Assembly: GCA_018697035.1 (NCBI GenBank) | Contig: JABHSE010000001.1 | Span: 29,653 to 93,652, forward strand | DNA from: an archaeon | GTDB taxonomy: Archaea; Nanobdellota; Nanobdellia; Pacearchaeales; GW2011-AR1 | Reading direction: 5' to 3' | Length of the DNA stretch: 64,000 nt | Part shown: positions 1 to 64,000 of the stretch, piece after piece | Numbering within the stretch: position 1 is the stretch's first letter | How the letters are laid out: each line of letters starts with the position of its first letter | Notes under the pieces: generated by a model | Databases searched by the model: none | Told to the model about the DNA's origin: nothing | Seen by the model: the letters and a program-made list of their open reading frames with translations, nothing else | Program-made: the position numbers and the translations under genes

Positions 1-312
1 TCTTATGATGAGCCGTTTGCGGAGGAGAGGTTTCGGGAGATGGGAGAGGAGGAACATATTGAATGGAAGTCTGGGATGATGAGGAAAGATAGGGAAAATC
101 TTAAGCCACAGGATGCGGTTTTGGTTTTGAATCTTGAGAAGAATGGGATTCCTAATTATATTGGAGGGGCTACTTTTTTGGAGGTTTATATGGCTTGGGA
201 TTTGGGGAAGAAGATATTTTTTTATAATCAATTGCCTGATTGTTCGTTTACGGATGAGTTGGTGGGGATTAATCCCGTTGTGATAAATGGAGAGTTGGGG
301 TTGGTGCGATGA
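1..312 (+). CDS. hypothetical protein, 5'-truncated by window edge
   Basis: Frame stays open from base 1 to the stop at 312. No recognisable motif. Confidence 0.4.
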   Translation, partial: SYDEPFAEERFREMGEEEHIEWKSGMMRKDRENLKPQDAVLVLNLEKNGIPNYIGGATFLEVYMAWDLGKKIFFYNQLPDCSFTDELVGINPVVINGELGLVR

Positions 313-548
313 GAGGTTTGGATAAAAATGGTATGCCCATAGCAGAAGGTGTTTATTTGGTTAAAGAGACTGGATATTGTAGTGGTGAAGAAACGATAGA
401 CGTTTATGATCATCCGATTAAAGGATTATCTTGTTTTAGTGAAGATTTTGGATCTGCTGGAACTGGAATCGATGATGAGTGTGATTGTCATGTTTCTGTT
501 CAGAACACTGGGATGGAATTTATTAAAAGAGTGAGGGATTTGGATTAA
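309..548 (+). CDS. hypothetical protein (79 aa)
   Basis: ORF on the coding-biased strand. Its start overlaps the upstream stop in an ATGA arrangement. No motif recognised. Confidence 0.3.
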   Translation: MRGLDKNGMPIAEGVYLVKETGYCSGEETIDVYDHPIKGLSCFSEDFGSAGTGIDDECDCHVSVQNTGMEFIKRVRDLD

Positions 549-549
549 G

Positions 550-1743
550 ATGATGAATTTGAAGAATGTGCCGTGGTGTGAGAAGTATCGGGTTCATGAG
601 CTGGCGGATATTAAGGGGCAGGAGTTGGCGGTTGATAAGATTAAGTTTTTTTTGAAGAGTTTCCCAAAGAAGAAGGCGATTTGTTTGCATGGGCCTCCGG
701 GTGTTGGGAAGACTAGTTTGGCTTATGCTGTTGCGGGGGAGATGGGAGCGGAGATTTTGGAGCTTAATGCATCTGACTTTCGGAATAAGGCGAAAATTGG
801 AGAGATTGTTGGGCCGGCAAGTCGTCAAGCCAGTTTGTTTGGGAAGGGGAAGATTATTTTGATTGATGAGGTCGATGGTATTTCGGCGATGAAGGATAGG
901 GGTGGTTTGGCTGAGTTGTTGGGGTTGTTGGAAAAGAGTGCGTTTCCGATTGTTATTACGGCTAATGATATTTGGAATAAGAAGTTTAGCATGCTTCGGA
1001 AGAAGGCGGAGGTTGTCGCGATGACGGGGGTTGAACATAAGGAGATTTTGAAAATTTTGATGGAGGTTTGCGAGAGCGAGAATTGTGTTGTGTCTGGGGA
1101 TGTTTTGCGAGGGATTGCGATTCGTGCGAGAGGTGATATCCGTGCGGCTTTGAATGATTTAGAGGTTTTATCGAAGATGGATAGCGAGAGTTTGATGCAA
1201 GAGGTTGGAGATAGGGATAGGGAGAAGTCGGTTTTTGATGCGTTGAAGAAGGTGTTTCAGGGGACTGGGATTGATGATGAGATGCTCAGGGTTTATGATG
1301 ATGTTAATATGCCGATTGATGATTTGTTTTTGTGGGTTGAAGAGAATTTGGCGGTTGCTTATCAGGGAGAGGAATTGTGTTTGGCTTTAGATCGTTTGAG
1401 TTTGGCGGATGTTTATCGGGGGAGGATTCGGAGGCAGAGGCACTATCGGTTTATGGTTTATGAGTATTTTTTGCTTGGAGCTGGGATTGCTAGTGTTAAG
1501 AAGTATGAGCGGGGAGGCTGGGTTCAGTATAAGAAGCCGTCAAGGATTTTGAAGATTTGGTTGCAGAATCAGAGGGCTGCGAAGAAGAAGTCGATTTGTG
1601 AGAAGTATGCTAAGGTGGCTCATGTTTCTGTTAAGGGGGCTATGAAGGATTTTTTGTTGTTGCGGTTGATTCTTGGAGATGGGAAAGTTAGGAAGGAGTT
1701 GGATTTGAGTGGGGATGAGATTTTGTATTTGGATAAGGTTTAG
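550..1743 (+). CDS. rfcL: replication factor C large subunit (AAA+ clamp loader)
   Basis: Walker A GPPGVGKT and an ILIDEVDGI box. The N-terminal ELADIKGQELAVDKIKFFL and overall layout are typical of archaeal RFC-L. 397 aa. Confidence 0.8.
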   Translation: MMNLKNVPWCEKYRVHELADIKGQELAVDKIKFFLKSFPKKKAICLHGPPGVGKTSLAYAVAGEMGAEILELNASDFRNKAKIGEIVGPASRQASLFGKGKIILIDEVDGISAMKDRGGLAELLGLLEKSAFPIVITANDIWNKKFSMLRKKAEVVAMTGVEHKEILKILMEVCESENCVVSGDVLRGIAIRARGDIRAALNDLEVLSKMDSESLMQEVGDRDREKSVFDALKKVFQGTGIDDEMLRVYDDVNMPIDDLFLWVEENLAVAYQGEELCLALDRLSLADVYRGRIRRQRHYRFMVYEYFLLGAGIASVKKYERGGWVQYKKPSRILKIWLQNQRAAKKKSICEKYAKVAHVSVKGAMKDFLLLRLILGDGKVRKELDLSGDEILYLDKV

Positions 1744-1815
1744 GCTTCTATGAGATATTGAGACTAAGTTGATTATATTGTATAAGTTTTAATAATATTA
1801 AGTTTTGGTTTTGTT

Positions 1816-2376
1816 ATGAGTGGTGATTTGGTTCGTAATTTTTTGAGGGAATCTAATGCTATTGAGAGTGAGTATGGTGATGTTGCGTTTGAGGATTCGG
1901 TTGAGGCTTGGAATTATGCTTTGGATAGGTATAATGATTTCGGGATTGATTATGTTTGTGGGATTCATGAGCGGTTGATGAAGAGGTTGAACGTGGGGAT
2001 TGCTGGGAAGTTGAGGCGGAAGAAGATCTATATTGTTGGGCGAAATAGGGATGGGCGACAAGTTATTATTCGAGAAATTGAAGCTAAGGGAAATAAGCCG
2101 CGTTTGCGTAAGTGGTGTGAAAGGTATAATGATATTAGGGATTTGATTGAAATAAAGGAAGCGCATATTGATTTTGAGATGATTCATCCTTTTGCAGATG
2201 GAAATGGTAGGGTTGGTAGGATTTTATATAATGTTCAGAGAGTTAATGTTGGGGAAGATGTTAGAGTGTTTTGGGAGAGGGAGAAGGGAAATTATTACGA
2301 GTGGTTTGTTGATAGGCGGAAACGGAATATGTGGATTGAATTGTATATGGGATTAGATAAGGAAAAAAATAATTAA
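1816..2376 (+). CDS. Fic/Doc family protein (putative AMPylase)
   Basis: Canonical Fic motif HPFADGNGRVGR, i.e. HPFx[DE]GNGRxxR. An N-terminal SNAIES resembles the inhibitory [ST]xxxE[GN] helix. Confidence 0.7.
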   Translation: MSGDLVRNFLRESNAIESEYGDVAFEDSVEAWNYALDRYNDFGIDYVCGIHERLMKRLNVGIAGKLRRKKIYIVGRNRDGRQVIIREIEAKGNKPRLRKWCERYNDIRDLIEIKEAHIDFEMIHPFADGNGRVGRILYNVQRVNVGEDVRVFWEREKGNYYEWFVDRRKRNMWIELYMGLDKEKNN

Positions 2377-3308
2377 CAATTGCCTTGTGCTTGAACTTCT
2401 GTTGCATCTAAAGCATTAGCACATTCTTCTGGAGCTTCATTATATGCGGAACAGATTGCTGTTTTGATTGCTTCTGCTGTTCTTGCTACGTTTGCTTTTA
2501 CGCCGTTGATTAGTATTGTTGGAGATCCTGTTACTCCATTAGCTTGAGCTTGTGCTCTGTCTGCATCGATTAATGCTGTTCCTTTTTCTTCTACACAAGA
2601 CATTACTGCGGATGAATCAATTCCAAGGGAGTCCATTAATTTGATTGATTCTGTTTCGTCACACTCGATGTCTCTTGATTGTCCACATACTGGATATATA
2701 TCTGTTACGAATCCTGCTGCGTAGTCCCAGTAGTTTTCGTTATCTAGCTCTTGAATACAGGCCTGGATTTTATTTTGTTGAGTTTCGTATGCTCCGTGTC
2801 CGTCGTGATACATGATTGCCTTGAAGTCTGCCTTACCTGCTAGTAGAGATGCAACTTCTGCGAAAGGGTCTTGTGCCATAACTCCGTAAGGGCAGTATGA
2901 CCAGATGAATAAGTCTACGATTGGTTTGTCTGATTTTGGAACTTCTGTTGGTGTTGGAGCATCTGGTGTTTCAGAAGCTGGTTGTGTTTCAAGTGAGATT
3001 GGTTGAGGGACTAGAGTTTTCCCGTCCTTTGTTACATATACTGGAACTTCTTGGTCCTCTATCATTAGAACTATTTCGTATAATGAGCCGTCGTCTGATG
3101 CGCTTATTAATTCTGCGTTAGCTCCTTGTGCGTTCGCGAAGTCTAATACTTTTTGTCCTGCCGTTTCTGGAGATACGATTGTGCCTGATGTTGAACCTGT
3201 TAGAAGTGTTGCTATTAATATGATTGCTAGAACTGCTGTTGAAATTGTCCAGTAGTTTTGTGATAGTGTTTTTAGGATGTCGTTTTTACCACTTTTTTTC
3301 TTTGTCAT
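2373..3308 (-). CDS. membrane-anchored thioredoxin-fold protein (DsbA-like thiol:disulfide oxidoreductase)
   Basis: An N-terminal TM helix (ISTAVLAIILIATLL) followed by a thioredoxin-fold active site, SYCPYG (CPYG). Confidence 0.45.
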   Translation of the reverse strand: MTKKKSGKNDILKTLSQNYWTISTAVLAIILIATLLTGSTSGTIVSPETAGQKVLDFANAQGANAELISASDDGSLYEIVLMIEDQEVPVYVTKDGKTLVPQPISLETQPASETPDAPTPTEVPKSDKPIVDLFIWSYCPYGVMAQDPFAEVASLLAGKADFKAIMYHDGHGAYETQQNKIQACIQELDNENYWDYAAGFVTDIYPVCGQSRDIECDETESIKLMDSLGIDSSAVMSCVEEKGTALIDADRAQAQANGVTGSPTILINGVKANVARTAEAIKTAICSAYNEAPEECANALDATEVQAQGNC

Positions 3309-3358
3309 ATTTTCTTGAGATTAGAATTGTTTATAAATCTTTTGCAGTAATTAGTTTC

Positions 3359-4291
3359 ATGGACATTGAAGGTAAAGTTGTCGAGACTGTTGAGGAATAT
3401 GATTTGATGGTTAAGAAAGATAAGGTTGTTGTGGCTTTGTCTGGGGGGAAGGATTCGACGTCTGTCTTATATATATTGAAGAAGCTGGGTTATGATGTTC
3501 ATGGGTTGATGATTGATTTGTATTTGGGTGAGTGGTCTGAGATTCACAAGAAGAATATGACTCGGTTTTGTGAGGAATTAGATGTGCCTCTGACTGTTGT
3601 TGATTTGAAGAAGGAAATTGGGCAGGGGATTTGTTTTGTTAAGGCTGTGTTAGCGAAGAAGAAAGGGTTGACGGGGTGTACGGTTTGTGGGATTATTAAG
3701 CGGTGGGTTTTGAATAAGTGGGCTCGGAAGCTTGGTGCTGATGTTATTGTGACTGGACATAATTTGGATGATGAGGCACAGAATGTTTTGATGAATTACC
3801 TCAAAGGTAACGTGAGTCTCGGAGCAGGACTTGCTCCGATGACGGGTGGTTCACAATTAAAGATTGTGGGTGGTTCAAGCTCGGAGAGCTCGGGTGGTTC
3901 AGAATTAGAGATTCTGGGGGGTTCAGCTTCGCTGGGGGCTTGTGTAGCCAAGAACCAAGAACCAAGAACCAAGAACCAATTAAATTTTGTGCAGAGGGTC
4001 AAGCCTTTGTTTTTTGTGCCGGAGAGTGAGGTTCGAAAGTTTGCTGAGGATATGAAGTTTGATATTTTGTATGACAGGTGTCCTTGTGCGTTTGGGACAT
4101 ATCGGGTTGATACGAGGGGATGGATGGTGGAGAATATGAAAGACGAAGATAAGTTGAAGGTTGTTGAGGGGTTTATGGAGAGTGTTGGTGGGATGAAGAA
4201 GGATGATCGAGAGGTTAGGAGTTGTGAGGTTTGTGGTGAGGTTTCGCGAGGGAAGGTTTGCAAGTTTTGTGAGATTGTTCAGTGTGTTTGA
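3359..4291 (+). CDS. PP-loop ATPase of the TtuA/NcsA/TtcA tRNA-thiolation family, with an internal repeat insertion
   Basis: PP-loop SGGKDS. C-terminal CxxC...CxxC (CEVCGEV..CKFCE). A TATA box at 3331-3340 supports ATG 3359 over the track start at 3224. Confidence 0.65.
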   Translation: MDIEGKVVETVEEYDLMVKKDKVVVALSGGKDSTSVLYILKKLGYDVHGLMIDLYLGEWSEIHKKNMTRFCEELDVPLTVVDLKKEIGQGICFVKAVLAKKKGLTGCTVCGIIKRWVLNKWARKLGADVIVTGHNLDDEAQNVLMNYLKGNVSLGAGLAPMTGGSQLKIVGGSSSESSGGSELEILGGSASLGACVAKNQEPRTKNQLNFVQRVKPLFFVPESEVRKFAEDMKFDILYDRCPCAFGTYRVDTRGWMVENMKDEDKLKVVEGFMESVGGMKKDDREVRSCEVCGEVSRGKVCKFCEIVQCV

Positions 4292-4344
4292 TTTGTATAT
4301 TAGAGTACACATTTTTTTAAAAGTGGAAGTTGTTTGTTTTTTGT

Positions 4345-4827
4345 ATGATAAATCAGCGTCAGTTTGGAGATATGCTTATTGAGGATGGATTGGTCTGTAA
4401 GAATTATGAAAGTGCTAAAGAGTTGAAAGTTGGAATGGAGAATTTTTTAGACGATGATTTTAAGATATGGCTTTCTTATGGAGATAGGACTCTTGGTTTG
4501 ACGGATAGTGATGCGTTGTATCCTTTGACTAATCACGATAGGGCTAATGTTTGTAATTATTTGCATTTTGTGGATAGTGTCGCGAAAGCTGAAGAGGGTG
4601 GTGTTTCCTATGTGGGAGATGGTAGGATTCATCTTGAGCATCTTGATGGAAGGTTGCATACCGAGAATAACGGTGATTTTGTGATGCATTTTGGTTTGGG
4701 GGAGTATGTTAATTGGGGTATTGATTTTCATCTTTCAGCTGGAGAGCTTGGTAAGAAGTATAGTACGAAGATAAGTAGGCACTCTACTTTGATTGATGAT
4801 GTTGCTCAGAAGTGTTTTGGTTTGTAA
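4345..4827 (+). CDS. hypothetical protein
   Basis: ORF downstream of an A/T-rich promoter-like stretch at about 4310. No motif recognised. Confidence 0.4.
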   Translation: MINQRQFGDMLIEDGLVCKNYESAKELKVGMENFLDDDFKIWLSYGDRTLGLTDSDALYPLTNHDRANVCNYLHFVDSVAKAEEGGVSYVGDGRIHLEHLDGRLHTENNGDFVMHFGLGEYVNWGIDFHLSAGELGKKYSTKISRHSTLIDDVAQKCFGL

Positions 4828-4842
4828 GTGAAGTGTAGATAT

Positions 4843-4853
4843 TTTTATAAAGA
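4843..4853 (+). promoter_or_regulatory. TATA box tttttataaag for thyA-like gene
   Basis: About 26 nt upstream of ATG 4874. The same 10-mer precedes many genes in the window. Confidence 0.5.
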
Positions 4854-4873
4854 TTGGAGTTTTTTGTTTTGGT

Positions 4874-5932
4874 ATGATTGATGAGGCAGGTAGAAAAGAA
4901 AGTGAATGGCAAGAATATTGTTCTGAGTTCAGGGGTGATGGTTCTGACTTGGAAGGGATTTTTTTAGAGAGGCAGAGTGAGGGTAAGGTTGGTGTGATGT
5001 CTCCAGGTGGAAATGGGAATATTCCTCTTCTTTTTTCTCGAGGTGGAGCATTGGCTGAGGCTTGGGAGAATTCCTTGATTGCTTTGGCTGCTCGAGGTGG
5101 GTTTGTTCGAACACAGTATGATGATAAAAATTCTGAAAATGGACTTTATCTTTCTCCTCCTAGTATTGATGCTACGATGAGTGTAATTGTTGAAGCTCCT
5201 TCTTCTGATCCTATGATTCATAAGTCTTTCCCGGGAGGATTGGAAGATTTGGAAGAATATCGTCAAGAGGTTTTAGATGGGATTAAAGATCATTGGGTAA
5301 GAGATCAGAATAATCCTGATGATAAGAGGTGGGAGTATACTTATCATGAACGTATGTTTGGATATAAAGTTCCGGGATTGAAAGGGTCTATTGATCAAGT
5401 TGAAAATATGATTGGTAATTTGGCTAGGAGTCCGATTACTCGTAGGGCTCAGGCAACTTCTTGGAAAGTATGGGAAGATTTGAATATTTCAGATCCAGCT
5501 TGCTTCCAGTCCTTGTGGGGTAGGATTTTGAGGACGAATGATGAATTTAAATTTTATTCGAATGAATCTGATGGTGAGCAAAAGTTGAACCTTAATATGA
5601 GGTTTAGAAGTAGGGATGCTTATGATGCAGCTTTTATGAATAACTTTGCTTTTATTAATTTGGCAGAATATATGGCTGGTGAAATTTCTGGTAGACAGGG
5701 TGAAAAAGTTGAACTAGGAAGGTTTGAAGATAAATCTGATTCTTATCATATTTATGGGAAGAGACTTGAAGATTTTGGAAGTCGTTTTGTGAAATCTATA
5801 TCTAATCGTTCTTTTGAGGATAGAACTTGGGATAGAGCCTTTGTTCAACCATTTTTTGATGCAGCAAAGTCTACGATAATTGAGAAGGTTAAGGCTCAGG
5901 ATTTGAAATATTGTGATCAAGGTTTGAAGTAG
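4874..5932 (+). CDS. thyA: thymidylate synthase (ThyA family), long form with about 100-aa N-terminal extension
   Basis: Catalytic Cys in PACFQSLWG aligns with E. coli PCHAFFQFYV. RSRDAYDAAFMNNFAFINLAEYMAGE aligns with RSCDVFLGLPFNIASYALL, keeping the Asn that reads uracil. DSYHIYG aligns with DTHLYSNH. TATA box at 4843-4853. Confidence 0.6.
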   Translation: MIDEAGRKESEWQEYCSEFRGDGSDLEGIFLERQSEGKVGVMSPGGNGNIPLLFSRGGALAEAWENSLIALAARGGFVRTQYDDKNSENGLYLSPPSIDATMSVIVEAPSSDPMIHKSFPGGLEDLEEYRQEVLDGIKDHWVRDQNNPDDKRWEYTYHERMFGYKVPGLKGSIDQVENMIGNLARSPITRRAQATSWKVWEDLNISDPACFQSLWGRILRTNDEFKFYSNESDGEQKLNLNMRFRSRDAYDAAFMNNFAFINLAEYMAGEISGRQGEKVELGRFEDKSDSYHIYGKRLEDFGSRFVKSISNRSFEDRTWDRAFVQPFFDAAKSTIIEKVKAQDLKYCDQGLK

Positions 5933-5968
5933 TTCTATTATATAGTGTAGTTCATATTTTTTTATAAA

Positions 5969-6766
5969 GTGTTGTGGTTTTTCGGTTGTATGAATAGGGG
6001 GAATTTCATTGTTGTTGATGGTGTTGATGGTGTTGGGAAGAGTGTGATTGAGTTGGCTTTGTTGGAGAGGATTGGTGGGGAGGTTTTTGATAGTGTTTCT
6101 TGGAGTAAAGAGAATTTAGGAGAGCGTCCTGATGTTTCGTTGACTGGTGAGTGTGATGTTGTTTTGACTGCGGAGCCGACTTATTCTGGGTTGGGTTCTG
6201 ATATTCGTAGGACACTTATTTCAAATTTGAAGAGAGGTGTCTTTCCTTATGGGTTGTTGATTGGGGCGTATTCGTTGGATCGTGATATTCAGTTGAGAAA
6301 TTTGGTTCTTCCAGTGCTTGCGAGGGGTCGTGATGTTGTGCAGAGTCGGAGTGTTGCTTCGTCTCTTTGTTATCAGACATTGAGTGCTGAGGACGAGGGT
6401 TTGGATCCTGTCGCTGTTAGGGATGAGGTGTTGAGGTCGACTGGTAATGTTTTTGAGTTGTCGTATGCTCCGGACTTGTTGATTATTCCGACTATTGGTA
6501 AGGTTGAGGATTTGATGTTGAGGTTTGAAGCGAGAGGAAAAAAGGATGATGCTATTTTTGAGAAGATGGATTTTTTGGAGCGGGTTAAGGTTTGTTATGA
6601 AAGTGATTGGTTGCGGGAGATATTTGAGAAATCTGGTAGTGCTGTTGCCTATTTGGATGCGGGGATTTCTATTGAGAGTACGAGAGAGCAGGCTATTGAT
6701 ATTTATGATGCCTGGTTGGCGACGGGAAAAATTCCTAGAGAGTTTAGGAAAATTCCTAGTTCTTAA
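5969..6766 (+). CDS. P-loop nucleotide kinase, thymidylate-kinase-like
   Basis: Walker A FIVVDGVDGVGKS resembles the dTMP kinase FIVxEGxDGxGKST. Lies between thyA-like and nrdR. TATA box at about 5958-5968. Confidence 0.45.
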   Translation: MLWFFGCMNRGNFIVVDGVDGVGKSVIELALLERIGGEVFDSVSWSKENLGERPDVSLTGECDVVLTAEPTYSGLGSDIRRTLISNLKRGVFPYGLLIGAYSLDRDIQLRNLVLPVLARGRDVVQSRSVASSLCYQTLSAEDEGLDPVAVRDEVLRSTGNVFELSYAPDLLIIPTIGKVEDLMLRFEARGKKDDAIFEKMDFLERVKVCYESDWLREIFEKSGSAVAYLDAGISIESTREQAIDIYDAWLATGKIPREFRKIPSS

Positions 6767-6885
6767 AGATGTGTTTTCATTCTTGAAAAGTACTGGTACG
6801 TTTTGATTGTTAACTATTGTGAACGAAAGTGTGTTCTTTATGACAACAATCTTTAAATAGACGAAATATTAGTTTTGTCCCATAG

Positions 6886-6901
6886 CTACAATTTATTGTA
6901 G
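6886..6901 (+). promoter_or_regulatory. perfect 16-bp palindrome CTACAATTTATTGTAG upstream of nrdR-nrdD (candidate NrdR box)
   Basis: Lies about 25-35 nt downstream of a TATA-like ctttaaatag (6851-6860) and 56 nt before the nrdR ATG. The centre CAATnTATTG resembles the bacterial NrdR-box acaCwAtATaTwGtgt. Confidence 0.45.
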
Positions 6902-6956
6902 TTAAAATGAGTGTGATATACCATATATTGTATTCATTGCAAAATAACAAATCAAG

Positions 6957-7397
6957 ATGCTATGTCCATATTGCAATTCAAGTGAAACGAAGGTTACTGA
7001 TAAGCGGGACTCTGGAAGTGAGTCTCGGAGGCGAAGGGAGTGTTTGAAATGTGGGAAGCGGTTTACGACGTATGAGCGGGTTGAGTTGGATATGTATGTT
7101 ATTAAGAAGGATGGGAAGCGAGAGCGGTTTTCGCGGGACAAGTTGTTTAAGGGGATTGAGAACAATTTGCAGAAGCGGCCTTTTAGTAGTGAGCAGATAA
7201 ATTCGATAGTTGATGATATTGAGGCTAGGGTTTATCGGTTTGCGAAAGATAAGGATATTACGAGTAGCAGGGTTGGGGAGTTTGTGTTGGCGAAGTTGAA
7301 GAAAGTGGATAAGGTGGCGTACATTCGGTTTGCGGCGGTCTATCGGGACTTTGCGAATATTGACGAATTCAGTTACGAGCTGAAAAAAATAAAATAA
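6957..7397 (+). CDS. nrdR: transcriptional repressor NrdR (Zn-ribbon + ATP-cone)
   Basis: N-terminus MLCPYCNSSETKVTDKRDSGSESRRRRECLKCGKRFTTYE is the NrdR zinc-ribbon signature. An ATP-cone follows. Confidence 0.8.
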   Translation: MLCPYCNSSETKVTDKRDSGSESRRRRECLKCGKRFTTYERVELDMYVIKKDGKRERFSRDKLFKGIENNLQKRPFSSEQINSIVDDIEARVYRFAKDKDITSSRVGEFVLAKLKKVDKVAYIRFAAVYRDFANIDEFSYELKKIK

Positions 7398-7404
7398 AAA
7401 TAAA

Positions 7405-9588
7405 ATGGTAAAAAAAATAAGAAAGAGAGATGGGAGCGTTGTGTTCTTTCAGCCTGATAAAATTGAGAATGCGATTTGGAAGTCGGTTCGAGCTGTTGGT
7501 GGGAAGGATAAAGATAGGGCTAGTGAGGTAGCTGGGCAGGTTGTTGAAAAGTTAGAGCGGATTTATGGGGAGCATGGGGTTGCTGATGTTGAGGATGTTC
7601 AGGATTTGATTGAGAAGGTTTTAATTGAGGAAGGGCACGCGAAGGTTTCGAAGGCGTTTATTTTGTATCGGAAGAGTCGAGAGGAACTTCGGGATGTTAA
7701 GGGTTTGTTTGATACGATCGAGGCTGTTGAGGATTATATTGGGTTGAATGATTGGATGGTTAAAGAGAATTCTAATATGGGTTATTCGCTGCAAGGGTTG
7801 AATAATTATATTGCAACTAAGATTGTTTCGAATTATTGGATGAGGCGGATTTATCCCGAGGCTATCCGAAAAGTTCACGAGGCTGGAGATATTCATGTTC
7901 ATGATTTGGGGACGCTTGGGGCTTATTGTGTTGGTTGGGATTTGAAGGATTTATTGACGGTTGGGTTTAAGGGTGTGAAGGGTAAAGTTGAAAGTAAGCC
8001 TGCTAAACACTTGAGGACGGCGCTCGGACAGATGGTTAATTTCTTTTATACTTTGCAGGGTGAATCGGCTGGTGCTCAGGCATTTAGCAATTTTGATACA
8101 CTTCTTGCTCCGTTTATTCGTTATGATAAATTGGACTATAAGCAGGTTAAACAGTCGATGCAGGAATTTGTTTTTAATATGGCTGTGCCGACGAGGGTTG
8201 GTTTTCAGACGCCGTTTACGAATATCACTATGGATTTGGAGGTGCCGAATTACATGAAGGATGAGCATGTTGTCATCGGTGGAGAGTTGAAGATGGAGAA
8301 ATATGGAGATTTTCAGAAAGAGATGGATATTATTAATAAGGCGTTTGCGGAGTGTATGATTGAGGGAGATGCTAGTGGACAAGTTTTTACCTTTCCGATT
8401 CCGACTTATAACATTACGAAGGATTTTGATTTTGATAAGCCGGAGCATGAGTTGATATGGGAAATGACGGCGAAGTATGGGATTCCCTATTTTTCGAATT
8501 TTGTTAATTCTGATATGAAGCCTGAGGATTCTCGGAGTATGTGTTGTCGTTTGAGGATTGATAATACTGAATTGAAGAAGAGAGGTGGTGGTTTGTTTGG
8601 GGCGAATCCTTTGACTGGTTCGATTGGTGTTGTGACTATGAATATGGCGAGACTTGGTTATGTGTCGACGAGTGAGGATGATTTTATGGGAAGGCTGGAT
8701 CGTTTGATGGAGTTGGCAAAAGAGAGTCTTGAGATTAAGAGGAAGGCGATTGAGCGGTTTACTGAAATGGGGCTTTATCCTTATTCTAAGTTTTATCTTC
8801 GGGTTGTTCATGAAAGGTTTGGGGAGTATTGGAAAAATCATTTTGGGACGATTGGTTTGCTTGGTATGAATGAGTCTGTGAAGAATTTTATGCCTGGCGA
8901 AGATATTACTACGGAGAAGGGTAGGGCTTTTGCCTTGAAGGTTTTGGATTTTATGAGGGATAGATTGACAGGATATCAGGAGGAGACGGGGAGTATTTAT
9001 AATTTGGAGGCGACTCCAGGAGAAGGGACGACCTATAGATTTGCTCGGACGGATAAGAAGAGATTTGGCAGAATTATTGTTGCGAATGAGGAGGCTGTGA
9101 AGCTTGGGGCTAAGCCTTATTATACAAATTCGTCGCAGTTGCCTGTCGACTTTACGGACGATGTTTTTGAGGCGTTAGATTTGCAGGATGAAATCCAATG
9201 TAAGTATACTGGTGGGACGGTGTTTCATACTTTTGTTGGAGAGAGGATGACTACGGATGCTGTTAAGAATATGGTTAAGAAGATTGCGTTTGGTTATCAC
9301 TTGCCTTACTTTACGATTTCTCCTACGTTTTCGATTTGTCCTAATCATGGGTATTTGAGTGGGGAGCATGAGTATTGTCCGAAATGTGATTTGGAGATTG
9401 CGGAAGGGAATGTTGCTATTGCCGAGGATGTTGTTTTGGAGGAGGAGGCTGAGAAGAAGATTGTTGAGGTTGAAGATGCTGATGTTTTAATGAAGCCGAT
9501 TGCTATTGAGGTAAAGAAGGTTAGTGCGTTTGGCGAGGGTGAAGAATCTAAATTAAATAAGAGAGGTGATATTGATGGCGAGGACTAA
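7405..9588 (+). CDS. nrdD: anaerobic ribonucleoside-triphosphate reductase (class III RNR), NrdD
   Basis: N-terminal ATP-cone (VKKIRKRDGSVV). Core CCRLRIDNTELKKRGGGLFGANPLTGS. C-terminal Cys cluster with a Gly in ICPNHGYLSGEHEYCPKCD. 727 aa. Confidence 0.8.
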   Translation: MVKKIRKRDGSVVFFQPDKIENAIWKSVRAVGGKDKDRASEVAGQVVEKLERIYGEHGVADVEDVQDLIEKVLIEEGHAKVSKAFILYRKSREELRDVKGLFDTIEAVEDYIGLNDWMVKENSNMGYSLQGLNNYIATKIVSNYWMRRIYPEAIRKVHEAGDIHVHDLGTLGAYCVGWDLKDLLTVGFKGVKGKVESKPAKHLRTALGQMVNFFYTLQGESAGAQAFSNFDTLLAPFIRYDKLDYKQVKQSMQEFVFNMAVPTRVGFQTPFTNITMDLEVPNYMKDEHVVIGGELKMEKYGDFQKEMDIINKAFAECMIEGDASGQVFTFPIPTYNITKDFDFDKPEHELIWEMTAKYGIPYFSNFVNSDMKPEDSRSMCCRLRIDNTELKKRGGGLFGANPLTGSIGVVTMNMARLGYVSTSEDDFMGRLDRLMELAKESLEIKRKAIERFTEMGLYPYSKFYLRVVHERFGEYWKNHFGTIGLLGMNESVKNFMPGEDITTEKGRAFALKVLDFMRDRLTGYQEETGSIYNLEATPGEGTTYRFARTDKKRFGRIIVANEEAVKLGAKPYYTNSSQLPVDFTDDVFEALDLQDEIQCKYTGGTVFHTFVGERMTTDAVKNMVKKIAFGYHLPYFTISPTFSICPNHGYLSGEHEYCPKCDLEIAEGNVAIAEDVVLEEEAEKKIVEVEDADVLMKPIAIEVKKVSAFGEGEESKLNKRGDIDGED

Positions 9589-9707
9589 GTGTGAAGTTTG
9601 GAGTAGGGTTGTGGGTTATTTGAGACCGACTGTTCGATGGAATGATGGGAAATTAGCTGAATTTGGTGATAGGACTACTTTCGGTTCCTGCTAATTTTCC
9701 TGCTGAT

Positions 9708-9800
9708 TTCTAGCGGTTTATACTTCGTTGGACGAACGCTCACGTACTCTTGTACGCTTCGCAACCGTCCGCCTCGTCTAAACCTGCTGTAAATCAGCAT
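9708..9800 (+). repeat. structured intergenic element, family A copy 1
   Basis: tctagcggtttatacttcgtt-ggacg-aacgctca-cgtac-tctt-gtacg-cttcgcaac-cgtcc-gcctcgtctaaacctgctgtaaatcagca. Confidence 0.75.
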
Positions 9801-9860
9801 GGTTTTTATTATATGGTTTAGTATAATAATTATTATAAGTGGCTGTTGTGTTTTTTTATT

Positions 9861-10340
9861 ATGGAGGATGATTTGCGTTTTCAGAAGAGTAATAGTAATT
9901 TTATTGAGAGGTTTTGGGGAGGGTATGTTTCTATTGAGCGAGGTGGCGGATATCAAGTTAAGAGGTTGACTTTGAAGCCTGGTAAGCGGATTAGTTTGCA
10001 GAAGCATTTACATCGGTCGGAGCATTGGGTTGTTGTGTCTGGGGTTGCTAAGATTGTGCTTGGTGGTGAGAGTATTGTTTTGGGAAAAAATGAATCTACT
10101 TATGTTGGTGTTGGGGTTGTTCATCGGTTGGAGAATATGGGGAAGATTGATCTTGAGATTATTGAGGTTCAGATGGGTGAGTATTTGGGTGAGGATGATA
10201 TTGAGAGGTTCGAAGATGATTTTGGACGGGTTGATGGAGAGGACTTGTCTACGGATTATATGGGTGGCCATGGATTTGAGAGTGAGGTTGATTTGGTTAG
10301 TGAGGAGTTTTGTATTGGGGAAGGGTGTGGGGAAGAATGA
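9861..10340 (+). CDS. cupin-domain protein (phosphomannose-isomerase-type cupin)
   Basis: GYQVKRLTLKPGKRISLQKHLHRSEHWVVVSG is a cupin_2 core. An acidic C-terminal tail follows. Confidence 0.5.
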   Translation: MEDDLRFQKSNSNFIERFWGGYVSIERGGGYQVKRLTLKPGKRISLQKHLHRSEHWVVVSGVAKIVLGGESIVLGKNESTYVGVGVVHRLENMGKIDLEIIEVQMGEYLGEDDIERFEDDFGRVDGEDLSTDYMGGHGFESEVDLVSEEFCIGEGCGEE

Positions 10341-11044
10341 AGATTGCGGGATTGCAAAAAGTTTCGACGATTGATTATCCTGGGGAAATTTGTTGTGTGG
10401 TTTTTTTATTTGGTTGTAATTTTAGATGTGGGTTTTGTTATAACCCAGAATTGGTTGTTGGAGATGGTAAGCAGGAATTAGGGTTTTCTCAGGATGAGGT
10501 TTTGGAATTTTTATCTAGACGGATTGGGAAGTTAGATGGGGTTTGTATTTCGGGAGGCGAGCCTTTGATGAGTTTGGATTTTGATTTTGTGAAGAAGGTT
10601 AAGGAGATGGGATTTAAGATTAAAATTGACACTAATGGGAGTTTTCCTGATAAGCTTAAAGATTTGATTGATGAGGGGTTTGTTGATTATATTGCGATGG
10701 ATGTTAAGGGTGCGCGGGATGATTATTTTGAAATTGTGAATGCTGATGTTTGTTTGGAAAAGATTGAAAGGTCTATTAAGATTGTGAATGATTTCGGGGG
10801 TGAGTTCCGGACGACGATTGTTCCAGGGTTACATGATGTGGATAGTGTTTTGGAAATGGGCGAGTGGATGGGGCGTGTTTGTGGGAGGCCACCTGGGAAG
10901 ATTTTTTTGCAGGGGTTTAAGGTTTCTCATGATGGAATGATTGATTCGGCGTTTTTGAAGAAGGTTGATGTTTTGGAGGGGGAGTTGTTGAGGATGAAGG
11001 TGGAGGTTGAGGGGTTGTTTGGAGAAGTTGGGGTTCGGGTGTAG
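10337..11044 (+). CDS. nrdG: anaerobic RNR activating enzyme NrdG (radical SAM)
   Basis: CNFRCGFCYN matches the radical-SAM CxxxCxxC. Its start overlaps the cupin stop (ATGA). Confidence 0.75.
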   Translation: MKIAGLQKVSTIDYPGEICCVVFLFGCNFRCGFCYNPELVVGDGKQELGFSQDEVLEFLSRRIGKLDGVCISGGEPLMSLDFDFVKKVKEMGFKIKIDTNGSFPDKLKDLIDEGFVDYIAMDVKGARDDYFEIVNADVCLEKIERSIKIVNDFGGEFRTTIVPGLHDVDSVLEMGEWMGRVCGRPPGKIFLQGFKVSHDGMIDSAFLKKVDVLEGELLRMKVEVEGLFGEVGVRV

Positions 11045-11045
11045 A

Positions 11046-12278
11046 TTAATTTATTTTTTGTGCTAGTCTTTCTATTGCGTTTATGTAAGCGGCTATCCTT
11101 GTCGATGTTTGATGTTTTGTTTTTTTATTTAAGATTTCTTGTGTTGCATTGAACATTTTTTCTTTTAGTTTTTTGTCAACCTCTTCTGCTGTCCAGGATT
11201 CTTTGTTTATATTTTGATACCATTCGTAATAAGATACGGTTACACCGCCTGCGTTTGCTAGGATGTCTGGGAGGATAAGGATGTTTTTGGATTCTAGGAT
11301 TTTGTCGGCTTCAGGAGTTGTTGGTCCGTTTGCTAATTCTAGGATTATTTTTGCTTTTATTTGTTCTGCGTTTTTTTCTGTGATTTGATTTGCTAGGGCT
11401 GCTGGGACGAGGATGTCGCATTCTAATTCTAATAATTCTTGATTTGTTATTGTAGTTGTGTTAGGAATATCTTGCAGGTTGCCGTTTTGTTTTTTGTGTT
11501 CTAATACTGATTTGATATCTAGTCCTTCTTGGTTATATATTGCGTTTTTAGAATCTGAGATTGCGATGATTTTTGAATTGTCTTCTGATATTAGTTTTGC
11601 GAAGTTGCTTCCTGCGTTGCCGATTCCTTGTATTATTATGGTGGCGTTTTTTAGGGTTGAGATTATCTGGGTTTGTTCGATTGCTTTTTGTAAGACGAAT
11701 TGTCCGCCTCTTGCTGTTGCTGTGTCTCGTCCTAGTGAGCCTCCGTTCTCGATGGATTTTCCTGTGACTACTGCTCTCGCTTCTTCTATTGGTGTGGAAG
11801 TTTGTTTAGAGTATTCGTCTACTATGATGTCCATGATTTTGGCATTGGTGTATACGTCTGGTGCTGGGATGTCTTGTTGTGGTCCGATTACTGGTGTTAT
11901 TTTTTTTATGAAGGCGCGTGTTATGTTTTCTAGTTCTTTGTCTGATAATTCTTTTGGGTTACAGATTACACCACCTTTTCCGCCGCCTAGTGGGAGTCCT
12001 ACTGTCGCTGTTTTTATTGTCATCCAGGTTGCTAGTGCTGAGACTTCGTTTAGGTCGACTTGTGGATGGTATCGGATTCCGCCTTTGTATGGGCCGAGTA
12101 GAGAATTGTGTTGGATTCTGTATCCTGTGAATATCTTTGTTGAATCGTCGTCCATTTTGACTGGGAAGTTGACTTTTGTTTCTCGCTCGGTGTTTAGGAT
12201 TATGTTTAATTTTTCTTGTGAGAGGTTTAATTTTTCTGCGGCTTTTTTTATTATTGTTTTTGCGTTTTCTAATTCCAT
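11046..12278 (-). CDS. gdhA: glutamate dehydrogenase
   Basis: KGGIRYHPQVDLNEVSALATWMTIKTATVGLPLGGGKGG is the Glu/Leu/Phe/Val dehydrogenase signature. 410 aa. Confidence 0.85.
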   Translation of the reverse strand: MELENAKTIIKKAAEKLNLSQEKLNIILNTERETKVNFPVKMDDDSTKIFTGYRIQHNSLLGPYKGGIRYHPQVDLNEVSALATWMTIKTATVGLPLGGGKGGVICNPKELSDKELENITRAFIKKITPVIGPQQDIPAPDVYTNAKIMDIIVDEYSKQTSTPIEEARAVVTGKSIENGGSLGRDTATARGGQFVLQKAIEQTQIISTLKNATIIIQGIGNAGSNFAKLISEDNSKIIAISDSKNAIYNQEGLDIKSVLEHKKQNGNLQDIPNTTTITNQELLELECDILVPAALANQITEKNAEQIKAKIILELANGPTTPEADKILESKNILILPDILANAGGVTVSYYEWYQNINKESWTAEEVDKKLKEKMFNATQEILNKKTKHQTSTRIAAYINAIERLAQKIN

Positions 12279-12469
12279 TTACTTTTTAGGTTGTTTTTGT
12301 TTTTAGTTGTTTGTTATCAGTGTTGACATGCTTACTAATGTAAGTGGCTCTTGGTCCTTCGTTTTATTCCATAAGAAATCACGGCACCTTCGGCACACAT
12401 GATTTCCTATGGGCACTTATAGGATTTTATATAATAATTTTTATATAGTGATTTTTAGTTGAATTTTGT

Positions 12470-13147
12470 ATGGCACCAATAAAACAAAGCGTACCCTTGA
12501 AGGGCAAGAATATTTTGAAGGGGAGGTATCGGCATTTTAAGGGAGGTGAATATGAAGTTTTGTCTGTTGCTTCTAATTGTGATAATCCCGAGCAGGAGCT
12601 TGTTGTTTATCGGGCGCTTTATGGGGAGGGTAAGATTTGGGTTCGGTTGTTGAGTGAGTTTATTGGGTTTAAGGATATTGGTGGGAAGAAGGTTGAGAGA
12701 TTTGAGAAGATTGGTGACGAGGGGAAAGGGGTTTGTGTTAGGGTTAAGAGATTGAGAGAGGATGCGGTTTTGCCGAAGTATGCTCGTGAAGGGGATGCTG
12801 CGATGGATGTTGTTGCTGTTTCTAAGAGAGTTTGTGATAATTATATAGAATATGGGACTGGTTTGGCTTTTGAGGTTCCTGAAGGTCATGTGATGTTGAT
12901 GTTTCCTCGGAGCAGTAATACCAAGAGTGATTTGATTTTGGGGAACTCAGTTGGGGTTTTGGATTCTGGGTATCGTGGGGAGTTGATGATTAGGTTTAAT
13001 GTTATTGGGGACAAGGGGCATTATGAGGTTGGAGATAGGATTGTGCAGATTATGATTTTGCCTTGTCCTGAGGTTGAGTTTGTGGAGAGTGAGGAGTTGT
13101 CGGAGAGTTCAAGGGGAGAGGGGCGGTTTGGGTCGACTGGGAAGTAG
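12470..13147 (+). CDS. dut: dUTP diphosphatase with an N-terminal DUF1653-like domain
   Basis: C-terminal dUTPase motifs: LPKYAREGDAAMD, DSGYRGEL, and a GEGRFGSTG tail. N-terminal GRYRHFKGGEYEVL...ELVVYRALYGEGKIWVR resembles DUF1653. TATA box at about 12440. Confidence 0.7.
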   Translation: MAPIKQSVPLKGKNILKGRYRHFKGGEYEVLSVASNCDNPEQELVVYRALYGEGKIWVRLLSEFIGFKDIGGKKVERFEKIGDEGKGVCVRVKRLREDAVLPKYAREGDAAMDVVAVSKRVCDNYIEYGTGLAFEVPEGHVMLMFPRSSNTKSDLILGNSVGVLDSGYRGELMIRFNVIGDKGHYEVGDRIVQIMILPCPEVEFVESEELSESSRGEGRFGSTGK

Positions 13148-13195
13148 AGGATTTAGTATAGTAGTCTTTATATATTTTTGAGAGTATGTTAGATT

Positions 13196-14230
13196 ATGAT
13201 TATTGGGATTACTGGGACGTTTGGTGCTGGGAAGGGAACGGTTGTTGAGTTTTTGAAAGAGAAGGGTTTTGAGCATTTTTCGGTTAGGGAGTTTTTGATT
13301 GAGGAGATTTCGAAGAGGGGTTTGGAGGTTAGTCAAGGGAATATGGCTTCTGTTGCTAATGACTTGAGGGCTAAGAATGGGGCGAGTTATATTGTTGAGG
13401 AGTTGTATCGGAAGGCTGCGCTTTCAAGGGGGGATGTTGTTATTGAGAGTTTGAGGTGTCCTGGTGAGGTTGAGGTACTTAAGGGGAAAGATGGTTTTGT
13501 TTTGTGGGCGGTGGATGCTGATATTGAGAATAGGTATACTCGGACGATTGAAAGGAGTGATAGTGTTGGGGATGAGAAGGGTTTTTCGTTTCAGCAGTTT
13601 ATGCAAAGGGAACAGGAGCAAATGGGGAATAAGGATCCGACGATGCAGAACTTAGGGGTTTGTATTGAGATGGCGGATGTTGTTTTCCGGAACGATTGGA
13701 CGATTGCGGAATTGAAGGGGAAAGTGGAGAAGGTGCTTGAGAAGAAGATTGATGGGAATGTGAGACCTAGTTGGGATGAGTATTTTATGAAGTTGGCGGC
13801 TTTGGTTGGAGAGAGGTCAACTTGTTTAAGACATAATATTGGTGCTATTATTGTTAAAGATAAGAGGGTTATTACTACTGGTTATAATGGTTCGGCTAAG
13901 GGGATGCCTAATTGTGTTGAGGTTGGGTGCTTGAAGGATGAGTTGGGGATTAAGACTGGAACTGGACATGAGACTTGTCGCGCTGTTCATGCTGAGATGA
14001 ATGCAATTATTCAAGGAGCTTCACATGGTATTTCCGTTGAAGGGACTACTATATATTGTACTCATACTCCGTGCACTCTTTGTGCTAGGATGATTGTGAA
14101 TGCGGGGATAAAGAGGGTAGTTAGTTATCGTGATTATTCTGATGAGGGAGCTAGAAAGTTTTTGGAAAAAGCGAATGTTGTTTTGGATAAGATTGGTAGA
14201 CCTTCTGATAAAATAAGGTTTGTGGATTAA
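13196..14230 (+). CDS. P-loop (d)NMP-kinase-like domain fused to dCMP deaminase
   Basis: N-terminal Walker A IGITGTFGAGKGT. C-terminal deaminase Zn motifs HAEMNAI and PCTLCA. Confidence 0.65.
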   Translation: MIIGITGTFGAGKGTVVEFLKEKGFEHFSVREFLIEEISKRGLEVSQGNMASVANDLRAKNGASYIVEELYRKAALSRGDVVIESLRCPGEVEVLKGKDGFVLWAVDADIENRYTRTIERSDSVGDEKGFSFQQFMQREQEQMGNKDPTMQNLGVCIEMADVVFRNDWTIAELKGKVEKVLEKKIDGNVRPSWDEYFMKLAALVGERSTCLRHNIGAIIVKDKRVITTGYNGSAKGMPNCVEVGCLKDELGIKTGTGHETCRAVHAEMNAIIQGASHGISVEGTTIYCTHTPCTLCARMIVNAGIKRVVSYRDYSDEGARKFLEKANVVLDKIGRPSDKIRFVD

Positions 14231-14280
14231 TCCATACAATACTTAAGTTTTTAAATTAATTATATGATATAGTTTTATTG

Positions 14281-14355
14281 GCTCCGTAGCTCAGCCTGGT
14301 TAGAGCACTGGACTTTTAATCCAGGTGTCGGGGGTTCAAATCCCCTCGGGGCCAT
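14281..14355 (+). tRNA. tRNA-Lys (anticodon TTT)
   Basis: Cloverleaf read by eye. Acceptor ggctccg/cggggcc with one G-U pair, anticodon stem ctgga/tccag, loop cttttaa, T-loop ttcaaat. 75 nt. Confidence 0.8.
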
Positions 14356-14530
14356 GTTAGATTTGAACGCACAGGGGTTCACCCAGTAGGTGATCTGGTG
14401 ATCAAAATCCCCTCGGGGCCATGCCGGGTATTTGAACAACCTTCGTTTCAAAGAAACTCGGAACGAAAATTAAACATTTTCTGAAAAGTTTATTTCTTCG
14501 AAAAAACTTTTAATCCCCTCGGGGCCATGT
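14339..14530 (+). repeat. three direct copies of the 3'-terminal 18 nt of tRNA-Lys (aatcccctcggggccatg)
   Basis: Copies at 14339-14357 (inside the tRNA), 14407-14424 and 14513-14530. Confidence 0.8.
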
Positions 14531-14643
14531 TTTTTATTTTGTCAGTTTTTTGACCCGAACCACTATGTAATAACAAAAGTCGAAAGGTTTTTAAAGGGAT
14601 TTTTGATGTTTTGATTATCTAAAGGGATATTCTAAAAGGTAAA

Positions 14644-14838
14644 ATGCACGTACTCCAACCAAAGCACGAGAAACTGACGGGTGAAGAGGTTGAGAAACTT
14701 TTGAAAAAGTTTAATATTAACTCGATGCAGTTACCTAAGATTTCTAAAAAGGATCCGGCGCTTTCTGAGGATTGTGATACGGGCGATATTGTGAAGATTT
14801 CTAGAGCCGATGAAGAATACTTCAGGGTCGTGATTTAG
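14644..14838 (+). CDS. rpoH: DNA-directed RNA polymerase subunit H (Rpb5-like)
   Basis: MQLPKISKKDPALS...GDIVKISRADEEYFRVVI matches the RpoH consensus. Sits immediately upstream of rpoB. Confidence 0.75.
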   Translation: MHVLQPKHEKLTGEEVEKLLKKFNINSMQLPKISKKDPALSEDCDTGDIVKISRADEEYFRVVI

Positions 14839-14896
14839 ATGGCCGAAGTAACATTAAAAATATTTCATACAGACATTTGTTCGCTTGAGGTGAAAA

Positions 14897-17800
14897 ATGG
14901 CTGAACATGTACTTGTCAAGGAATTTTTGAAGAATCATTCTCTTGTTGAGTCGAATATTAAGTCGTTTAATAATTTTATTGAGAAGAGGATGCAGGAGAT
15001 TATTACAGAATTGAGTGATGGTTTGCCTAATGAGGATTTTGAGATTAAGCTTGGGAAGGTTCGTGTTGGGAAGCCGAATGTGATTGAGAGTGATGGTTCA
15101 TCTAAACCGATTACTCCTGCTGAGATTAGATTAAGGAATTTGACTTACTCGGCTCCTATTTGGATGGAGATGACAATTAATTATGCGGGTCAGGTTGAGA
15201 CAGAAGAGGTTGAGCTGGGACGGATTCCTGTGATGGTGAAGAGCGATGTTTGTAACTTGAAAGGTATGAGTGAGACTGAGTTGGTTGAGAATTATATTGA
15301 TCCTAAGGATTATGGCGGATACTTTTTGATTAATGGGAATGAGAGGGTTATGGTTATGGCGGAGGAATTGGCGTCGAATCAGACTTTTGTTGAGTGGCAG
15401 AAGATTAAGAGTAGAATGATTTTGAGGATGTTTTCGCAGAGGGGTGCTTATAAGATTCCGGTTTCTTTAGTTGAGAGTGTTGATGGTATTATGGAGATTT
15501 CATTCTCTAGGTTTAGGGATATTCCTGCGGTTGTTTTATTGAAGGCTTTAGGTATTAATAGCGACGCTGATATTGCGAAGTTGATTGGTAAGCAGACAGA
15601 TAGTTTGGTTGTGAATTTGTATGAGTATGCTGATATTGGGAATGTGAATGATGCTTTGATGTGGATTGCGGAGAAGAGTTCATTGCAAGGGACAAACAGG
15701 GAGATGTTGGATAGAGTTAAGCAAAGAATTGATTCTTATTTTTTACCACATATTGGTTTGGATAAGAAGGCCAGGTTGGAGAAGGCTAGGACTCTTTGTA
15801 AATTTATTAAGCAGTTCTATATTGCTAAGGATAACCCTGGTGAAGCTATGACTGATAAAGATCATTATGCTAATAAGAGGGTTAGGTTGTCTGGTGATTT
15901 GTTGGCTGATTTATTTAGGGTTAACATTAATATTTTACTTCGAGAGGTTCAACATACTTTGCAGAAGACGGTTAAGAGGCGTAAGTTTTATTCTATTAAG
16001 ACTATTGCAAAATCTACTTTGTTTACACATCGAGTTGAATCGGCGATTGCTACTGGTTCTTGGATTGGAGAGAGGAAAGGTGTTACTCAGAATATTGATA
16101 AGAATAATTCATTTGCGATTATGAGTCAATTGCAAAGGGTTACTTCAACTTTGCCTGGAGAGCAAGAGAATTTTGCGGCGAGGACTGTTCATCCTACTCA
16201 TTATGGAAGGTTTTGTCCAATTGAGACTCCTGAAGGAACTGAAATTGGGTTGAGGAAGAATTTGGCTTTGCTTGCTCGTGTTTCTACTAGGACGACGATG
16301 GAAGACGACGATATATTGAAAGTGTTGAAGGGGATTGGAATGAAGGATGATGGAGAACTGGATGTATTCTATAATGGACGATTTGTCGGCTCGACAGATG
16401 ATGTTGAAGGATTTGTTAATAATGTTAAGAATGAGAGGCGTGAAGGGAATTTGCCGGTTGAGATGTCTGTTCGTTTTGATAGATTCTTGGATACTATTTA
16501 TATTAGTTCAGAGATTGGTCGAGTAATTCGTCCTTTGATTGTTGTTGATAATGGTGAGTCGAGGTTGAAGCCAGAGCACATTGAGTTGGTTAAGCAGGGA
16601 AGTTTGAATTGGGGGAATTTGTTTGAGAAGGGAATTTTGGAATATTTAGATGCTGCTGAAGAAGATGATTGTTATGTTTGTTTAGAGGAGGATAAGTTGA
16701 CTTCAGAGCATACGCATTTGGAAGTTGATAAGATGGATGTTTTCGGAGTTAGTGTTTCGTTGATTCCGTTTGGTAATAATGATCCGCCTGCTCGTATGGT
16801 TAAGGGTGGTTCGAGGGCTTATCGTCAGGGACTCGGGTTATATGCTGGGAATTTTCCGGTGAGGATTGATACTGATGTTTCGATTTTGCATTATGCTCAA
16901 AAGCCTTTAGTCAGGAGTTTTACCTATGATACTTTGAATGTTCATCCAGTTGGGCAGAATGTTGTTTTGGCGGTTATGCCCTATGATGGTTATAATATTG
17001 AGGATGCTATTGTTTTGAATAGTGGTTCGATTGACCGTGGTTTTGGTCGGAGCAGTAGACTGAAGCCTCATGTATCTGTTGAGTTGAATTATGCTGGTGG
17101 TTTGAAGGATGAGATTTGTATTCCAGATAAGGATGTTTCGGGTTATAGAATGGAAGAGAGTTATCGGTTTTTGGAGGATGATGGTATTGTTTATCCTGAG
17201 GCTGAGTTGCATGAAGGTGAGGTTATTATTGGGAAGACTACTCCTCCGAAGTTTTTGAGTGAAGCTCGTGATATTTCGATTCAGACCAAGAAGGAAGGTT
17301 CTGTTGCTATTAAACAGGAAGAGAGGGGAATTGTCGACGCTGTTTTTATGACGCACGATAAGGAAGGTAATAGGATTATTCAGGTTAGGACTCGAGAGAT
17401 TAGGATTCCTGAGGTTGGGGATAAGTTTTCGGTGCCTCATGGTCAGAAGGGTATTGTTGGTATGGTTGCTCCTGCGTCGGATGTTCCATTTAGTGTTAGT
17501 GGTATTAGTCCTAGTATAATGTTTAATCCGCATGGTATTCCTTCGCGTATGACTGTTGGTTATTTGATGGATGTTTTGGCTGGCAAGGTTGCGGCTTTGA
17601 GGGGTTCTATTGTTGATGCTTCTAGTTTTTCGGGTGAAACGATTGAAGGTTTGGAGGATGGCTTGAAGAAGCTTGGGTTTAGGGCGAATGGTAAGGAGAC
17701 TATGTATAATGCAGTTACTGGGGAAAGAATGCCGGTTAAGATTTTTGTTGGGAATATGTTTTATTTGAAGTTGAAATATATGGTTGCGGATAAGATGCAC

Positions 17801-18148
17801 GCTCGTGCTTCTGGGAAGATTGCATTGCTTACTCGGCAGCCTATTGCTGGTCGTTCACGTGGTGGTGCTTTGAGGCTTGGGGAAATGGAGCAAGAGGCTT
17901 TGGTTGGTCATGGTGCGTCTCTGTTGTTGAAGGAACGGTATGATTCGGATAAGGTTGTGATTAATATTTGTAGTAAGTGTGGAGCGATTGTTATTGATGA
18001 CCAGATTCATAATAAGAGAGTTTGTTCACTTTGCCATTCGAATCAGGTTGAGCCGGTTGAGGTTTCTTACGCGTTCAAGTTGTTGATTGAGGAGTTGCAG
18101 GGATTGCATTTATTAACTAAATTCGAGATGAAGAATAAATATGAATAA
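14897..18148 (+). CDS. rpoB: DNA-directed RNA polymerase subunit B (single unsplit B)
   Basis: 1083 aa with conserved RNAP beta-type blocks: GGYFLINGNERV, the NPHGIPSRMT region, and a C-terminal Zn motif CSKCG...CSLCH. Confidence 0.95.
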   Translation: MAEHVLVKEFLKNHSLVESNIKSFNNFIEKRMQEIITELSDGLPNEDFEIKLGKVRVGKPNVIESDGSSKPITPAEIRLRNLTYSAPIWMEMTINYAGQVETEEVELGRIPVMVKSDVCNLKGMSETELVENYIDPKDYGGYFLINGNERVMVMAEELASNQTFVEWQKIKSRMILRMFSQRGAYKIPVSLVESVDGIMEISFSRFRDIPAVVLLKALGINSDADIAKLIGKQTDSLVVNLYEYADIGNVNDALMWIAEKSSLQGTNREMLDRVKQRIDSYFLPHIGLDKKARLEKARTLCKFIKQFYIAKDNPGEAMTDKDHYANKRVRLSGDLLADLFRVNINILLREVQHTLQKTVKRRKFYSIKTIAKSTLFTHRVESAIATGSWIGERKGVTQNIDKNNSFAIMSQLQRVTSTLPGEQENFAARTVHPTHYGRFCPIETPEGTEIGLRKNLALLARVSTRTTMEDDDILKVLKGIGMKDDGELDVFYNGRFVGSTDDVEGFVNNVKNERREGNLPVEMSVRFDRFLDTIYISSEIGRVIRPLIVVDNGESRLKPEHIELVKQGSLNWGNLFEKGILEYLDAAEEDDCYVCLEEDKLTSEHTHLEVDKMDVFGVSVSLIPFGNNDPPARMVKGGSRAYRQGLGLYAGNFPVRIDTDVSILHYAQKPLVRSFTYDTLNVHPVGQNVVLAVMPYDGYNIEDAIVLNSGSIDRGFGRSSRLKPHVSVELNYAGGLKDEICIPDKDVSGYRMEESYRFLEDDGIVYPEAELHEGEVIIGKTTPPKFLSEARDISIQTKKEGSVAIKQEERGIVDAVFMTHDKEGNRIIQVRTREIRIPEVGDKFSVPHGQKGIVGMVAPASDVPFSVSGISPSIMFNPHGIPSRMTVGYLMDVLAGKVAALRGSIVDASSFSGETIEGLEDGLKKLGFRANGKETMYNAVTGERMPVKIFVGNMFYLKLKYMVADKMHARASGKIALLTRQPIAGRSRGGALRLGEMEQEALVGHGASLLLKERYDSDKVVINICSKCGAIVIDDQIHNKRVCSLCHSNQVEPVEVSYAFKLLIEELQGLHLLTKFEMKNKYE

Positions 18149-18335
18149 TGATATAAGACACGACGCTAATGGAGGATTTACTGTTATGTATGATGCTGAA
18201 GTAGAGAAGGGAATTAAGAATGGCGCGTGTTATTTGGCTTGTAATACGAGTGAAGCGGGAAGGGGTTTGGTTTGTATGGATGATTTTTCGCGGGTTTGTT
18301 CTCTTAATGTTAAATATGTGGGAGATCAAGAATGA
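18141..18335 (+). CDS. small Cys-containing ORF (64 aa) wedged between rpoB and rpoA
   Basis: Its start overlaps the rpoB stop (ATGAATAA) and its stop overlaps the rpoA start (ATGA). It holds four Cys (CYLAC, VCMDD, RVC). Confidence 0.3.
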   Translation: MNNDIRHDANGGFTVMYDAEVEKGIKNGACYLACNTSEAGRGLVCMDDFSRVCSLNVKYVGDQE

Positions 18336-21300
18336 GACCGGTTAAGAAGCAGATTAAGGAGATGAGATTTTCTTTGCTTAGTCCTGAGCAGATTAAGAAG
18401 TTGAGTGTTGCTAAGATTGTGACGCCTGAGTTGTATGATGTTGATGGATATCCGGTTGATGGTGGTTTGATGGATTTGAGGCTTGGAGCTGTTGATCCTG
18501 GTGTTCGATGTCGGACTTGTGGTGGTCGATTGAAAGAGTGTCTTGGGCATCCTGGTATTATTGAGTTGGCTCGTCCTGTTGTTCATATTAAGTATTTGCC
18601 AATTATTGATTTGGTTTTAAGGGCGACTTGTGAGGCTTGTGGAAAGGCTTTGATTAAGGAAGAGAAGGATTTGGCTAAGGATTTGGTTGGTCGTATTAAG
18701 AGAGCTAAGGATGGGAAGAAGTGTCCGCATTGTTCGATTATTCAGGAGAAGGTTCGGCTTGAGAAGCCGACTAGTTTTAGAAGTGGTCGTAGGCGATTAT
18801 TTCCTTCGGAGATTAGGGAGAGATTGGTTAATGTTAGTGACGAGGATTTGAAGATTTTAGGAATTAATGCTGAGAGTTTGAGACCAGAGTGGGCGATTAT
18901 GACTTCGCTTTTGGTTCCGCCCGTGACTGTTCGTCCTTCGATTACTTTGGAATCTGGTGAGAGGAGTGAAGATGATTTGACTCATAAGTTGTCGGATATT
19001 ATTCGAAGTAATCAGAGGTTGTGGGAGAATTTGAATGCTGGTGCGCCTGAAGTTATTATCGAGGATTTGTGGGATTTATTGCAGTATCATATTACGACTT
19101 TTTTTGACAATTCGATTGCTAAGATTCCGCCTGCGCGTCATAGAAGTGGTCAGCCATTGAAGACGATTGAGGAGAGGATTAAGGGTAAGGAAGGTCGGAT
19201 TAGGAAGAACTTGGCTGGGAAGCGAGTTAATTATTCTGCTCGTAGTGTTATTTCGCCGGACCCTAGTTTGAAGTTGAATGAGGTTGGTGTGCCTTTTGAG
19301 GTTGCGAAGATTTTAACTGTTTCAGATAAGGTGACTAGTGTTAATTTGAAGAGGATGAAAGAGTTGGTTGCTCGGACTGAGTATCCTGCGGCGAATTATA
19401 TTTTGCGTGGCGATGGTAAGAGGAAGCGGATTGTTGAGGAGTTGCGTGATGAGTTAGTTGAGGAGTTGGAGGTTGGGTATGTTGTTGAAAGGCATTTAAT
19501 TGATGGAGACGTTGTTTTATTTAATCGGCATCCGTCGTTGCATAGGGCGAATTTGATGGCTCATTTTGTTAAGGTGATTCCTGGTAGGACATTTAGGATT
19601 CATCCTGCAGTTTGTGGTCCTTATAATGCGGATTTTGATGGGGATGAAATGAATATTCATGCACCTCAAACTGAAGAGGCTCTTGCTGAGGCAAAGGTTT
19701 TATTGAACATTAATCAGAATTTATTTTCTCCAAAAAATAGTATGAATTTTTTCGGTTGTGTTAAGGATGCTGTTAGTGGTAATTATATGTTAAGGGAAGC
19801 TGATATGAGTAAGGAAGATGCGACGCAGTTGTTGTATAGTTCGGGCGTTGAAATTCCGAGTTTGAATAAGATGAATGCTGGTGCGGATATTTTCGAGAAG
19901 ATTTTACCTAAGGCTGCTTCTGGTAAGGGTTTTGATTCTACGAGTTTTAAGACTGGTAAAGGTGAGCCTCTAAGGGTTGTTGATAGGGAATTGGGCAGAG
20001 AGGAAGCTATGGAATTATTGAGGCAGATCTTTGCTATTGGGACTACTTTTTTATCTAGGACTGGTTTCACGCTTTGTGTTGAGGATTTAGATGTTCCTGA
20101 TTCTGTGAAAGATAAGACTGCTTCTATTATTAATAAGGCTGAAGGAAAGACGGAGAAGATTATTGAGAGTTATTATGATAAGAGTATGGAGTTGATTCCT
20201 GGGAAGACTGCGGAGGAGACTAGGGAGAATCAAATTTTGCAAGTTTTAAATGAGACTAGGACTGATATTGGGGACGCTGTTAAGACTGGGTTTTCTAAGG
20301 ATAGTTTGGCGAGTAAGATGATTGGTAGTGGGGCTGGTGGTAGTTTGTTGAATATTACACAGATTGCTTGTTCGGTTGGGCAGCAGGTTTTGAATGGGAA
20401 GCGGATTGATTTTGGTTATACAGGTAGGACGTTGTCTTGTTTTAAGAAGGGTGATTTGTCGGCGAGTTCTGGTGGTTTTATTCATAGTTCTTTTATGAAA
20501 GGGATGCAACCTCAGGAATTTTTCTTTGGTGCTATGACTGGACGAGATGGTCTGATGGATACTGCCTTGAGGACTCCGAGGTCTGGTTATTTGTATAGGC
20601 GATTGGCTAATGCGTTGCAGGATTTGATTATGGCCTATGATGAGACGGTTAGAGATGCTTCTAATAATATTGTTCAGTTTAAGTATGGGCTTGATGGTAT
20701 TGATATTTCGGCTAAGCACTTGAATAAGAAGGTTGCGCCCGGTGAGGCTATTGGGGTTATTACTGCTCAGAGTTTTGGTGAATCTTCGACACAGATGGTT
20801 TTGAATACGTTCCATTCCGCTGGTGTTGCAGAGGTTCAGGTGACTACTGGTTTGCCTCGTATCATTGAGATTTTGGATGCTAGGAAGATGCCTAAGACTC
20901 CTTCTATGGAAATTTATTTGGATAAGGATTTCAATAATGAGAAGAGCGCTCGGACTATTGCGGAGAAAATTAAGGAAGTTAAATTGAAGGAAGTTATTAG
21001 CGATATTGCAATTGATTTTGGATCGAAGAAGATTAAGATTGGTGTGGATATGAAAGCTTTGCGGGGTGTTCATATTTCTTTAGATAAGGCTGTTGAGGTT
21101 TTGGGTGAGAAAGGTTTTGAGGTCAAGAAGATGAGTGATGGAATTGTTTTAGATATGAAGAAGGATGATTTTAAGGTTATATATAGGACTAAGGAGAAAA
21201 TTAAGGAAGTTATTTTGACTGGGATTAAGAAGATTACGCAGGTTTTGGTTGTGAAGCGAGGGAAGGATTATGTGGTTTTGACTGCGGGTTCTAACTTGAA

Positions 21301-21745
21301 GGATGTTATGGCGTTTAAGGGTGTTGATGCTGATAAGGTTACTAGTAATGATTTGCATGAGACGACGGCTGTTTTGGGTGTTGAGGCTGCACGGACTTTA
21401 GTTGTTCAAGAAATTAATAAGGTTATTAGTTCGCAGGGTCTTGCAGTAGACGGGAAGCATGCGATGTTGCTTGCGGATACTATGACAGCGTCGGGAACTG
21501 TTAAGGGTATTACTCGTATGGGGATCATTGGGGATAAGAATTCTATTTTAGCTAGAGCTTCATTTGAGACTCCGGTTAAGCAGTTTGTTCAGGCTACTAA
21601 GACTGGTAAGAGGGATGAGTTGAAGTCGGTTATCGAGAATATCATTTTGAATCAGCCTGTGCCTGTTGGGACTGGATTACCTGGGTTGTTGGTTAAGGTT
21701 ACTGGATCATTGGCTGATAAAAAGAAGGAGAAGAAGGGTAAATGA
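18332..21745 (+). CDS. rpoA: DNA-directed RNA polymerase subunit A, apparently fused A'+A''
   Basis: One 1137-aa ORF holds the A' catalytic NADFDGDEMN, the bridge-helix region, the A'' trigger-loop block GEAIGVITAQSFGESSTQMVLNTFHSAG, and a C-terminal VPVGTG. Confidence 0.9.
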   Translation: MRPVKKQIKEMRFSLLSPEQIKKLSVAKIVTPELYDVDGYPVDGGLMDLRLGAVDPGVRCRTCGGRLKECLGHPGIIELARPVVHIKYLPIIDLVLRATCEACGKALIKEEKDLAKDLVGRIKRAKDGKKCPHCSIIQEKVRLEKPTSFRSGRRRLFPSEIRERLVNVSDEDLKILGINAESLRPEWAIMTSLLVPPVTVRPSITLESGERSEDDLTHKLSDIIRSNQRLWENLNAGAPEVIIEDLWDLLQYHITTFFDNSIAKIPPARHRSGQPLKTIEERIKGKEGRIRKNLAGKRVNYSARSVISPDPSLKLNEVGVPFEVAKILTVSDKVTSVNLKRMKELVARTEYPAANYILRGDGKRKRIVEELRDELVEELEVGYVVERHLIDGDVVLFNRHPSLHRANLMAHFVKVIPGRTFRIHPAVCGPYNADFDGDEMNIHAPQTEEALAEAKVLLNINQNLFSPKNSMNFFGCVKDAVSGNYMLREADMSKEDATQLLYSSGVEIPSLNKMNAGADIFEKILPKAASGKGFDSTSFKTGKGEPLRVVDRELGREEAMELLRQIFAIGTTFLSRTGFTLCVEDLDVPDSVKDKTASIINKAEGKTEKIIESYYDKSMELIPGKTAEETRENQILQVLNETRTDIGDAVKTGFSKDSLASKMIGSGAGGSLLNITQIACSVGQQVLNGKRIDFGYTGRTLSCFKKGDLSASSGGFIHSSFMKGMQPQEFFFGAMTGRDGLMDTALRTPRSGYLYRRLANALQDLIMAYDETVRDASNNIVQFKYGLDGIDISAKHLNKKVAPGEAIGVITAQSFGESSTQMVLNTFHSAGVAEVQVTTGLPRIIEILDARKMPKTPSMEIYLDKDFNNEKSARTIAEKIKEVKLKEVISDIAIDFGSKKIKIGVDMKALRGVHISLDKAVEVLGEKGFEVKKMSDGIVLDMKKDDFKVIYRTKEKIKEVILTGIKKITQVLVVKRGKDYVVLTAGSNLKDVMAFKGVDADKVTSNDLHETTAVLGVEAARTLVVQEINKVISSQGLAVDGKHAMLLADTMTASGTVKGITRMGIIGDKNSILARASFETPVKQFVQATKTGKRDELKSVIENIILNQPVPVGTGLPGLLVKVTGSLADKKKEKKGK

Positions 21746-22005
21746 GTGTTAAAGAATTGAAAGAAGGAATTGAAGAAGGTAAGGTGGTTTTTGGAATCAA
21801 GCAGGCTTTGAAGGTTGGCAAAAAGGCGAAGAATATATTTATTGCTAAAGATACTCGGGATAGTACGGTGGAGAAGCTGGAGAAAGCGGAGCTGGCGTTT
21901 GATGTTTTGAAGTCTAAGGAAGATTTGACTAAGGAATTAAATCTTGACTTTGCTTGTGAAGTTTTTTGTTTGTATCAGGGCGTATCTCATAAAGGGGCAA
22001 AGTAA
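21742..22005 (+). CDS. rpl30e: ribosomal protein L30e
   Basis: 87 aa with a VVFGIKQALKVGKKAK...FIAKD pattern. Occupies the conserved slot after rpoA. Confidence 0.75.
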   Translation: MSVKELKEGIEEGKVVFGIKQALKVGKKAKNIFIAKDTRDSTVEKLEKAELAFDVLKSKEDLTKELNLDFACEVFCLYQGVSHKGAK

Positions 22006-22006
22006 G

Positions 22007-22366
22007 ATGCCAGTTAAGATGAATGATTTGGGTTTTTCTGATAAAAATTATTTTAAAGAATTTGGATGTAAGAAGGTTTCTGGTTCAGTCCATTCGTCTT
22101 CTTATTCATTTGAAGGTAATCTTGTAGAAGAAATTTTTGGTGTTGTTTCTGAAATGGGTCCTCGTAAAGATAGTATGAGAGTTGATTCTGATAATCGTTT
22201 TTATGATATTAAAGGTGCTGATGTTTTTGTTTCTTATAACTCAGCGAATAAGGGAATAGAAACAAGGATTTCTATTTGGGATAAAAATGGGAATTTAGAA
22301 TTAAGAACCGAAATTACAGAAGGAATTAGCGGTAAGTGGAAGGAGCTAAGGGAGGGAGCGAAGTAG
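22007..22366 (+). CDS. hypothetical protein (119 aa) inserted between L30e and NusA
   Basis: Tightly packed: starts 1 nt after the L30e stop and ends abutting the nusA ATG. No motif recognised. Confidence 0.4.
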   Translation: MPVKMNDLGFSDKNYFKEFGCKKVSGSVHSSSYSFEGNLVEEIFGVVSEMGPRKDSMRVDSDNRFYDIKGADVFVSYNSANKGIETRISIWDKNGNLELRTEITEGISGKWKELREGAK

Positions 22367-22792
22367 ATGGCAGGTGTTATTGATATGCAGTTGATGAGGT
22401 ATATTAATTTATTTGCGCGGACGACTAAGGTTTCTACGACTAAGGTTTTTTATTATAATAATCAAATTATTTTTGCTGTTCCGAAAGCGAAGGTTTCTAT
22501 GGCGATTGGGAAGGGAGCTTGTAATATTAAGAGGATGAGTGAGACTTTGCGGAAGAAGATTCGGGTTGTTGTCATGCCGGCGGTTGATGATGTTGAGGGG
22601 ATTAAGAAGTTTGTTGGGGATGTTGTTGCGCCGATTGAGTTTGTTGGGATTGAGATGAAGGGTGGGAGTATTGTTGTTAATGCTGGACGGCAGAGCAAGG
22701 CGGCTTTGATTGGACGTAATAGGGGACGTGAGAAAGAGTTGGCTGATGTTATGAAGGATTTTTTTGGGGTTAGTAAGTTGCGGATTGCCTGA
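22367..22792 (+). CDS. nusA: archaeal NusA-like KH-domain transcription termination/antitermination factor
   Basis: 141 aa with two KH-like segments (GKGACNIKRM, IGRNRGREKEL). Sits between L30e and S12. Confidence 0.7.
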   Translation: MAGVIDMQLMRYINLFARTTKVSTTKVFYYNNQIIFAVPKAKVSMAIGKGACNIKRMSETLRKKIRVVVMPAVDDVEGIKKFVGDVVAPIEFVGIEMKGGSIVVNAGRQSKAALIGRNRGREKELADVMKDFFGVSKLRIA

Positions 22793-22817
22793 GTTTAATT
22801 TTTGATTCCTACTTGTA

Positions 22818-22905
22818 ATTTCTTGGTAAAAAAATGATTCACGTACGCCTGTACGCTTCACATTTTTTTACGCTGCGAAATTTCTGCGTATAAACCAAAA
22901 TTGTT
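22818..22905 (+). repeat. structured intergenic element, family B copy 1
   Basis: gtaaaaaaatg...[cgtac gcct gtacg]...catttttttac. An 11-bp A/U stem encloses the conserved GTAC hairpin. Confidence 0.7.
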
Positions 22906-22997
22906 AACAAACTTGGTTTTTATCGACGGGAAGTTTCTGTGGTATTAATTTTAAAGGGGCAAAGTTTTATAAATCAATTTTTCACTTAATTGTTACT

Positions 22998-23420
22998 ATG
23001 GGTTTGATGAATGGACGTAAGATGAAGAATAAGCGGAAGAAGTTTCGTGATAATAGGTTGCCTGATAAAAAGAAAAGGCTTGGTATTAGTTTGAAGTTTG
23101 ATCCACTTGGTCGGGCTAGTCAGGCTAAGGGTATTGTTGTTAAGAAGATGCAGAAGGAAGCTAAGCAGCCTAACTCTGGTATGAGGAAGTGTTGTAGGGT
23201 TCAGTTGATTAAGAATGGTAAAGAGGTTCCTGCTTTTATTCCTGGGAATTTGGCGCAGAAGTTTGTTGATGAGCATGATGAGGTTATTATTGAGAGGATT
23301 GGTGGGAAGCAGGGAAGGACTAAAGGGGATTTGTCTGGAGTTAGGTTTTGTGTTATTAAAGTAAACGATCAGCCATTGGAGAGACTTTGGATGGGTAAGA
23401 TTGAGAAGGGGCGACGATGA
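22998..23420 (+). CDS. rps12: ribosomal protein S12
   Basis: KKRLGISLKFDPLGRASQAKGIVVKKMQKEAKQPNSGMRKCCRVQLIKNGKEV matches S12/S23. TATA box at 22966-22975. Confidence 0.9.
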   Translation: MGLMNGRKMKNKRKKFRDNRLPDKKKRLGISLKFDPLGRASQAKGIVVKKMQKEAKQPNSGMRKCCRVQLIKNGKEVPAFIPGNLAQKFVDEHDEVIIERIGGKQGRTKGDLSGVRFCVIKVNDQPLERLWMGKIEKGRR

Positions 23421-23602
23421 ATCCCGAAGGTAATTTTCGAGTTCGTAAGAAGAGAGTTAGTGATTTGGTTAAGAAAACTACAAATCATATTAGTGCTTTT
23501 TACGACGATAGTACTAGTGGTGATGGTTTACCAAGTAAGAATAAGCGTTACCAATACTATTCTGTTCAGGAAAAAATAATCAAGTATGGAGGTGCGGATT
23601 AG
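23417..23602 (+). CDS. small basic ORF (61 aa) between S12 and S7
   Basis: Its start overlaps the S12 stop (ATGA). Its stop lies 2 nt before the S7 ATG. Confidence 0.3.
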   Translation: MNPEGNFRVRKKRVSDLVKKTTNHISAFYDDSTSGDGLPSKNKRYQYYSVQEKIIKYGGAD

Positions 23603-23604
23603 AT

Positions 23605-24201
23605 ATGGTAGAGATGAAGGTTTTTGGTTTGTTTGACGCTAGTGAAGTTAGAGTTGAGGATCCGGGTTTGAAGAAGGTTGTTAATTTGAATGCTAAGTTG
23701 ATGTTGAAGAGTCATGGTAGGATTAAGTGGGATCCAGCTAGGACTAAGGTTAATGTTGTTGAGAGATTGATTAATTTGTTGCAGGTTCCTGGAAGTCGAG
23801 GGAAGAAGCATAAGATTATTACTGGTTGGATTACGGGGAAGCAGACTCGGTGTACTGGGATTGTTATTGATGCGTTTAAGATAATTGAAGAGAAGACGAA
23901 GGAGAACCCTTTGAAGGTTTTTGTTCGGGCTATTGAGAATGCGGCTCCGAGAGATGAGACTACTACGATTGTTATGGGTGGTTCTAAATATCCTCAAGCA
24001 GTTGATGTTTCGCCACGACGAAGGTTGAATTTGGTTTTGAGGTATTTTGTTAATGGGTCCTATGATAAGGCGTTTAATAAGAAGGCGACGATTGTTGAGG
24101 CTTTGGCTAAAGAGATAATGTTGGCTGCGGATAATTCGGGTGAGTCTTATGCTGTTCGGAAGAGAGTGGATACGGAAAAACAGGCAGACGCGGCTCGGTA
24201 A
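23605..24201 (+). CDS. rps7: ribosomal protein S7
   Basis: 198 aa with the S7 pattern: VNLLQVPGSRGKK, the IVIDAFKIIEEKT region, and a C-terminal AVRKRVDTEK. Confidence 0.85.
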   Translation: MVEMKVFGLFDASEVRVEDPGLKKVVNLNAKLMLKSHGRIKWDPARTKVNVVERLINLLQVPGSRGKKHKIITGWITGKQTRCTGIVIDAFKIIEEKTKENPLKVFVRAIENAAPRDETTTIVMGGSKYPQAVDVSPRRRLNLVLRYFVNGSYDKAFNKKATIVEALAKEIMLAADNSGESYAVRKRVDTEKQADAAR

Positions 24202-24206
24202 TTTTA

Positions 24207-24296
24207 ATTTCTAGCGTTTCATACTTCGTTGCAAGAACACTCACGTACGCCTGTACGCTTCGCAACCTTGCGCCTTGTCTAAATCTGCTATAAATC
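24207..24296 (+). repeat. structured intergenic element, family A copy 2
   Basis: tttctagcgtttcatacttcgtt-gcaag-aacactca-cgtac-gcct-gtacg-cttcgcaac-cttgc-gccttgtctaaatctgctataaatc. Confidence 0.75.
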
Positions 24297-24320
24297 AAAA
24301 TTATTAACTGGAGTGTCATT

Positions 24321-24332
24321 ATTTTTATAAAG
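24321..24332 (+). promoter_or_regulatory. TATA box (tttttataaag) for leaderless ORF at 24353
   Basis: Consensus archaeal TATA about 25 nt upstream of the ATG. The same module follows element A3. Confidence 0.55.
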
Positions 24333-24352
24333 TTGGATTTTGTTCTTTTTTT

Positions 24353-24550
24353 ATGGATGATAGATTGGAGAAGATTCGTGCTTCGGAGAAGAAAATTAAG
24401 TTGGAGTTGATTGATGAAGGATGGGCACCTGTTGATAAGAAGGAGTTTGGTGGATACCTTTTCAAGATGATTGATGGTGAAAAGAATATTTATGCGCCTG
24501 ATGGTATGGGTGGGTATTATGTTAGGTATCGATTTTTTGTTAAAACTTAA
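24353..24550 (+). CDS. hypothetical small protein (65 aa)
   Basis: Leaderless ORF behind the A2 element and its promoter. No motif recognised. Confidence 0.35.
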   Translation: MDDRLEKIRASEKKIKLELIDEGWAPVDKKEFGGYLFKMIDGEKNIYAPDGMGGYYVRYRFFVKT

Positions 24551-24626
24551 AATTACTGACTTTTGTCATTTTTTTCAGAACTAGAGTATAATTATTTTTA
24601 TAAAGTGGTTATTTTTATACTTTACA

Positions 24627-24946
24627 TGAATAGGAAATATTTTGGGTATGCTGCTGGTTTGGCTGGTATGAGTATGTTTCTTTATGGATTGTTTTTTACG
24701 GATTTAAATCGTGTTTCCAAAAGTGATATTGTTGATGAGCTTCAGAGTGTCACTCGGGAGGTTGCGGCTTATAATTATGAGAATTTAGATAGGCTTGCGG
24801 AATTGGTTTCCGATTCTTCTAATGTAGAGAATTTGAGGTTATATTCTGATGCTAAGAATACTGAGCATAGGAAAGGTGTTTTGTTTTCTTTAGCTGGTTT
24901 GGCTGGAGTGATTGGTGGCCATGCTTTGGCTAAGAAAAAAGAGTAA
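24627..24946 (+). CDS. hypothetical small membrane protein
   Basis: TM segments (YAAGLAGMSMFLYGLFF and LAGLAGVIGGHAL). TATA box at 24594-24604. Confidence 0.35.
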
Positions 24947-25040
24947 GTAGTTGTTGTGACCAAGGGTGCTTTGGCTTGTTTTTTCGATTTGAATTTTATT
25001 ACAGCAAAACTTTATAAAAGGTTTTTTCGATTGCTTGTTC

Positions 25041-27212
25041 ATGGCTGCTGATATGACTGAGAAAGTTAAGGAATTACAGAATGATCCTACACATATTCGG
25101 AATATTGCTATTTGTGCACATATTGATCATGGGAAGACGACGTTTTCTGATAACTTACTTGCTGGTGCTGGGATGATGAGTGAGGCTTTGGCAGGGAAGG
25201 CGCGGACTTTGGATTTTCATGAAGATGAGGCGGAGAGAGGGATTACAATTGATTCAGCTTCGGTTTCTATGGTGCACACTCATGATAAGCAAGATTATTT
25301 GATTAATTTAATTGATACTCCAGGTCATGTTGATTTTGGTGGGGACGTTACTCGGGCTATGAGAGCGGTTGATGGTGCTATTGTTTTATCTTGTGCTAGT
25401 GAGGGGATTATGCCTCAGACTGAGACTGTTCTTCGTCAGGCTTTGAAGGAAAGAGTTAGACCCATTCTTTTTATTAATAAAGTTGATAGATTGATTCGAG
25501 AAGTTAAGCTTACTCCTGAAGAAATGCAGAAGAGGTTTATTGGAATTATTAATTCTGTTAATGAGTTGATTGCCGAGATTGCCGAGCCTGAGTATAAGCA
25601 AAAATGGCAAGTTGGTGTTGCTGATGGGACTGTTGCCTTTGGTAGTGCGTTTCATAATTGGGCATTGAGTATTCCGTATATGCAGAAGCATGGAATTAGT
25701 TTTAAAGAAGTCATTGAGGCTTATGAAGCTGGTGGAGAGGAATATAAGGTTTTAGCGAAGAGAGCTCCGATTCATGAGGTTATTTTGGGTATGGTTGTTG
25801 ATAATCATCCTAATCCTGTGACTGCTCAAGAATACAGAATCCCGAAGATTTGGCATGGTGATTTGGAGAGTGAGGCTGGAAAAGATTTTATGAATTGTAA
25901 TATTAAAGGTGAAGTTGCATTTGTTCCGATTAAGATTGTAATCGATCCTCATGCTGGTGAGGTTGCGGCTGGACGACTTTTTGGTGGGACTATTAAACAG
26001 GGTGATGAATTGTATATGAATATTGCTAAGACTAAGGTTAGGGCTCAGCAGGTTTCTATTTACAAGGGAGCTTCTAGGGTTCAGCTAAGTGAAGTTGTTT
26101 CTGGGAATATTGTTGGTATTGTTGGTTTGAAAGATGTTGTTGTTGGCGAGACTGTTTCTCGAAACCCGATTGAACCGTTTGAAGCTATTAGTCATTTGTT
26201 TGAGCCTGTTGTTACGAAGTCGATTAGTGCTAAGAGAACTGCTGATTTGCCGAAGCTGATTGAAATTTTGAGACAGATTGGGAAAGAGGATCCGAGTTTG
26301 AGGATTGAGATTAATGAAGAGACTGGGGAGTCGTTGATGTCGGGTATGGGAGAATTACATTTAGAGATTATCGAGAATAGAATTAAGAGCGAGAAGGGTC
26401 TTGAGATTGAGATGGGTCCTCCGATTATTGTTTATCGTGAGTCGGTTGCGAAGGTTAGTGATGTTGCTGTTGGGCGAACTCCAAATAAGCATAATGATTT
26501 TTTTGTTACGGTTGAGCCATTAGAGGAAGCGATTATTGAGGCTATTGCTGATGGGACCTTGCCAATCGGACGGATTAAGAAGAAAGATAAGGCGCTTGAT
26601 GAAACTTTGGTTGGTTTGGGGATTAGCCGAGATGAGGCGCAGCAGTATAGGGATATTTACAAGGGAAGTGTTTTTCAAGATAGGACGAAAGGTATTGTTC
26701 AGATTGGTGAGGTTATTGAATTGTTGCTTGATGCTTTTGAGCAGGTTATGGATGCTGGTCCGTTGGCGAGAGAGCCTTGTCATAAGATGAAGGTTTCTAT
26801 TGTTGATATGAAGTTGCATGAGGATGCTATTCATAGAGGCCCTGCACAGGTATACCCGGCTGTTCGTGATGCTATTAAGGAAGGTTTTGCTAAGGCTGTT
26901 CCTGTTATTTATGAGCCAGTTCAGGTTCATCAGATTGAAGCGCCGATTTCTTTTATGGGTGCTGTAACAAGTTTGGTTTCTACGAAGAGAGGGCAGTTGG
27001 TTGATGTCGAACAGGATGAGACTGGCGTGACTGTTCGTGCTGAGTTGCCGGTTTCGGAGATGATTGGTTGGACTAGCGATTTGAGGAGTTCGACTGAAGG
27101 TAGGGGTTCTTCGAGTTTGGTTAGTCAGACTTTTAAGAAGTTGCCTGGTGATATGCAAAGGAAGGTTATTGCGCAGATACGGGAGCGGAAGGGTTTAGCC
27201 GAAAACCAATAA
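25041..27212 (+). CDS. fusA: translation elongation factor 2
   Basis: G domain AHIDHGKTT and DTPGHVDF. 725 aa. Conserved position after S7. Confidence 0.95.
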   Translation: MAADMTEKVKELQNDPTHIRNIAICAHIDHGKTTFSDNLLAGAGMMSEALAGKARTLDFHEDEAERGITIDSASVSMVHTHDKQDYLINLIDTPGHVDFGGDVTRAMRAVDGAIVLSCASEGIMPQTETVLRQALKERVRPILFINKVDRLIREVKLTPEEMQKRFIGIINSVNELIAEIAEPEYKQKWQVGVADGTVAFGSAFHNWALSIPYMQKHGISFKEVIEAYEAGGEEYKVLAKRAPIHEVILGMVVDNHPNPVTAQEYRIPKIWHGDLESEAGKDFMNCNIKGEVAFVPIKIVIDPHAGEVAAGRLFGGTIKQGDELYMNIAKTKVRAQQVSIYKGASRVQLSEVVSGNIVGIVGLKDVVVGETVSRNPIEPFEAISHLFEPVVTKSISAKRTADLPKLIEILRQIGKEDPSLRIEINEETGESLMSGMGELHLEIIENRIKSEKGLEIEMGPPIIVYRESVAKVSDVAVGRTPNKHNDFFVTVEPLEEAIIEAIADGTLPIGRIKKKDKALDETLVGLGISRDEAQQYRDIYKGSVFQDRTKGIVQIGEVIELLLDAFEQVMDAGPLAREPCHKMKVSIVDMKLHEDAIHRGPAQVYPAVRDAIKEGFAKAVPVIYEPVQVHQIEAPISFMGAVTSLVSTKRGQLVDVEQDETGVTVRAELPVSEMIGWTSDLRSSTEGRGSSSLVSQTFKKLPGDMQRKVIAQIRERKGLAENQ

Positions 27213-27218
27213 TTTCAA

Positions 27219-27307
27219 TTTCTAGCGTTTCATACTTCGTTGCAAGAACACTCATGTGCGCTTGCACACTTCGTAATCTTGCGCCTCGTCTAAATCTGCT
27301 ATAAATT
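27219..27307 (+). repeat. structured intergenic element, family A copy 3
   Basis: About 90% identical to A2 over about 130 bp, including the downstream TATA. The inner hairpin changes to tgtgc-gctt-gcaca. Confidence 0.75.
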
Positions 27308-27363
27308 GGAATTGTTAAGTGGAGTGGCATTATTTTTATAAAGTTTAATTTATGAGTCAATTT

Positions 27364-27822
27364 ATGACTATTGACGGAAAAGAATTCAAGAAAGGTGGAG
27401 TCTATAAATTAGTTTCTAGTAATAGGCCTGAATATTTGAATTTAGTGGGGGTTAGAAAAGAGGTTTTATCGTCTGATAGTGTCAAATATGCTACGTTTTT
27501 TTCGGTTTTGCATGATTCTTCTGCCTTGATTAATTGTGATGATTTTTCGGCCTATAAGAACATTGTGCCTGTAAGAGACTTGAGAATTGAGGATAATGGA
27601 TTTTTGTCTTCGGTTAATAGTTGGAATGCTAAGCATATTTGGTATGATGCTAATATGGCTACGAGATCTGATTTTATGAAAAGTTGGTTGGAAGAATGTA
27701 CTGATGTTTTAAAGAAGCTTGGTTGTGAAAATATTGAAGATATTTTTCGAGGCAAGATAACTTGGGAAAAAGATAGTTGCGCTTACGGGGTTTTTGGTAG
27801 TGGTAGTGGTAAAAGATTATGA
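27364..27822 (+). CDS. hypothetical protein inserted between EF-2 and EF-1alpha
   Basis: ORF behind the A3 element and the TATA box at 27334-27344. The TATA-to-start distance favours the second ATG at 27364 as a leaderless start; the track starts at 27352. Confidence 0.4.
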   Translation: MTIDGKEFKKGGVYKLVSSNRPEYLNLVGVRKEVLSSDSVKYATFFSVLHDSSALINCDDFSAYKNIVPVRDLRIEDNGFLSSVNSWNAKHIWYDANMATRSDFMKSWLEECTDVLKKLGCENIEDIFRGKITWEKDSCAYGVFGSGSGKRL

Positions 27823-27924
27823 AGACCACTAACTTTAAAAACCAAAATCTATATTCTAAATTGTATCGTTTGGATAATATCTCTTCGACACAATTAAACT
27901 AACTAAATGAAAAAATAGAAAAAA

Positions 27925-29211
27925 ATGGCTAAAGAAAAACCAGGACTAAATGTTGTATTCGTTGGACACGTTGACCAGGGAAAATCTACTTGCGTTGGGC
28001 GAGTATTTTTTGATGGTGGCGCAGTCTCTGAACAAGAGATGAAGAAGTACAAGGAAGAAGCAGAGAAGCATGGTAAGGCTGGATTTGAATTCGCTTATGT
28101 GATGGATAATTTGAAGGAAGAGCGAGAGAGAGGAGTTACAATTAACTTGTCTTATAAGAAGCTTATTACTAAGAATTTTGAAGTTACTATAATCGATGCT
28201 CCGGGGCATAAGGATTTTGTTAAGAACATGATCACTGGTGCTTCGCAAGCGGATGCGGCTTTTTTGGTTGTTGGATGTGAAGACGGAGTTCAACCTCAGA
28301 CTAAAGAACACGTTTGGTTACTAAGGACTATGGGAGTTTCCCAGTTAGCGGTTCTTATTAACAAAATGGATGTTGTTGATTACGATCAGGCTAAGTTTGA
28401 TAAAGCTGCTGCTGATGTTAAAGAAGTTATCAAGCAAGCTGGTTATAACCCCGATACTACACCTTTCATTCCGGGCTCTGCTCTAATGGGAGAAGGTGTT
28501 TCACTTAAATCTGACAAGTTAGCATGGTACAAAGGACCAACTGTTTTAGAACAGATTGATAAGTTCGATGCTCCATCTAAACCAACAAACTTACCAATGC
28601 GTATGCCAATCCAGGATGTCTACGAGATTACTGGTATTGGAACTGTTCCTGTAGGAAAGATTGAAACAGGTATTATGAAAATCGGACAAAAGGTTATTGT
28701 ATTACCAGGACGATCTGGAAGCGGTATTCCAGGTGAGGTTCGAAGTATTGAAGCTCATCATGAGCAGTTAAAGGAAGGCGAAGCTGGAGACAATGTCGGT
28801 ATCAACATTCGAGGTGTTGGTAAGAAAGACATGGCTCGAGGCGACGTTATCTGTGAAGCTGCTAACCCGGCACCTATAGTTGAAGAATTTGAGGCACAAG
28901 TTGCTATCATTAATCATCCAACTGTTATTGCTAAAGGTTATACACCTGTATTCCATGTTCACACAGCTCAAGTTCCATGTCAATTCGTGGAATTAAAGGC
29001 TAAGTTGGATCCTGCTACTGGACAAGTAAGTGAAGAAAACCCTGACTTCTTGAAGAACGGAGATGTTGCTATTGTTAAGATCAAACCTGTTGGAAACCTA
29101 GTAATGGAATCCGCAGATAAGAATCCTAATATGGCACGGTTCGCAATTCGAGATGCTGGAGTTACAGTTGCTGCTGGCGTTTGTAAGTCTTTGACTGAAA
29201 AGAAATTATAG
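27925..29211 (+). CDS. tuf: translation elongation factor 1-alpha
   Basis: GHVDQGKST and DAPGHKDF. 428 aa. Confidence 0.95.
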
Positions 29212-29226
29212 TTTCTAGCGTGAATT

Positions 29227-29320
29227 TCTTGGTAAAAAAATCCTTACGTACCCACGTACGCCACGGATTTTTTTACACTTCGAACTTCACTGCTATAAAT
29301 TAAATTTCTTTCAGCTTTTT
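29227..29320 (+). repeat. structured intergenic element, family B copy 2
   Basis: gtttctagcgtgaatttcttg-gtaaaaaaatcc-ttacgtac-ccac-gtacg-cca-cggatttttttac. Confidence 0.7.
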
Positions 29321-29417
29321 TATTTTTTTATTTTGCCCTTTTTTGGGCTTTGAGATTTTTTTATTTGTATTGTTTAGTATACTATGTTTTTATAAATATT
29401 TGATTTTATTTATTTAC

Positions 29418-29660
29418 ATGAGAGAAAGATTGGAAATTAAAGAAATTAATGGAGCTGCTGTTGGGTATATCGTTGATCATTTCGCTGACGATGGTTCAAA
29501 AGCTGATTTTTATACTCCACTTGAAGGGAAACTTTGTGAATATCTTTCAAATATTGAGATTGGTTTAGATGTCGCTGTTGTTAATTCTTTAGAGGGTGGT
29601 CTTAGAGGAACTACGGATGTTATTATTAATTCTCGAAAGGGTATTTCTTCTGATTGTTAA
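29418..29660 (+). CDS. hypothetical small protein occupying the slot where S10 normally follows EF-1alpha
   Basis: TATA box at 29385-29394. The sequence MRERLEIKEINGAAVGY... does not resemble S10. Confidence 0.3.
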   Translation: MRERLEIKEINGAAVGYIVDHFADDGSKADFYTPLEGKLCEYLSNIEIGLDVAVVNSLEGGLRGTTDVIINSRKGISSDC

Positions 29661-29682
29661 TCACGATAATTCTTAAAAAGCT

Positions 29683-30258
29683 TTGAGTCGGGGTTTTGTT
29701 GTGGCAGTTCAGGTTAGAGAAAAGAGTATTGAAGAGATGGAGGTTAAGTTGGCTTCTATGGCTACGGCTTTCAATAAAATAACTTATTTGGAAAGTGCGT
29801 TGAAGGCTGTTGGTGGGAATTTTGAGATTAAGCGGTTTCTTTGGGGTGAGCTTGCGAAGTTATATGAGGAGCGGAAGATGTTTGAGCGGGCGGCTCGTGC
29901 ACTTGGGAACCTGGCAGGGATGGAGCCGATGTTTAGGGAGAGGATGGATTCTTATGTGATGGCGGCGGAGTTGTTTTGTCGGATTGGGAAGATAGAGGAT
30001 GCTGAGGATATGTTTGTTCGTGCATCTAGGGATGTTGCTGGAAATGGGAAAGAGAAGGTTATGTTGGCTCGAAAAAATGTTTATTTTGGTTTTGCTCGTG
30101 AGCTTGAGGGGAAAGGCAAGCGAGCTAGTGCGGTTAAGTTTTATGAGAAGTTGAATAAGATGAAGTTGGAAGATGTTGAGAAGGATGAAGTTGTTGAAAA
30201 GTTGCGGGTTTCCTATAAGGCGTTGGGGATGTTTCGTGAAGCTCGGCTATTGAGTTAA
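29683..30258 (+). CDS. hypothetical helical protein
   Basis: ORF on the coding strand with Ala/Glu/Arg-rich helical repeats. No motif recognised. Confidence 0.35.
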   Translation: MSRGFVVAVQVREKSIEEMEVKLASMATAFNKITYLESALKAVGGNFEIKRFLWGELAKLYEERKMFERAARALGNLAGMEPMFRERMDSYVMAAELFCRIGKIEDAEDMFVRASRDVAGNGKEKVMLARKNVYFGFARELEGKGKRASAVKFYEKLNKMKLEDVEKDEVVEKLRVSYKALGMFREARLLS

Positions 30259-30730
30259 AAAGAAAAAAAGAAAAAAGAAAAAAAATTAGATGTCTTCTTC
30301 TAAATCTAGTGCGGGTTCTCCGAAATCTTCTTCGGGGAAGTTGTTTAGGCTTTCAGGTTCTGTCATTTGTTTTTTTTGGGCTAGTCATCTTCAAGTTCTT
30401 CTTCATCGTCGAATTCCTCTTCTTCAATGTCGTCTTCTTTTTTGATTTCTATTTTTGTGCCCTCTTTTTTATTTGAGATTTGGTGCTTTGAAATCTTTAT
30501 AAATATTTGTGCTAAATTTTCTTATCTTTGGAAAGGGTAAAAGAATTTAAAGAGAGATTTCCTTGAGATTTTTACGCTTTTCTGTTTAAATGTGGATGTG
30601 CAAAAGTTTTTAAATGAAGATTGTTGTTTTTTGTTATTAGAGATAGCTAGATAGAGTTAGTATTATCATCACATTCATGTTTGGAAGGTAGGGAGATATT
30701 TCTAATATAACTAAATGGAGAAAATAAAAT

Positions 30731-31891
30731 ATGGCAAAAATAAGTCCAACGTCGATAAAGTATCAGATTGTTGCTAAGTTTAACGCTGACGGGCCGTTTC
30801 AAAAACCTGATGTAATCGGGGCTTTGTTCGGGCAGACAGAAGGTTTACTTGGTGCTGATATGGAATTACGAGAGCTGCAGAAAGAAGGAAAGATTGGTAG
30901 GATCGAGGTAGATTTGGTCACCGAAGGTGGTAAGACTACTGGAGAGATTACTATTCCGACTGCACTTGATAAGACTGAGACTACAATTATTGCGGCTTCT
31001 CTTGAGACAATTGATAAGATTGGTCCAACTGATGCTACGATTAAGATTGCAGATATCTCGGATGTTCGAGGCGGAAAGAGAGATTATATTATGGAGAGGG
31101 CGAAAGCTCTTCTTGCTGGTATATCTAATGAGGGAATGGATTCTACTGAGATGGAAACTGAACTTCGTGAATCGACTCGAATTTCTAAGGCTGTTACATA
31201 CGGAGAAGAAGGTCTTGCTGCTGGTCCAAATATTGATGACGAGAAAGAATTGATTGTTGTCGAGGGTCGAGCTGATGTTGTGAATATGTTGAAGCATGGT
31301 ATCAAGAATGTTATTGGTATGCAGGGAACTCGGTTTCCGAAAACTATTGCTACTTTATCCGAGACAAAGGAAATTACTTTGTTTGTTGATGGAGATAGAG
31401 GCGGTAAGTTGATTGCTCAAAATGTTTGTGACAATGCGAAGGTTGTATATATTGCGACTGCACCTGACGGAAAGGAAGTTGAAGAGCTAGCTGGTAAAGA
31501 GCTTTTGATCGCTTTGCGAAAGAAGGTTCCTGCTGCGGTTTTTTTGAAGAATGGTAGTGGAGCGCTTGCGACTGGTTCGCGACGAGCTACTGCATCTGTT
31601 GAAGGAATTGTTAGGCGAGAGTTGACTAATGACGATATTTCGAAGCTTCGAGAACTTAGTTCTGATATTAAGGGCAAGAATGTCTTGGTTGTGAATGATA
31701 GTTTAGAAGTTGTGAAAAACGTTTCAGCTTTGAGGCTCGGTTCGATTGATGCGAAAGATGCGTTTGTTTTGATGGTTGCGGAAGCTACTGGTGTTGTTGT
31801 TCAGGCTGCTGAGAGATTTCAATCTAAGGCGGTTGCGGCGAAGACATTTGAGAAGACTATTGTTACTGAGATTCAACTTGTATCACTTTAG
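30731..31891 (+). CDS. dnaG: archaeal DnaG-like primase (TOPRIM)
   Basis: N-terminus IKYQIVAKFNADGPFQKPDVIGALFGQTEGLLGADMELRELQKEGKIGRIEV matches the archaeal DnaG signature. A TOPRIM EGRADVVNM...DGDRGG follows. Confidence 0.75.
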   Translation: MAKISPTSIKYQIVAKFNADGPFQKPDVIGALFGQTEGLLGADMELRELQKEGKIGRIEVDLVTEGGKTTGEITIPTALDKTETTIIAASLETIDKIGPTDATIKIADISDVRGGKRDYIMERAKALLAGISNEGMDSTEMETELRESTRISKAVTYGEEGLAAGPNIDDEKELIVVEGRADVVNMLKHGIKNVIGMQGTRFPKTIATLSETKEITLFVDGDRGGKLIAQNVCDNAKVVYIATAPDGKEVEELAGKELLIALRKKVPAAVFLKNGSGALATGSRRATASVEGIVRRELTNDDISKLRELSSDIKGKNVLVVNDSLEVVKNVSALRLGSIDAKDAFVLMVAEATGVVVQAAERFQSKAVAAKTFEKTIVTEIQLVSL

Positions 31892-31909
31892 TAAAATCGA
31901 TTTTATTGG

Positions 31910-31995
31910 AAAATTTCTTGGTAAAAGAAATTCTCGCGTACCATATGTACGCCACGAATTTTTTTACGCTTCGAAATTTCCTCACTGAAATCAAT
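31910..31995 (+). repeat. structured intergenic element, family B copy 3
   Basis: gtaaaagaaattc-tcgcgtac-catat-gtacgcc-ac-gaatttttttac. Confidence 0.7.
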
Positions 31996-32049
31996 TTTGT
32001 TTGGGTCCGTTTTTGGGCTCTTTTTATTTTTTTATTTTTTTGGTTTTGA

Positions 32050-32562
32050 TTGAGTAAGTTTTATATAGTTAATTCTGTTTTATGTTGGATGAAGAAAGAG
32101 ATGATGAGTGATGGGTTTAGTTGGAGGGGTTTGCTTATTTTTTTGGTTTTGTTGTTTATCTTGTCTTGGGGCGTTTGGTTTGTATTTTTTAGTTATGAAA
32201 GTTGTGATAGTAAGATTTGTTTTGATGATAAATTGAAGGGTTGTGAACGAGTTCGGTTTATAGGAGGAAATGAGATGATTTTTAGATATGTGATTAGAGG
32301 AGAGAGTTCTGGGGCTTGTGAGGTTGATATTGAGTTGTTGCAGGGGGACTTAGATAATGCTGATTCTATAAAGTTGGAAGGACGGGGGATGACTTGCATG
32401 TTGCCGCTTGGTGCTGTTGTTGTGCCTGAGAGTGATATTGGAGTTTGTCATGGATTATTGAAAGAGGGGTTGCAAGATTTGATTATCAGGAATTTGCATA
32501 GTTATTTGGTGGAGAATTTGGGAACATTGAATTTGGAGATGCTTGGAATCCCGAATGTATAA
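32050..32562 (+). CDS. hypothetical membrane protein
   Basis: N-terminal TM helix (LLIFLVLLFILSWGVWFVFF). No other motif. Confidence 0.3.
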   Translation: MSKFYIVNSVLCWMKKEMMSDGFSWRGLLIFLVLLFILSWGVWFVFFSYESCDSKICFDDKLKGCERVRFIGGNEMIFRYVIRGESSGACEVDIELLQGDLDNADSIKLEGRGMTCMLPLGAVVVPESDIGVCHGLLKEGLQDLIIRNLHSYLVENLGTLNLEMLGIPNV

Positions 32563-32583
32563 ATTTAAATTAGATAGAGTTCT

Positions 32584-33372
32584 TTGTTTTTTATGAGTAC
32601 TATTAAGTTTGGGCCTGGAGGATTGGGGTCTGTTAAGGATGCTGTTAAGAATCTTGAGATGTTTGCTGAGATGGGACTGAGGGCTTGTGAGGTTGAATTT
32701 ACTTATGGGCCGTATATTAAGAATGAGGAGGATGCTTTGAGGATTGGAGGGAAGGCTAAGGAACTTGGGATTTCTTTGTCGATTCATGCTCCTTATTTTG
32801 TGAATTTAAACAGTAAAGAAGAGGAGAAGATTGAGGCTAGTAAGAAAAGGATTTTGAAATGTTGTGAGATTGCGTCTTGGCTTGGTGTACGCCGAGTTAT
32901 TTTTCATGCGGGGTTTTATTCTGGAATGGAGAAGAGTAAGGTTTTTGAGAAGATTAAAGAAGGTATAATTGAGATTATGAAGGTTGTTAAGGAAGAGAAG
33001 TGGGACGTTGAACTTTGTCCTGAGGTTATGGGGAAGATTAATGTTTTTGGATCGATTAGTGAGATTTCTAGATTGGTTCGTGAGACTGGGTGCTCTGCTT
33101 GTATTGATGTTGCGCATGTGTTGGCTCGCTATGGCAAGTATGAGTTTGAGAGGCTGGAGGAAGCATTTCCTATGAAGAACTGGCATGTTCACTTTTCTGG
33201 AATTGAGTATGGGGAAAAGGGCGAGCGGAAGCATTTGGATACTGCGAAGAAGGATTGGGAAGAAGTTTTGGGTTGGATGTCTAAGTTAGATAAAGATATT
33301 GTTTTAGTTTGTGAGGCTCCGGATCCTGTTGGGGATAGTGTTGTGGGGTTGGGAGTTTGGAAGGGATTATGA
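32584..33372 (+). CDS. AP endonuclease family 2 / xylose-isomerase-like TIM-barrel protein (endonuclease IV-like)
   Basis: ISLSIHAPYFVNLNS resembles the Nfo IHAPYLINL motif. 262 aa. Confidence 0.5.
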   Translation: MFFMSTIKFGPGGLGSVKDAVKNLEMFAEMGLRACEVEFTYGPYIKNEEDALRIGGKAKELGISLSIHAPYFVNLNSKEEEKIEASKKRILKCCEIASWLGVRRVIFHAGFYSGMEKSKVFEKIKEGIIEIMKVVKEEKWDVELCPEVMGKINVFGSISEISRLVRETGCSACIDVAHVLARYGKYEFERLEEAFPMKNWHVHFSGIEYGEKGERKHLDTAKKDWEEVLGWMSKLDKDIVLVCEAPDPVGDSVVGLGVWKGL

Positions 33373-33418
33373 GTTAAGTATATATATTTTTATAAAGTTG
33401 TCTTTACTGTTTTATTGT

Positions 33419-33994
33419 ATGGGGGATACACTAAAGTCAAAATTAGATGCACTGCATATGATTAAATCTGATGTGGCTTCGGCTGGTGTTGAATTGGGGA
33501 GTGGGGAGTTTCGTAAGATAGAGTTGGCTGCGTGGAGTAATTTTTATCGTGGGAATCCTATGGCTCAAGATGTTGCTAAGGGTAATGATTCTTATTTGGA
33601 AAGGATTAAGCCCGTTGTTGAAAAATATGATTCTTATTTAGAAAGAGCATTCTTGCCTAGTAGAGAAGATGGATTTGATAAAAATGCCTTAGGGGTTTTT
33701 AGTTCTATTAATGGTGTTGGTGTTGGATATATTGATCCTCAACCTTTTAACATAGAAAAAAGGAGAAAAGATTTCAGGGGTTCGCAAAAAGCTCATATTA
33801 TTTTCGGTCTTTGTTCTGGTGGGGCGATTGCGATTCCTAGTTTGATGCTTGGTGCTATTATGGCCCCTGTTACTTATTTAGCTTTTTCTTTATATGCTGG
33901 CTCTACAGATGATTCTACTATGAAGATTTATTTGTCTAATATGCAAAAGATTGCTGGAGATGCTGAGGTTTTTCTAAGGGAAAATTCCAAGTAG
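33419..33994 (+). CDS. hypothetical protein
   Basis: TATA box (atttttataaag) at 33384-33395. C-terminal hydrophobic segment. Confidence 0.35.
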   Translation: MGDTLKSKLDALHMIKSDVASAGVELGSGEFRKIELAAWSNFYRGNPMAQDVAKGNDSYLERIKPVVEKYDSYLERAFLPSREDGFDKNALGVFSSINGVGVGYIDPQPFNIEKRRKDFRGSQKAHIIFGLCSGGAIAIPSLMLGAIMAPVTYLAFSLYAGSTDDSTMKIYLSNMQKIAGDAEVFLRENSK

Positions 33995-34033
33995 TTATGA
34001 AATATTTAAAAACTATATCAATTTGAATGTAAT

Positions 34034-34540
34034 ATGGTGAAAAAGGAAAAGATTTGTAATAAGAAAAAAATTATTGTTGTTTTAGCTGTTCTTCTTGTGC
34101 TGACTTTTGGAGTTATAATCAAGAGTTTGTTTTTTACAGGTGAAGTGATTGCTAATACTCAGGAGGTCGAGATAGTTCCCTTGACTCAAGAAGAAATTCA
34201 ATTAATAGGGCGTACGATTTTATCGAGTGAGTTTGTGGAGGATGTTCCTTCGAAGTATCCAATTGCACTTAGGTTTTTTAGTTTTTCTCAAAGCGGTGAG
34301 AAAATATGGAGAAGTGGGTTTTTGATCGGGGAAAATCAATTGTTGACTAGTGGAGATGCTGGGGTTTATCTTTCGCTTAATTCAAAGTATATTTCTGAGT
34401 TTGCTCAATCTAATATATGTGATGTGATTCGTGTGGCTAATGTGAATGGTGATCTTGGTTTTGATAGTCCGTATAATAAGGCGTCTCTTTTGTTGAAGTA
34501 TTCTGGGATGGTGAAGCATAGGGATTGTTTTGGTTTCTAA
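34034..34540 (+). CDS. hypothetical secreted/membrane-anchored protein
   Basis: N-terminal TM/signal segment (IIVVLAVLLVLTFGVII). Confidence 0.35.
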   Translation: MVKKEKICNKKKIIVVLAVLLVLTFGVIIKSLFFTGEVIANTQEVEIVPLTQEEIQLIGRTILSSEFVEDVPSKYPIALRFFSFSQSGEKIWRSGFLIGENQLLTSGDAGVYLSLNSKYISEFAQSNICDVIRVANVNGDLGFDSPYNKASLLLKYSGMVKHRDCFGF

Positions 34541-34576
34541 GGTTAGGTTTAAATAAGGTTGAGTTTTTTTAGAGAT

Positions 34577-35185
34577 ATGAAATTAATTTTTGTTGGTCCG
34601 CAGGGAAGTGGAAAAGGAACGCAGGCCAAGAGGATTGCTCGCAAATTTGGGCTTTGTCATATTTCTACGGGAGACTTGTTGCGTGAGGTTGATGGAGAGC
34701 TGAAGACTGAAGTTGATAAAATTATGAGTCGAGGGGATCTTGTTTCTGATGAGTTGATTGTTCGGATTTTGAAGGAGAAGTTAGAGAGTGATGAATGCAA
34801 GAGCGGATTTATTTTGGATGGGTTTCCGAGGAATGTTGCGCAAGTTGAGGAGTTGGCGAAGATTACGGAAATTGATAGGGTTGTTGAGATTGCGATTTCG
34901 GATGAAGAGAGTGTGAGGCGGATTTCGGGAAGGAGGGGTTGTGGGAAATGTGGTGCGATTTATAATATTGCTACGGCTCCGAAGCCTAAGGTTGAAGGTG
35001 TTTGTGATGATTGTGGGGGTGAGTTGATTCAAAGAAAGGATGATAATGAGGAGGCTTTGCGAGAGAGATTAAAGGTTTATCATGAAGATACGGAGAGCAT
35101 TTTGGAGAGGTATACCTCCGTTAGAGTTGATGGAGAGCAGAGTATTGAGAAAGTATTTGAAGGTGTAGTTGAGGTTCTAGATTAG
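34577..35185 (+). CDS. adk: adenylate kinase, long bacterial type with zinc-binding lid
   Basis: MKLIFVGPQGSGKGTQA. Lid CGKCGAIYN...CDDCGGEL. Confidence 0.85.
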   Translation: MKLIFVGPQGSGKGTQAKRIARKFGLCHISTGDLLREVDGELKTEVDKIMSRGDLVSDELIVRILKEKLESDECKSGFILDGFPRNVAQVEELAKITEIDRVVEIAISDEESVRRISGRRGCGKCGAIYNIATAPKPKVEGVCDDCGGELIQRKDDNEEALRERLKVYHEDTESILERYTSVRVDGEQSIEKVFEGVVEVLD

Positions 35186-35443
35186 TTTATTTTCCTTTTC
35201 TAGGTTTTCTTTTTGTTGTCGTTCCTCTTCTATCATCCTGTTTCTTAATTCGGATATTTTTTCCAGAATTCGTTTTGCTTTTTCCGGAGAGTCTCTTGCT
35301 GTATTTAAAATGTAGAGGATTTTTCTTAAAATGTCGTCGTAGGATTCTCTTTTATGCTCTCTTAATTTCTCTATACGGAACTTAGTTTCCTCTAGAAGTT
35401 TTATCGTGGTGATTTTTTCTTCAGGTTTTTTTTTGTTACTCAT
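35177..35443 (-). CDS. ribbon-helix-helix-like small DNA-binding protein
   Basis: KITTIKLLEETKFRIEKL looks like a beta-strand plus helix, as in CopG/Arc/MetJ. It overlaps the adk end on the opposite strand. Confidence 0.4.
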   Translation of the reverse strand: MSNKKKPEEKITTIKLLEETKFRIEKLREHKRESYDDILRKILYILNTARDSPEKAKRILEKISELRNRMIEEERQQKENLEKENKLI

Positions 35444-35559
35444 TTTTACGATATGATGTATACCCTAGTATACTTTTTAAAGTTTTTTGTCTCTCTAGAA
35501 TTACAACAGACGTAAGGTTTATATAGGTTTTGGAGGTTATTATTTTAACTAAATTCAAA

Positions 35560-36756
35560 ATGAAAAATATGAAAAGAAATGTACTTTTGATTCCTTTTGT
35601 AGCAGTTCTAACTTTGTTGGTTGCTTCTGTGGCTTCGGCCGGATTGGCTACTAATATTGATACTGACTTCAATGGTGTTGCCTTAAGTGGTAGTACCATG
35701 GTTGGGGATGTTGACGACGTTGTACCTATAAGGGTTACGTTTGATTCTATCGCTGATGAGACAGATGTTAAGGTAAAGGTTTACATGGAAGGTCACCGGG
35801 ACGATGTGTCTGCCTATACTAATAGGTTTGATATTGAAAACGGTAACACTTACACGAAACTTTTATCTCTAGAGTTGCCTTCTGATTCTAACTTTTTGTC
35901 TGAAGAATATACTCTCTATGTAGAGATTGTTTCTCAAGATGATAAGAGTGAAGAGAGGTATACTGTTAGTATGCAAAGAGAATCGTATACCTTAGAGATT
36001 TTATCCGTTGATTATTCTTCGGAAGTTTCTGCTGGTGACGTTTTTCCTGTTTCTGTTGTCGTAAAGAATATTGGTTACAATAGAATGGATGATGCTTATG
36101 TTGTTGTTTCAGTTCCTGCTTTGGGTGTTTCTACTCGAGGTTATGTTGGAGATATAATTCCAACTGAGGACTATATTGATTACGACGATGAAGAAGATTC
36201 TGTTTATCGAACTGTTTACTTACAAATTCCAGAGAACGCTGTTAATGGTGTTTATGATTTGGACGTTGAAGTTTACAACGATGATACTGAAACTAGTGTT
36301 ACTAAGTTGATTGCTGTTGGCGGATCTGCCTCTAGTATGATTTTAGCTGCTGTAAAGAATCAAGATTTGAATGCTGGAGAGACTATAACATATGATATGA
36401 TTATAGTTAATTCTGCGGACGATGTTAAAGTTTTCAATATTGATAGTGTCTCTAGTGATGACTTGAGTGTATCAGTGCCTTCCGTTATTACTGTTGGTCC
36501 AGATGCAAGCGAGACAATCCAGATTACTGTTACTGCATCTAGCGATGCTGAAGTTGGAACTTATACTTTCTCTGTAGATGCTAATGGCCAGAGTCTTGTT
36601 TTTGGTGCTAATGTTGTTGGAGCTTCGGTTTCGACTTCTGTTGTTGCCTTGACAGTTATCCTTGCTATTATCTTTATCGTGCTTCTTGCTGTTTTGGTTG
36701 TTCTTCTTACAAAGAAGGAAAGGCCAATCGAAGAAGTAGAGACAAGTTATTACTAA
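35560..36756 (+). CDS. cell-surface protein with N-terminal signal peptide and C-terminal TM anchor
   Basis: Signal peptide MKNMKRNVLLIPFVAVLTLLVASVASA. Acidic, Thr/Ser/Val-rich beta-type ectodomain. C-terminal anchor ALTVILAIIFIVLLAVLVVLLTKKE. Confidence 0.5.
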   Translation: MKNMKRNVLLIPFVAVLTLLVASVASAGLATNIDTDFNGVALSGSTMVGDVDDVVPIRVTFDSIADETDVKVKVYMEGHRDDVSAYTNRFDIENGNTYTKLLSLELPSDSNFLSEEYTLYVEIVSQDDKSEERYTVSMQRESYTLEILSVDYSSEVSAGDVFPVSVVVKNIGYNRMDDAYVVVSVPALGVSTRGYVGDIIPTEDYIDYDDEEDSVYRTVYLQIPENAVNGVYDLDVEVYNDDTETSVTKLIAVGGSASSMILAAVKNQDLNAGETITYDMIIVNSADDVKVFNIDSVSSDDLSVSVPSVITVGPDASETIQITVTASSDAEVGTYTFSVDANGQSLVFGANVVGASVSTSVVALTVILAIIFIVLLAVLVVLLTKKERPIEEVETSYY

Positions 36757-36810
36757 ATCTTATAATTATTTTTATTTTTATTTTGCCCCCTTTGGGGCTT
36801 AGAATTTTTT

Positions 36811-37284
36811 TTGGGGTGTCTGGAGACTATGATGGAAGGATTGGATATTAGGATTGTGAAGGATAGGGAAGATTTTAGAGGCATCTCTGGATGTGATATT
36901 CTTAAGAAGTTTAATTGGCCTTTGCCGGAGAATAAGTATTATGCCGCTGCTGCTTTGGATGGTAATTTTGTTGGATTTTGGGACGGAGATGTTGGGCATC
37001 ATTTTGTCTCTAAAAGTATTGGGGCAAAGGATTCTTGTTTTTATTCTAATATGATTTTTACTAGAGTTGGGAATAAGGGGATTGGCACTGAGATAAAGAG
37101 GCATCAGTTGGAGTTTGCTAGAGAGATTGGTTGTAAATCTTCTTATTGTGAGGTTCTTAATCCAAGTAATATTTATGCTATTAAGATTCAGAGGAGATTA
37201 GAGAGAGAGTTTAAGGTTAGAGAAAGGGACATGGGTTCTGAAGGTTATCAATTCTGCTTTGATTTGTGGAAATTAGATTTATAA
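36811..37284 (+). CDS. GNAT-family acetyltransferase (putative)
   Basis: RVGNKGIGTEI fits the GNAT CoA-binding R/QxxGxG/A motif. Confidence 0.4.
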   Translation: MGCLETMMEGLDIRIVKDREDFRGISGCDILKKFNWPLPENKYYAAAALDGNFVGFWDGDVGHHFVSKSIGAKDSCFYSNMIFTRVGNKGIGTEIKRHQLEFAREIGCKSSYCEVLNPSNIYAIKIQRRLEREFKVRERDMGSEGYQFCFDLWKLDL

Positions 37285-37286
37285 AG
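37277..37286 (+). promoter_or_regulatory. TATA box atttataaag for pilin gene
   Basis: About 25 nt upstream of ATG 37307. Confidence 0.5.
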
Positions 37287-37306
37287 TTGGGTTTGTTGTT
37301 ATTTCT

Positions 37307-37750
37307 ATGAGAGTTGGAAATCGTGGTGTGTCTCCCGTTGTTGCGAGTGTTCTTTTGATATTGCTGGTTTTTGTTCTTACTGCCTTTGTTTTTTCCTGGG
37401 CTCGTACATTTATTCTTAATAGTTCCGATAATGGTGAGTTTTCTGCTAGTGAATTATGCTCTACTGTTGATTTTAATATTGTGTTTAATGGGATTAGCCC
37501 CTCTGATGTTTATAATTTTGATATTGTGAATCGTGGGAATGTTAATATAAGTTCTCTAAAATTTAAAGTTTATTCTGGTGGAGATTCGCGTCTTGTTAAT
37601 TCGGGTGTTGGTATTTTAGTTGATGGTGCTAATAGTGGTAGTGTTGAGTTGAGTGGTACTGTTGATGAGGTCGAGGTTTTGCCTGTGTTGAATATTGATT
37701 CTTCAGATGTTGTTTGTATCAATGATCCTGTTTATTTTTACAGTGCTTGA
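37307..37750 (+). CDS. archaeal type IV pilin-like protein (class III signal peptide, DUF361-type)
   Basis: N-terminus MRVGNRGVSPVVASVLLILLVFVLTAF matches the archaeal pilin consensus [KR]G[VI]SPV[IV]A[ST][VL]LLI. TATA box at 37277-37286. Confidence 0.6.
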   Translation: MRVGNRGVSPVVASVLLILLVFVLTAFVFSWARTFILNSSDNGEFSASELCSTVDFNIVFNGISPSDVYNFDIVNRGNVNISSLKFKVYSGGDSRLVNSGVGILVDGANSGSVELSGTVDEVEVLPVLNIDSSDVVCINDPVYFYSA

Positions 37751-40615
37751 TTAGATTTTTAGACTTATGATTTTTGACATATTCTCTTGCATGGATACTC
37801 CATAAAGATTCGAAGCCTCGGATATTAAGGTGTCGTTGTGTGTGATTATGATGTATTGTCCGGCTGTCATGTATTTTTTTATTAGGGCTGCTAGGAGCTC
37901 GGAATTGTGTTTGTCTAAGGCTGCGTCGATTTCGTCGAATACGTAGAAGCAGTATGGTTTGTATTCTTGGATTGCGAAGATTAGGGATAGTGCGACTAGG
38001 GTTTTTTCTCCTCCTGAAAGTGAAGTTATGTCGAAGTATCGTCCACGGGAGACTTTTACTAATATATTTAGTCCTGCGGAGAAGGGATCTTTTTTGTTTT
38101 CTAGTTCTAAGACGACTTCACCTTTTCTTGATAGTTGTATGAAATTTCTTGTGAAGTATTCATTCACGGCGTTAAGGGTAGAGAGGAAGGATTTCTTTTT
38201 CTTTTTGTCTATCTCCTGTATTATTTTTTCTATTTGTTCTTTCTCTTCGTGGATGGTTTTGACTTTTCCTTCTATGAGTGTTACCTGTTCTTCAATTTTG
38301 TCGAAGACCTCTAGGGCCCGCAAGTTTACATTTCCCAGTCTTGACATTCTAAATTGTGATTTCTGTAATCGTTCTTTTATTTGTTCTATTGGGAGAGTTA
38401 GTATTTCTTCGGAGATGAATTCAGAGAGCTCGGAATTTAGGGATTCGATTTGTGCTCCAAGTTGTGCTACGAGAATTTTATTATGATTTATTTTGTCTTC
38501 TAAGTTTTTGACAGTGTGTTGTAATCCGATGATATCGGTTTCTACTACTTTTTGTTGGTCTTGTAGAGAGTTTCTGAAGTCGAAGAATTTTTGAGATTTC
38601 TCGTAGAGCTTTTGTTCTTCAATTTCTTTTTTTACTGCTTCCTTATCTTTTTCGGTTATTCGTAATTCTATTTTTCTTAGTTCTATTTGAGATTCTTCCA
38701 TGTCTCTTTGTGTTGCCTTCAGTTCGATAGTTAGTCTTCCGGTTTCTCTTTTTTTTAATTGGATTTCTGTATCTACGTCCATATCAGCAAAGGATATCTC
38801 CTGGAGAGTTAGTCTTGTTTCGTCATATTTCTCCTCAATGTCTTTGAGGGATTCGTAGTTTGTTCTCTTAGAATGTATTTTCTCGTTTATGGATTTCAGC
38901 TCTTCTTTCGTTTCTATTTGTTTTCCTGTTATTATTTTTATTTGTGCTTTTTTCTCGTCAGAGTTTTTTAGTTTGATTCTATCTATTCTTAGTTCTTCTA
39001 GTTTTGTTTGCAGAAGTGATAACCTTTCTTTTATGTGGCTTATTCTTGCGATGTCTTCGGTTTTTGTTTTAAGGTTTGTTTTCATTTCCTTGGATACGGA
39101 TTCTATTTTTGTGTCTGCGTCTGTTGATATTTTGTGTTTGTGATTTTCTCCTACATCTTGTTTGCAGATTGGACATGATTTCAAAGATGTTACGTCGTAT
39201 TTTAGTTTATTTTCTCGTTTGACATCCATTTCTAAAATGGCGTTTCTTTTTTCTTTTTCTAGTATTTGTCTTTCTAGTGTTGATATTTGATCTATTGTTT
39301 TTTCTATCTTAGAGCTTGTTTCTGATTTTAGCGATTTGTTTGATTCTGGTGTTTTTTCGTATTTGATTTCGTGAAAGAGGGAAGTGATTGTTTGTTCTAT
39401 TAGTTGGACTTCTTTTTGAGATTCTATTAGGAATTTTTCTTTTTGAGATTTCTGATTTTCTAGAGTTGAGAGATCGGATTTCAAGATGTAGAATTTTCTT
39501 CTTTGTTGTTCTAGTATGTCGAATTTTTCTTGGAGAATTTTTTGTTGCTCTTGTTGCTTTTTTATTTCAGGAGATGCTGTCCTTATTTCTGACATCTCTT
39601 GATTTAATTTTTCTATTTTTCCTTTCAATTTTTCTATTTTCTCTTTTCCTTGAATAAGTCTGTTGTCGAAATTTTCTCTCCGGACATCTAGACCTGCTAG
39701 GTCGGCTTTTAGGTCAGATATCTCTCCATGAAGGACTTCTTGTTCGTTGGATGTTGAGGATTGTATTTGTTTGTTTACTGCCAGAATTTTACCTTGGAAT
39801 TCTTCGGCTTTGAAGTTTTTTTCCTGTATGATTTTTTTTATTTTTTTTATTTCGAGATTAATTTCTTCTATTTTTTTATTTATTTCAGAGACTTCTTTTT
39901 CTTTATTGTTCTTAGTTTTAACTAGAAGGGTTTTTTTGCATCGTTTTATTGTAGTTTCTAATTTTTGATAAGAGATTGCTTCTTGCCTCTCTTTGTTTAG
40001 GTTTTTTAGGTAAGATGTTTTCTCTCTTAGTACTGCAGATATTTCCTTTAGCCTTTCTTCTGTTTTTTCTAATTCTCTAAGGGATTTGTGCTTTCTTGTT
40101 TCGTATATTGATATCCCTGCGACCTCTTCTATTATTTTTCGTCTTTCTTCGGCTGTTGCTTTTACTAAGGATTGGATTTCTCCTTGGAGGACTATGTTGA
40201 ATCCGTTTGGGTCTACGCCGGCTTGAGATAAGAGTTCTAGGATATCTTGACGGGTTTTTGTTTTGCCGTTGATTCTGTATATTGATTGTCCGGTTTTCCG
40301 TACGGTTCTTTTGATTGTGACTTCTTTTTCATCTATTGCGAAGGTTTTGTCTGTGTTGTCGAAGGTTAGTTCTACTGATGCTTCTTGTGAGCCTTTGTAT
40401 GTTTTGTTTCCGGAGAAGAGTAAGTTTGCTGCTTTTGCGGCTCTTATTGATTTAATTGAGAGTCTTCCGAGTACGAAGCAGAGAGCGTCAGTTATGTTTG
40501 ATTTTCCTGAGCCGTTTGGTCCGACTATTACGTTCATTGAGTTGTTTAGGGGTATTTCGGTTTTTCTTGCGAAGGATTTGAAACCGTGCATCGTCATCTT
40601 TTTTATGTGGGTCAT
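37751..40615 (-). CDS. SMC-family ABC ATPase (954 aa) with a mid-coiled-coil CxxC zinc-hook-like motif in place of a hinge
   Basis: N-terminal head GFKSF...VIVGPNGSGKSNITDALCFVLG and NGFNIVLQGEIQSLVKATAEERRKIIEEVAGIS (SMC-type). C-terminal LSGGEKTLVALSLIFAI, FYVFDEIDAALD, IIITHN. Mid-protein LKSCPICKQ. Confidence 0.8.
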   Translation of the reverse strand: MTHIKKMTMHGFKSFARKTEIPLNNSMNVIVGPNGSGKSNITDALCFVLGRLSIKSIRAAKAANLLFSGNKTYKGSQEASVELTFDNTDKTFAIDEKEVTIKRTVRKTGQSIYRINGKTKTRQDILELLSQAGVDPNGFNIVLQGEIQSLVKATAEERRKIIEEVAGISIYETRKHKSLRELEKTEERLKEISAVLREKTSYLKNLNKERQEAISYQKLETTIKRCKKTLLVKTKNNKEKEVSEINKKIEEINLEIKKIKKIIQEKNFKAEEFQGKILAVNKQIQSSTSNEQEVLHGEISDLKADLAGLDVRRENFDNRLIQGKEKIEKLKGKIEKLNQEMSEIRTASPEIKKQQEQQKILQEKFDILEQQRRKFYILKSDLSTLENQKSQKEKFLIESQKEVQLIEQTITSLFHEIKYEKTPESNKSLKSETSSKIEKTIDQISTLERQILEKEKRNAILEMDVKRENKLKYDVTSLKSCPICKQDVGENHKHKISTDADTKIESVSKEMKTNLKTKTEDIARISHIKERLSLLQTKLEELRIDRIKLKNSDEKKAQIKIITGKQIETKEELKSINEKIHSKRTNYESLKDIEEKYDETRLTLQEISFADMDVDTEIQLKKRETGRLTIELKATQRDMEESQIELRKIELRITEKDKEAVKKEIEEQKLYEKSQKFFDFRNSLQDQQKVVETDIIGLQHTVKNLEDKINHNKILVAQLGAQIESLNSELSEFISEEILTLPIEQIKERLQKSQFRMSRLGNVNLRALEVFDKIEEQVTLIEGKVKTIHEEKEQIEKIIQEIDKKKKKSFLSTLNAVNEYFTRNFIQLSRKGEVVLELENKKDPFSAGLNILVKVSRGRYFDITSLSGGEKTLVALSLIFAIQEYKPYCFYVFDEIDAALDKHNSELLAALIKKYMTAGQYIIITHNDTLISEASNLYGVSMQENMSKIISLKI

Positions 40616-40649
40616 TTGTTTTTTAAGGGAGTGGGGTTTTTAAGAATTG

Positions 40650-41528
40650 TTAGGACAATTTTAGGAGTTTTGCCAAGTCTTTGCTTAGGATATTTTCTCC
40701 TTTACTTAATAATTCTCTTTGGGTTGCTGGACCATGATAGTCTGAACCGTAGCTGATTGGAAGATTATTTTCCTTGGCGAATGTTTCGAATTTATGGTAG
40801 GGATATTTTTCTTTGAAAAGTGGCTGTACTTCTAAGAAATCTATGCCTTGCTCTACTAGAATTTCTAACTCTTTCATTCTTTTGATGTCCTTAGGTGGGT
40901 GAGCGATTCCAATTATTCCTCCTGCTTCATGTACTATATCTATTGCTTCTTTCGGGTCTACTCCTATTCTGGGCTTGAGGTCTCCCGCTATTCCCTTTTT
41001 ACCTAGGTAATATTTGAATAATCTTTCTGGTGATAATTCTGAGTGCTTTTCTTGAATGTATTCTCTACATTCTTTGTCTTTGTAAAATATTTCTTTTATG
41101 TTTCCTTTACCTATTCTTGAGTCTGGATATTCGGATCTTATTTTTTCCATTGTTATCGGGAGGCCTGATTTTTGTAGAATATCTACCCTTGTTTTACATC
41201 GGGTGTATTGTATGTCTCTTGAATGTTTTAGGAATTTTTGGAGTTTTGAGTTTTCGGGATTGAAATTTAATGCTAGTAGGTGGTAGTTTTGGGTTGTGAT
41301 CTCTGCTGCTGGTAAAAGTTTTACTCCGTATTGTTCTGCGGTTTTATAGGCTTCGAAATATCCCCGTGTATGATCGTGGTCTGCTATTGCCATGACGTCT
41401 ATTCCTTTCATTGTTGATATTTTTATTATTTGTGTTGGGTCTAATTGTCCATCCGAGTATTTCGTGTGCATATGGAGGTCTATGTACTTTGTTTTCATGT
41501 TAATCGAAATGGAATACCCGTCCTTCAT
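40650..41528 (-). CDS. PHP-domain metal-dependent phosphoesterase (COG0613 TrpH/YciV-like)
   Basis: DLHMHTKYSDG, MAIADHDHTRGY and GIAHPP motifs. Lies immediately upstream of the SMC-like gene in the same transcription direction. Confidence 0.7.
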   Translation of the reverse strand: MKDGYSISINMKTKYIDLHMHTKYSDGQLDPTQIIKISTMKGIDVMAIADHDHTRGYFEAYKTAEQYGVKLLPAAEITTQNYHLLALNFNPENSKLQKFLKHSRDIQYTRCKTRVDILQKSGLPITMEKIRSEYPDSRIGKGNIKEIFYKDKECREYIQEKHSELSPERLFKYYLGKKGIAGDLKPRIGVDPKEAIDIVHEAGGIIGIAHPPKDIKRMKELEILVEQGIDFLEVQPLFKEKYPYHKFETFAKENNLPISYGSDYHGPATQRELLSKGENILSKDLAKLLKLS

Positions 41529-41751
41529 TTAGTTGATCTTCTAAATCTCGATTGTATGAGTAAACTTCCATTACCTTTTGCATGTTTACTCCATTTATTT
41601 TGCTGTATTCTTCAGTTGCATTTTGGTTTTTTGAGACATATACTGGATAGTCTTCGTAGTCGAATGTGTCACAAACTACGATCATGTGGGTGATATTTTT
41701 TTCTTTGCCGTTTTCGAGCCAATTGCTTATGTCTTTTCTTGTTGTTCCCAT
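41500..41751 (-). CDS. hypothetical small protein, first gene of the PHP/SMC-like unit
   Basis: ORF that overlaps the PHP gene start by about 29 nt on the same strand. Confidence 0.3.
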   Translation of the reverse strand: MGTTRKDISNWLENGKEKNITHMIVVCDTFDYEDYPVYVSKNQNATEEYSKINGVNMQKVMEVYSYNRDLEDQLNEGRVFHFD

Positions 41752-41811
41752 AATTATACTTAACAATAGAAACGTTTATATATCTCCTATATGATTTATA
41801 TAAATAATATA

Positions 41812-42705
41812 ATGAAGCGAAAAGTGATAAAACAGGCGAACCAGGCGTATACTTTGACGTTGCCGATCGACTGGGTTAGGGCTAATAAGATTTCTGAAAA
41901 ATGTGAGATTGACGTTGTTGTGGATGGTCGGAGTTTGTTGGTTTCGAATGAAGGCGGTGTTGTTAAGAAAAAGGCGAAGTTGGATGTTTCGGGGTTTGAG
42001 TATAGGAACGTTTATCGCCACATTAACGCGCTTTATGCTAAGGGAGTGGATGAGATTGAGATTAGTTCGGATAAGGAAATTTCGTCTTTGATAATTAAGT
42101 TGTTGAATTCTTTGATTGGATATGTTTTAGTTTCTCAAGAGGATGGGAAATATGTAATAAAGGATATTAGCGGTGGTGGTTATGGTGATTTGGATGAAGT
42201 TTTCAAGAGGGCGTTCCAGTCAGTTATTTTATTTTATGATTCTGCTATTAGTGACGTTTTCGGTGCGGGTATTGAGAGTGAGAGTAGTTTGAGGATGCGG
42301 GATTTGGAGGTGAATAAGCTTTGTTTTTATTTGCAGAGGGCTATTAATAAGATGTCTTATGGGGATGCTGTTCGGGGACGGAGTCTATTTAGTTATTCAC
42401 TTGAGTTGGAAAAAATTGGGGACGATATTTTGAGATTTTGGAGAGCGAATCTTGGGAAAAAAATTAAGAAAACTAAAGAGCTTAGAGAGATTGTTGATTT
42501 GTCAAGAAAGTGTCTTCACTGGACTTTTGATTCCTATTATAGATTTGATTCAAAGGAATTAGAGAAAGTTTTTGATTTGAGAGAGAAAGTTAGAAAAAAG
42601 GTTGCGGTGATTAAAGGGCAGGATGTTTTTGCTCGGCAGGCATTGAGGATTGCGGAAGGTGCTGTTGATTTGAATCATTTGGTTTTAATGATGAAACTAG
42701 AATAG
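41812..42705 (+). CDS. putative regulator with AbrB/SpoVT-like N-terminal domain and PhoU-like helical domain
   Basis: The N-terminus (YTLTLPIDWVRANKISEKCEIDVVVDGRSLLV) resembles a swapped-hairpin AbrB/MazE domain. The rest is helical and repeat-like. Assigned by inference. Confidence 0.35.
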   Translation: MKRKVIKQANQAYTLTLPIDWVRANKISEKCEIDVVVDGRSLLVSNEGGVVKKKAKLDVSGFEYRNVYRHINALYAKGVDEIEISSDKEISSLIIKLLNSLIGYVLVSQEDGKYVIKDISGGGYGDLDEVFKRAFQSVILFYDSAISDVFGAGIESESSLRMRDLEVNKLCFYLQRAINKMSYGDAVRGRSLFSYSLELEKIGDDILRFWRANLGKKIKKTKELREIVDLSRKCLHWTFDSYYRFDSKELEKVFDLREKVRKKVAVIKGQDVFARQALRIAEGAVDLNHLVLMMKLE

Positions 42706-43356
42706 TTTTTTCTGTGACGAATTTTTTGCCTTGAATAATTTTTTTACTGTATTCCAGGAGAACCTTATAATAGGAGAGTATTTTTCGTTGTCGAAATTTT
42801 CAGTTATAAATTTTTTTGTTTTTGGATCTGCTGGATATCCTGATCCGAAATCTATTTTATATTTTTGTTTTAGTTTGTATACCTCGTCTTCTCTAGATTC
42901 TTTTGCTAGTATTGATGCTGCTCCGACAATTGGGTGGTTTGCGTCTGCTTTGTGTTCGCATTTTAGGATTATTTGTTTTGGATTTTTTAGAAGCTGCTGA
43001 ACGTCGTTTGACCAGGATTCTATGTTTACTGAGGGGCAATCTACTACTGCTGTGGTTTTTTCTTTTAGGTTTTTTGTTAGATGGTTTATGATTTCGGCTG
43101 TTTTGATTGCTTCTAGGTAGTTTAGGTTTGTCGAGTCGTCGATTTGTTTTGGGGAGGATTTGACTATGTGGTGGGTGAACTTAGGTCTTAGGGATTCTGC
43201 TATTTTTCTTCTTTGGAGTGGAGATAAGAGTTTTGAGTCTTTTGCATTTAGGGCTTTTATTTTTGGTTCGTCTTTTTCGTCTATTATTACTCCTGCTAGG
43301 GTCATCGGGCCTAAGACTGGGCCTCTGCCTGCGTCGTCGATTCCTAGGACTTTCAT
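42697..43356 (-). CDS. rnhB: ribonuclease HII
   Basis: MKVLGIDDAGRGPVLGPM, then DSK and the C-terminal ILAKESRDE. Confidence 0.85.
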   Translation of the reverse strand: MKVLGIDDAGRGPVLGPMTLAGVIIDEKDEPKIKALNAKDSKLLSPLQRRKIAESLRPKFTHHIVKSSPKQIDDSTNLNYLEAIKTAEIINHLTKNLKEKTTAVVDCPSVNIESWSNDVQQLLKNPKQIILKCEHKADANHPIVGAASILAKESREDEVYKLKQKYKIDFGSGYPADPKTKKFITENFDNEKYSPIIRFSWNTVKKLFKAKNSSQKKLF

Positions 43357-43387
43357 GTTTGATTAAATCGTCAAGAGTTTATAAGAA

Positions 43388-43463
43388 TAGCGGGGACGGG
43401 ATTTGAACCACGTGACCTTGAGGTTATGGGCCTCACGAGCTGACCAGACTGCTCCACCCCGCT
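43388..43463 (-). tRNA. initiator tRNA-Met (anticodon CAT, A1:U72)
   Basis: Reverse complement reads agcggggtggagcag...tgagg-cccataa-cctca...ttcaaatcccgtccccgct+a. The acceptor agcgggg/ccccgct carries the archaeal initiator A1:U72. Confidence 0.75.
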
Positions 43464-43504
43464 ATAATAGGAGGAGATAGTTTCGACTTTTAAAGATTTG
43501 GATA

Positions 43505-43522
43505 ATGTGGGAAGGAGGATTC
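43505..43522 (-). repeat. direct repeat of the last 18 nt of tRNA-Leu, 130 bp downstream of the gene
   Basis: atgtgggaaggaggattc at 43505-43522 is identical to 43653-43670 at the tRNA 3' end. Confidence 0.8.
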
Positions 43523-43653
43523 TATTCACAATTCACTCTAAAATTTTCCTTATCATTTCGTTTGGGAAAATTCGAGCAAAGATTTTCGCCCCCGTATTCT
43601 ACGAGCATTAGAATTATCCATCAAATATAATTCCTTTTGGAAATTATATAGTA

Positions 43654-43738
43654 TGTGGGAAGGAGGATTCGAACCCCCGTAAGCAAAGATGCTACTGGAT
43701 CTTAAGTCCAGCCCGTTTGGCCACTCCGGCATTCCCAC
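43654..43738 (-). tRNA. tRNA-Leu (anticodon TAA), long variable arm
   Basis: Reverse complement reads gtgggaa...ctgga-cttaaga-tccag-(long arm)-gggggttcgaatcctcc-ttcccac-a. Confidence 0.75.
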
Positions 43739-43825
43739 ATGGGAGTTGGAGCTTTGAAGAACTTATAAGTTTTATTGTTAACGGTGTTTAGGTATGTTTT
43801 TATAGATAGTTTGGTTTTATGAGTA

Positions 43826-44305
43826 ATGAAGAATAAGAATGTTGGGTTTTTGATTGTTGGAATTTCGATTGTAATTGTAGCTATTGTGCTATTATTTAAT
43901 TCGGGACTGAAAGATATTGTGGATGAGAGTTGTGATCATGGGTCGACTTGTACTATGTATGATACGATTAGGGTTCAGACTGGCTTGAGTGTTATTATTG
44001 CAGGGCTTGTCTTTTTGATCGGATTATTTTTTATTTTGAGCAAAGAGAGTGAGAGGATTGTTGTTAAGCGAGTTAAGGGGAAGATGCGGAAGAAGAGATT
44101 GGATTTGAGTAAGTTGGATGGCGAGGAAAGGCGGGTTGTTGATATTTTAATTAGGGAGAGTGGGGCGTTTTTTCAGAAGAGTGTTATGGAAGAGCTTGGG
44201 TGTGGAAAAGTTAAGATGACTAGACTCGTTGATAAGTTAGAGGCTAAGGGTTTGGTTGAGAGGAAAAGGCGTGGTATGAATAATATCTTGGTTCTGGTGC
44301 GATGA
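43826..44305 (+). CDS. membrane-anchored winged-helix (MarR-like) DNA-binding protein
   Basis: Two N-terminal TM helices. C-terminal wHTH-like RVVDILIRESGAFFQKSVMEELGCGKVKMTRLVDKLEAKGLVERKRRG. Confidence 0.4.
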   Translation: MKNKNVGFLIVGISIVIVAIVLLFNSGLKDIVDESCDHGSTCTMYDTIRVQTGLSVIIAGLVFLIGLFFILSKESERIVVKRVKGKMRKKRLDLSKLDGEERRVVDILIRESGAFFQKSVMEELGCGKVKMTRLVDKLEAKGLVERKRRGMNNILVLVR

Positions 44306-44943
44306 AGAGAAATATTAAGTTGAAACTTTGGAGTTTGTTTGGAGTGTTTGTTTTGATTTTTATCTTTCTTCTGTTATCTTATTTTGTTCAGAATAATTTC
44401 GAGTTTTTTGAGAGGTTGGTCGCGGGTAATTCATGGGGATTGGTGATTTATATTTTTCTTAATTTTTTAGGGACTGTGGTTGCGCCGATTACTGTGATTC
44501 CGTTGATTGTTGTGATTACGGGGATTTGGGGTCCTGTTGTTGCTAGTCTTGCTAGTTGGTTTGCCTGGATACTTGGTTCTATTGTTGCTTTTTGGATTGC
44601 CCGAAGGTTTGGTGTTCCTGCCGTTAGGAGGTTTGTTTCTTTGGATGAGTTATATAAATTTGAGGATAAGTTTTTTATTTTGAAGAGTTTTTGGGGTATT
44701 GTGATTTTGAGGATGGTGATTCCGGTTGAGATTTTGAGTTATGGTTTGGGGTTGTTTAGTAGAGTTGGATTTTGGAAGTATGCTCTTGCTAGTGCTATTG
44801 GGCTTTTACCTGTCACCTTTGCTTTTGGATATTTAGGAATAGTCCCTTTTGTTTATCAAGTTGTTTTGGGACTTGTTGTTTTGATTGGGATTCTGATTCT
44901 GATTATTTTTGGGGAAATTTGGAAAGCTCGTCGGAAGAGCTAA
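44302..44943 (+). CDS. DedA/TVP38/TMEM64 family membrane protein
   Basis: Polytopic, with a DedA-like G-rich re-entrant region (VAPITVIPLIVVITGIWGPVVASLASWFAWILGSIVAFWIARRFG). Confidence 0.55.
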   Translation: MKRNIKLKLWSLFGVFVLIFIFLLLSYFVQNNFEFFERLVAGNSWGLVIYIFLNFLGTVVAPITVIPLIVVITGIWGPVVASLASWFAWILGSIVAFWIARRFGVPAVRRFVSLDELYKFEDKFFILKSFWGIVILRMVIPVEILSYGLGLFSRVGFWKYALASAIGLLPVTFAFGYLGIVPFVYQVVLGLVVLIGILILIIFGEIWKARRKS

Positions 44944-44995
44944 TTGAAACTAGTTTCATCGAAGCGATTATATAGGATTTTGTTTTGTGCTTTAT

Positions 44996-46417
44996 ATGAA
45001 GAAAATTTTTAGGATTGAGGGAATGACCTGTAATTCGTGTGCTAATCTTATTGAGTATAAGTTGAAAGATAAGGTGAAGCATGTGTCTGCTAGTTATTCT
45101 AAGGGAGAAGTCGAGGTTGAATTTGATGAAAATAAGATTAGTGAGAAAAAGATTATTAGCTTAATTGAGGAGGGTGGGGAGTTTAGTATTGTTGAAGAAG
45201 GTAGGACTGAAGATAAGGTTGGCTTGTGGTTTATGATTGGATCTTTTCTTGTTTTGGCGTATTTTGCTTATGGTTGGATTAGTGACTTGGGTTTTTCAAT
45301 TCCTGGTGTTGGAGAGCAGTCTGGGTTTATTATTTTGTTTTTTGTTGGCATTTTAACTGGCTTTCATTGTGTTTCGATGTGTGGAGTTTTTGTTGTTTCC
45401 TATACTACCAGTAATGCGAAGGTTGGACATAAGGGGTTTATGCAACATTTTGTTTATGGTGGATCTAAGGTTTTTTCTTATGCTGTTATTGGTGGTATTT
45501 TTGGTTTGATTGGTGGTATTTTTTCTTTTAGTATTGGGCTTCGTGCCGGTATTGCTATTTTTGCTGGGTTGTTTATGGTGTCTTATGCCTTGAGTATGCT
45601 GGGTGTTGGATTTTTTAGAAAGTTTTCTTTTAACCCTAAGTTTTTGACTAAGTGGGCCGCTAAGACTACTCATGGCGCAAAGGGATTTTATACGGCCCCT
45701 TTTATGACTGGTATACTTAGTGGTTTCTTTATCGCCTGTGGGCCGCTTCAAGCGCTTTATCTTTATGCTGCGGGGACTGGGAGTTTTTGGACTGGTTTCT
45801 TTTCTTTGGGAGCTTTTAGTCTTGGTACTTTGCCAGTATTGATTGGATTTGGTAGTTTGACTTCAGTTATTAGTAAGAAGGCTACTAAGAGGATTTTGAA
45901 AATTGCGGCGGTTCTTGTTTTGATATTAGGACTTATTATGATTAATAGAGGGCTTGTGGTTTTGGGAAGTGATTATAGTTTTGAGGCGATTGCTTCTAAT
46001 ATCGGCGGAGTTAGTGCTGGAGCTACTGCTGCTGGAGCGGCTGTTTTGGAAGGAGATTTTCAGGTGATTAATATGGAGGTTACGCGATATGGGTGGACGC
46101 CAGATACATTTACTTTAAAGAAGGGGGTTCCTGTGAAATGGAATATCGATGTTAAGGAATTGACTGGGTGTAATAATGAGATAATTGTTCGGGATTATGA
46201 TATTGATGCTAAGTTGAAGAAGGGGATGAATGTTGTGGAATTTTTGCCTGATGAGACGGGGACTGTTAGATGGAGTTGTTGGATGGGAATGATTCCTGGG
46301 ACGTTTATTGTGACTGATGATGGTTTGGCTAGTGATACTCAACTAAAGGAGGTTGCTGCGTCTGCTCCTGCTGGTGGTGGCTGTGGGTGTGGAGGAGGTT
46401 CTACTTGTGGCGCTTGA
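44996..46417 (+). CDS. copper-handling membrane protein with N-terminal HMA domain, Cys-containing polytopic core, C-terminal cupredoxin-like domain and CG-rich tail
   Basis: N-terminal HMA GMTCNSCAN. TM core with conserved HCVSMCG and ACGPLQ. C-terminal GTVRWSCWMGMIPGTFIV (COG4633-like plastocyanin fold). Tail GGGCGCGGGSTCGA. Confidence 0.55.
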   Translation: MKKIFRIEGMTCNSCANLIEYKLKDKVKHVSASYSKGEVEVEFDENKISEKKIISLIEEGGEFSIVEEGRTEDKVGLWFMIGSFLVLAYFAYGWISDLGFSIPGVGEQSGFIILFFVGILTGFHCVSMCGVFVVSYTTSNAKVGHKGFMQHFVYGGSKVFSYAVIGGIFGLIGGIFSFSIGLRAGIAIFAGLFMVSYALSMLGVGFFRKFSFNPKFLTKWAAKTTHGAKGFYTAPFMTGILSGFFIACGPLQALYLYAAGTGSFWTGFFSLGAFSLGTLPVLIGFGSLTSVISKKATKRILKIAAVLVLILGLIMINRGLVVLGSDYSFEAIASNIGGVSAGATAAGAAVLEGDFQVINMEVTRYGWTPDTFTLKKGVPVKWNIDVKELTGCNNEIIVRDYDIDAKLKKGMNVVEFLPDETGTVRWSCWMGMIPGTFIVTDDGLASDTQLKEVAASAPAGGGCGCGGGSTCGA

Positions 46418-46418
46418 G

Positions 46419-46583
46419 ATGAAAGAGGATTTGGATTGTCCGATTTGTGAGAAGCAAGTTTTTTCTGGTGCTGGTGAGGGGTGTAAAATGTGCGGAATGA
46501 CTATGGATGAGGGTGATGAACTTTTTTGCTGTGAAATATGTGAGGATAAGTGGGGGTCTATTAATTCGAGGGTTGAAGATTAG
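46419..46583 (+). CDS. small Cys-rich metal-binding protein (TRASH/YHS-like)
   Basis: Cys motifs CPICEKQ...CKMCGMT...CCEICEDKWG. Its start overlaps the upstream stop. Confidence 0.4.
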   Translation: MKEDLDCPICEKQVFSGAGEGCKMCGMTMDEGDELFCCEICEDKWGSINSRVED

Positions 46584-46600
46584 TTAATTTTATATAGTTT

Positions 46601-46616
46601 GTTCACTATTGTTAAC
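46601..46616 (+). promoter_or_regulatory. 16-bp motif GTTCACTATTGTTAAC immediately downstream of a TATA box (site 1 of 3)
   Basis: The same 16-mer recurs at 50143-50158. An inverted-half-site version, GTTAACTATTGTGAAC, is at 6809-6824. Confidence 0.45.
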
Positions 46617-46639
46617 TAATTAAATTTGGAGTATATTAT

Positions 46640-46861
46640 ATGGATAAAGTAAAATTAATGTTTGGAATATTCGTTTCTATAATGTTAGCTTTGACTTTTG
46701 TTTCGGCTGATTCTGGTGACTATGATCATGGAATGGGCGGAATGATGTCCGGTAGCTATGGTTTTGGTGGGATGGTTTTTGGCTGGATTACTGGAATATT
46801 GTTTGTTGCTGTTTTAGTTTTGTTGATTGTTTGGTTAACTAAACAGATACAGAAGAAATAA
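46640..46861 (+). CDS. small membrane peptide with Met/Gly-rich motif (putative Cu-binding)
   Basis: Signal/TM segment, then [19 protein letters not shown] (Met-rich, as in CusF, PcoC and CopB), then a second TM helix. Confidence 0.45.
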
Positions 46862-46886
46862 TGGAGCTCAAAGCATAAATAAAATA

Positions 46887-49049
46887 ATGGCAAAAAAAAT
46901 AAAGTTGGACATTGAAGGGATGCATTGTGCTTCGTGCTCGAAGATAGTGACTTCTGAATTGGAGAAGATTGGCGCTAGGAATGTTAGTGTTAACCCGGTT
47001 AGTGGGAAGTCTTTTGCAGAAGTTGATGACAGTGTTTCTTTTGAGCAGATTGGAAAAGCTGTGAAAGATGCAGGGTTTAAGCTGATTGGATTCAGTGAGG
47101 GCTCTGCTTCTGGTGCCCCTTCTTCTTTTAAACCTAGTAATGAAATTAATACTTGGAAGACTAAGTTGATTAGTGTTTGGGGGCTGACCTCTCTTATTGT
47201 AGCTATTATGTATTCTGAATATTTAATTGGAGCACCTCTTGTTCCAATTAAATGGATGATTCCTTTAATGCTGGTTTTGAGTTTTCCAATTATTTTTATT
47301 TTTGGTTTTTCTACTATTAAATCTGGAGCTAGGGGTTTTGTTCGATTGCAGTTTACTATGGATTCTTTGATTGCACTTGGAACTGTCGTTGCTTATTCGA
47401 CTGGTATACTTAGTTATTTTATTGATGTGACGAGTTTTGCCGGTGTGTCAGGAATGATTATGACTATTTTTATTACGGGAAAATTTATTGAGGCTAAGGC
47501 TAAGGGTCGTGCGACTTCGGAAATTCGGAAGTTGTTGGAGCTTGGGGCGAAGAAGGCTTTGGTTTTACGAGGGAAAAAGGAGATTGAGATTGATATTAGT
47601 GAGGTTAAAATTGGGGATGTTATGATTGTGAAGCCCGGAGAGAAGATTCCGACTGATGGCGTTGTTGTCAAGGGTGAGAGTGCTGTTGATGAGTCGATGA
47701 TTACTGGGGAGAGTTTGGCGGTTGAGAAGATGAGGGGGGGAAAGGTCATTGGAGCGACTATTAATCAAGATGGAGTACTTTATATTAAGGCAACTAAGAT
47801 TGGGAGTGATACTTTTTTGTCACATATTGTGAAGTTGGTCGAAGAGGCGCAGGGGACAAAGGTTCCGATTCAGAAGTTGGCGGACAAGGTGACGGGTGTT
47901 TTTGTTCCGGTTATTTTAGTATTAGCTCTTTTGACTTTTTTGGGATGGTATCTTATCTTTGACGTTTCCTTAAGTATTGCTCTTAGTAATGCTATTGCTG
48001 TTTTGGTTATTGCGTGTCCATGCGCCTTGGGGTTGGCAGTTCCTATTTCTTTGATGGTTGGTTCTGGAATGGGTGCGAAGCGTGGCATACTTATTAGAAA
48101 AGGTGAGGCTATTCAAACCATGAAGGAAGTTAAGACGGTTGTTTTTGATAAGACTGGGACGATTACAAAGGGTGAGCCTGAGGTTGTTGAAGTTTCTACA
48201 AAAAATGAAAAAAAGTTGTTTGAAATTGCTGGAAGTTTGGAGAAATTAAGTGAGCATCCTTTGGCTAGGGCTGTTGTTAAGAAGGCTGGACTGAAGAAGT
48301 ATTTGAGCGTTAAGAAATTTAAGGTTATTCGAGGGAAGGGGCTTGAGGGAGTTATTGGAGGGAAAAAATATATTGTTGGCAACGAGGCCTTGATGAAGGA
48401 CAAAAGAATTGCCCTTGGGAGTTATGCTAAGGTGGTTAAGGGTTTTGCTGAGAAGGGATTTAGTGTTATGGTTGTTGTTGAAAATAAAGTAGTTCTCGGG
48501 GCTATGGGAATTGCGGATGCGGTTAAGGAAGATTCTAGAGAGGCTGTTGCTCGGTTGAATCGTGGTGGGTTTAGGACGGTTATGATTACTGGGGATAATG
48601 AGGTTACGGCTAGAGCTATTGCTCGAGAGGTTGGAATTAAGGAGGTTATTGCTGGGGTTATGCCAGGGGATAAAGCGAAAGAAGTTATTAGGTTGCAAAA
48701 GAGTGGTATGGTCGCGTTTGTTGGAGACGGGGTTAATGATGCTGTTGCTTTGAAGGAAGCGAATGTGGGGATTGCTATGGGGGGAGGTAGTGATATTGCG
48801 ATTGAGGCTGGGGACATAGTTCTTGCTAAGGGGAATTTAACTGGGGTTGTTGAGGCGATAAAGTTATCTAATGCGACATTTAGAAAGATTAAGCAAAATT
48901 TGTTTTGGGCGTTTTTTTATAATGTTGTTGCGATTCCCTTGGCTGTTGCGGGTTTTTTGAATCCTGTTGTTGCAGAGATTGCTATGGCGCTTTCTTCTAT
49001 TACGGTAGTCACTAATGCTAATTTGCTTAGGTTTTCTTTTAATTCTTAG
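46887..49049 (+). CDS. copA: copper-translocating P1B-type ATPase
   Basis: N-terminal [19 protein letters not shown] (ACPCALG). [17 protein letters not shown]. Confidence 0.9.
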
Positions 49050-49125
49050 TGACTTATACTTCGTTAAAAGAACGCTCGTGTACGCTTGTACATGTCGCAA
49101 CCTTTTGCCTTGTCTAAGCCTACTA
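49046..49125 (+). repeat. structured intergenic element, family A copy 4
   Basis: tacttcgtt-aaaag-aacgctcg-tgtac-gctt-gtaca-tgtcgcaac-ctttt-gccttgtctaagcc. Both stems covary relative to A1-A3. Confidence 0.7.
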
Positions 49126-49180
49126 AGAATTGAAAGTAGGATTTAGTAATTGTTATAAAGATTGAGTTGTGTTTATTTTT

Positions 49181-50098
49181 ATGAATAAAGATATTTTTCC
49201 GATTGGAATTGGCGGGTGGGGGATTGGTGGTTTTGCTAAAAAGGATGCTAGTAATGATGAGAAAGATGTTGAGGCTTTGGTTTATTCTTTGTCTAAGGGG
49301 ATGAATTTTATTGAGGTTAATTATTGGAATTCGGAGGGGCATAATGTTGAGCTTTTGGCTGAGGCTATTGATAAGAGTGGAGTAGGTAGAGAGAAGTTGT
49401 TTTTTAATCAGGCTGTTTATAACTATAGGAATGAAACTTTGGAGGATATTGCCGAGGAGATGAAGGTGGTTAGGGAAATTTTGGGAACTGATTATATGGA
49501 TTCTGTTGAGTTTAGTCTTTCTGGGGTTTTGCAGTATGGGTTTGATAATGTTGTGGAATTTTTGAAGGACGTTTTGGCTTCGGGAGAAGCTAGATCGGTT
49601 AGTATTACTAATTCTAATTTAGAGCATTTAAAAAAGTTTAAGGAGATTTTTGGGGATAAGTTTTTTTGTCATGAATTGAATTTTAATTTTGAGATTAGGG
49701 AGATGGAGGATATAGGGATCATCCAGTTTGGTGAAGATAATAATGTTTTGAATGTTTTGTATCAGCCTATTCGGAGGAACAAGACCGCTCTTCGGAATTG
49801 GCCGCTTTTGGTTGAGCTTGGTGAGAAGTATGGGAAGAGTCAGAATCAGGTTATTTTTAATTGGCTTATTGGTCGGGGTTTTTTGCCGATGACTAAGTCT
49901 AGTAATTTGGCGCATATTGATGAGAATATCGGGGCTTTGGATTTTGAGATGGAGGCGGAGGATGTTAAGAGGTTGGATGAGTTTCGGACTGGGTGGGATT
50001 GTCCTGGGGTTGTTTTTGATAATGGGGATGTTTGTGAGGGGAAGGTTGTGGTTCATCAGCTGAGTAATGTTTTTGATGAGGTTTATGATAAGGGGTGA
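49181..50098 (+). CDS. aldo/keto reductase family oxidoreductase
   Basis: N-terminal IGIGGWGIG...GMNFIEVNYWNSEGHNVELL. C-terminal QVIFNWLIGRGFLPMTKSSNLAHIDENIGAL matches the AKR pattern. TATA box at 49151-49160. Confidence 0.55.
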   Translation: MNKDIFPIGIGGWGIGGFAKKDASNDEKDVEALVYSLSKGMNFIEVNYWNSEGHNVELLAEAIDKSGVGREKLFFNQAVYNYRNETLEDIAEEMKVVREILGTDYMDSVEFSLSGVLQYGFDNVVEFLKDVLASGEARSVSITNSNLEHLKKFKEIFGDKFFCHELNFNFEIREMEDIGIIQFGEDNNVLNVLYQPIRRNKTALRNWPLLVELGEKYGKSQNQVIFNWLIGRGFLPMTKSSNLAHIDENIGALDFEMEAEDVKRLDEFRTGWDCPGVVFDNGDVCEGKVVVHQLSNVFDEVYDKG

Positions 50099-50142
50099 TT
50101 TTTTTATGGACTGTTGTCGGTGTTTCCGATAAGGTTATAAAT

Positions 50143-50158
50143 GTTCACTATTGTTAAC
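50143..50158 (+). promoter_or_regulatory. 16-bp motif GTTCACTATTGTTAAC (site 2), between the TATA (ggttataaat) and the cupin gene start
   Basis: Exact repeat of the 46601-46616 site. Confidence 0.45.
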
Positions 50159-50162
50159 TTGT

Positions 50163-50456
50163 ATGAAAAACATTAAGGAAATGATTGAGTATCCTCGTGA
50201 GGGGATTTTGAGTAAGGAAATTTGTAAGGATGATAAGTTGGATTTGGGGCTTTTTTGTATGGCTGCTGGGACTGTTATGGGGGACCATACTTCTGTTAAG
50301 ACTGCTTTTGTTCAGGTTGTTGAGGGGGATGGGGTGTTTAATTTGGAAGGCAAGGACATTGTTATGAAACCTGGTGTTGTGATTCTTATGAAGGCTGGAG
50401 CTGTTCATAATCTTAAAGCGATTGAGAATACGGCTTTTATTTTGGGGTTATACTAG
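50163..50456 (+). CDS. small cupin-domain protein
   Basis: Cupin_2 core GDHTSVKTAFVQVVEGDGVFNLEGKDIVMKPGVVILMKAGAVHNL. Start MKNIKEM at 50163; the TTG at 50151 is unlikely. Confidence 0.45.
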   Translation: MKNIKEMIEYPREGILSKEICKDDKLDLGLFCMAAGTVMGDHTSVKTAFVQVVEGDGVFNLEGKDIVMKPGVVILMKAGAVHNLKAIENTAFILGLY

Positions 50457-50502
50457 AATTGTCTAGGTAAATTTATTAATTGATTTTATGATTGTTTGTT
50501 AT

Positions 50503-50575
50503 GCCTATGTAGCTCAGTTGATAGAGCGCTTCACTCGTAATGAAGAGGTCGTCGGTTTGACTCCGGCCATAGGCT
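50503..50575 (+). tRNA. tRNA-Thr (anticodon CGT)
   Basis: Acceptor gcctatg/cataggc. D arm gctc/gagc. Anticodon stem cttca/tgaag with loop ctcgtaa. T arm gtcgg-tttgact-ccggc. Discriminator t. Confidence 0.75.
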
Positions 50576-50784
50576 TATAGTTTTTCTTTTAGATTGTTCC
50601 CATGTTCTTTTTGACAGGATGAACAGATGTGGTGTGTTTTAGAGGTTTCTCCTTCTCCGGTTCTAATTATTGTTCCTTGTAGCTTGTCTAGAAATATTGT
50701 TTTGATTTCTTGATTACATAGGGCGCATTTTTTCTTCACATGAATTTAAGGAAAGTTAATTTTATAAAAGCTTTTGTTTAAGTT

Positions 50785-50994
50785 ATGAAAATGGAAGGAT
50801 TCGATTTGACCAAGTATCAGGATGATGAGGATGAGCAGAAGAAGATTGCGGGGATTATGGGGAAGATGCTTAGTGGGCGAAGTGATTATGAGGCTATTAT
50901 TGAGAAGAGGGAAGATAGGGTGAAGAAGTGTGAGTGTGGGTGGGCTTTGCAGGGTGGTGAGAAGTTTTGTCCTGAATGCGGATGTAAGTGTTAG
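50785..50994 (+). CDS. small protein with C-terminal zinc ribbon
   Basis: CECGWALQGGEKFCPECGCKC. TATA box at 50760-50770. Confidence 0.4.
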   Translation: MKMEGFDLTKYQDDEDEQKKIAGIMGKMLSGRSDYEAIIEKREDRVKKCECGWALQGGEKFCPECGCKC

Positions 50995-51320
50995 CACCAG
51001 TCGCCTACTCTTTCGGCGTAGTCGCATTTTGTGCATTGTAGTAAGTATACCCAATCCTCATCGCCAAACATCATGCCGAGGTCTACTATTTTGCACTTGT
51101 CGTTTTTGCATTCTTTGCATTTAAATTCGTAGCCTGATAGGTCTTTTTCGGCTATACCTGTTCCGGTTTTGTTTTGCGTAATATTTTCTGTCTCGGCAAT
51201 TAATTCTTTTATGTTATGTTTTGCTTGTAATTTACATTTGTTGCAGGTAAGATATTGTTTGTCATTTTTTATTATTGTTATTAACATATTCTTACATTTG
51301 GGACAGAACTGGATTTCCAT
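50991..51320 (-). CDS. tfs: transcription factor S / RNAP subunit M-like (two zinc ribbons)
   Basis: N-terminal ribbon MEIQFCPKCKNML...CNKCK. C-terminal TFIIS-type ribbon FKCKECKND...CTKCDYA with an acidic GDED loop. 109 aa. Confidence 0.5.
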   Translation of the reverse strand: MEIQFCPKCKNMLITIIKNDKQYLTCNKCKLQAKHNIKELIAETENITQNKTGTGIAEKDLSGYEFKCKECKNDKCKIVDLGMMFGDEDWVYLLQCTKCDYAERVGDWC

Positions 51321-51390
51321 TTTGTTTTATTGCATTGGGAATATTTAGAGTTTTGGGTAGATTTAAAACTTGATTTTTATTCTGGATACT

Positions 51391-53166
51391 ATGAAACTAG
51401 CTATTGTTCATAAGGAGAAATGTAAGCCGACTGTTTGTGGTCGGGAGTGTAAGAAATATTGTCCGGTTGAGAAGCAGGAGTTGGATACATGTGTGACTAT
51501 TGGAGATAAATGTGCTATTGATGAGCATACTTGCGTCGGTTGTGCGATTTGTGTTAAGCGGTGTCCGTTTGGTGCGATTGATGTTGTGAATTTGCCTTCG
51601 GTGTCGGAGAAGGATATTGTGCATCGGTATGGGGCGAATGGGTTTGCGCTTTATGGGTTGCCGGTTCCGAAAGAGGGAAGTGTTTTGGGGTTGCTTGGAA
51701 GGAACGGAATTGGGAAGAGTACGGCTGTTAAGATTTTGGCAGGGAGTGAGAAGATGAATCTTGGAAAGAGTGAGGTTGGAGAGAATGATGTTAAGGAATT
51801 TTTTAAGGGGAATGAGATTTTGAGGTATTTTGAGGGGTTGGACAAGAAGGTTGTTTCGTATAAGCCTCAGAATTTGTCTACTCTTGCGCTTGATGTTGAG
51901 GTGATGGAGTTGTTGTTACAACGTGGAGAGGAAGGTGAGATTAAGAGGTTGGCTGAGGTTTTGGGAGTTTCGCAGGTTCTTGGGAATGGGATGGATAAGT
52001 TGTCTGGTGGAGAGTTGCAGCGGATTGCGATTTTGGCGGCTTCGTTGGGTGAGGCAGACATATATTTCTTTGACGAGCCTTTGGCGTTTTTGGATATTGG
52101 AGAGAGATTGCGGGTTTCGGATTTTTTGCGGGAGCTTTCTGGCGTCACACATAATAGTGTACCCTCTAAAATGGGCGCCAAGGCGCCGTCTTCATCGGGC
52201 AAGACTTTGATTGTTGTTGAGCATGATTTGTTAATTTTGGATTATTTGACGGATTATGTGAATGTGTTTTTTGGGGGACAAGGGGCGTTTGGCCTTGTTA
52301 GTGGAGTTAAGAGTTCTAAGGTCGGAGTTAATGCATATCTTGAAGGTTTTTTGAAGGAAGAGAATATGAAGATTCGGGACAAGGCGTTGAAGTTTGATTT
52401 TACAAGGAATGCTGATATGAGTGGGAATAAGATTGCTAGTTGGCCTGATTTTGGGGTTAAGTTTGGTAGCGATTTTGAGTTGGAGGTTAAGGGTGGGGAT
52501 ATTCATGAGAATCATGTTATTGGTATACTTGGGAAGAATGGGACTGGGAAGACGACTTTTGTTAAGGCGCTTGTTGGTGAGGTTGAAACGACTGAGGGCA
52601 AGCTTGACTTGGGTTTGAGTGTTTCCTATAAGGCGCAATATTTATTCTCGGAAAGCGAAGATATGGTTAGGGATATTTGTTTTAGAGAGAAAATTAATAA
52701 GAGGTTAAAGAGTACTTTTAATTTGGGAGTTTTGGAAGGGAAGAAGATTAGTAGTCTTAGTGGCGGTGAGTTGCAGCGGTTTGAAGTTGCTCGGTGTTTG
52801 GCGAAGGATGCTGATGTTTATTTGATTGACGAGCCTAGCGCTTATCTTGATGTTGAGGAGAGGATCTCGGTTGCTAAGGCGATTAAGGATACTATGGTTG
52901 AGCGAGGGAAGACGGCCTTTGTTGTGGATCATGATTTATTGGTTGTCTCGTATTTGGCTGATTCGGTTATTAATTTTGACGGAGAGGGTGGTGTTCGAGG
53001 GGAGGCTGGAGAGGTTGTTGGATTTGAGGAAGGTGTGAGTGAGTTGTTGAAGAGTTTGGATGTTACGCTTCGGAAAGATAAGGAATCGGGTCGGCCTAGG
53101 ATTAATAAGAGGGGAAGCGTTTTGGATAGGGAACAGAAGGCTAAAGGGAAGTGGGCAGTTTTTTGA
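51391..53166 (+). CDS. abcE1: ABCE1 / RNase L inhibitor-type ribosome recycling factor
   Basis: N-terminal 4Fe-4S pair (CKPTVCGRECKKYCPV and CVGCAICVKRCPFGA). Two ABC cassettes: GRNGIGKST and GKNGTGKTT, each with an LSGGELQR signature. Confidence 0.85.
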   Translation: MKLAIVHKEKCKPTVCGRECKKYCPVEKQELDTCVTIGDKCAIDEHTCVGCAICVKRCPFGAIDVVNLPSVSEKDIVHRYGANGFALYGLPVPKEGSVLGLLGRNGIGKSTAVKILAGSEKMNLGKSEVGENDVKEFFKGNEILRYFEGLDKKVVSYKPQNLSTLALDVEVMELLLQRGEEGEIKRLAEVLGVSQVLGNGMDKLSGGELQRIAILAASLGEADIYFFDEPLAFLDIGERLRVSDFLRELSGVTHNSVPSKMGAKAPSSSGKTLIVVEHDLLILDYLTDYVNVFFGGQGAFGLVSGVKSSKVGVNAYLEGFLKEENMKIRDKALKFDFTRNADMSGNKIASWPDFGVKFGSDFELEVKGGDIHENHVIGILGKNGTGKTTFVKALVGEVETTEGKLDLGLSVSYKAQYLFSESEDMVRDICFREKINKRLKSTFNLGVLEGKKISSLSGGELQRFEVARCLAKDADVYLIDEPSAYLDVEERISVAKAIKDTMVERGKTAFVVDHDLLVVSYLADSVINFDGEGGVRGEAGEVVGFEEGVSELLKSLDVTLRKDKESGRPRINKRGSVLDREQKAKGKWAVF

Positions 53167-53204
53167 TTGGGAAGATTAATAAATTAAGTTGTGTGAGATA
53201 TGTT

Positions 53205-54845
53205 ATGAAGAATATTGTTGTTAAGATGATTGCTAAGGAAGTTGATTTGGATGTTTGTGATATTGAGAATCTTTTGGAAGTTCCGCCGAGGCTTGAGATG
53301 GGGGATTTTGCTTTTCCTTGTTTTGGATTAGCTAAGTCTCTTAAGAAATCGCCTGTTATTATTGCTTCTGGATTAGCTAAGGTTAAGTTGCCTAAGGGTA
53401 TTTCTGAGGTGAAAGCGGAAGGGGCTTATGTTAATTTCTTTGTTGATAGGGGGATTTTTGCTAAGGGGGTTTTGGGGAAGAAGCGAGTTGATGTTGAGAA
53501 GAAAGGGAAGATTTGTATTGACATGTCGAGTCCTAATATTGCGAAGCCGTTTGGGATTGGGCATTTGAGGTCGACGATTATTGGGAATTCGATTGGGAAG
53601 ATTTGTGAGGCGAATGGGTTTGAGGTTGTGAAGATTAATTATCTTGGAGATTGGGGGACGCAGTTTGGGAAGATTATTTTTGGTTTTAGGAAATGGGGTA
53701 GTGAGGCTAAATTGAAAAAGGATGCGATTGGGCATTTGTATGAGTTGTATGTTCGAGCGAATGCGACAGATGAGTTTGATGAAGAGTGTCGGGCTGAGTT
53801 TAAGAAGTTGGAGGATGGAGATAAGGAGAATTTGAAGTTGTGGAAGCGATTTAAGGATTTGTCGTTGAAGGAGTTTGATAAGATTTATGATTTGCTTGGG
53901 ATTTCGTTTGATGTTGTTTCGGGAGAGAGTTTGTATAATGATAAGATGGGTGCGGTTGTTGCGGAGTTGGAGGCAAAGGGTTTGTTGATTGAGGATGAAG
54001 GGGCGAAAATTGTTGATTTGGATAGTGAGGGACTGGGTAAGGTTTTGATTCAGAAGAGTGATGGGACGAGTCTTTATGCTACTCGGGATTTGGCGATGGC
54101 AATTGATAGGAAGAAAGAATATAATTTTGATAGAGCTGTTTATGAAGTTGGTTCTGAGCAGAAGTTGCATTTTAGGCAGGTGTTTGGGGTTTTAGATAAG
54201 ATGGGTTACGAGTGGTCGAAGGATTTGGTTCATGCTGCACATGGTTTATATTTGGATAAAGACGGGAAGAAATTTTCTACTCGTAGAGGTAAGAGTGTTT
54301 TTATGAAGGATGTTTTGAATGAGGTCGTCGAGAAAGCAAAGACGAATTTGTTAAAGAGGGAAATGTTGAAAGGAAAAGAGTTGGATGGGAGAGCGAGGAA
54401 GATTGCCTTGGCTGCTATTTTTTATGGGGACTTGAAGAATAATCGGGAGCACAATATGGTTTTTGATGTGGATAGGTTCCTCAGTTTTGAGGGGGACACT
54501 GGGCCTTATTTGCTGTATTCTTATGCTCGAGCTTCTAGTATTTTGAGGAAAGTTGATAGCAAGGCTAGTGTTAAGATTGGGGAGATTAATGATACTGAGT
54601 TTGGTTTGATTAAGAAGATTGATTCTTTTGAGGATGTTGTTGGGAAAGCCTATTTGGGGTTGGCTCCGAATTTGGTTGCGAATTATTGTTTTGAGTTGGC
54701 TAGTTTGTTTAATGAATTTTATCATGCCTGTCCTGTGCTTGGGAATGAGAAAGAAGGATTTAGGTTGGTTTTGGTTGGAGCGTTTCGGGATGTGATGGGG
54801 AAGAGTTTGAATTTGTTGGGTATTGAAAAGCTGGAAGAAATGTGA
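53205..54845 (+). CDS. argS: arginyl-tRNA synthetase
   Basis: Class I SSPNIAKPFGIGHLRSTIIGNSI (HIGH-type). C-terminal DALR anticodon-binding domain. Confidence 0.8.
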   Translation: MKNIVVKMIAKEVDLDVCDIENLLEVPPRLEMGDFAFPCFGLAKSLKKSPVIIASGLAKVKLPKGISEVKAEGAYVNFFVDRGIFAKGVLGKKRVDVEKKGKICIDMSSPNIAKPFGIGHLRSTIIGNSIGKICEANGFEVVKINYLGDWGTQFGKIIFGFRKWGSEAKLKKDAIGHLYELYVRANATDEFDEECRAEFKKLEDGDKENLKLWKRFKDLSLKEFDKIYDLLGISFDVVSGESLYNDKMGAVVAELEAKGLLIEDEGAKIVDLDSEGLGKVLIQKSDGTSLYATRDLAMAIDRKKEYNFDRAVYEVGSEQKLHFRQVFGVLDKMGYEWSKDLVHAAHGLYLDKDGKKFSTRRGKSVFMKDVLNEVVEKAKTNLLKREMLKGKELDGRARKIALAAIFYGDLKNNREHNMVFDVDRFLSFEGDTGPYLLYSYARASSILRKVDSKASVKIGEINDTEFGLIKKIDSFEDVVGKAYLGLAPNLVANYCFELASLFNEFYHACPVLGNEKEGFRLVLVGAFRDVMGKSLNLLGIEKLEEM

Positions 54846-55001
54846 GTTGGTTTTTACGAAAGGTTAGATTTATAAGTAAACGTGTTGGAAATGTTTAAAA
54901 TTCGATGACTTAATGAAATTCCTATATTTTGGGTTTTTAAGTATTATTGTTAAAAATACCGACGGGGTAACGCTTTTAAAACGTGAGATTTTGGTTTTTT
55001 T

Positions 55002-55997
55002 ATGACGGTTATATTAAAGGTTAATCCTAAATTGGCGTTTACGGGTAGAGAGGATTTTATTAGTAAGGTTAGGCCGAACTCGATAGCTGTTGATGGGATA
55101 ATTAAAAATGAACAGACTTTTAGAGTTCCAGAAGGTCCTTATGCTAATTTTGATCACCATTATGGGAGTGATGATATTGCTACTAGGAGTAGTTTTATGC
55201 AAGTGTATTTGGAGATAAAACAGAGGGATTTGGTTGATAGATTTAGTAAGGACGGGGAGTTTTCTGTGTATATGTATGCGGATCACGGGGATGAAGATGT
55301 CTGTGGTTGTTATTGGGCGTTGAGGAATGCTAAGAAGATAATTGAGAATGAGAATGATAGGATTCGGCAGTTGGTTGATTTATGTGATAAGTTGGATACT
55401 ACGGCTGGTTCTTTTGAGACTGGGGATACGGTTTTAAGGAGGAGGATGGCGTGGATATTTAAGCCTTATCACAATGCGAGGTATAAGGGACGTTCGGATA
55501 GCATGGGACCTCGTGAGTATGGTAATATGATCAGAGCAGTTAATGGAAGAATTTGTGATTATGTTTCTGGAGGTGGAGGTGAAGTTAAGCTTGAAGGGGG
55601 ATATGAGGATATTGGGATAGATAGAAAGAGGAACGAGGAGAATGGTTGGATTTTTACTAAGGAGTTTAGTCCAGCTAGTAGAATGGTTATGTATTTGGAA
55701 GGGGTTAGAACTTTTGCTAGTCTTGTTGGGAAAAGGAAAGATGGGAATATTGATGTTATGCTTGGAAAGAAGACGGGGTGGAATATTGATTATTGTATTC
55801 CGAAGATATTTGATAGATTAAATAAGGAAGAGGGAGATATTGTTAGTGAGACAAACTTCTGGGGCGGTAGCGATATGAGAGGTGGTAGTCCTAAGGAGAG
55901 TGGTAGTAGACTGTCTCTAGGTGGCATTGAGAGATGTATTAATGAAGAAGTTGAGATCGCGAGAGAAGAAAGGATTAGTAAAGAAAAGGAAAAGTGA
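55002..55997 (+). CDS. hypothetical protein with DHH-like acidic/His motifs
   Basis: 331 aa with ANFDHHYGSDD and YADHGDED clusters that suggest metal binding. No family assigned with confidence. Confidence 0.35.
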   Translation: MTVILKVNPKLAFTGREDFISKVRPNSIAVDGIIKNEQTFRVPEGPYANFDHHYGSDDIATRSSFMQVYLEIKQRDLVDRFSKDGEFSVYMYADHGDEDVCGCYWALRNAKKIIENENDRIRQLVDLCDKLDTTAGSFETGDTVLRRRMAWIFKPYHNARYKGRSDSMGPREYGNMIRAVNGRICDYVSGGGGEVKLEGGYEDIGIDRKRNEENGWIFTKEFSPASRMVMYLEGVRTFASLVGKRKDGNIDVMLGKKTGWNIDYCIPKIFDRLNKEEGDIVSETNFWGGSDMRGGSPKESGSRLSLGGIERCINEEVEIAREERISKEKEK

Positions 55998-55998
55998 T

Positions 55999-56805
55999 TT
56001 ATTTTACAACTTTGAAATTTTTCCAAGCAATTTCAAATAAACTTTCTAGTGCTTGTGCAAAAAATTCAGTGTTAAGCCAGATTCCTATATCATAAGTTGG
56101 GTGAACTTCATCGTCGTTTAGAAGCATAAACATCATCTGTTCACTATCTACTAACATGAATCTTGCGTTTAAATCCTGAACGTTTCGTACTTCTCCTACT
56201 TTTGTAAAATCTTTTGCAACCTTCTTATTATCTGCAGTTATTGGTGCAGCTATTCTAATTTTTACTCCTCGTTTTTTTGCTTTTTCTAGAGATGGTAGCA
56301 ATACTTCTAGTTTTCGACTTAAGCCATCTGCTGTTGTTACGAGTGTAATTGTTTTCTGAGCTTCTCGAACTAGCATATCTAAATGGTTGTAAATGTTTTG
56401 TCGGGATTTTAATGCTCCAGATAGATCGCTTGGTTCTATATATTTTATTCCGTCGGAGAATATAGTTGTTAATTCTTCTAATACTTCATCACCTTTTAAT
56501 TTTTCTAACCTTTTTGATTTTTCCTTTGCGTTGACGACTAAATTTTTCTTTACCCTTTCTATTACTTCCTCTGGTTTTAGTGCAACGAATTGGATTGGTT
56601 TGCCTAATTTCATCACTATAAATCCTTTTTTCTCTAGTGATTCTAGGATGTCGTAAGTTCGGGATCGTGGTACGTCGGAGATCGAGGAAAGCTCACCTGC
56701 TGTTGATGTTCCTCTAGAAAGTAACGCAGTCCAGACTTTTACTTCGTATAAATTCAGGTCGAATATTTTTCGGAGTCTGCTAAGGAATTCCTCTTTGACT
56801 ATCAT
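55999..56805 (-). CDS. TrmB-family transcriptional regulator
   Basis: The N-terminal wHTH LNLYEVKVWTALLSRGTSTAGELSSISDVPRSRTYDILESLEKKGFIV matches the TrmB N-terminal domain. Confidence 0.7.
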   Translation of the reverse strand: MIVKEEFLSRLRKIFDLNLYEVKVWTALLSRGTSTAGELSSISDVPRSRTYDILESLEKKGFIVMKLGKPIQFVALKPEEVIERVKKNLVVNAKEKSKRLEKLKGDEVLEELTTIFSDGIKYIEPSDLSGALKSRQNIYNHLDMLVREAQKTITLVTTADGLSRKLEVLLPSLEKAKKRGVKIRIAAPITADNKKVAKDFTKVGEVRNVQDLNARFMLVDSEQMMFMLLNDDEVHPTYDIGIWLNTEFFAQALESLFEIAWKNFKVVK

Positions 56806-56889
56806 AGTTCTCCTAATTCTAAATAGTATTTAAATGTTTCTTTGGATTGTCTGGGTTTTTGGGAGTGAAAAGAAATTTTGTCGTCGGTA

Positions 56890-59730
56890 TCACAGTTTAT
56901 TGAATCTTGTTTCGAATTTTTTGTTTTTAATTTTTCCAACTTCAGAGTGATTAAATTTTTTGCTTGATTTTTCTAGGGAGAGTTTGGTTGCACCGACTCT
57001 TTGTTTTATGAAGTCTATTTGAGATTCTAATATTTTGTTAAATTCTGAGGTGATTTCTAGTTCTATGGTATCCGTTTTTACGAGGCTGGCTTCCTTTCTT
57101 GCTGCTTGGATTTTTCGTGATATTTCCCTAGCGTATCCTTCGGCTTCTAATTCCGGGGTTATATTTGTGTCTATGGTTATTTCTAATGTTTCTGAGTCTT
57201 TGTATTCTAGTTCTTTGATATTGAGTTCTTCCTTTATTATCTGGGATAATTCTTCGTTTGGTTGTATTGGTGTTGAGATTGTTGCGCTTGCTAGAGGCCA
57301 CTTTATTCCGATTTGTGCTTTGTCCCGTTGTCTAAGTGTTGTCGATACTATTTTTCTTGCGGTTTCCATTTCTGTTTCTAGGTCTTTGTTGATTAAGGAT
57401 TCGTCGGCGGTTGGGTAGTCTTGGAGGTGGACGGAGTCTTTTGAGTCGTTGATGTCTTGGTAGATGGATTCTGTTGCGAATGGGATTAGGGGGGCTAGTA
57501 TTTTTGTGAGTTTATTTAATATGTAGTATGTTGTTTTTTTTGCTAGTTTGTCGTCGTCGTTGAATCTGGTTCGGGAGTTTCTTATGTACCATGTTGAGAG
57601 GTCGTCGATGTATTTTTTTGCGAAGGCGCATGCTTTGATTGTGTTGTATTTTTCCATGTTCTCTTGGACGACCTTGTTTAGTTCTTCGGTTCGTGAGATT
57701 ATCCAGTTGTCCATTATGTTGTCGGACTTTTCGAATTTCTGGTCGTCCTTAGTTGCGTAGTCTTTGTAGAATCTTGCAACGTTGTAGAGTAGGACTGTTA
57801 TTTTCTTGTAAGTTTCTTGTAGCCCGGATTCTGAGAAGTTGAAATTTTCGGCTGTCATCAGTGGGGATTGTAACATGTAAAATCTGAAAGTGTCGGCTCC
57901 GTATTTGTTTATGATTGTTAGGGGGTCTGGATAGTTGTTTAGGGATTTCGACATTTTTTTTCCGTCTTCTGCTAGGATAATTCCGGTTGTTAGGACGTTT
58001 TCGAAAGGCATTTTGTCGAAGAGGATTGTTGATAAGGCCATCATGTAGTAGAACCAGGCTCTTGTTTGTCCGATATATTCTGTTATGAATTGTGCCGGGA
58101 AATTTTTGTCGAAGAATTCTTTGTTTTCGAATGGGTAATGGAATTGTGCGAATGACATTGCGCCTGATTCGAACCAACAGTCTAGGACTTCTGGGATTCT
58201 TGTATATTCTTCTCCGTCTATTTTTAGCTTGACTGGGTCTAGGAAGTCTTTATGTAAATCCACTTTGCCTTTAGGTAGGTTGATTGCGTGTTTTTTTAAT
58301 TCTTCAATTGAACCTAAGACTTTTATTTTTCCTGATTCAGATTTCCAGATAGGAATAGCTGTTGCCCAGTATCTGTTTCTTGTGATGTTCCAATCTGGTG
58401 CGGTTGATATGTTGTGTTGCATTTGACCTTCTCTAAGGTGAGATGGGAACCAGTTGATGTCGAGGTTTAGTTTCATGAATTTCTTTTTTACTTTTTGAAT
58501 ATCTACGAACCATGCTGGGAGTGCTCGGTAAATCAATTTTGTGTCACACCTATAGCAGAATGGGTATTCGTGTTCTATCTTTCTAGAAGAAATTGCTTTG
58601 TTTGCGGTTTTTAGGTCGATTACTATTTGGGTGTTTGTGTCGTGGACTATTTGACCTGCGTAGTCTTTTACTTCGGATGTGAAGTGTCCTGTTTCGTCTA
58701 CGGGTTGGACTGATGGTATTTTGTATTTTCTGCATATAGCATTGTCTTCTTCTCCGAATGCTGGGGCTGTGTGGACTATTCCGGTTCCTTCTTCGGCTGT
58801 TACGAAGTCACCTAGTAGAATTTTGAATGAGTTGGGGTTGTTCTTGAAATAGGGGAACAGTGGTTCGTATTCTAGTCCTTCGAGTTCTTTTCCTTTGACT
58901 TCTTTTGTTATTTTATATTCATCACTCGACTTATAGAATTTTTCTAGGAGGTCTTTTGCGAGGATGTATGTGTTGTTGTCGGAGGAGTCCTTTGCATAGA
59001 CATATGTTAAGGTTGGACTGACTGTTAGTGCTAAGTTTGAGGGGAGTGTCCATGGGGTTGTTGTCCAGGCTAGGGCGTAGGTGTTCTCTCCGTTTTTAAT
59101 TTGGAATTTTGCGGTTATACTCAAGTCTTTGATTATTTTGTAGGAGTTATCCATTGCGATTTCGGATTTTGCTAGTGGGGTTGCGCATCGAGGACAATAG
59201 AGTAAGACTTTTTCTCCTTCGTAAAGGTAGCCTTTGTTGTAGAGTTGCTGGAAGGCCCACCAGACTGATTCGATGTAGTTGGTGTCCATTGTTTTGTAGC
59301 CGTCTTCCCAGCTTACCCATCTTCCTAGTTTTTCTATGTAGGTTCTCCAATCGGAGTCATAGGTTAATACCTGGCTTCGGCAGTGGTCGTTGAATTTTTT
59401 TACTCCCATTTTTTCTATTTCGTCTTTTGAAGTTATGCCTAGGTTTTTTTCTGCGATTGATTCTATAGGTAAGCCGTGGCAGTCCCAACCCCATGTTCTC
59501 TTGACGTATCTGCCTTGCATTGTGAAGAATCTTGGAAAGACGTCTTTGATTGCGGAGATAAGTAAGTGCCCGTAGTGGGGGAGGCCTGTTGCGAATGGTG
59601 GTCCGTCGTAGAAGATGTAGGGTTTGCCTTTTTCTGTTTTCTTTAGGGATTTTTCAAATGTCTTATCTTTCTTCCAGTAGGCGGAGATTTCTTCCTCGGT
59701 TCTTTGTATATTTGATTTTTCTTTTACCAT
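56890..59730 (-). CDS. ileS: isoleucyl-tRNA synthetase
   Basis: PPFATGLPHYGHLL is the archaeal/eukaryal-type IleRS HIGH region. KMSKSLNN. 946 aa. Confidence 0.85.
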   Translation of the reverse strand: MVKEKSNIQRTEEEISAYWKKDKTFEKSLKKTEKGKPYIFYDGPPFATGLPHYGHLLISAIKDVFPRFFTMQGRYVKRTWGWDCHGLPIESIAEKNLGITSKDEIEKMGVKKFNDHCRSQVLTYDSDWRTYIEKLGRWVSWEDGYKTMDTNYIESVWWAFQQLYNKGYLYEGEKVLLYCPRCATPLAKSEIAMDNSYKIIKDLSITAKFQIKNGENTYALAWTTTPWTLPSNLALTVSPTLTYVYAKDSSDNNTYILAKDLLEKFYKSSDEYKITKEVKGKELEGLEYEPLFPYFKNNPNSFKILLGDFVTAEEGTGIVHTAPAFGEEDNAICRKYKIPSVQPVDETGHFTSEVKDYAGQIVHDTNTQIVIDLKTANKAISSRKIEHEYPFCYRCDTKLIYRALPAWFVDIQKVKKKFMKLNLDINWFPSHLREGQMQHNISTAPDWNITRNRYWATAIPIWKSESGKIKVLGSIEELKKHAINLPKGKVDLHKDFLDPVKLKIDGEEYTRIPEVLDCWFESGAMSFAQFHYPFENKEFFDKNFPAQFITEYIGQTRAWFYYMMALSTILFDKMPFENVLTTGIILAEDGKKMSKSLNNYPDPLTIINKYGADTFRFYMLQSPLMTAENFNFSESGLQETYKKITVLLYNVARFYKDYATKDDQKFEKSDNIMDNWIISRTEELNKVVQENMEKYNTIKACAFAKKYIDDLSTWYIRNSRTRFNDDDKLAKKTTYYILNKLTKILAPLIPFATESIYQDINDSKDSVHLQDYPTADESLINKDLETEMETARKIVSTTLRQRDKAQIGIKWPLASATISTPIQPNEELSQIIKEELNIKELEYKDSETLEITIDTNITPELEAEGYAREISRKIQAARKEASLVKTDTIELEITSEFNKILESQIDFIKQRVGATKLSLEKSSKKFNHSEVGKIKNKKFETRFNKL

Positions 59731-59903
59731 ATTATCTATTGATTATTTCGTGAGCTATTTTTCTTCTTAGGTTCGCTACTCTTTCTGTTTCTTTCTGTGG
59801 TGCGTCTTCTGCTGTCTGATATATCTCCTTCATTGATGGCGTGTCAAAATTTCTTCTTTCATATATTTCTTCCTTTCTTGGATTGTAGTTTAATGTCTTC
59901 ATA

Positions 59904-60155
59904 TTAATTAGTTTGAATAGAGTTATTTAAGATTTGTTGTTCGAGGGATGGTCTGAGTTTGATTATTTTGGTTAGGACTGTTTCTGGGATTTGGAGGTTG
60001 GTGGATTTTTTTAGGGTTTCTGCTTGTTGGATTTTGTTTTGGAGTAGTAGGGATCCGTATAGTTCTAGGTTTCTGTCTTGGTTTTGTTGGTCTTCTAAGT
60101 ATGTGTGGAAATTTTTTACTTGCCTTTGTATGTATCCTGTATATGCGAAACTCAT
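59904..60155 (-). CDS. hypothetical small protein
   Basis: ORF only. Atypical Gln/Asn-rich composition. May be spurious. Confidence 0.2.
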   Translation of the reverse strand: MSFAYTGYIQRQVKNFHTYLEDQQNQDRNLELYGSLLLQNKIQQAETLKKSTNLQIPETVLTKIIKLRPSLEQQILNNSIQTN

Positions 60156-60309
60156 TTTGTGGGTTGTAATGGTAAGCTTAGAGCTTACGCTAGAATGATG
60201 ATGGTCTTGATTTGGCTCTTCTTTACCATAGAGTTTGTTTGGAGAAGTTGCTTTTAATGTTTTTGGTTAGATTGTGTAATACAATAAAACTTATAAATAA
60301 TCTGACGGG

Positions 60310-60888
60310 TTGTTTTCTATGGATTATTTTGATTTGTTGGGAATGGGGGAAAAGGAAAAAGATATTTATTTTTTAAGAATGGCTTTTTTGGCCGCTAAAA
60401 ATCTTTCTCAAGATGTTAATACTCAAACAGGTGCGATTGTGGTAAGTCCCGATTTTAAATTAATTTCTGTAGGTGCTAATCGGGTTAATTTTGGAGATCC
60501 TAGGAGATATGAGGGAAGAGGGGAAAGGAAAGTGTTCGGGAGGCCAGAGAAGTATGAAATTATTACTCATGCTGAAAGAGATACACAGTATTGCGCAAAT
60601 AGAGCTGGACAAACTCTTGTGGATTGTACGTTATATACAACTTGGGTTCCTTGTGATACTTGTGCAGAGCTTACGGTGAATAATGGGATTAAGAGATATG
60701 TTACCCATCAGTCTACAATGGATTGGTACAATGAGGCTAGGAAAGATACCAGTGGGAGAATTAATTGGGATGAGAGTATAGCAGATGCTCTTGGGACATT
60801 TGAAAGGTCTAGTGTGGATTATATTTGTTTGAATGATAAGATAGGTGGGGTTGAGTTTTTGTTTGATGATAAAATTAGAGAGCCTTGA
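60310..60888 (+). CDS. CMP/dCMP deaminase-family zinc-binding protein
   Basis: HAERD...PCDTCAELTV matches the H[AC]E...PCxxC deaminase Zn ligands. Confidence 0.55.
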   Translation: MFSMDYFDLLGMGEKEKDIYFLRMAFLAAKNLSQDVNTQTGAIVVSPDFKLISVGANRVNFGDPRRYEGRGERKVFGRPEKYEIITHAERDTQYCANRAGQTLVDCTLYTTWVPCDTCAELTVNNGIKRYVTHQSTMDWYNEARKDTSGRINWDESIADALGTFERSSVDYICLNDKIGGVEFLFDDKIREP

Positions 60889-60890
60889 TT

Positions 60891-61643
60891 TTATTGATTG
60901 AATTTTTCTAATGCTTTTTGTTCTGTGTGGTTTATTGAGTTTGGAACGATCAAACAGAATGGCATTTCTATATTTTTGTCGGATAAATTTTCTGGTGTGT
61001 CGTAGAGGATTTTTTGTAGGGAGGTTCCTGCGTGAGAGATTGCTATGATTTTTTCTGGGAGATCTAGGTTTTCCTCTGAGGCTGATTCTTTCAATTGTTC
61101 GATTGCAGGTTTTATTTTTAATCCTATGTCAGTTAGGATTAGGGTGTGGGCTTGGATTGATTGGTTTTGTTTTATATAAATAGCGAATGAAGTTGGTTTG
61201 TTTGTGTGTTCTTCCCAGTTTGGCATTGAAGTTGTTTTTCCGAATTTGTATAATGATAAGCCTGTTTCGGCTATGGTTGTTAGGATTGAGGCGTTGTGGA
61301 ATATTTGATATTTGATATTTTGTTTTTTCGCTTCCAATATTAATTGCATGTGAGTTGTTGCTGAGAGGGAGTCTCCGTATACTAGTAATGCAACACGTGA
61401 ACTTTTTGCTTCTTCTAAGATTGATTCATCTTCGACTTTTTTTCTGTCTAGTTCCATTATTTTTACGTTGTATGCTCTTTCTAATTCTTCTTTTGAGTAA
61501 GGGAAGTTTACGGTGTAGTTTTCCAGGTAGACTTTGTCGCATTCTTTTAAGGCTATCAGGGCGTCTGCTGAGATTGAGGTTTTTGTCATTCCGGTGCCGA
61601 TTAGGTATAGTGCCATGTTATTAGGGTGGATTTTTGGGTTAAG
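60891..61643 (-). CDS. dph5: diphthine synthase (tetrapyrrole-methylase fold)
   Basis: MALYLIGTGMTKTSISADALIALKECDKVYLENYTV...LLVYGDSLSATTHMQLILEAKKQNIKYQIFHNASI. The track's longer ORF extends upstream without support. Confidence 0.75.
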   Translation of the reverse strand, partial: LNPKIHPNNMALYLIGTGMTKTSISADALIALKECDKVYLENYTVNFPYSKEELERAYNVKIMELDRKKVEDESILEEAKSSRVALLVYGDSLSATTHMQLILEAKKQNIKYQIFHNASILTTIAETGLSLYKFGKTTSMPNWEEHTNKPTSFAIYIKQNQSIQAHTLILTDIGLKIKPAIEQLKESASEENLDLPEKIIAISHAGTSLQKILYDTPENLSDKNIEMPFCLIVPNSINHTEQKALEKFNQ

Positions 61644-61718
61644 AAGTTTTTGGTTGGGTATGTGATATATATGTTGGATTATACTAGTGGATTTAAATGA
61701 AGATGTTTTGGGATTTTT

Positions 61719-62309
61719 ATGAGGAAGATTGAGAGTGTTAATTCTGCGAAATGTTTTGTGATTAGTGCGCCTTCGGGTGCGGGGAAGACTACGCTCGAGC
61801 GCAGATTGCTTGCAGATAAGCCTGATGTTTTTTATAATTCTGTTTCGGATACTACTAGGAGAAAGCGTTCTGATGAGATTGATGGTCGAGATTATAATTT
61901 TATTAGTGTTGCGGAATTTAAATCTAAAGTTGATAGTGGAGAATATTTGGAGTGGGCAGAGGTTCATGGGAATTTTTATGGGACTCCGAAGACGCCATTG
62001 TTTGATGCAATGAATCGGGGATTGTTTCCTTTGTTGGTTTTAGATATTCAAGGATATTTTCAAATTAGGAAGAAGCTTTCCTACGATAGGTTGTGTCCGA
62101 TTTTTATTTTGCCTCCTGACGAAGATGAGCTTGTTCGGAGGATTGGGAAGAGGGGGAAGATGAGTCCTGAGGATTTGAAGATTCGTCTTCGGAATTCTAA
62201 AAATGAATGTGCTGTTGCTGGTGAATTTAAGTATTGCCTGACTAATGATAATTTAGATGTGGCCTATTCTATTTTGAAGTTTATTGTCGAGAAAGAGATG
62301 GGGCTTTAG
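61719..62309 (+). CDS. gmk: guanylate kinase
   Basis: SAPSGAGKTTL...SVSDTTRRKR...GEYLEWAEVHGNFYGTPK. Confidence 0.8.
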   Translation: MRKIESVNSAKCFVISAPSGAGKTTLERRLLADKPDVFYNSVSDTTRRKRSDEIDGRDYNFISVAEFKSKVDSGEYLEWAEVHGNFYGTPKTPLFDAMNRGLFPLLVLDIQGYFQIRKKLSYDRLCPIFILPPDEDELVRRIGKRGKMSPEDLKIRLRNSKNECAVAGEFKYCLTNDNLDVAYSILKFIVEKEMGL

Positions 62310-62524
62310 GCTCGGTGCCAGGTGTGGGTTGTGATTAGGAGGAATGTTGAGGTTAGGAAGATTTGTTGGTTTTGGGAGATTGCGATTGCGGAGATGATTG
62401 CTAGGATTTTGATTAGGGTTGGGAAGTATTTTGTTTTGGTATAGATTGGTTTTTCGTCTTGTGTGGTTTTGGCTAGGATGATTCCGAGAGGGATTGCTAA
62501 AATTAGGGTTAGATATTCTATCAT
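62306..62524 (-). CDS. small hydrophobic membrane protein
   Basis: Two TM helices. Overlaps the gmk stop. Confidence 0.3.
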   Translation of the reverse strand: MIEYLTLILAIPLGIILAKTTQDEKPIYTKTKYFPTLIKILAIISAIAISQNQQIFLTSTFLLITTHTWHRA

Positions 62525-62614
62525 AATAGTTTATAGTTGGAGAGTTTTTAGATGTGTGTTTTATGGATGGTTTGTTACAATAATTTTTATAAGGGTGATT
62601 TAGTGTTTGTTTTT

Positions 62615-62899
62615 ATGAGAGATCTTTGCGAATTGGTTGGAGATGATTTGAGTTGTGGGGATTCTAATGTTGTTGATGTTGAGTATAAGGAGATTTGTGA
62701 TTCTAAAGATGGTCTGATGTTTCCTCTTTCTGCCTGTTTCGGTTCGGGCTGTGGAGCCTATGCCTTGCATGGTACTCTTAATATGTTTCAAGATTGGAGC
62801 ATTGTTGATCATTTGTATCATGCTGCTGGTGTGTCCGAAATGGGAGCGATTGGCGTGATAGCTGGATTAGGTTTTTTGAAAATATTAAAGAGGGGATGA
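62615..62899 (+). CDS. hypothetical protein
   Basis: TATA-like atttttataag at about 62583. Several Cys residues (CELVGDDLSCGD, CFGSGCGAY). Confidence 0.3.
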   Translation: MRDLCELVGDDLSCGDSNVVDVEYKEICDSKDGLMFPLSACFGSGCGAYALHGTLNMFQDWSIVDHLYHAAGVSEMGAIGVIAGLGFLKILKRG

Positions 62900-62933
62900 T
62901 AAGATTTTTAAGGGGACTTTATTTTAGTTTCTC

Positions 62934-63446
62934 ATGGATTTTGTCGAAGATGTTAGGAATGGGGCGATTTTTATTTATCCTACGGATACGATTTATGGTT
63001 TGGGGTGTGATGCTACGAATGAGGGCTCGGTTGCTTTGATTAGGAATATTAAATACAAAGATGGGGATAAGCCGATGAGTATTATTGCGCCGTCGAAGGA
63101 TTGGGTGTTGGAGCATTGTGTTGTCGAGGAGGATATTTTAGATAAGTATTTACCTGGCCCCTATACTTTGATCTTGAAGAAGAAGGATTCTAATTTCCTA
63201 GGACATGTTTCTTCTAATGATTGTTTAGGGATTAGGATTCCTGATTGTGAGTTTGCGAATATTGTTTCTAAGGCAGAAGTTCCTTTTATTACTATCTCGG
63301 TTAATTTTCTAGGAGAGCCTTTTGCTGTGAAGATTAGTGATATTCCGAGTGATATTTTGGATAAGGCTAATGTTGTTATTGGTGTTGGAACATTAGATGG
63401 TCGGCCGTCTACGATTTTTGTTGATGGGAAAGAGATTGAGAGGTAG
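62934..63446 (+). CDS. tsaC: threonylcarbamoyl-AMP synthase, single YrdC-domain form
   Basis: IYPTDTIYGLGCDA is the YrdC/Sua5 motif. 170 aa. Confidence 0.75.
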   Translation: MDFVEDVRNGAIFIYPTDTIYGLGCDATNEGSVALIRNIKYKDGDKPMSIIAPSKDWVLEHCVVEEDILDKYLPGPYTLILKKKDSNFLGHVSSNDCLGIRIPDCEFANIVSKAEVPFITISVNFLGEPFAVKISDIPSDILDKANVVIGVGTLDGRPSTIFVDGKEIER

Positions 63447-63447
63447 G

Positions 63448-63541
63448 CGAGAAACTTTGTTTCTCGAGGTGGTAGGTTGTAGGTCACTTCGCTTGTAGGT
63501 TTGTAGGTCTTTTTGTGTTGCGCGTTTTGTACGCGCGTTTT
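63448..63541 (+). terminator. two hairpins downstream of tsaC (cgagaaac-ttt-gtttctcg; gcgcg-ttttgta-cgcgc followed by gtttt)
   Basis: An 8-bp stem at 63448-63466. A 5-bp GC stem plus T-tract at 63520-63541. Confidence 0.3.
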
Positions 63542-63577
63542 GAGAGTGTTTAAATAATAGTTTTGATATTTGTTTTA

Positions 63578-64000
63578 ATGAAGCTTGTTGATGTGCACTG
63601 TCATTTGAATGATTCGCGGTTTGATGTGGATAGGGATGAGGTGCTTGCGCGGTTTAAGGAGAAGGGTGGGGAGATTATTGTTACGTCGGGTGTTAATCCT
63701 GAGAGCAATAGGGAGAGTTTGAAGTTGGCTGAGAGGTATGATGTTGTTCGGGCTTGTTTTGGGATTTATCCTACGGATGCTTTGGCAGCTGAAGTTGAAT
63801 CTGGAGAGTCTAATGAATTACTCAGGGAACTTAAAGAGTTTGATCTTGATGAGGAGTTGGCTTGGATTGAGGCGCATGCTGGGGATTGTGTTGCTGTCGG
63901 TGAGATAGGGTTGGATTATAATTTTAAGGAGTTTCAGACTGAGGAGATGAGGGAGAAGCAGAAGGTTGTTTTTCGGAAGTGTTTGCGGATGGCGAAGAGG
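63578..64000 (+). CDS. tatD: TatD-family metal-dependent hydrolase, 3'-truncated by window edge
   Basis: MKLVDVHCHLNDSRFDVDRDEVL...GEIGLDYN. Confidence 0.65.
   Translation, partial: MKLVDVHCHLNDSRFDVDRDEVLARFKEKGGEIIVTSGVNPESNRESLKLAERYDVVRACFGIYPTDALAAEVESGESNELLRELKEFDLDEELAWIEAHAGDCVAVGEIGLDYNFKEFQTEEMREKQKVVFRKCLRMAKR

Follow-up and report, generated by a model that had tools for sequence, protein, structure and literature searches.

What are the four hairpin-forming repeats that stand behind genes in this archaeal DNA, and does their fold serve the host or a mobile element? An earlier note on the 64,000-nucleotide stretch analyzed here (the window) had described four copies of a ~90-nt skeleton just after the stop codons of plus-strand genes and had proposed a lineage-specific terminator or another kind of 3'-end element. 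We give slightly better than even credence to a different answer, in which a family of non-coding foldback repeats that is related to the Correia elements and spans two domains has the four elements as its archaeal members, with the copies fixed at gene ends in this archaeon.

Each of the four copies was located where it had been reported, and together they make up family A in the window:

9701-9799, plus strand: copy A1, covariance model score 66.5 bits, box 1 (TACTTCGTT) at 9721-9729 and box 2 (GCCTCGTCTAA) at 9771-9781
24200-24302, plus strand: copy A2, covariance model score 63.7 bits, box 1 at 24222-24230 and box 2 at 24272-24282
27211-27313, plus strand: copy A3, covariance model score 60.9 bits, box 1 at 27233-27241 and box 2 at 27283-27293
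49037-49135, plus strand: copy A4, covariance model score 74.5 bits, box 1 at 49057-49065 and box 2 at 49107-49117

All four carry both boxes exactly (TACTTCGTT and GCCTYGTCTAA, at a spacing of 41 nt), and their stems change together; the stem pairs quoted for them earlier (ggacg/cgtcc, gcaag/cttgc and aaaag/ctttt, plus the inner hairpins) were correct. When the covariance model was run over the window without filters, only these copies were found, at 61 to 75 bits, and the next-best match reached 15.7 bits (E = 1.1). Likewise, each half-pattern matched exactly four times, with chance expectations of 0.05 and 0.02, the 5' half showing no mismatch in any copy and the 3' half showing two in A3 and none in the other three. 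Contrary to the claim that tcgcaacc stays fixed, A3 has tcgtaatc in its inner loop where the other copies have tcgcaacc. RNAalifold kept 25 pairs over the four copies, and at 11 of these both sides change. The skeleton is real, but the whole element is longer than had been thought, at ~99 to 103 nt, because the outer arms pair as well, e.g., TTTCTAGCG with CTGCTATAAA; in A1 these arms are TGCTGATTTCTAGCGGTTTA and ACCTGCTGTAAATCAGCA.

The copies do lie at the 3' ends of plus-strand genes, and the description of them as standing just after stop codons needs amending. The start of A2 falls inside the TAA stop (24199-24201) of ribosomal protein S7, that of A3 falls inside the TAA stop (27210-27212) of EF-2 (both assigned by Pfam), and the TAG stop (49047-49049) of copA, a P-type ATPase with an HMA domain, lies within the 5' arm of A4. 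Upstream of A1 there is indeed an open reading frame (ORF) with the NrdD glycyl-radical motif, but it is one of 40 codons (9575-9695, stop at 9693-9695), and the 727-aa NrdD ORF, which ends at 9588, is not the one directly before the element.

The resemblance among the copies might be put down to chance, or to local duplication without any family behind it. A2 and A3 are 3 kb apart and have flanking sequence in common, in segments that are identical at ~31 of 38 bases (counted by eye) and of which the first includes the TATA-like box of the gene that follows, a gene apparently without a leader:

24303-24340, plus strand: 38-nt segment after A2 (ttattaactggagtgtcattatttttataaagtt...), with a matching segment after A3
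27314-27351, plus strand: 38-nt promoter-containing segment after A3, matching 24303-24340

This explanation is refuted by hundreds of independent copies with compensatory changes, and we give it practically no credence. At least 119 loci with the same boxes and fold were found in species-representative genomes of DPANN archaea and of Bacteroidota, Chlorobiota, Clostridia, Campylobacterota, Gammaproteobacteria and Endomicrobiia, about six bacterial phyla in all, and 47 further loci in metagenomes belong to the archaeal subtype. The element is thus not lineage-specific, since many bacterial phyla have the same core. It is important to consider that these loci were gathered with a pattern fixing both boxes, which overstates box conservation; the covariance model recovers variants with one to several box changes.

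The conserved fold with covarying stems, as first proposed from the window, received overwhelming confirmation from 105 and 55 further copies. Among the 105 copies, 90.9% of the 1,995 base-pair cells pair, against 67.5% in shuffles, and with the partners slid, at most 48% do. The corresponding values for the 55 distinct archaeal copies are 93.3% and 78.8% in shuffles, with compensatory (both-sided) change at 31 of 40 pairs. The family fold consists of an outer stem, an asymmetric internal loop made of the two boxes, and two to three covarying helices. Read on the strand opposite to the plus strand of the window, the boxes are TTAGAC-RAG-GC and AAC-GAA-GTA.

As for a known identity, the proposed Rfam search matched no family: Rfam 15 gave no match at gathering scores and nothing credible at E values up to 1-10 with short stretches, and one weak match, to HPnc0260 (29 bits, E = 3.6), overlaps a tRNA. 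A scan of viral contigs for the family pattern returned no match, and a literature search for the box sequences in either orientation gave nothing but primers and the Oxford Nanopore adapter, in which TACTTCGTT happens to occur.

The bacterial members are more informative. In them the core is the interior of 140- to 190-bp elements with sharp ends, whose terminal inverted repeats differ from genome to genome and whose target duplications are 3-bp TNA or TA. The T-N-A (or TA) flanks are identical in ~16 of 21 complete bacterial copies, including one TGA/TGA, in alignments read by eye. One genome has the same terminal repeat around a different core as well. The bacterial core is the cargo of MITE-type elements with genome-specific ends. 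The elements have terminal inverted repeats, no coding capacity, lengths below 300 bp and several dispersed copies, as MITEs do, and the bacterial ones resemble generic MITEs (ERIC/IRU, RUP and those derived from IS5 or IS630) in their inverted repeats, TNA/TA duplications, lack of coding sequence and intergenic position. However, ordinary MITEs conserve their IS-derived ends, whereas in this family the ends vary between genomes and it is the structured interior that phyla and domains have in common. No parent IS was found in the listed loci, where terminal-repeat searches returned other MITEs and no IS. When the ORFs up to 3 kb from the 119 listed loci were clustered all against all, only syntenic housekeeping genes and no recurring protein emerged. 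Between co-directional genes, 10 bacterial copies are in sense and 21 in antisense orientation. In element orientation, GC skew is positive at 58 bacterial loci and negative at 46, which is uninformative on replication; at the archaeal loci, gene strand and GC skew are confounded.

By sequence comparison, the closest described relative is the Correia repeat-enclosed element of Neisseria. No prokaryotic MITE was described before the Correia elements, whose mobilizing mechanism was never determined and whose directional core has "...TAC..." at one end and "...GAC-AAG-G..." at the other (PMC2649163). They are transcribed together with adjacent genes, and RNase III cuts their hairpin RNA (PMC10969869). 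Like the present family, they (CREE/NEMIS) are small (about 70 to 160 bp) non-coding foldback repeats with many copies and a directional core. One relative, locus L101, has Correia tips (TATAGTGGA, 9 of 9 bases of the published repeats, PMC5039591), a box plus first stem resembling a gonococcal 20-mer, and an inner hairpin in which 22 of 23 bases are those of a meningococcal Correia-region primer, the link to Neisseria being drawn from this single intermediate, from 20- to 30-nt strings printed in papers and from one junction. Additionally, at locus L123 a Neisseria-type box 1 (TACGGCGTT) lies inside a Lewinellaceae MITE with a TTA duplication.

The differences from Correia are also clear. The 26-bp Correia terminal repeat (TATAGTGGATTAA...) is absent from the window copies, whose arms read (T)AATTTTAATT[C/T]...TAG.G. 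The Correia boxes are TACGGCGTT and GCCTTGTCCTGA, and those of the window are TACTTCGTT and GCCTYGTCTAA; in the window pair, TTATAC-TTC-G / TTAGAC-RAG-G, the GAC-AAG-GC part is the same as in Neisseria, and the central triplet of the other box is TTC rather than GGC. Furthermore, the window copies are archaeal, stand in one orientation at gene 3' ends and have no clear TA duplication. The term "Correia-like" was not found in our literature search. The earlier note knew of no archaeal element that matches; the core belongs to a known kind of mobile repeat, MITE-like in bacteria and linked to Correia. A match to a known repeat with an established DNA-level function had been named as grounds for giving up the RNA-level proposal; what we found comes near to this, a known kind of mobile repeat, but one whose core has no established DNA-level function.

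Other known systems fit less well. REPs are extragenic palindromes, often at gene 3' ends, with short unpaired tags conserved across phyla, and those of the CGTC class have no known transposase (PMC3733652). REP/REPIN (RAYT) units are 20 to 40 bp long with the tag at one end, while the conserved part of the present family is the internal loop of a 100-nt hairpin; we rejected this identity because the sequence as read has no GTAG or CGTC tag (defined in PMC3733652) and the bacterial members have target duplications. There is no cloverleaf or repeat-spacer array, as tRNA, tmRNA or CRISPR would require. By reading of the sequence, ribozyme cores (hammerhead, hairpin and twister), the K-turn, sarcin-ricin, bulge-helix-bulge and archaeal SECIS motifs, SRP RNA, a 5S rRNA fragment, retrons, IS200/IS605 ends, omega-RNA and the Neisseria DNA uptake sequence were all misfits. 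Box 1 has the 7-mer ACTTCGT in common with the loxP arm, a lead and not a test. Rickettsia palindromic elements are tolerated beside or inside essential genes, as this family is, and they insert into genes in frame and are confined to one lineage. Integron attC sites likewise owe their definition to structure: their stems covary, their boxes pair on either side of an unpaired spacer, they directly follow ORFs, and a single strand is active. An attC identity was rejected: the sequences of the core sites differ, the box order is the reverse of RYYYAAC ... GTTRRRY, neither an integrase nor a cassette array accompanies the copies, and the neighbors are housekeeping genes.

In archaea, the context is remarkably uniform. 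Every evaluable copy is co-oriented with its upstream gene and abuts or overlaps the stop codon of that gene. In 41 of 52 distinct copies, a sense ORF of at least 80 codons ends within 31 nt before box 1; most of the remainder are cut by contig ends, and an apparent exception, locus L144, reads into the element. The upstream genes belong to 21 families, among which S7 (8 loci), EF-2/EF-1α (5 loci) and aIF-1A (4 loci) recur across species. A2 is flanked by TA on both sides, and in the sequences read, most archaeal copies are flanked by TA on the left side and by TG on the right side. Neither a target duplication nor a partner transposase could be demonstrated for the archaeal copies, and Pfam assignments of the window neighbors include no integrase or transposase. 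A sister family, B, is colinear with family A and has three copies in the window:

22793-22915, plus strand: copy B1, preceded by a 141-aa ORF that weakly matches a KH domain
29209-29305, plus strand: copy B2, beginning at the TAG stop of EF-1α
31889-31998, plus strand: copy B3, beginning at the TAG stop of a 386-aa Toprim-domain ORF

The boxes of B1 are AATTTCTTGGT and ACGCTGCGAA, and a 20-mer over its apical hairpin (CACGTACGCCTGTACGCTTC) is the same in A2; the outer arms of B2, TTTCTAGCG and CTGCTATAAAT, are those of A2 and A3. The seven elements in 64 kb correspond to roughly one gene end in ten.

These observations bear on a second explanation, in which the elements work for the host at 3' ends: the transcribed plus-strand hairpin, with its T-runs, would end transcription, protect the 3' end against exonucleases or insulate the next promoter, and descent from a mobile repeat would be history only. 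The strictly sense orientation at abutted stop codons and the recurrence of the same sites across species agree with it, as do the compact genome with its seven elements, each followed by T-runs of at least five and a TATA-like box. So do the plus-strand folds of three of the four copies, which beat shuffles (z of -3.5 to -6.9; A2, z = -1.1), and the cleavage of Correia transcripts by RNase III mentioned above (PMC10969869). However, a plain hairpin function needs no fixed orientation, and the bacterial copies have none of this kind. The U-tract is also apart from the hairpin: in all seven window elements, the T-runs start 4 to 41 nt past the element, so not within the repeat itself, and they overlap the TATA-like box that comes next. 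An archaeal oligo-T terminator would call for such a run of at least five T on the non-template strand behind the gene. Classical termination by a G+C-rich hairpin directly followed by a U-tract does not fit, with an A-rich 3' arm, no adjacent U-tract and a terminator scan that catches only sub-hairpins.

The strand on which the fold is best formed also speaks against the host 3'-end explanation. The antisense strand gives the better fold in each of the seven elements of the window and in 98 of the 105 members of the family, with a mean gap of 7.7 kcal/mol in the family. Family G·U pairs number 127 on one strand and 27 on the other; in the archaeal set the count is 196 antisense against 46 plus, or 65 against 42 once four fixed positions are left aside. 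The sense strand of the elements is C-rich (skew of -0.11 to -0.30) against a window skew of +0.41, and the loops of the better-folding strand are purine-rich. The apical loops of 146 copies include 8 UNCG on the plus strand and no GNRA on the antisense strand. Such a preference is odd for a 3'-UTR role. We consider a host 3'-end element rather unlikely as the primary identity; the copies may have a role at 3' ends or in stability in this archaeon. Pairing is kept, as the earlier note said, and may point to an RNA-level function; stability, G·U pairs and composition favor the antisense strand. Covariation in a repeat is not by itself RNA function, and here it favors the strand antisense to the genes.

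A third explanation takes up this asymmetry, supposing that the core acts as a recognition site in the manner of attC or REP, either as folded single-stranded DNA or within an antisense RNA, with a recombinase or an HUH-type enzyme recognizing the mismatched boxes on just one strand and so imposing polarity. The family-wide imbalance in G·U pairs, stability and loop composition suits it, as do the two paired boxes around an unpaired spacer followed by a variable terminal structure, and the independence of the core from the terminal repeats. The position of the copies right after ORFs, with stop codons in the 5' arm, also recalls the attC sites of gene cassettes. Nevertheless, the box order differs from attC, the tags of REPs are lacking (PMC3733652), and no recombinase or transposase recurs nearby among the loci listed. 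The flanking genes are core housekeeping genes rather than cassettes, and an antisense RNA would have neither promoter nor terminator, none being visible on the antisense strand of the elements. We regard this explanation as doubtful, well below the preceding one.

Returning to the cross-domain family of foldback repeats, a trans-acting enzyme that acts on the arms would spread its members, and selection on a single-stranded folded form, which most of the evidence places on the antisense strand, would maintain the core. In this DPANN-like archaeon, from a streamlined and uncultured lineage, copies of A and B appear to have been fixed, all in the same orientation, where transcription units end, and the order at each copy would be upstream stop codon, element, T-runs and next promoter. 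A copy that starts in or at the upstream stop codon and is followed by T-runs and a promoter is therefore probably transcribed, at least partly, with the upstream gene, whose 3' end it may shape or insulate. The purely mobile side of this account is weakened by the occupation of the same archaeal sites in several species with pairing kept, which fits a host function better than selfish insertion.

A further idea, which we hold tentatively and consider possible rather than probable, is that the core TTAGAC-RAG-GC / AAC-GAA-GTA is an undescribed functional module of single-stranded RNA or DNA, read by a factor common to bacteria and archaea, carried as cargo by MITEs with unrelated ends (Correia included) and domesticated in DPANN as a polar gene-end element. 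If this is true, the partner would explain both the movement of Correia-type elements and the marks at transcription-unit ends in streamlined archaea. With hundreds of genomes in two domains, the family lends itself to a search for the missing Correia enzyme by phylogenetic profiling, and it marks the core rather than the terminal repeats as what selection has acted on over the long term. For the archaea themselves, repeats of ~100 nt held in one orientation at the same sites across DPANN species suggest a role in organizing transcription units.

The four copies of family A (A1 to A4) claimed in the earlier note were recovered at the places given for them, all on the plus strand. The 5' half-pattern ATACTTCGTTNNNNGAACRCTC matched the window four times with no mismatch (chance expectation, 0.05), and the 3' half-pattern TCGCAACCNNNNGCCTYGTCTAA matched four times (chance expectation, 0.02), with two mismatches in A3. 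The spacing between box 1 and box 2, the conserved segments flanking the stem-hairpin core, was constant at 41 nt in all four. Furthermore, an unfiltered window search with a covariance model returned solely A1 to A4, at 61 to 75 bits, the next match having 15.7 bits (E=1.1). The claim that the stems change together was borne out by RNAalifold on the four copies, which gave 25 pairs, both partners having changed in 11. The hairpin also stood, within a unit larger than the approximately 90 nt first described: the outer arms pair too, giving an imperfect hairpin of 99 to 103 nt per unit. The segment 'tcgcaacc', described as fixed, is not kept by A3. A colinear sister family, B, brings the total in the 64-kb window to seven, without exception on the plus strand.

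Elements of families A and B (window coordinates)
9701-9799, plus strand, family A copy A1
22793-22915, plus strand, family B copy, after an ORF with a weak KH-domain match
24200-24302, plus strand, family A copy A2
27211-27313, plus strand, family A copy A3
29209-29305, plus strand, family B copy, after EF-1α
31889-31998, plus strand, family B copy, after a Toprim ORF
49037-49135, plus strand, family A copy A4

The family B boxes are AATTTCTTGGT and AC-R-CTTCGAA, with an A7/T7 stem. The outer arms of one family B copy are those of A2 and A3, and another copy carries a 20-mer over the apical hairpin identical to that of A2; the family also occurs in three other archaeal loci (L028, L137 and L146). 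The window itself, with a G+C content of about 0.39, carries genes for archaeal RNA polymerase, S12, S7, EF-2 and EF-1α and is nearly identical to marine metagenome contigs, one of 546 kb; related copies come from genomes with the labels Nanoarchaeota, Woesearchaeota or plain 'archaeon', and from these labels a DPANN-type archaeon is the probable source. The GC skew of these foldback elements on the plus strand (-0.11 to -0.30) is opposite to that of the window (+0.41 overall, +0.17 to +0.58 per 4-kb windows). The lowest window values coincide with minus-strand gene regions, and AT skew is negative across the whole window.

The position at the 3' ends of plus-strand genes holds for all window copies. 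All seven elements start at or a few bases from the upstream stop codon or enclose it, as in A4, whose 5' arm encloses the copA stop codon, and all are followed by a T-run of at least 5 at 4 to 41 nt downstream and then by a TATA-like box. A1, described earlier as following nrdD, in fact lies behind a separate 40-codon ORF bearing the NrdD glycyl-radical motif. The anaerobic ribonucleotide reductase gene (7405-9695) seems split, as the 727-aa NrdD ORF ends at 9588 and is overlapped in another frame by the 40-codon ORF (9575-9695), which encodes the motif (..SRVVGYLRP..); the gene may be truly split or may contain a frameshift, whether programmed or not. Between nrdD and a radical-SAM activase-like gene (10310-11044) come A1 and a cupin gene. 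Downstream of A2 and A3, 38 nt are nearly identical (24303-24340 and 27314-27351) and include the TATA-like box of the next gene; therefore, the repeated unit there is the element plus a promoter. Two related loci, L139 and L137, have the order S7-element-EF-2-element-EF-1α lacking the additional small ORFs of the window (65, 106 and 152 aa, no Pfam match), and L139 retains a remnant of the 3' end of the 152-aa ORF.

The same context recurs in other archaeal genomes. A sense ORF of at least 80 codons, ending within the 31 nt ahead of box 1, precedes 41 of the 52 distinct archaeal copies, the remainder being mostly cut by contig ends. The commonest distances from stop to box 1 are 23, 17, 24 and 10 nt, and the stop codons are TAA (29), TAG (7) and TGA (5). 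Many of the upstream ORFs terminate at stops provided by the element's own 5' arm; L144, an apparent exception, has an ORF reading into the element. The upstream genes fall into 21 families, including S7 (eight loci), EF-2/EF-1α (five), aIF-1A (four), S2, RadA, RPA, MutL, a glycosylase, secretion ATPases, CopA and NrdD. The earlier proposal of a terminator is not supported in its classical form: the U-tract lies apart from the hairpin, whose 3' arm is rich in A. The hairpin acting together with the downstream T-runs, or a protective 3' hairpin, would suit the position at gene ends and the T-runs behind all seven window elements; we consider this possible but less likely than not.

The element had also been taken as lineage specific, and this view did not survive the search of other genomes. 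A scan of one genome per species with the pattern TACTTCGTT-N39-43-GCCTYGTCTAA matched at least 119 loci, in which box invariance follows from the pattern having fixed both boxes; the covariance model also finds copies with one to several box changes. The same boxes and plan occur in bacteria of several phyla as well as in DPANN archaea. Among the matches listed are Bacteroidota (Saprospiraceae, Lewinellaceae, Cytophagales, Bacteroidales and Chitinophagales, with the isolates Labilibacter and Brumimicrobium), Chlorobiota, Clostridia (Oscillospiraceae, Syntrophomonas and Hominicoprocola), Campylobacterota (Sulfurimonas), Gammaproteobacteria (Corallincola, Rheinheimera and Entomomonas), Endomicrobiia and about ten DPANN genomes. 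At least one match, L107, lacks the fold and looks like chance; all other loci examined follow a common plan of T-rich arm, box 1, stem, hairpin, stem, box 2 and A-rich arm. A metagenome scan for the archaeal subtype gave 47 loci, and the box pattern had no match in the viral contigs scanned. No Rfam family matched, even at E values up to 10 on short stretches. Most literature matches to box 1 stem from the presence of TACTTCGTT within an Oxford Nanopore adapter, which we treated as coincidence; the 7-mer ACTTCGT of box 1 is presumably also shared with the loxP arm by coincidence.

Covariation persists in the larger alignments, mixed and archaeal, both of which pair above shuffles. Among 105 distinct aligned copies, standard pairs fill 90.9% of 1,995 pair cells, against 67.5% in shuffles (0 of 500 reaching the observed value) and 35 to 48% with slid partners, and both sides have changed in 489 cells versus 175 expected. 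For the archaeal 40-pair structure, the values are 93.3% against 78.8% in shuffles and at most 45% in slid controls, with changes on both sides at 31 of the 40 pairs.

Which strand acts is a separate question. The reverse-complement strand, antisense to the genes in the window, folds more stably in 98 of the 105 members (by a mean of 7.7 kcal/mol) and likewise in each of the seven elements of the window. The variable helices of the mixed set have 127 G·U pairs on the antisense strand versus 27 on the plus strand; the archaeal set has 196 versus 46, or 65 versus 42 without four nearly fixed positions, which could equally be a conserved AAC/AAC loop on the plus strand. The conserved loops are purine rich on the antisense strand (RAG/GAA and GAA/GA). 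In the sequences read, this strand showed neither a promoter conserved at a constant distance nor a run of T behind the hairpin. Where the neighbours are tRNA, rRNA or ribosomal-protein genes, the transcribed strand must be the plus strand. Of the bacterial copies between codirectional genes, 10 are sense and 21 antisense, without the archaeal type of polarity. The strict archaeal orientation is not derivable from stop codons or T-runs, because both orientations would provide them.

In some genomes, minimal units consisting of the outer stem and core only lie within stable-RNA operons. Rheinheimera sp. 1928-s (L097, 1-1021) has two diverged copies in the rRNA operon spacer that precedes the 23S rRNA gene, one immediately behind tRNA-Ile and the other immediately behind tRNA-Ala; a Sulfurimonas genome (L109) has a copy between tRNA-Val and tRNA-Glu, and L042 has one between tRNA-Phe and tmRNA. 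At all three loci, the element begins immediately past the tRNA CCA end. Four Campylobacterota species (L022, L042, L092 and L115) apparently share one site, with common flanks and upstream genes, and their stems differ by compensatory changes. A weak Rfam match in L097 (114-238, minus strand), to the Helicobacter antisense RNA HPnc0260, scored 29.4 bits (E=3.6), short of the gathering score; it covers the first element together with the 3' half of tRNA-Ile and has no counterpart in Sulfurimonas.

Within a genome, bacterial copies can be aligned to sharply defined ends, namely GGAACGAGTAAAAAATAAC...GTTATTTTTTACTCGTTCC in a Cytophagales genome and GAGCATGTTCAAAATTCC...GGAAATTTGAACATGCTC in a Saprospiraceae genome, and other bacterial genomes have yet different termini. 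The three flanking bases are direct repeats of the form T-N-A (TTA, TAA and, once, TGA), or TA in one subfamily, and the flanks are identical in about 16 of 21 complete copies, as counted from the alignments. These sharp ends and flank duplications therefore define the bacterial members as MITE-type elements of 140 to 190 bp. Unusually, the terminal repeats vary by genome around an internal core that is common to several phyla, and within the Cytophagales genome the terminal repeat is found again at the ends of a MITE whose core is unrelated. Thus, with the same ends around different cores and different ends around the same core, the core behaves as a separable cargo module. The second MITE family of Cytophagales bin9 (L019, 3598-3790; L064, 3000-3300; L068, 2347-2560) has the repeat GGAACGAGTAAAAAATAAC, a TTA/TAA duplication and an unrelated hairpin, with a tandem or nested pair in L064. 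Among the loci examined, neither a recurrent protein family within 3 kb of the element nor an autonomous IS with matching ends was seen.

The comparison with the Correia elements of Neisseria was made with separate short strings and not with an entire element, and the junction between two verified strings is presumed. The box and first stem (GAC-GAG-GCGACGAGCC) of L101, a 107-bp element of an uncultured proteobacterium ending in TA|TAGTGAAC...GTCCACTA|TA, resemble the gonococcal 20-mer TCAGGACAAGGCGACGAAGC, which we take to be a Correia string; in the papers searched, it occurs solely in a 1987 gonococcal paper on 'a repetitive sequence'. At its tips, L101 is identical over 9 of 9 bases to published Correia repeats (TATAGTGGATT...; PMC5039591), and 22 of the 23 bases of a meningococcal primer, ATCGGTTCCGTACTATTTGTACTGTCTGCG, recur in its inner hairpin (PMC4189776). 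Additionally, TACGGCGTT, the Neisseria box 1, and GCCTTGCCTGAA, close to the Neisseria box 2, occur in a MITE of Lewinellaceae flanked by a TTA duplication. By these likenesses, the element is related to Correia elements through intermediates, and the phrase 'Correia-like' is in none of the papers searched. The earlier note had named a match to a known repeat with an established DNA-level function as evidence against its reading; the match found here comes near to this, being to a kind of mobile repeat. The mechanism mobilizing Correia elements is stated to be undetermined (PMC2649163); their transcripts form hairpins cut by RNase III, and the elements can also act as a source of promoters and of an IHF site (PMC10969869).

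The data demonstrate a structured repeat with compensatory evolution that is a mobile MITE in bacteria. Transposition would be carried out by a trans-acting enzyme working on the arms, and the core may be kept because a folded single strand is needed for mobilization or for an RNA-level effect. An attC-like or REP-like single-stranded DNA site, which would accord with the stable folding of one strand, is a weaker rival than the 3'-end roles considered above. The window copies would then be old, fixed insertions, now at the ends of transcription units. The finding is thus real, with stronger support than a reading of one stretch could know, and its framing has changed: family A belongs, as its archaeal branch, to a widespread and undescribed superfamily, the one described member type of which is the Correia MITE.

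Follow-up and report, generated by a model that had tools for sequence, protein, structure and literature searches.

The window, the whole 64,000-nt stretch of archaeal DNA analyzed here, contains seven copies of an imperfect hairpin repeat of about 107 nt, all on the + strand. The genes upstream of the element copies are varied housekeeping genes, and about one in nine genes in the window carries the element. The three copies that the initial annotation called family B are present and match the sequence described there, but their lengths were underestimated by about 20 nt per side; the corrected extents are 22796-22905 (B1), 29203-29310 (B2) and 31892-32001 (B3), with CM matches at E = 3e-19 to 3e-18. 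B1 (CM R1 match 22799-22901, 88.5 bits, E = 2.9e-19; folded) opens with a TAA that shares the reading frame of the upstream ORF, ends in ..AAAAT-TGTT and has a degenerate outer stem; the gene labeled nusA does lie upstream, but it encodes a 141-aa KH-domain protein. B2 (match 29205-29306, 84.6 bits; MFE -30.4 kcal/mol, z = -6.2) lies at the end of the EF-1alpha gene (ORF 27925-29211), whose identity was confirmed and whose stop codon TAG (29209-29211) falls within the outer stem P1. B3 (match 31894-31997, 85.5 bits) starts with an in-frame TAA (31892-31894) immediately 3' of the stop codon TAG (31889-31891) of the gene labeled dnaG, which encodes a Toprim protein named DNA primase at NCBI, and its orthologous copy at L020:5362-5463 is 82% identical. 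All three sites are followed by a gene of the same strand. The ORF 3' of EF-1alpha had no Pfam match, so its identification as S10 was not confirmed.

The remaining four copies, also on the + strand, are of A type. A1 (9698-9804; CM 108.2 bits) lies 5 nt 3' of the stop codon of an anaerobic ribonucleotide reductase C-terminal fragment, A2 (24199-24305; 107.8 bits) and A3 (27210-27316; 108.2 bits) start with the TAA stop codons of ribosomal protein S7 and EF-2, respectively, and A4 (49034-49140; 99.2 bits) includes the P-type ATPase stop codon (49047-49049) within P1.

Further signals were found on the + strand downstream of the B copies. B2 is followed by an oligo-T block at 29316-29349 (T6, T7, T4, then GCCC-T6-GGGC), B3 by one at 32010-32041 (T5, T5, T7, T7), and B1 by a T5 run (22917-22921) preceded by a small AACCAA/TTGGTT hairpin. 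A TATA-like box, TTTTATAAAT (22966-22975), was read by eye about 25 nt 5' of the S12 ATG (22998). At the three loci read, including that of B1, the next TATA-like box is 3' of the element, which at the B1 locus argues against a 5' leader.

Structure and covariation

Each B copy contains an inner module on the + strand, in which an A-tract arm and a U-tract arm enclose the P4 hairpin. In B1 (22826-22871) these are GTAAAAAAATG, CGTAC-gcct-GTACG (22842-22855) and CATTTTTTTAC, with T7 at 22863-22869; in B2 (29232-29276) they are GTAAAAAAATCC, P4 at 29247-29260 and GGATTTTTTTAC, with T7 at 29268-29274; and in B3 (31921-31967) they are GTAAAAGAAATTC, P4 at 31937-31951 and GAATTTTTTTAC, with T7 at 31959-31965. 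As first described, the arms of B1 and B2 are 100% complementary and those of B3 contain one G-U pair. The motif CGTAC-N3-7-GTACG occurs five times in the window, always on the + strand (shuffle expectation 0.00), and TTTTTTTACRCTKCGAA occurs exactly three times against 0.14 expected. The outer stem of B starts with TAA or TAG and ends in ..AAAT-TGTT.

Families A and B are two subtypes of one imperfect hairpin of about 107 nt, since both align end to end, and copies with mixed cores (mosaics such as L118:6615 and L060:3944) further support the relationship that had been suspected. The outer stem ATTTCTAGCG.../...CTGCTATAAAT is not particular to B2, as B copies in other genomes regularly have it. 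There was no match to the element in Rfam, and no paper on it was found in the literature; the repeat is previously undescribed.

With RNAalifold, the seven window copies gave 28 pairs, 18 of them compensatory. Across 76 B-type copies, 39 pairs were recovered with 93.9% of cells paired, compared with 34-50% in slid-partner controls; compensatory changes on both sides were found at 27 of the 39 pairs, and none of 500 shuffles reached the observed values. The stem covariation first seen in three copies is thus upheld, as is the long A/U-rich helix enclosing the hairpin (YGURC). The A type has 34 pairs, 27 of which are compensatory. The core of the element is the most conserved part and the termini the most variable, and the internal loops and P4 module are conserved while the stems covary. 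In B, GGUAAAA/UUUUAC is invariant, and every copy has a T run of at least 5 in the P3 3' arm, paired with an A tract. On the sense strand, G-U/U-G columns are conserved in both types. Apart from these columns, G-U mismatches (48) are roughly as frequent as A-C mismatches (55), so the selected hairpin could be DNA. The mean predicted MFE was -31.0 kcal/mol for the sense and -34.2 kcal/mol for the antisense strand, and only 22 of 92 copies had a sense fold more stable than the antisense one.

Genomic position

The placement of B at gene 3' ends was borne out. A same-strand ORF ends at the element in 83 of 97 copies, with quantised stop-to-element distances of -1 (36 copies), -7 (19), -14 (6) and -20 (3), and about 30 of these 83 have their stop codon within P1, at a depth of 5-20 nt. 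The 5' flank reads T (63%) A (91%) A (87%) and the 3' flank T, G, T, T. RNA genes are followed in the same way: the element starts 1-4 nt past 16S rRNA (L045, L047, L113/L115) and past tRNA (L062), one copy lies 3' of SRP RNA (L085), and the 16S-tRNA-23S spacer of at least three rRNA operons contains a B copy that begins 1-3 nt after 16S rRNA. All copies are on the G-rich strand, and this holds also at seven or more convergent gene pairs. A T run of at least 5 occurs within 45 nt downstream of 54% of copies, compared with 22% of random windows.

Distribution and turnover

About 100 further copies were found in Candidatus Pacearchaeota, Woesearchaeota, unclassified archaeal MAGs and metagenomes, and the family was found only in Pacearchaeota/Woesearchaeota-type DPANN archaea. 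At orthologous sites, L118 lacks the element 3' of both EF-1alpha and dnaG and L119 lacks it 3' of dnaG, and in two further relatives the spacing after the S7 or EF-2 gene is too tight to hold it. At orthologous positions 3' of S7, EF-2 and dnaG, the place of B can be taken by A-type cores, which have no T run. Where L118 has no element, the stop codon is directly followed by TTTTTTTATTTTTATTTTGCCCC..GGGGC or T6/T7/T6; its EF-1alpha stop codon directly precedes the same block as is found downstream of B2, and T6/T7 blocks directly follow the dnaG stop codon in both L118 and L119. The same kind of T block lies 9-12 nt 3' of B2 and B3 in the window; the canonical oligo-T blocks are conserved in relatives whether or not these have the element.

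The nine orthologous copies after EF-1alpha had 93.7% of cells paired and 12 compensatory pairs, and interspecies identity of the element was 77-82%, compared with 61-69% at the four-fold sites of EF-1alpha. The nearest neighbors of copies often lie at other sites in other genomes (B1 is closest to the S7 copy of L053, at 84%), and identity among the copies of a single genome is only 61-82%.

Discussion

B1-B3 are the subtype with an A/U-rich core within a dispersed, non-coding repeat family. In this study, we consider it about an even chance that this repeat acts as a co-transcribed 3'-trailer hairpin, has spread in a REP/MITE-like manner and is kept by selection. Each copy lies within the few bases that separate the end of a protein, 16S rRNA, tRNA or SRP RNA gene from its oligo-T terminator or from the promoter that follows. 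Since the initial UAA usually serves as the stop codon of the upstream gene and the copies lie at gene ends, we infer from position that the element is transcribed as the 3' trailer of that gene. The element forms a hairpin of about 40 bp with helices P1, P2, P3 and P4 and conserved pyrimidine-rich internal loops, and termination at the downstream U tracts would leave it as the 3'-terminal structure of the RNA, where it may block 3'-to-5' exonucleolytic decay and insulate neighboring transcription units, much as bacterial REP, ERIC and Correia elements do. Stabilization cannot be the whole story, because the trailers of 16S rRNA, tRNA and SRP RNA must be removed. The variable presence at orthologous sites, the swapped cores and the confinement to the G-rich strand point to a REP/MITE-like family. 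It behaves as an evolving population that gains and loses orthologous sites and exchanges cores between copies, and it probably spread as such an element and is retained because its hairpin is selected. Against this reading, the thermodynamics show no preference for sense RNA, G-U and A-C mismatches are near equal, no trans-acting partner such as a nuclease, binding protein or transposase was identified, and restriction to the G-rich strand, even at convergent pairs, would not be expected from a role at the RNA level alone.

The initial annotation, whose account of a structured element, its kinship, position and covariation was sound, had proposed a bidirectional, hairpin-dependent intrinsic terminator (A-tract/hairpin/U7), and this role is poorly supported. 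We regard a hairpin-assisted, possibly bidirectional, archaeal intrinsic terminator formed by the A-tract/hairpin/U5-7 core of B as quite improbable; the 3'-trailer hairpin is the most likely role of the B copies. The paired T run of every B copy, the position of all copies at gene ends and the invariant GGUAAAA/UUUUAC, a sequence constraint beyond pairing, would suit a terminator, and archaeal termination is signaled by U tracts of 4-7 (PMC8716108). The T5-7 run of B alone is a plausible pause or termination signal, and partial termination may occur inside B. However, the run lies within the hairpin, and about 30 nt of covarying P2 and P1 3' arms beyond it can pair only if the polymerase passes it. 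P4 is only 5 bp long and 7 nt away from the U run, B is replaced at some orthologous sites by A-type cores, which lack a T run, B copies lie between 16S rRNA and tRNA/23S rRNA, and no gene is convergent at the three window sites, so a bidirectional terminator would have no transcript to stop from the other side. The canonical archaeal signal takes the form of multi-U-tract blocks (PMC8716108), and conserved ones lie downstream and are retained where the element is absent; the block at 29316-29349 is likely the real terminator of the EF-1alpha unit. A dedicated signal for forming or processing 3' ends ("hairpin punctuation"), with a lineage-specific protein or nuclease reading the loops and P4 and cutting or marking the 3' ends of mRNAs, 16S rRNA, tRNA and SRP RNA alike, appears very unlikely. 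The element boundary does lie 0-4 nt from the gene end in every gene class, conserved loops and P4 with covarying stems are typical of protein-recognized RNAs, and the Mimiviridae hairpin rule is a precedent (PMC4402537), but wherever the stop codon lies inside P1 it would be lost by cleavage at the hairpin's 5' base, only about one in nine window genes has the element, it is dispensable at orthologous sites, and no candidate enzyme was identified.

We find it rather unlikely that the repeat is a selfish palindromic mobile element acting at the DNA level, similar to IS200/IS605-derived PATEs, REPINs or MITEs, with a hairpin in single-stranded DNA as the target of a trans-acting enzyme, an incidental effect on RNA, and copies persisting only where insertion is harmless, at a stop codon or RNA-gene end. 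Such an element would account for the differing presence among close relatives at orthologous sites, the same sub-variant at different sites across genomes, the mosaic or swapped cores, the antisense fold being equally or more stable and the near-equal G-U and A-C mismatches; the strict orientation is expected of replication-tied single-strand transposition, and 5' TA and A+T richness are typical traits of prokaryotic MITEs (PMC2229807). Against this, pairing in orthologous copies is far above the neutral-decay level, variable termini around a conserved core are the reverse of TIR-driven MITEs, and the low identity within a genome indicates no recent burst. Moreover, the flanks contain no target-site duplication outside the hairpin, no larger element with the same flanking arms was present in the 0.87 Mb searched, and viral contigs had no copies.

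Comparison with known systems

REP/BIME, ERIC (IRU) and Neisseria Correia (CREE/NEMIS) elements are likewise short (35-155 bp), non-coding, A+T-rich or palindromic extragenic repeats with many copies per genome and a presence that varies among strains; they are co-transcribed, and their hairpins alter mRNA stability or processing (PMC2229807, PMC2649163, PMC3184786). In contrast, the present element belongs to a DPANN archaeon, is stop-codon-anchored and always sense to the upstream gene, also follows 16S rRNA, tRNA and SRP RNA genes, has a conserved core with variable, covarying termini, and has no TA duplication, IHF-type motif or known partner enzyme. Archaeal and bacterial MITEs (Sulfolobus SM elements, RUP) share its size, lack of coding capacity, inverted-repeat architecture, A+T richness, 5' TA and presence/absence polymorphism (PMC10969869, PMC2229807), whereas the present copies are old and divergent with their structure kept, are strict in orientation and position, and have neither a target-site duplication nor an autonomous element with matching ends among the sequences searched.

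The inner part of B has the A-tract/stem-loop/U-tract layout of bacterial bidirectional intrinsic (Rho-independent) terminators, but its U tract is inside a larger conserved hairpin and missing from the A subtype, its 5-bp apical stem is not G+C-rich and stands 7 nt from the U run, and separate canonical oligo-T terminators lie downstream. The palindromes of Mimiviridae are also A+T-rich, lie right after coding regions and set transcript 3' ends (PMC4402537); those viral palindromes are sequence-unrelated, occur at most genes, where known viral enzymes cleave and polyadenylate them, whereas the present repeat is one homologous family at a minority of genes. The T5-7 run of B and the downstream T blocks match the signal of archaeal oligo-U terminators with aCPSF1/FttA (PMC8716108), which requires no hairpin; with the present element, a large conserved hairpin precedes that signal.

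A family of gene-end hairpin repeats with two subtypes

Family B is the A/U-rich-core subtype of a new, clade-specific hairpin repeat of the REP/ERIC/Correia-like kind located at gene ends. Inspection of the sequence confirmed the three B copies described in the initial annotation. The limits first given to them were too short, and with the outer helices added they occupy 22796-22905 (B1, after a KH-domain protein gene), 29203-29310 (B2, after EF-1alpha) and 31892-32001 (B3, after dnaG). Their A-tract and U-tract arms pair as described, with full complementarity in B1 and B2 and one G-U pair in B3, and the suggested kinship with family A is borne out by a MAFFT alignment that spans the entire length of both. 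A repeat search located four copies of family A on the + strand, at 9698-9804, 24199-24305, 27210-27316 and 49034-49140. The window holds five occurrences of the core motif CGTAC-N3-7-GTACG, all on the + strand, where shuffles predict 0.00, and exactly three of TTTTTTTACRCTKCGAA (0.14 expected). RNAalifold gave a common hairpin for the seven A and B copies, with 28 pairs, 18 of them showing compensatory changes. A covariance model (CM) built from these copies and run over the 64 kb with filters off recovered exactly those seven, all on the + strand, at E = 3e-24 to 3e-18; apart from them and their own reverse strands, nothing in the 64 kb fell below E = 0.5. Seven copies in a 64 kb window is the multi-copy state expected of a MITE.

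The main difference between the subtypes is the middle helix, which in B is formed by GUAAAA(N)../..UUUUUAC, while A contains UGCAAG/CUUGCG-like helices with flanking AAC/AAC loops. Mosaic A/B copies were also found in related genomes, for example at L118:6615 and L060:3944. An A-type copy that follows the RNA polymerase A gene in another related locus (L077:2413-2560) has ~40 extra nt inserted in its 3' arm, ahead of the usual ..CTGCTATAAATCAAAAT-TGTT end.

Structure and covariation

In all, 97 matches were handled, of which 93 were distinct, and a few were added later. The consensus of 76 distinct B copies contains 39 pairs in four helices (P1, outermost, to P4, apical). Standard pairs are present in 93.9% of the B cells, falling to 34-50% in controls with the partners shifted by 1-3 columns, and double changes occur in 370 B cells, compared with 50-86 in these controls; none of 500 shuffles reached any of the observed B pairing measures. 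The stem covariation first seen in three copies holds in the 76, with 27 of the 39 pairs changed on both sides. For the A type, an alignment of 19 copies with one B row gave 34 pairs, and 27 of these showed compensatory changes. The element thus combines covariation-supported helices with conserved unpaired nucleotides, as is generally expected of a structured RNA, although a hairpin selected in DNA predicts the same signal.

Variation is greatest in the outer stem P1, where covariation is heavy. The B core is almost invariant, its 5' side reading AAUUUCUUGGUAAAA and its 3' side UUUUUACRCUGCGAA; the search pattern accounts for some of this conservation, but B copies obtained independently with the outer-stem pattern have the same core. 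Sense-strand wobbles are conserved at certain columns, namely G-U 22/98 (60 of 76 copies) and U-G 4/115 (30 of 76) in B, and U-G 34/80 (19 of 20) and 3/111 (15 of 20) in A. Reading of the alignments against known RNA classes spoke against a C/D box sRNA, as CUGA and UGAUGA appear in a few variants only and not in conserved columns, and also a bulge-helix-bulge motif and a K-turn, as neither a 3-4-3 bulge-helix-bulge nor tandem G-A pairs were present.

Position relative to stop codons and RNA genes

A same-strand ORF ends at the element in 83 of the 97 matches. Measured from the stop codon to model position 1, the spacing falls into discrete classes of -1 (36 copies), -7 (19), -14 (6), -20 (3) and 0 to +6 (10), from which it follows that the element starts with U-A-A; the 5' flank profile is T 63%, A 91% and A 87%. 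Further stop triplets lie at element positions 5-7, 12-14 and 18-20. One of the element's stops serves the upstream gene, and 62 of 80 upstream ORFs are in frame with the first TAA as judged from the stop distances. The U of the stop codon pairs with the G of the 3' flank T-G-T-T (88%, 55%, 77% and 73%). Within the window, P1 of B2 contains the EF-1alpha stop, the TAA of B3 comes in frame after the dnaG TAG, and the in-frame TAA of B1 is found one codon past the KH-protein TGA. As the element supplies the C-terminal codons and stops of many genes, it could serve as an annotation aid for gene ends in MAGs.

The upstream protein genes have varied housekeeping functions, most often S7 (9 species), EF-1alpha (8) and EF-2 (7), and also DnaG, KH protein, RpoA, GyrA, RadA, Kae1, aIF-1A, CTP synthase, RtcB, GAPDH, dUTPase, rubrerythrin, NrdD and P-type ATPase. 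In other loci, a B copy starts 1-3 nt after the 16S rRNA 3' end within the 16S-tRNA-23S spacer (L045, L047 and L113/L115), one copy lies 4 nt after a tRNA (L062) and one follows the SRP RNA (L085). The element is not translation-specific, because copies also follow these RNA genes. The element shares with REP/REPIN sequences the character of an extragenic imperfect palindrome found in many copies at gene 3' ends.

Two regulatory roles were considered and rejected. A recoding signal of the SECIS/PYLIS kind is out because the stop position varies (-1, -7, -14, -20) and copies follow RNA genes, and a 5' leader or riboswitch of the next gene is out because the next TATA-like box lies past the element and some copies precede convergent genes.

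A promoter-like motif, AACTGGAGTG..ATTATTTTTATAAAG, is repeated ~22-25 nt before start codons (window 4826-4878, 24306-24358, 24579-24631, 27317-27369 and 49134-49186), a spacing that suggests leaderless mRNAs. It also occurs after elements in other species (L102, L053), and a 142-nt repeat, D1, present in 4 copies of which two are 88% identical, is made up of an A-type element and this motif.

Relation to the transcription terminator

The hairpin with its U run had been read as a bidirectional intrinsic terminator. Such a terminator would have the U run within 2 nt of the stem-loop, and here it lies 7 nt from the 5-bp P4; nor do the B copies separate convergent units, as the genes after B1, B2 and B3 are all on the + strand. 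The T5-7 run of B is itself the 3' arm of P3, and ~30 nt of covarying P2 and P1 arms lie beyond it; therefore, the selected structure needs read-through of the run. The A type has no internal T run, and the two types replace each other at the same site: after EF-2, A is found in the window and B in four relatives (L006, L077, L060 and L053); after S7, A is found in the window, L006, L060 and L118 and B in six other species; and after dnaG, B is found in the window and L020, and an A-like copy with the same outer stem in L060.

An archaeal terminator consists of at least 4-5 consecutive T in the non-template strand, with several runs giving high efficiency, and two or more U4 tracts lead to efficient aCPSF1-assisted termination in Methanococcus (PMC8716108). 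T runs of at least 4-5 occur twice here, inside B (T5-7) and in separate downstream blocks (T6/T7/T4 after B2, T5/T5/T7/T7 after B3). The EF-1alpha gene of L118 is the closest to that of the window among three relatives compared (nucleotide identity 0.867), and L118 has no element after EF-1alpha and dnaG, as L119 has none after dnaG. At these sites T7-A-T5-A-T4-GCCCC..GGGGC or T6/T7/T6 comes immediately after the stop codon, and in the window an oligo-T block of the same kind is found 9-12 nt past B2 and B3 (29316-29349 and 32010-32041, respectively). As the T block persists without the element, the element is an optional insertion separating the stop codon from the canonical terminator, and the terminator kept downstream implies that polymerase normally traverses the element. 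The copies in rRNA spacers would likewise argue against efficient termination, on the assumption that 16S and 23S rRNA are co-transcribed there; a 16S leader-trailer processing stem enclosing the element, which would have pointed to co-transcription, had a predicted duplex energy no better than shuffles, and a conserved A+T-rich stretch after the spacer element could be a promoter. B is therefore probably not the terminator, contrary to the tempting view of it as a terminator of the bacterial kind in an archaeon; partial termination may occur at its internal U run.

A small hairpin, GCCC-T(n)-GGGC or GGGTCC-T5-GGGC, lies in or adjoining the oligo-T blocks after EF-1alpha and dnaG (window 29335-29348 and 32003-32019; L118:8609-8625; L020:3066-3090) and is kept between species with or without the large element. 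Convergent genes of the window adjoin with 0-2 nt between their stops (37750/37751, 55997/55999 and 60888/60891; also 11044/11046), leaving no intergenic room for any terminator.

Possible roles at the RNA and DNA levels

Archaeal 3'-end biology is now described almost wholly by oligo-U tracts and aCPSF1/FttA, and DPANN archaea are uncultured. As the likeliest working model we propose that the element may be a hairpin in the 3' trailer, co-transcribed with the upstream gene and holding the stop codon at its base, which would protect or insulate the upstream RNA and would precede the true oligo-T terminator; we give this model about an even chance. Given that the oligo-T signal comes after the element, transcripts should include the sense hairpin, and the conserved G-U columns fit a hairpin in sense RNA. 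The predicted MFE averages -34.2 kcal/mol for the antisense and -31.0 kcal/mol for the sense strand, the antisense being more stable, and sporadic G-U (48) and A-C (55) mismatches are about equal; these predicted energies and counts speak, if anything, against a simple sense-RNA reading. These genomes have an extreme GC skew, and all copies lie on their G-rich strand, including copies at seven or more convergent gene pairs, so that gene orientation and replication orientation are inseparable. A function at the RNA level is what we infer as best supported.

A selfish palindromic element acting purely at the DNA level is unlikely; single-strand DNA transposition would also be expected to give a strict strand bias.

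In its evolution the element shows both persistence and turnover. Presence and absence vary at orthologous sites in L118 and L119, as for polymorphic MITEs, and in two more relatives (syntenic contigs P0112 and P0076) the S7-EF-2 spacing is 3-46 nt, which, judged from gene spacing only, leaves no room for the element. Between genomes, copies sharing a site are 0.742 alike against 0.701 for unrelated copies, a slight excess, and several copies have their nearest neighbour at a different site of another genome; B1, which follows the KH-protein gene, is nearest to the L053 copy after S7, both having the unusual CTACTTGT/CTGCGTATAAA stem. No target-site duplication was found (k = 2-6, offsets +/-4), the only excess being the self-complementary AATT inside the hairpin, and no larger parent element with the same arms occurred in the 0.87 Mb searched. 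The termini vary most; a MITE would be expected to have conserved terminal inverted repeats in common with an autonomous element that encodes a transposase. Nine orthologous copies after EF-1alpha have 93.7% of cells paired and 12 compensatory pairs, and element identity between species is 77-82%, compared with 61-69% at EF-1alpha four-fold sites. 

The hairpin terminator of the initial annotation has the T5-7 run in its favour and the covarying arms beyond that run against it, and we consider it very unlikely. Least likely of these rivals is a dedicated processing or punctuation signal.

The proposed trailer hairpin makes the element a candidate for hairpin-based 3'-end protection or processing in Archaea that is testable in existing metatranscriptomes. 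In a wider and quite unlikely form of the proposal, Pacearchaeota/Woesearchaeota-type archaea would use a protein-recognised conserved hairpin with the stop codon in its base as a general signal of 3'-end formation or protection for mRNA, 16S rRNA, tRNA and SRP RNA, which, if true, would constitute a hairpin-dependent archaeal RNA 3'-end pathway beside oligo-U/aCPSF1 termination. The repeat family is also new and unusual in its evolution, with a core that is conserved, termini that covary, exchange of cores and a strict preference for one strand, and it bears on repeat persistence in extremely streamlined genomes.

Distribution and host clade

Contigs 100% identical to the window were found in metagenomes, in an ENA assembly (546 kb) and from Saanich Inlet. 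The window DnaG is labelled "DNA primase [archaeon]", and its nearest named relatives are Candidatus Pacearchaeota and Nanoarchaeota MAGs. The outer-stem pattern, scanned against one genome per species, gave 28 stretches; the true copies by CM came only from Candidatus Woesearchaeota, Candidatus Pacearchaeota and unclassified "archaeon" MAGs, and bacterial matches were judged by CM to be chance. The B-core pattern gave 85 stretches in metagenomes from marine, lake, groundwater and sediment samples, of which ~80 were confirmed as copies. Among viral contigs, the B pattern had 0 matches and the A-core pattern 22, none of them an element by CM. With Rfam 15, the window yielded only 4 tRNAs at the gathering threshold and no family for the element, L006 and L020 had no match at E <= 1, and the other loci gave only rRNA, tRNA and SRP RNA. 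We found no description of the element in the literature on hairpin terminators of archaea, on MITEs at archaeal stop codons or on stem-loops of DPANN/Pacearchaeota.

The L118 contig (GCA_013166765.1, JABKBV010000001.1, 569 kb) is labelled Methanococcoides sp. SA1. Because it carries a DnaG 84% identical to that of the window, the same gene order and A-type elements, it belongs to the Pacearchaeota-like clade of the window, and the label is probably wrong or the bin contaminated.

The GC skew of this clade is unusually strong for an archaeon. The window (1-64000) contains G 27.6%, C 11.5%, T 36.2% and A 24.6%, with a skew of +0.3 to +0.6 over + genes and still +0.1 to +0.2 over minus-strand genes; the cumulative skew is monotonic across the window, and the same skew is seen in every related clade locus (e.g., L020, L060 and L118).

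Other genes of the window also showed particular features. The ORF of the anaerobic ribonucleotide reductase (NrdD) covers 7405-9588, and its C-terminal glycyl-radical segment (..RVVGY..) lies in another frame at 9566-9694 with a 23-nt overlap; the gene could be split, or the change of frame could be a frameshift or a programmed shift. RNA polymerase subunit A is encoded in most archaea by two genes, A' and A''; at 18332-21745, one ORF of 1137 aa holds Rpb1 domains 1-5 and is followed by an 87-aa ORF, so the subunit appears from the sequence to be unsplit and shortened. Finally, a 24-nt tandem repeat (CGGGTGGTTCA..) is present in three copies at 3843-3925, within the ORF at 3224-4291.

What the first reader, a model, noticed from the sequence alone, without database searches (positions are those of the whole stretch)
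24207..27363. Element-plus-promoter modules sit in front of lineage-specific ORFs inserted into conserved operons
A2 and A3 are about 90% identical over about 130 bp, and the identity runs through the downstream TATA box attatttttataaagtt. Each is followed at once by a non-core ORF: 24353-24550 plus 24627-24946 between S7 and EF-2, and 27364-27822 between EF-2 and EF-1alpha.

The same arrangement recurs elsewhere:
- A1 precedes the cupin gene wedged between nrdD and nrdG.
- A4 precedes the AKR and cupin genes after copA.
- B2 precedes an unknown ORF where S10 normally follows EF-1alpha.
- B3 precedes an unknown membrane protein.

Six of the seven elements therefore mark a junction between a core gene and an accessory ORF. 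One reading is that the element is the boundary of a mobile or recombined gene cassette: a terminator, then a promoter, then cargo. The other is that it simply insulates highly expressed core genes from insertions.
Basis: partly seen in the sequence, partly recalled or inferred. Interest (0 to 1): 0.6.

Follow-up and report, generated by a model that had tools for sequence, protein, structure and literature searches.

The report
Stop-codon hairpin repeats in DPANN archaeon
The repeated "elements" are a previously undescribed family of ~105-base folded hairpins that sit on the stop codons of housekeeping genes in one group of tiny (DPANN) archaea; they belong to the gene in front of them, not to the small inserted genes behind them.

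Summary
The repeats are real. A2 and A3 are 88% identical over 142 nt, and the window holds seven copies, all on the + strand. They are not cassette borders. Types A and B are two versions of one ~105-nt imperfect hairpin. About 94% of cells pair, and 26 of 34 (A) and 23 of 31 (B) pairs show compensatory changes. The internal loops are more conserved than the stems. No Rfam family matches.

Across 71 copies from the window, related genomes and metagenomes, 66 have a co-oriented upstream ORF whose stop codon lies in the hairpin's 5' arm. These upstream genes are core genes such as S7, EF-2, EF-1alpha, NusA, DnaG, NrdD, CopA, RadA, RPA, GINS, RFC and eIF-1A.

Hairpin and inserted ORF occur independently. 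At the EF-2|EF-1alpha junction all four combinations exist. One contig (L148) has both hairpins and no inserted ORFs. Another genome (L003) has homologues of orf65 and orf156, but no hairpin at EF-2|EF-1alpha and its orf65 homologue lies ~1.1 kb from the nearest one.

The shared TATA region is a generic promoter motif of this clade. It occurs 10 times in the window and only 3 of those sites adjoin a hairpin.

Best reading: a 3'-UTR hairpin of the upstream gene, acting as terminator, insulator or 3'-end stabiliser, and homogenised within genomes like bacterial REP or ERIC repeats. The function is inferred, not shown.

The parts
24199..24303 (+). A2 hairpin (type A). Its first three bases are the TAA stop codon of S7.
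   Evidence: R1 125 bits; covariation; fold
27210..27314 (+). A3 hairpin (type A). Its first three bases are the TAA stop codon of EF-2.
   Evidence: R1 123 bits. 93% identical to the post-EF-2 copy in L005 and 90% to A2 over the core.
9698..9802 (+). A1 hairpin, starting 6 nt after the start of the stop codon (9692-9694) of the 39-aa NrdD C-terminal ORF
   Evidence: R1 120 bits; sequence; stop offset -6
49034..49138 (+). A4 hairpin. The last codons of copA and its TAG stop (49047-49049) lie inside the 5' arm.
   Evidence: R1 117 bits; sequence. The same +13 stop offset is seen in a metagenomic copA copy, L092.
22798..22903 (+). B1 hairpin (type B), just after the NusA stop and before S12 (a core-core junction)
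   Evidence: R2 93 bits; R1 38.5 bits
29204..29308 (+). B2 hairpin (type B). The EF-1alpha stop TAG (29209-29211) lies inside the 5' arm. T-runs and a short GC hairpin follow.
   Evidence: R2 111 bits; tail sequence
31893..31999 (+). B3 hairpin (type B) at the stop of the DnaG-like Toprim gene. It is followed by a GC hairpin (32003-32020) and T-runs, then the conserved gene g170.
   Evidence: R2 111 bits; terminator-like site; g170 conserved in relatives
24306..24332 (+). Promoter of orf65 (AACTGGAGTGTCATTATTTTTATAAAG): a generic clade promoter, not part of the hairpin
   Evidence: Motif found 10 times in the window, only 3 next to hairpins; families D2, D7 and D12; same motif before the L003 homologues without an adjacent hairpin
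27317..27343 (+). Promoter of orf156 (AAGTGGAGTGGCATTATTTTTATAAAG)
24353..24550 (+). orf65, a small accessory ORF with one homologue (43% identity) at the same junction in L003
24626..24946 (+). orf106, a small accessory ORF with its own promoter at 24594-24605; no homologue in the related loci and no Pfam, PHROG or NCBIfam match
27352..27822 (+). orf156, an ORFan with only 3 relatives among 5.8 billion proteins
   Evidence: low-confidence model
23605..24201 (+). Ribosomal protein S7 gene, owner of A2
   Evidence: Pfam PF00177, E = 1e-36
25041..27212 (+). EF-2 gene, owner of A3
   Evidence: Pfam; relatives
27925..29211 (+). EF-1alpha gene, owner of B2. Its own conserved promoter and leader lie at 27826-27924.
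   Evidence: Pfam. CCACTAACTTTAAAAACC is also found directly after the EF-2 stop in L001 and after the hairpin in L148.

Best explanation
The A and B elements are two subtypes of one family of ~105-nt structured hairpins. The family is specific to a Pacearchaeota/Woesearchaeota-like DPANN clade (relatives with EF-2 at least ~82% identical).

Anatomy:
- A long outer stem whose first bases are, or enclose, the stop codon of the upstream gene.
- Conserved internal loops.
- A middle stem that varies by compensatory change.
- An apical CGUAC-N4-GUACG hairpin.

Each copy belongs to the gene in front of it. It would be transcribed as that gene's 3' UTR. The next gene, core or accessory, starts from its own separate promoter. 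The small lineage-specific ORFs are gained and lost at the same junctions independently of the hairpins.

Inferred mechanism: the hairpin marks and protects the 3' end of the upstream transcript. It would act with downstream T-tracts as a terminator or insulator and as a block to 3'-to-5' decay. The conserved loops are probably read by a trans-acting factor.

Copies in one genome are kept alike by gene conversion or copying, as in bacterial REP or ERIC repeats.

Shown: the structure, its position, its orientation, its independence from inserts and its clade restriction. Inferred: that the element is transcribed, and what it does.
For: Structure:
- Type A (40 sequences): 94.2% of cells pair, against 31-40% in slid controls. 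26 of 34 pairs carry compensatory changes, and 0 of 500 shuffles reach this.
- Type B (22 sequences): 94.6% paired, 23 of 31 pairs compensatory.
- Non-apical unpaired columns are more conserved than paired ones (1.48 against 1.26 bits).
- G-U pairs outnumber A-C mismatches 97 to 29 on the + strand, which favours RNA in the sense of the upstream gene.

Position:
- 66 of 71 copies have a co-oriented upstream ORF of at least 60 aa. Its stop lies -14 to +20 nt from the first paired base; 34 are at 0 or -1, and most of the rest at +6, +13 or +20.
- All 36 copies in 79 EF-2 loci sit at the stops of only five genes: NusA, S7, EF-2, EF-1alpha and DnaG.
- Metagenome copies follow S7, EF-2, CopA, RadA, RPA, GINS, RFC, eIF-1A, T2SSE/F and ferredoxin genes. 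Orthologous genes share the same stop offset.
- The outer 3' arm co-varies with the last EF-1alpha codons.

Independence from inserts.

Promoter is a separate unit.

T-runs and short GC hairpins follow many copies, above all after EF-1alpha and DnaG. This places the long hairpin inside the 3' UTR.

While hairpins stay 75-93% identical between relatives, the flanking intergenic DNA does not align.
Against: - No transcript data: nothing here shows that the hairpin is transcribed or where RNA 3' ends fall.
- Type A has no U-tract of its own. Only 25 of 44 A copies have a T5 run within 60 nt downstream, and some of these runs are the next promoter.
- Type B carries a U7 run inside its 3' arm. This could stop transcription before the outer 3' arm is made, yet that outer stem still co-varies. 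That is easier to explain by read-through or by a DNA-level role.
- Many orthologous junctions lack any hairpin, so it is dispensable.
- Within-genome similarity (0.88-0.90 for S7/EF-2 pairs, against 0.74 for the same gene in other genomes) and A/B swaps at the same junction also fit a selfish repeat.
- No contig has elements on both strands. Orientation relative to genes therefore cannot be separated from orientation relative to replication.
Confidence: 0.6

Rival explanations
1. A selfish, non-autonomous palindromic DNA repeat, comparable to REP, ERIC, Correia or MITE elements. It would spread to gene ends and be maintained because a transposase or recombinase recognises the folded single strand. 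Any effect on the transcript would be a by-product.
For: - Presence/absence polymorphism at orthologous junctions with sharp edges. L001 reads TAATTTT|GTTAAC where the window has the whole hairpin.
- A and B types swap at the same junction in close relatives.
- Copies within a genome resemble each other more than orthologous copies do.
- The 5' arm offers stop codons in all three frames, as expected for something that lands in gene ends.
- Loops are conserved while stems compensate, as for hairpins read by IS200/IS605-type enzymes.
Against: - No target-site duplication: 56 of 71 copies have none and the rest only 2-3 nt.
- Orientation is fixed relative to the upstream gene in 66 of 71 copies.
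- The same gene keeps the same stop offset across genomes, and the 3' arm co-varies with coding bases. This indicates in-place evolution.
- G-U pairs exceed A-C mismatches 97 to 29.
- None found in viral contigs.
- No transposase was noticed among the window genes annotated, though the window was not fully annotated.
Confidence: 0.22
2. A cis-acting 3'-UTR signal read by a specific RNA-binding protein or RNase. It would tune translation termination or mRNA fate of a set of information-processing genes. Because the stop codon is inside the stem, the terminating ribosome must open the hairpin, as shown for E. coli REPs that lie within 15 nt of a stop codon.
For: - The stop codon is embedded in the outer stem in most copies.
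- The loops are more conserved than the stems.
- The gene set is dominated by translation, transcription and replication functions.
- Genome-specific signatures shared by copies could reflect co-evolution with a trans factor.
- Precedent: REPs closer than 16 nt to the stop codon stall ribosomes and lower translation (PMC12306157, citing its reference 17).
Against: - No candidate factor has been identified.
- The hairpin is absent from the same genes in many close relatives, which is odd for an essential regulon signal.
- DPANN genomes consist largely of such genes anyway, so the gene set may simply reflect genome content.
- By eye, no K-turn, H/ACA or C/D features; no Rfam match.
Confidence: 0.13
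3. One reading: the element is the recombination boundary (attC-like) of mobile units made of terminator, promoter and cargo ORF.
For: - In the window, five of seven elements precede accessory ORFs.
- The junctions of this gene cluster really are hot spots for ORFans: 93 of 115 gap ORFs are singletons.
- Two small-ORF families occur at different junctions in different genomes.
- There is a weak overall association: OR 2.95, p = 0.019.
Against: - Hairpins without cargo (L148, L004/L145, L028, L008, B1, B3) and cargo without an adjacent hairpin (L003, L063, L026, L006, L015, L024, L029 and others) are both common.
- No second copy sits at the far end of the cargo.
- 0 of 71 copies have an RYYYAAC site at the 5' end and none has both attC core sites.
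- The element follows orthologous core genes, not promoterless cassettes.
- The ORF families that moved between junctions mostly lack hairpins.
Confidence: 0.03

Closest known systems
Bacterial REP / BIME elements (E. coli and others), including the stop-codon-proximal REPs
   Same: Repeated extragenic hairpins at gene 3' ends within transcripts. They are polymorphic between relatives and similar within a genome. Proposed roles are mRNA 3'-end protection, termination and, when within 15 nt of the stop codon, control of upstream translation (PMC12306157, PMC3733652).
   Different: REPs are 20-40 bp single stems tagged by an unpaired GTAG or CGTC at one end. They often occur as dimers in both orientations and are linked to RAYT transposases. 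This element is ~105 nt with three helices and conserved internal loops. It has strict orientation and its stop codon lies inside the stem. It is archaeal, and no transposase is known for it.
ERIC (enterobacterial repetitive intergenic consensus) and Correia/NEMIS elements
   Same: Imperfect palindromes of 100-150 nt in transcribed intergenic regions. They are present or absent at orthologous sites with sharp edges and fold into long RNA hairpins that alter mRNA stability (from general knowledge, not tested here).
   Different: Those elements occur in both orientations and show MITE traits such as a TA duplication and terminal inverted repeats. No duplication and only one orientation are seen here.
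Integron attC sites and gene cassettes, including those reported in Archaea (PMC9668308)
   Same: Imperfect hairpins of 60-140 nt after ORFs. [quoted passage not shown]
   Different: attC needs R''/L'' and L'/R' core sites, follows promoterless cassette ORFs in arrays, and works with IntI. Here there are no core sites, the upstream genes are orthologous housekeeping genes, and the downstream genes have their own promoters.
Intrinsic terminators (bacterial hairpin plus U-run) and archaeal U-tract/aCPSF1 termination (PMC8716108)
   Same: Location at the end of transcription units. Type B contains an apical GC hairpin followed by a U7 run, and many copies are followed by T-runs.
   Different: Terminators are short and not conserved in sequence. 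This element is long, has conserved loops and an outer stem that pairs across the U-run. Type A has no U-run of its own.

Membership tests
Integron attC / gene cassette | Inverse core site RYYYAAC at the 5' end and core site GTTRRRY at the 3' end | tested here: not met
   0 of 71 copies have RYYYAAC near the 5' end, 9 of 71 have GTTRRRY near the 3' end, and none has both.
Integron attC / gene cassette | Follows promoterless, mobile cassette ORFs in arrays; hairpin and ORF move together | tested here: not met
   The upstream genes are orthologous core genes. Hairpin and inserted ORF occur independently. Downstream ORFs have their own TATA promoters.
Integron attC / gene cassette | Integron integrase (IntI) in the genome | not testable with these tools
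   Only a 64-kb window and flanks of up to 10 kb around the matches were available. The whole genome was not scanned.
REP (GTAG/CGTC-tagged) elements | Single stem-loop of 20-40 bp with an unpaired GTAG or CGTC tag at one end | tested here: not met
   The element is ~105 nt with 31-34 pairs in 3-5 helices. A conserved CGTC lies in an internal loop (CCTCGTCTAAA), not at an end. Criteria taken from PMC3733652.
REP (GTAG/CGTC-tagged) elements | Association with a RAYT (IS200/IS605-like) transposase | not testable with these tools
   No whole-genome access.
MITE | Target-site duplication flanking the element; insertion in either orientation | tested here: not met
   56 of 71 copies have no abutting direct repeat; the rest have 2-3 nt. 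All copies are co-oriented with the upstream gene.
Any Rfam 15 family (including C/D and H/ACA sRNAs, ribozymes, riboswitches) | Score at or above the family's gathering threshold | tested here: not met
   Only 4 tRNAs reach gathering score in the window. At E <= 5, only chance matches to miRNA precursors at 21-22 bits against cut-offs of 65-100.
Structured RNA element (general criterion) | Base pairs maintained by compensatory substitutions beyond controls | tested here: met
   94% paired against 31-49% in slid controls. 26 of 34 and 23 of 31 pairs have double changes, and 0 of 500 shuffles reach the observed values.
Intrinsic (hairpin + U-run) terminator | Short GC-rich hairpin immediately followed by a U-run | tested here: inconclusive
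   Type B has an apical hairpin plus U7 inside the element. Type A has none. Separate GC hairpin plus T-run sites follow B2, B3 and several EF-1alpha and DnaG copies.
Protein-coding mini-gene on the opposite strand | Open reading frame kept in all copies | tested here: not met
   A minus-strand frame is open in 27 of 40 type A copies, but 11 of 40 have stops in every frame. The substitutions are compensatory, not synonymous.

The most novel reading that the evidence does not exclude
The hairpin is a sequence-specific, factor-recognised 3'-end signal. This could be a structured terminator or 3'-processing and stability element, or a stop-codon-coupled translational control element. It would be used by one DPANN lineage for its core replication, transcription and translation genes. 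That would be the first conserved structured RNA signal of this kind in Archaea, where termination is thought to need only U-tracts and aCPSF1. The two interchangeable interiors (A and B) on a common outer stem and apex would then be alternative 'codes' read by the factor.
Probability: 0.25. Interest if true: 0.75.

Novelty: new variant of a known kind. Interest (0 to 1): 0.5.

Why it matters
DPANN archaea are uncultured and have tiny genomes, and almost nothing is known about how they end, stabilise or insulate transcripts. This is a strongly co-varying ~105-nt RNA-type structure. Its loops are conserved and it is welded to the stop codons of S7, EF-2, EF-1alpha, RadA, RPA, GINS and similar genes. 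It is present in many metagenomes and absent from Rfam. That makes it a concrete, testable handle on 3'-end biology in this group, and a ready covariance model for annotation.

It also corrects a tempting misreading. The frequent small ORFans between core genes in these genomes are real and interesting, but they are not delivered by these hairpins.

Tried and rejected
- **Intein or insertion in EF-2 of relatives.** This was suggested by long match spans. It was only a cross-hit of EF-2 to the neighbouring EF-1alpha GTPase domain.
- **Rfam.** Searched at gathering score and at E <= 5; nothing was found.
- **Viral contigs.** Patterns for A and B were scanned. No real copy was found; one 19-bit marginal hit.
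- **attC core sites and target-site duplications.** Absent.
- **Antisense or sense mini-ORF through the hairpin.** Not conserved.
- **K-turn, H/ACA pocket plus ACA, C/D boxes, BHB motif, SRL mimicry.** Inspected by eye only in alignments A3 and A7; no defining motif was seen.
- **Alternative GUUG/CAAC pairing.** It lacks covariation.
- **Function of the inserted ORFs.** Pfam, PHROGs and NCBIfam gave nothing. An AlphaFold model of orf156 from a 3-sequence alignment had pLDDT 53, too poor for a fold search.
- **Other stop-anchored hairpins after EF-2 in more distant relatives.** L009, L016 and L040 gave z-scores of -2.2 to -5.0 in a folding scan, but they are not members of this family and were not pursued.
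- **Population variants of the same organism.** Four contigs from other samples showed 0 mismatches over 1.6 kb, so they add no information on selection.
- **Literature.** Searches for a prior description in Pacearchaeota or DPANN found nothing relevant.
Full report
**Setting.** The window comes from a DPANN archaeon of the Pacearchaeota/Woesearchaeota type. Its EF-2 is up to 93% identical to MAGs labelled Pacearchaeota, Woesearchaeota or Nanoarchaeota. orf156 is recorded at NCBI as hypothetical protein HN903_00565 [archaeon], on a contig of 783,805 bp.

The local gene order is:
- NusA-KH 22367-22792
- B1
- S12 22998-23420
- orf61
- S7 23605-24201
- A2
- orf65 24353-24550
- orf106 24626-24946
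- EF-2 25041-27212
- A3
- orf156 27352-27822
- EF-1alpha 27925-29211
- B2
- orf105
- a TPR protein
- a DnaG-like Toprim protein 30731-31891
- B3
- g170

These assignments rest on Pfam.

- The repeat finder gives A2 24199-24340 and A3 27210-27351 at 88% identity over 142 nt. It also finds A1 (9698-9839), A4 (49034-49175) and the B family (alignments).
- A covariance model run with filters off finds exactly seven copies in 64 kb, all on the + strand.

Two statements need correcting. First, B3 precedes g170, which is conserved at that place in nearly all relatives, and B1 lies between NusA and S12. So five of seven elements, not six, precede an accessory ORF. Second, orf106 starts at 24626.

**What the element is.** Each copy folds as a long imperfect hairpin with the same apex, CGUAC-N4-GUACG.

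Type A evidence:
- A MAFFT alignment of 14 type A copies from the window and related genomes gave a consensus structure of 34 pairs, 23 with compensatory changes.
- With 40 copies, 94.2% of cells pair, against 31-40% when the 3' partner is slid.
- 26 of 34 pairs show double changes (215 cells), and no shuffle of 500 reaches any of the five measures.

Type B evidence:
- 22 copies behave the same way: 94.6% paired and 23 of 31 pairs compensatory.
- The A model detects every B copy over its full length at 38-72 bits.

A and B share the outer stem (ATTTCTAGCG / CTGCTATAAAT) and the apex but differ in the interior. They are two subtypes of one architecture.

The non-apical unpaired columns are more conserved than the paired ones (1.48 against 1.26 bits). 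The motifs are AUACUUCGUUG, GAACNCUC, CUUCGCAACC and GCCUCGUCUAAA in type A, and AAUUUCUUGGUAAAA and UUUUUUUACGCUGCGAAAUU in type B. This is the signature of a structure whose loops are read by something. G-U pairs outnumber A-C mismatches 97 to 29 on the + strand, which mildly favours RNA made in the sense of the upstream gene.

No Rfam family matches. A minus-strand reading frame through the hairpin is open in only 27 of 40 copies, so the element is not coding.

**Where it sits.** I fetched 79 EF-2 loci with 10-kb flanks and searched them with both models.
- All 36 hits are on the strand of the gene cluster.
- Every hit starts at the stop codon of one of five genes: NusA, S7, EF-2, EF-1alpha or DnaG.
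- Hits occur only in loci whose EF-2 is at least ~82% identical to the window's.

A metagenome scan for a type A motif added 31 copies.

Over all 71 copies, 66 have a co-oriented upstream ORF of at least 60 aa. Its stop codon lies between -14 and +20 of the first paired base. Thirty-four stops are at 0 or -1, twelve at +6, five at +13 and two at +20. Of the five exceptions, two sit after a 45-aa upstream ORF (A1 and its near-identical metagenome copy), two lie within 200 nt of a contig end, and one is a weak hit.

The offsets correspond to stop triplets inside the 5' arm: TAA at base 1, TAA at 7, TAG at 14 and TGA or TAA at 21. Together these cover all three frames.

The upstream genes in metagenomes are S7, EF-2, CopA, RadA (2), RPA (2), GINS (2), RFC, eIF-1A (2), T2SSE (3), T2SSF and a ferredoxin. 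Orthologous genes keep the same offset: copA +13, RPA +20, eIF-1A and EF-1alpha +6, S7 and EF-2 0.

In the EF-1alpha copies, the outermost 3' arm changes to stay complementary to the last codons. That points to evolution in place.

Elements without insertions:
- L148 reads NusA-S12-S7-[A]-EF-2-[A]-EF-1alpha-TPR-DnaG. Only 75 and 45 nt separate each hairpin from the next core gene.
- L004/L145, L028 and L008 have S7-hairpin-EF-2 with total gaps of 159-210 nt.
- Window B1 and B3 and several EF-1alpha and DnaG copies are also followed directly by conserved genes.

The same ORFs without the element:
- L003 has an orf156 homologue (52% identity) starting 44 nt after the EF-2 stop, with no hairpin.
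- Its orf65 homologue lies ~1.1 kb beyond the nearest hairpin.

At EF-2|EF-1alpha all four states exist:
- Window: hairpin and ORF.
- L148: hairpin only.
- L003: the orf156 homologue only. L063 also has a 156-aa ORF and no hairpin there, but no similarity to orf156 was detected.
- L001: neither.

Over 106 junctions of the five kinds the counts are:

| | Inserted ORF | No inserted ORF |
|---|---|---|
| Hairpin | 20 | 13 |
| No hairpin | 25 | 48 |

This gives OR 2.95 and p = 0.019, without correction for relatedness. The ORF-presence test is not significant within any junction type; the only nominal signal there is a larger leftover gap at EF-2|EF-1alpha. The weak trend is what one would expect if a 3' insulator is retained where a new transcription unit follows.

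The element is never repeated at the far side of the 'cargo'. It has no attC core sites and no target-site duplication.

**The promoter part.** The identity of A2 and A3 beyond the hairpin is a clade-wide promoter motif, roughly RGTRT-N3-5-ATTTTTATAAAG.
- ATTTTTATAAAG (up to 1 mismatch) occurs 10 times in the window against 1.8 expected. Only three sites are next to hairpins (families D2, D7 and D12).
- The same extended motif precedes the L003 homologues of orf156 and orf65 with no hairpin next to it.
- The distance from hairpin to TATA box varies among copies.
- When the next gene is EF-1alpha, the hairpin is followed instead by that gene's own conserved promoter and leader, CCACTAACTTTAAAAACC....

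Hairpin and promoter are therefore separate units that happen to abut.

**The inserted ORFs.**
- Of 115 ORFs of at least 50 aa in the gaps of this cluster across relatives, 93 are singletons.
- orf156 has 3 relatives among 5.8 billion proteins.
- A family of 85-95 aa ORFs recurs at S7|EF-2 in six genomes, alongside an A hairpin, a B hairpin or none.
- Two families occur at different junctions in different genomes.

Nothing could be learned about their function.

**How it most likely works.**

Shown: it is a selected hairpin structure with conserved loops. It is fixed to the stop codon of the upstream gene and co-oriented with it. It is independent of what follows, restricted to one clade, and preserved (75-93% identity) where the surrounding intergenic DNA no longer aligns.

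Inferred: it is transcribed as the 3' UTR of the upstream gene and defines or protects that transcript's 3' end. Supporting points:
- It sits at the ends of the classical archaeal transcription units: after NusA, after S12-S7, after EF-2 and after EF-1alpha.
- T-runs follow many copies, 22 of 27 type B and 25 of 44 type A.
- After EF-1alpha and DnaG there is in addition a short GC hairpin with a T-run. This places the long hairpin inside the UTR rather than making it the terminator itself.

Unresolved:
- Type B carries a U7 run in its 3' arm that could itself stop RNA polymerase, yet the outer stem still co-varies.
- Type A has no U-run.
- Because the stop codon is within the stem, a terminating ribosome must open it. 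In E. coli, REPs closer than 16 nt to a stop codon stall ribosomes and lower translation (PMC12306157). A translational role is therefore a live alternative.

**Repeat-family behaviour.**
- S7 and EF-2 copies in one genome are 0.88-0.90 identical. The same-gene copies from other genomes average 0.74 (background 0.73).
- Orthologous signal also exists: A3 to L005 0.93, A2 to L088 0.92, A4 to L092 0.88.
- In the two closest relatives, L005 and L036, the post-S7 copy is type B where the window has type A.
- L001 shows a clean absence: TAATTTT|GTTAAC.

This looks like concerted evolution or copying, as in REP or ERIC families. A selfish DNA-level explanation cannot be excluded.

**Comparison with known systems.**
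- It works most like bacterial REP, ERIC or Correia-type transcribed palindromes.
- It fails the defining tests for REP (size, end tag), MITE (duplication, both orientations) and attC (core sites, cassette context).
- It matches no Rfam family.
- Archaeal termination as currently described needs only U-tracts and aCPSF1 (PMC8716108). A conserved structured 3' element would be an addition to that picture.
- I found no prior description in the searchable literature.

**Verdict.** The alternative (insulation of core genes) is the better approximation. The thing itself is a new, well-supported structured hairpin family of a known general kind, with unknown but testable function.

Noticed in passing
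window 9575-9694 (+), overlapping the end of nrdD (7405-9588): The NrdD C-terminal glycyl-radical motif (…CEVWSRVVGYLRP…) is encoded in a separate 39-aa ORF. It is in another frame, and its ATG overlaps the last codons of the main nrdD ORF. This could be a split gene, a programmed frameshift or an assembly error. A metagenome contig (L146) has the same downstream sequence.
   Followed up: partly
window 4841, 5958, 12437, 24321, 24594, 27332, 33386, 49149, 62583 (+) and 30495-30506 (-): A strong clade-specific promoter consensus, roughly RGTRT-N3-5-ATTTTTATAAAG, lies ~20-30 nt before start codons (leaderless or short-leader genes). It is 5-fold over-represented and also precedes small ORFs in related genomes.
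   Followed up: partly
window 27826-27924; L001 ~12175-12278; L148 ~5830-5865: EF-1alpha has its own conserved promoter-like box, CCACTAACTTTAAAAACC. In the window and L001 it is followed by a conserved leader of ~80 nt, unlike the short-leader genes around it. This may be a regulatory 5' UTR.
   Followed up: no
Junctions NusA|S12|S7|EF-2|EF-1alpha|TPR|DnaG|g170 in L001-L063: The gaps between these core genes are hot spots for small fast-evolving ORFs. 93 of 115 are singletons. Two families (L008 140 aa / L026 137 aa, and L009 67 aa / L063 68 aa) sit at different junctions in different genomes, so the small genes themselves seem to move.
   Followed up: partly
window 23417-23602 (+): orf61 fills the S12-S7 spacer exactly: its start overlaps the S12 stop and its end lies 2 nt before S7. 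It has no family match. In relatives the S12|S7 gap ranges from -2 to 713 nt and holds unrelated small ORFs.
   Followed up: no
window 32003-32020 and 29330-29350 (+); L001 ~13690-13720; L005 ~11070-11100; L062, L063, L018: Short GC-rich hairpins followed by T5-T8 runs (bacterial-style intrinsic-terminator look) lie 10-30 nt after the long hairpins. They occur specifically downstream of EF-1alpha and DnaG, in several genomes.
   Followed up: partly
L040 ~10280-10400; L009 12170-12295; L016 12170-12290: Other long hairpins start at the EF-2 stop codon in genomes or junctions where models R1 and R2 find nothing (z-scores of -2.2 to -5.0). Stop-anchored hairpins of other sequence families may exist in more distant relatives.
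   Followed up: partly
L197-L200 (ENA ERZ27237598 and ERZ27246207; JGI 3300003496 and 3300004111): The same organism recurs in many samples: the S7 protein is listed in 34 blocks of the collection, with contigs up to 546 kb. There are 0 mismatches over 1.6 kb spanning S7, A2, orf65, orf106 and the start of EF-2, so this is a very clonal population.
   Followed up: yes
Type A hairpins, minus strand (e.g. window 24107-24319 and 27166-27360): One minus-strand frame through the hairpin is stop-free in 27 of 40 copies. It reads a similar basic peptide (…[30 protein letters not shown]). It is probably a by-product of the conserved nucleotides, since 11 copies have stops in every frame.
   Followed up: yes
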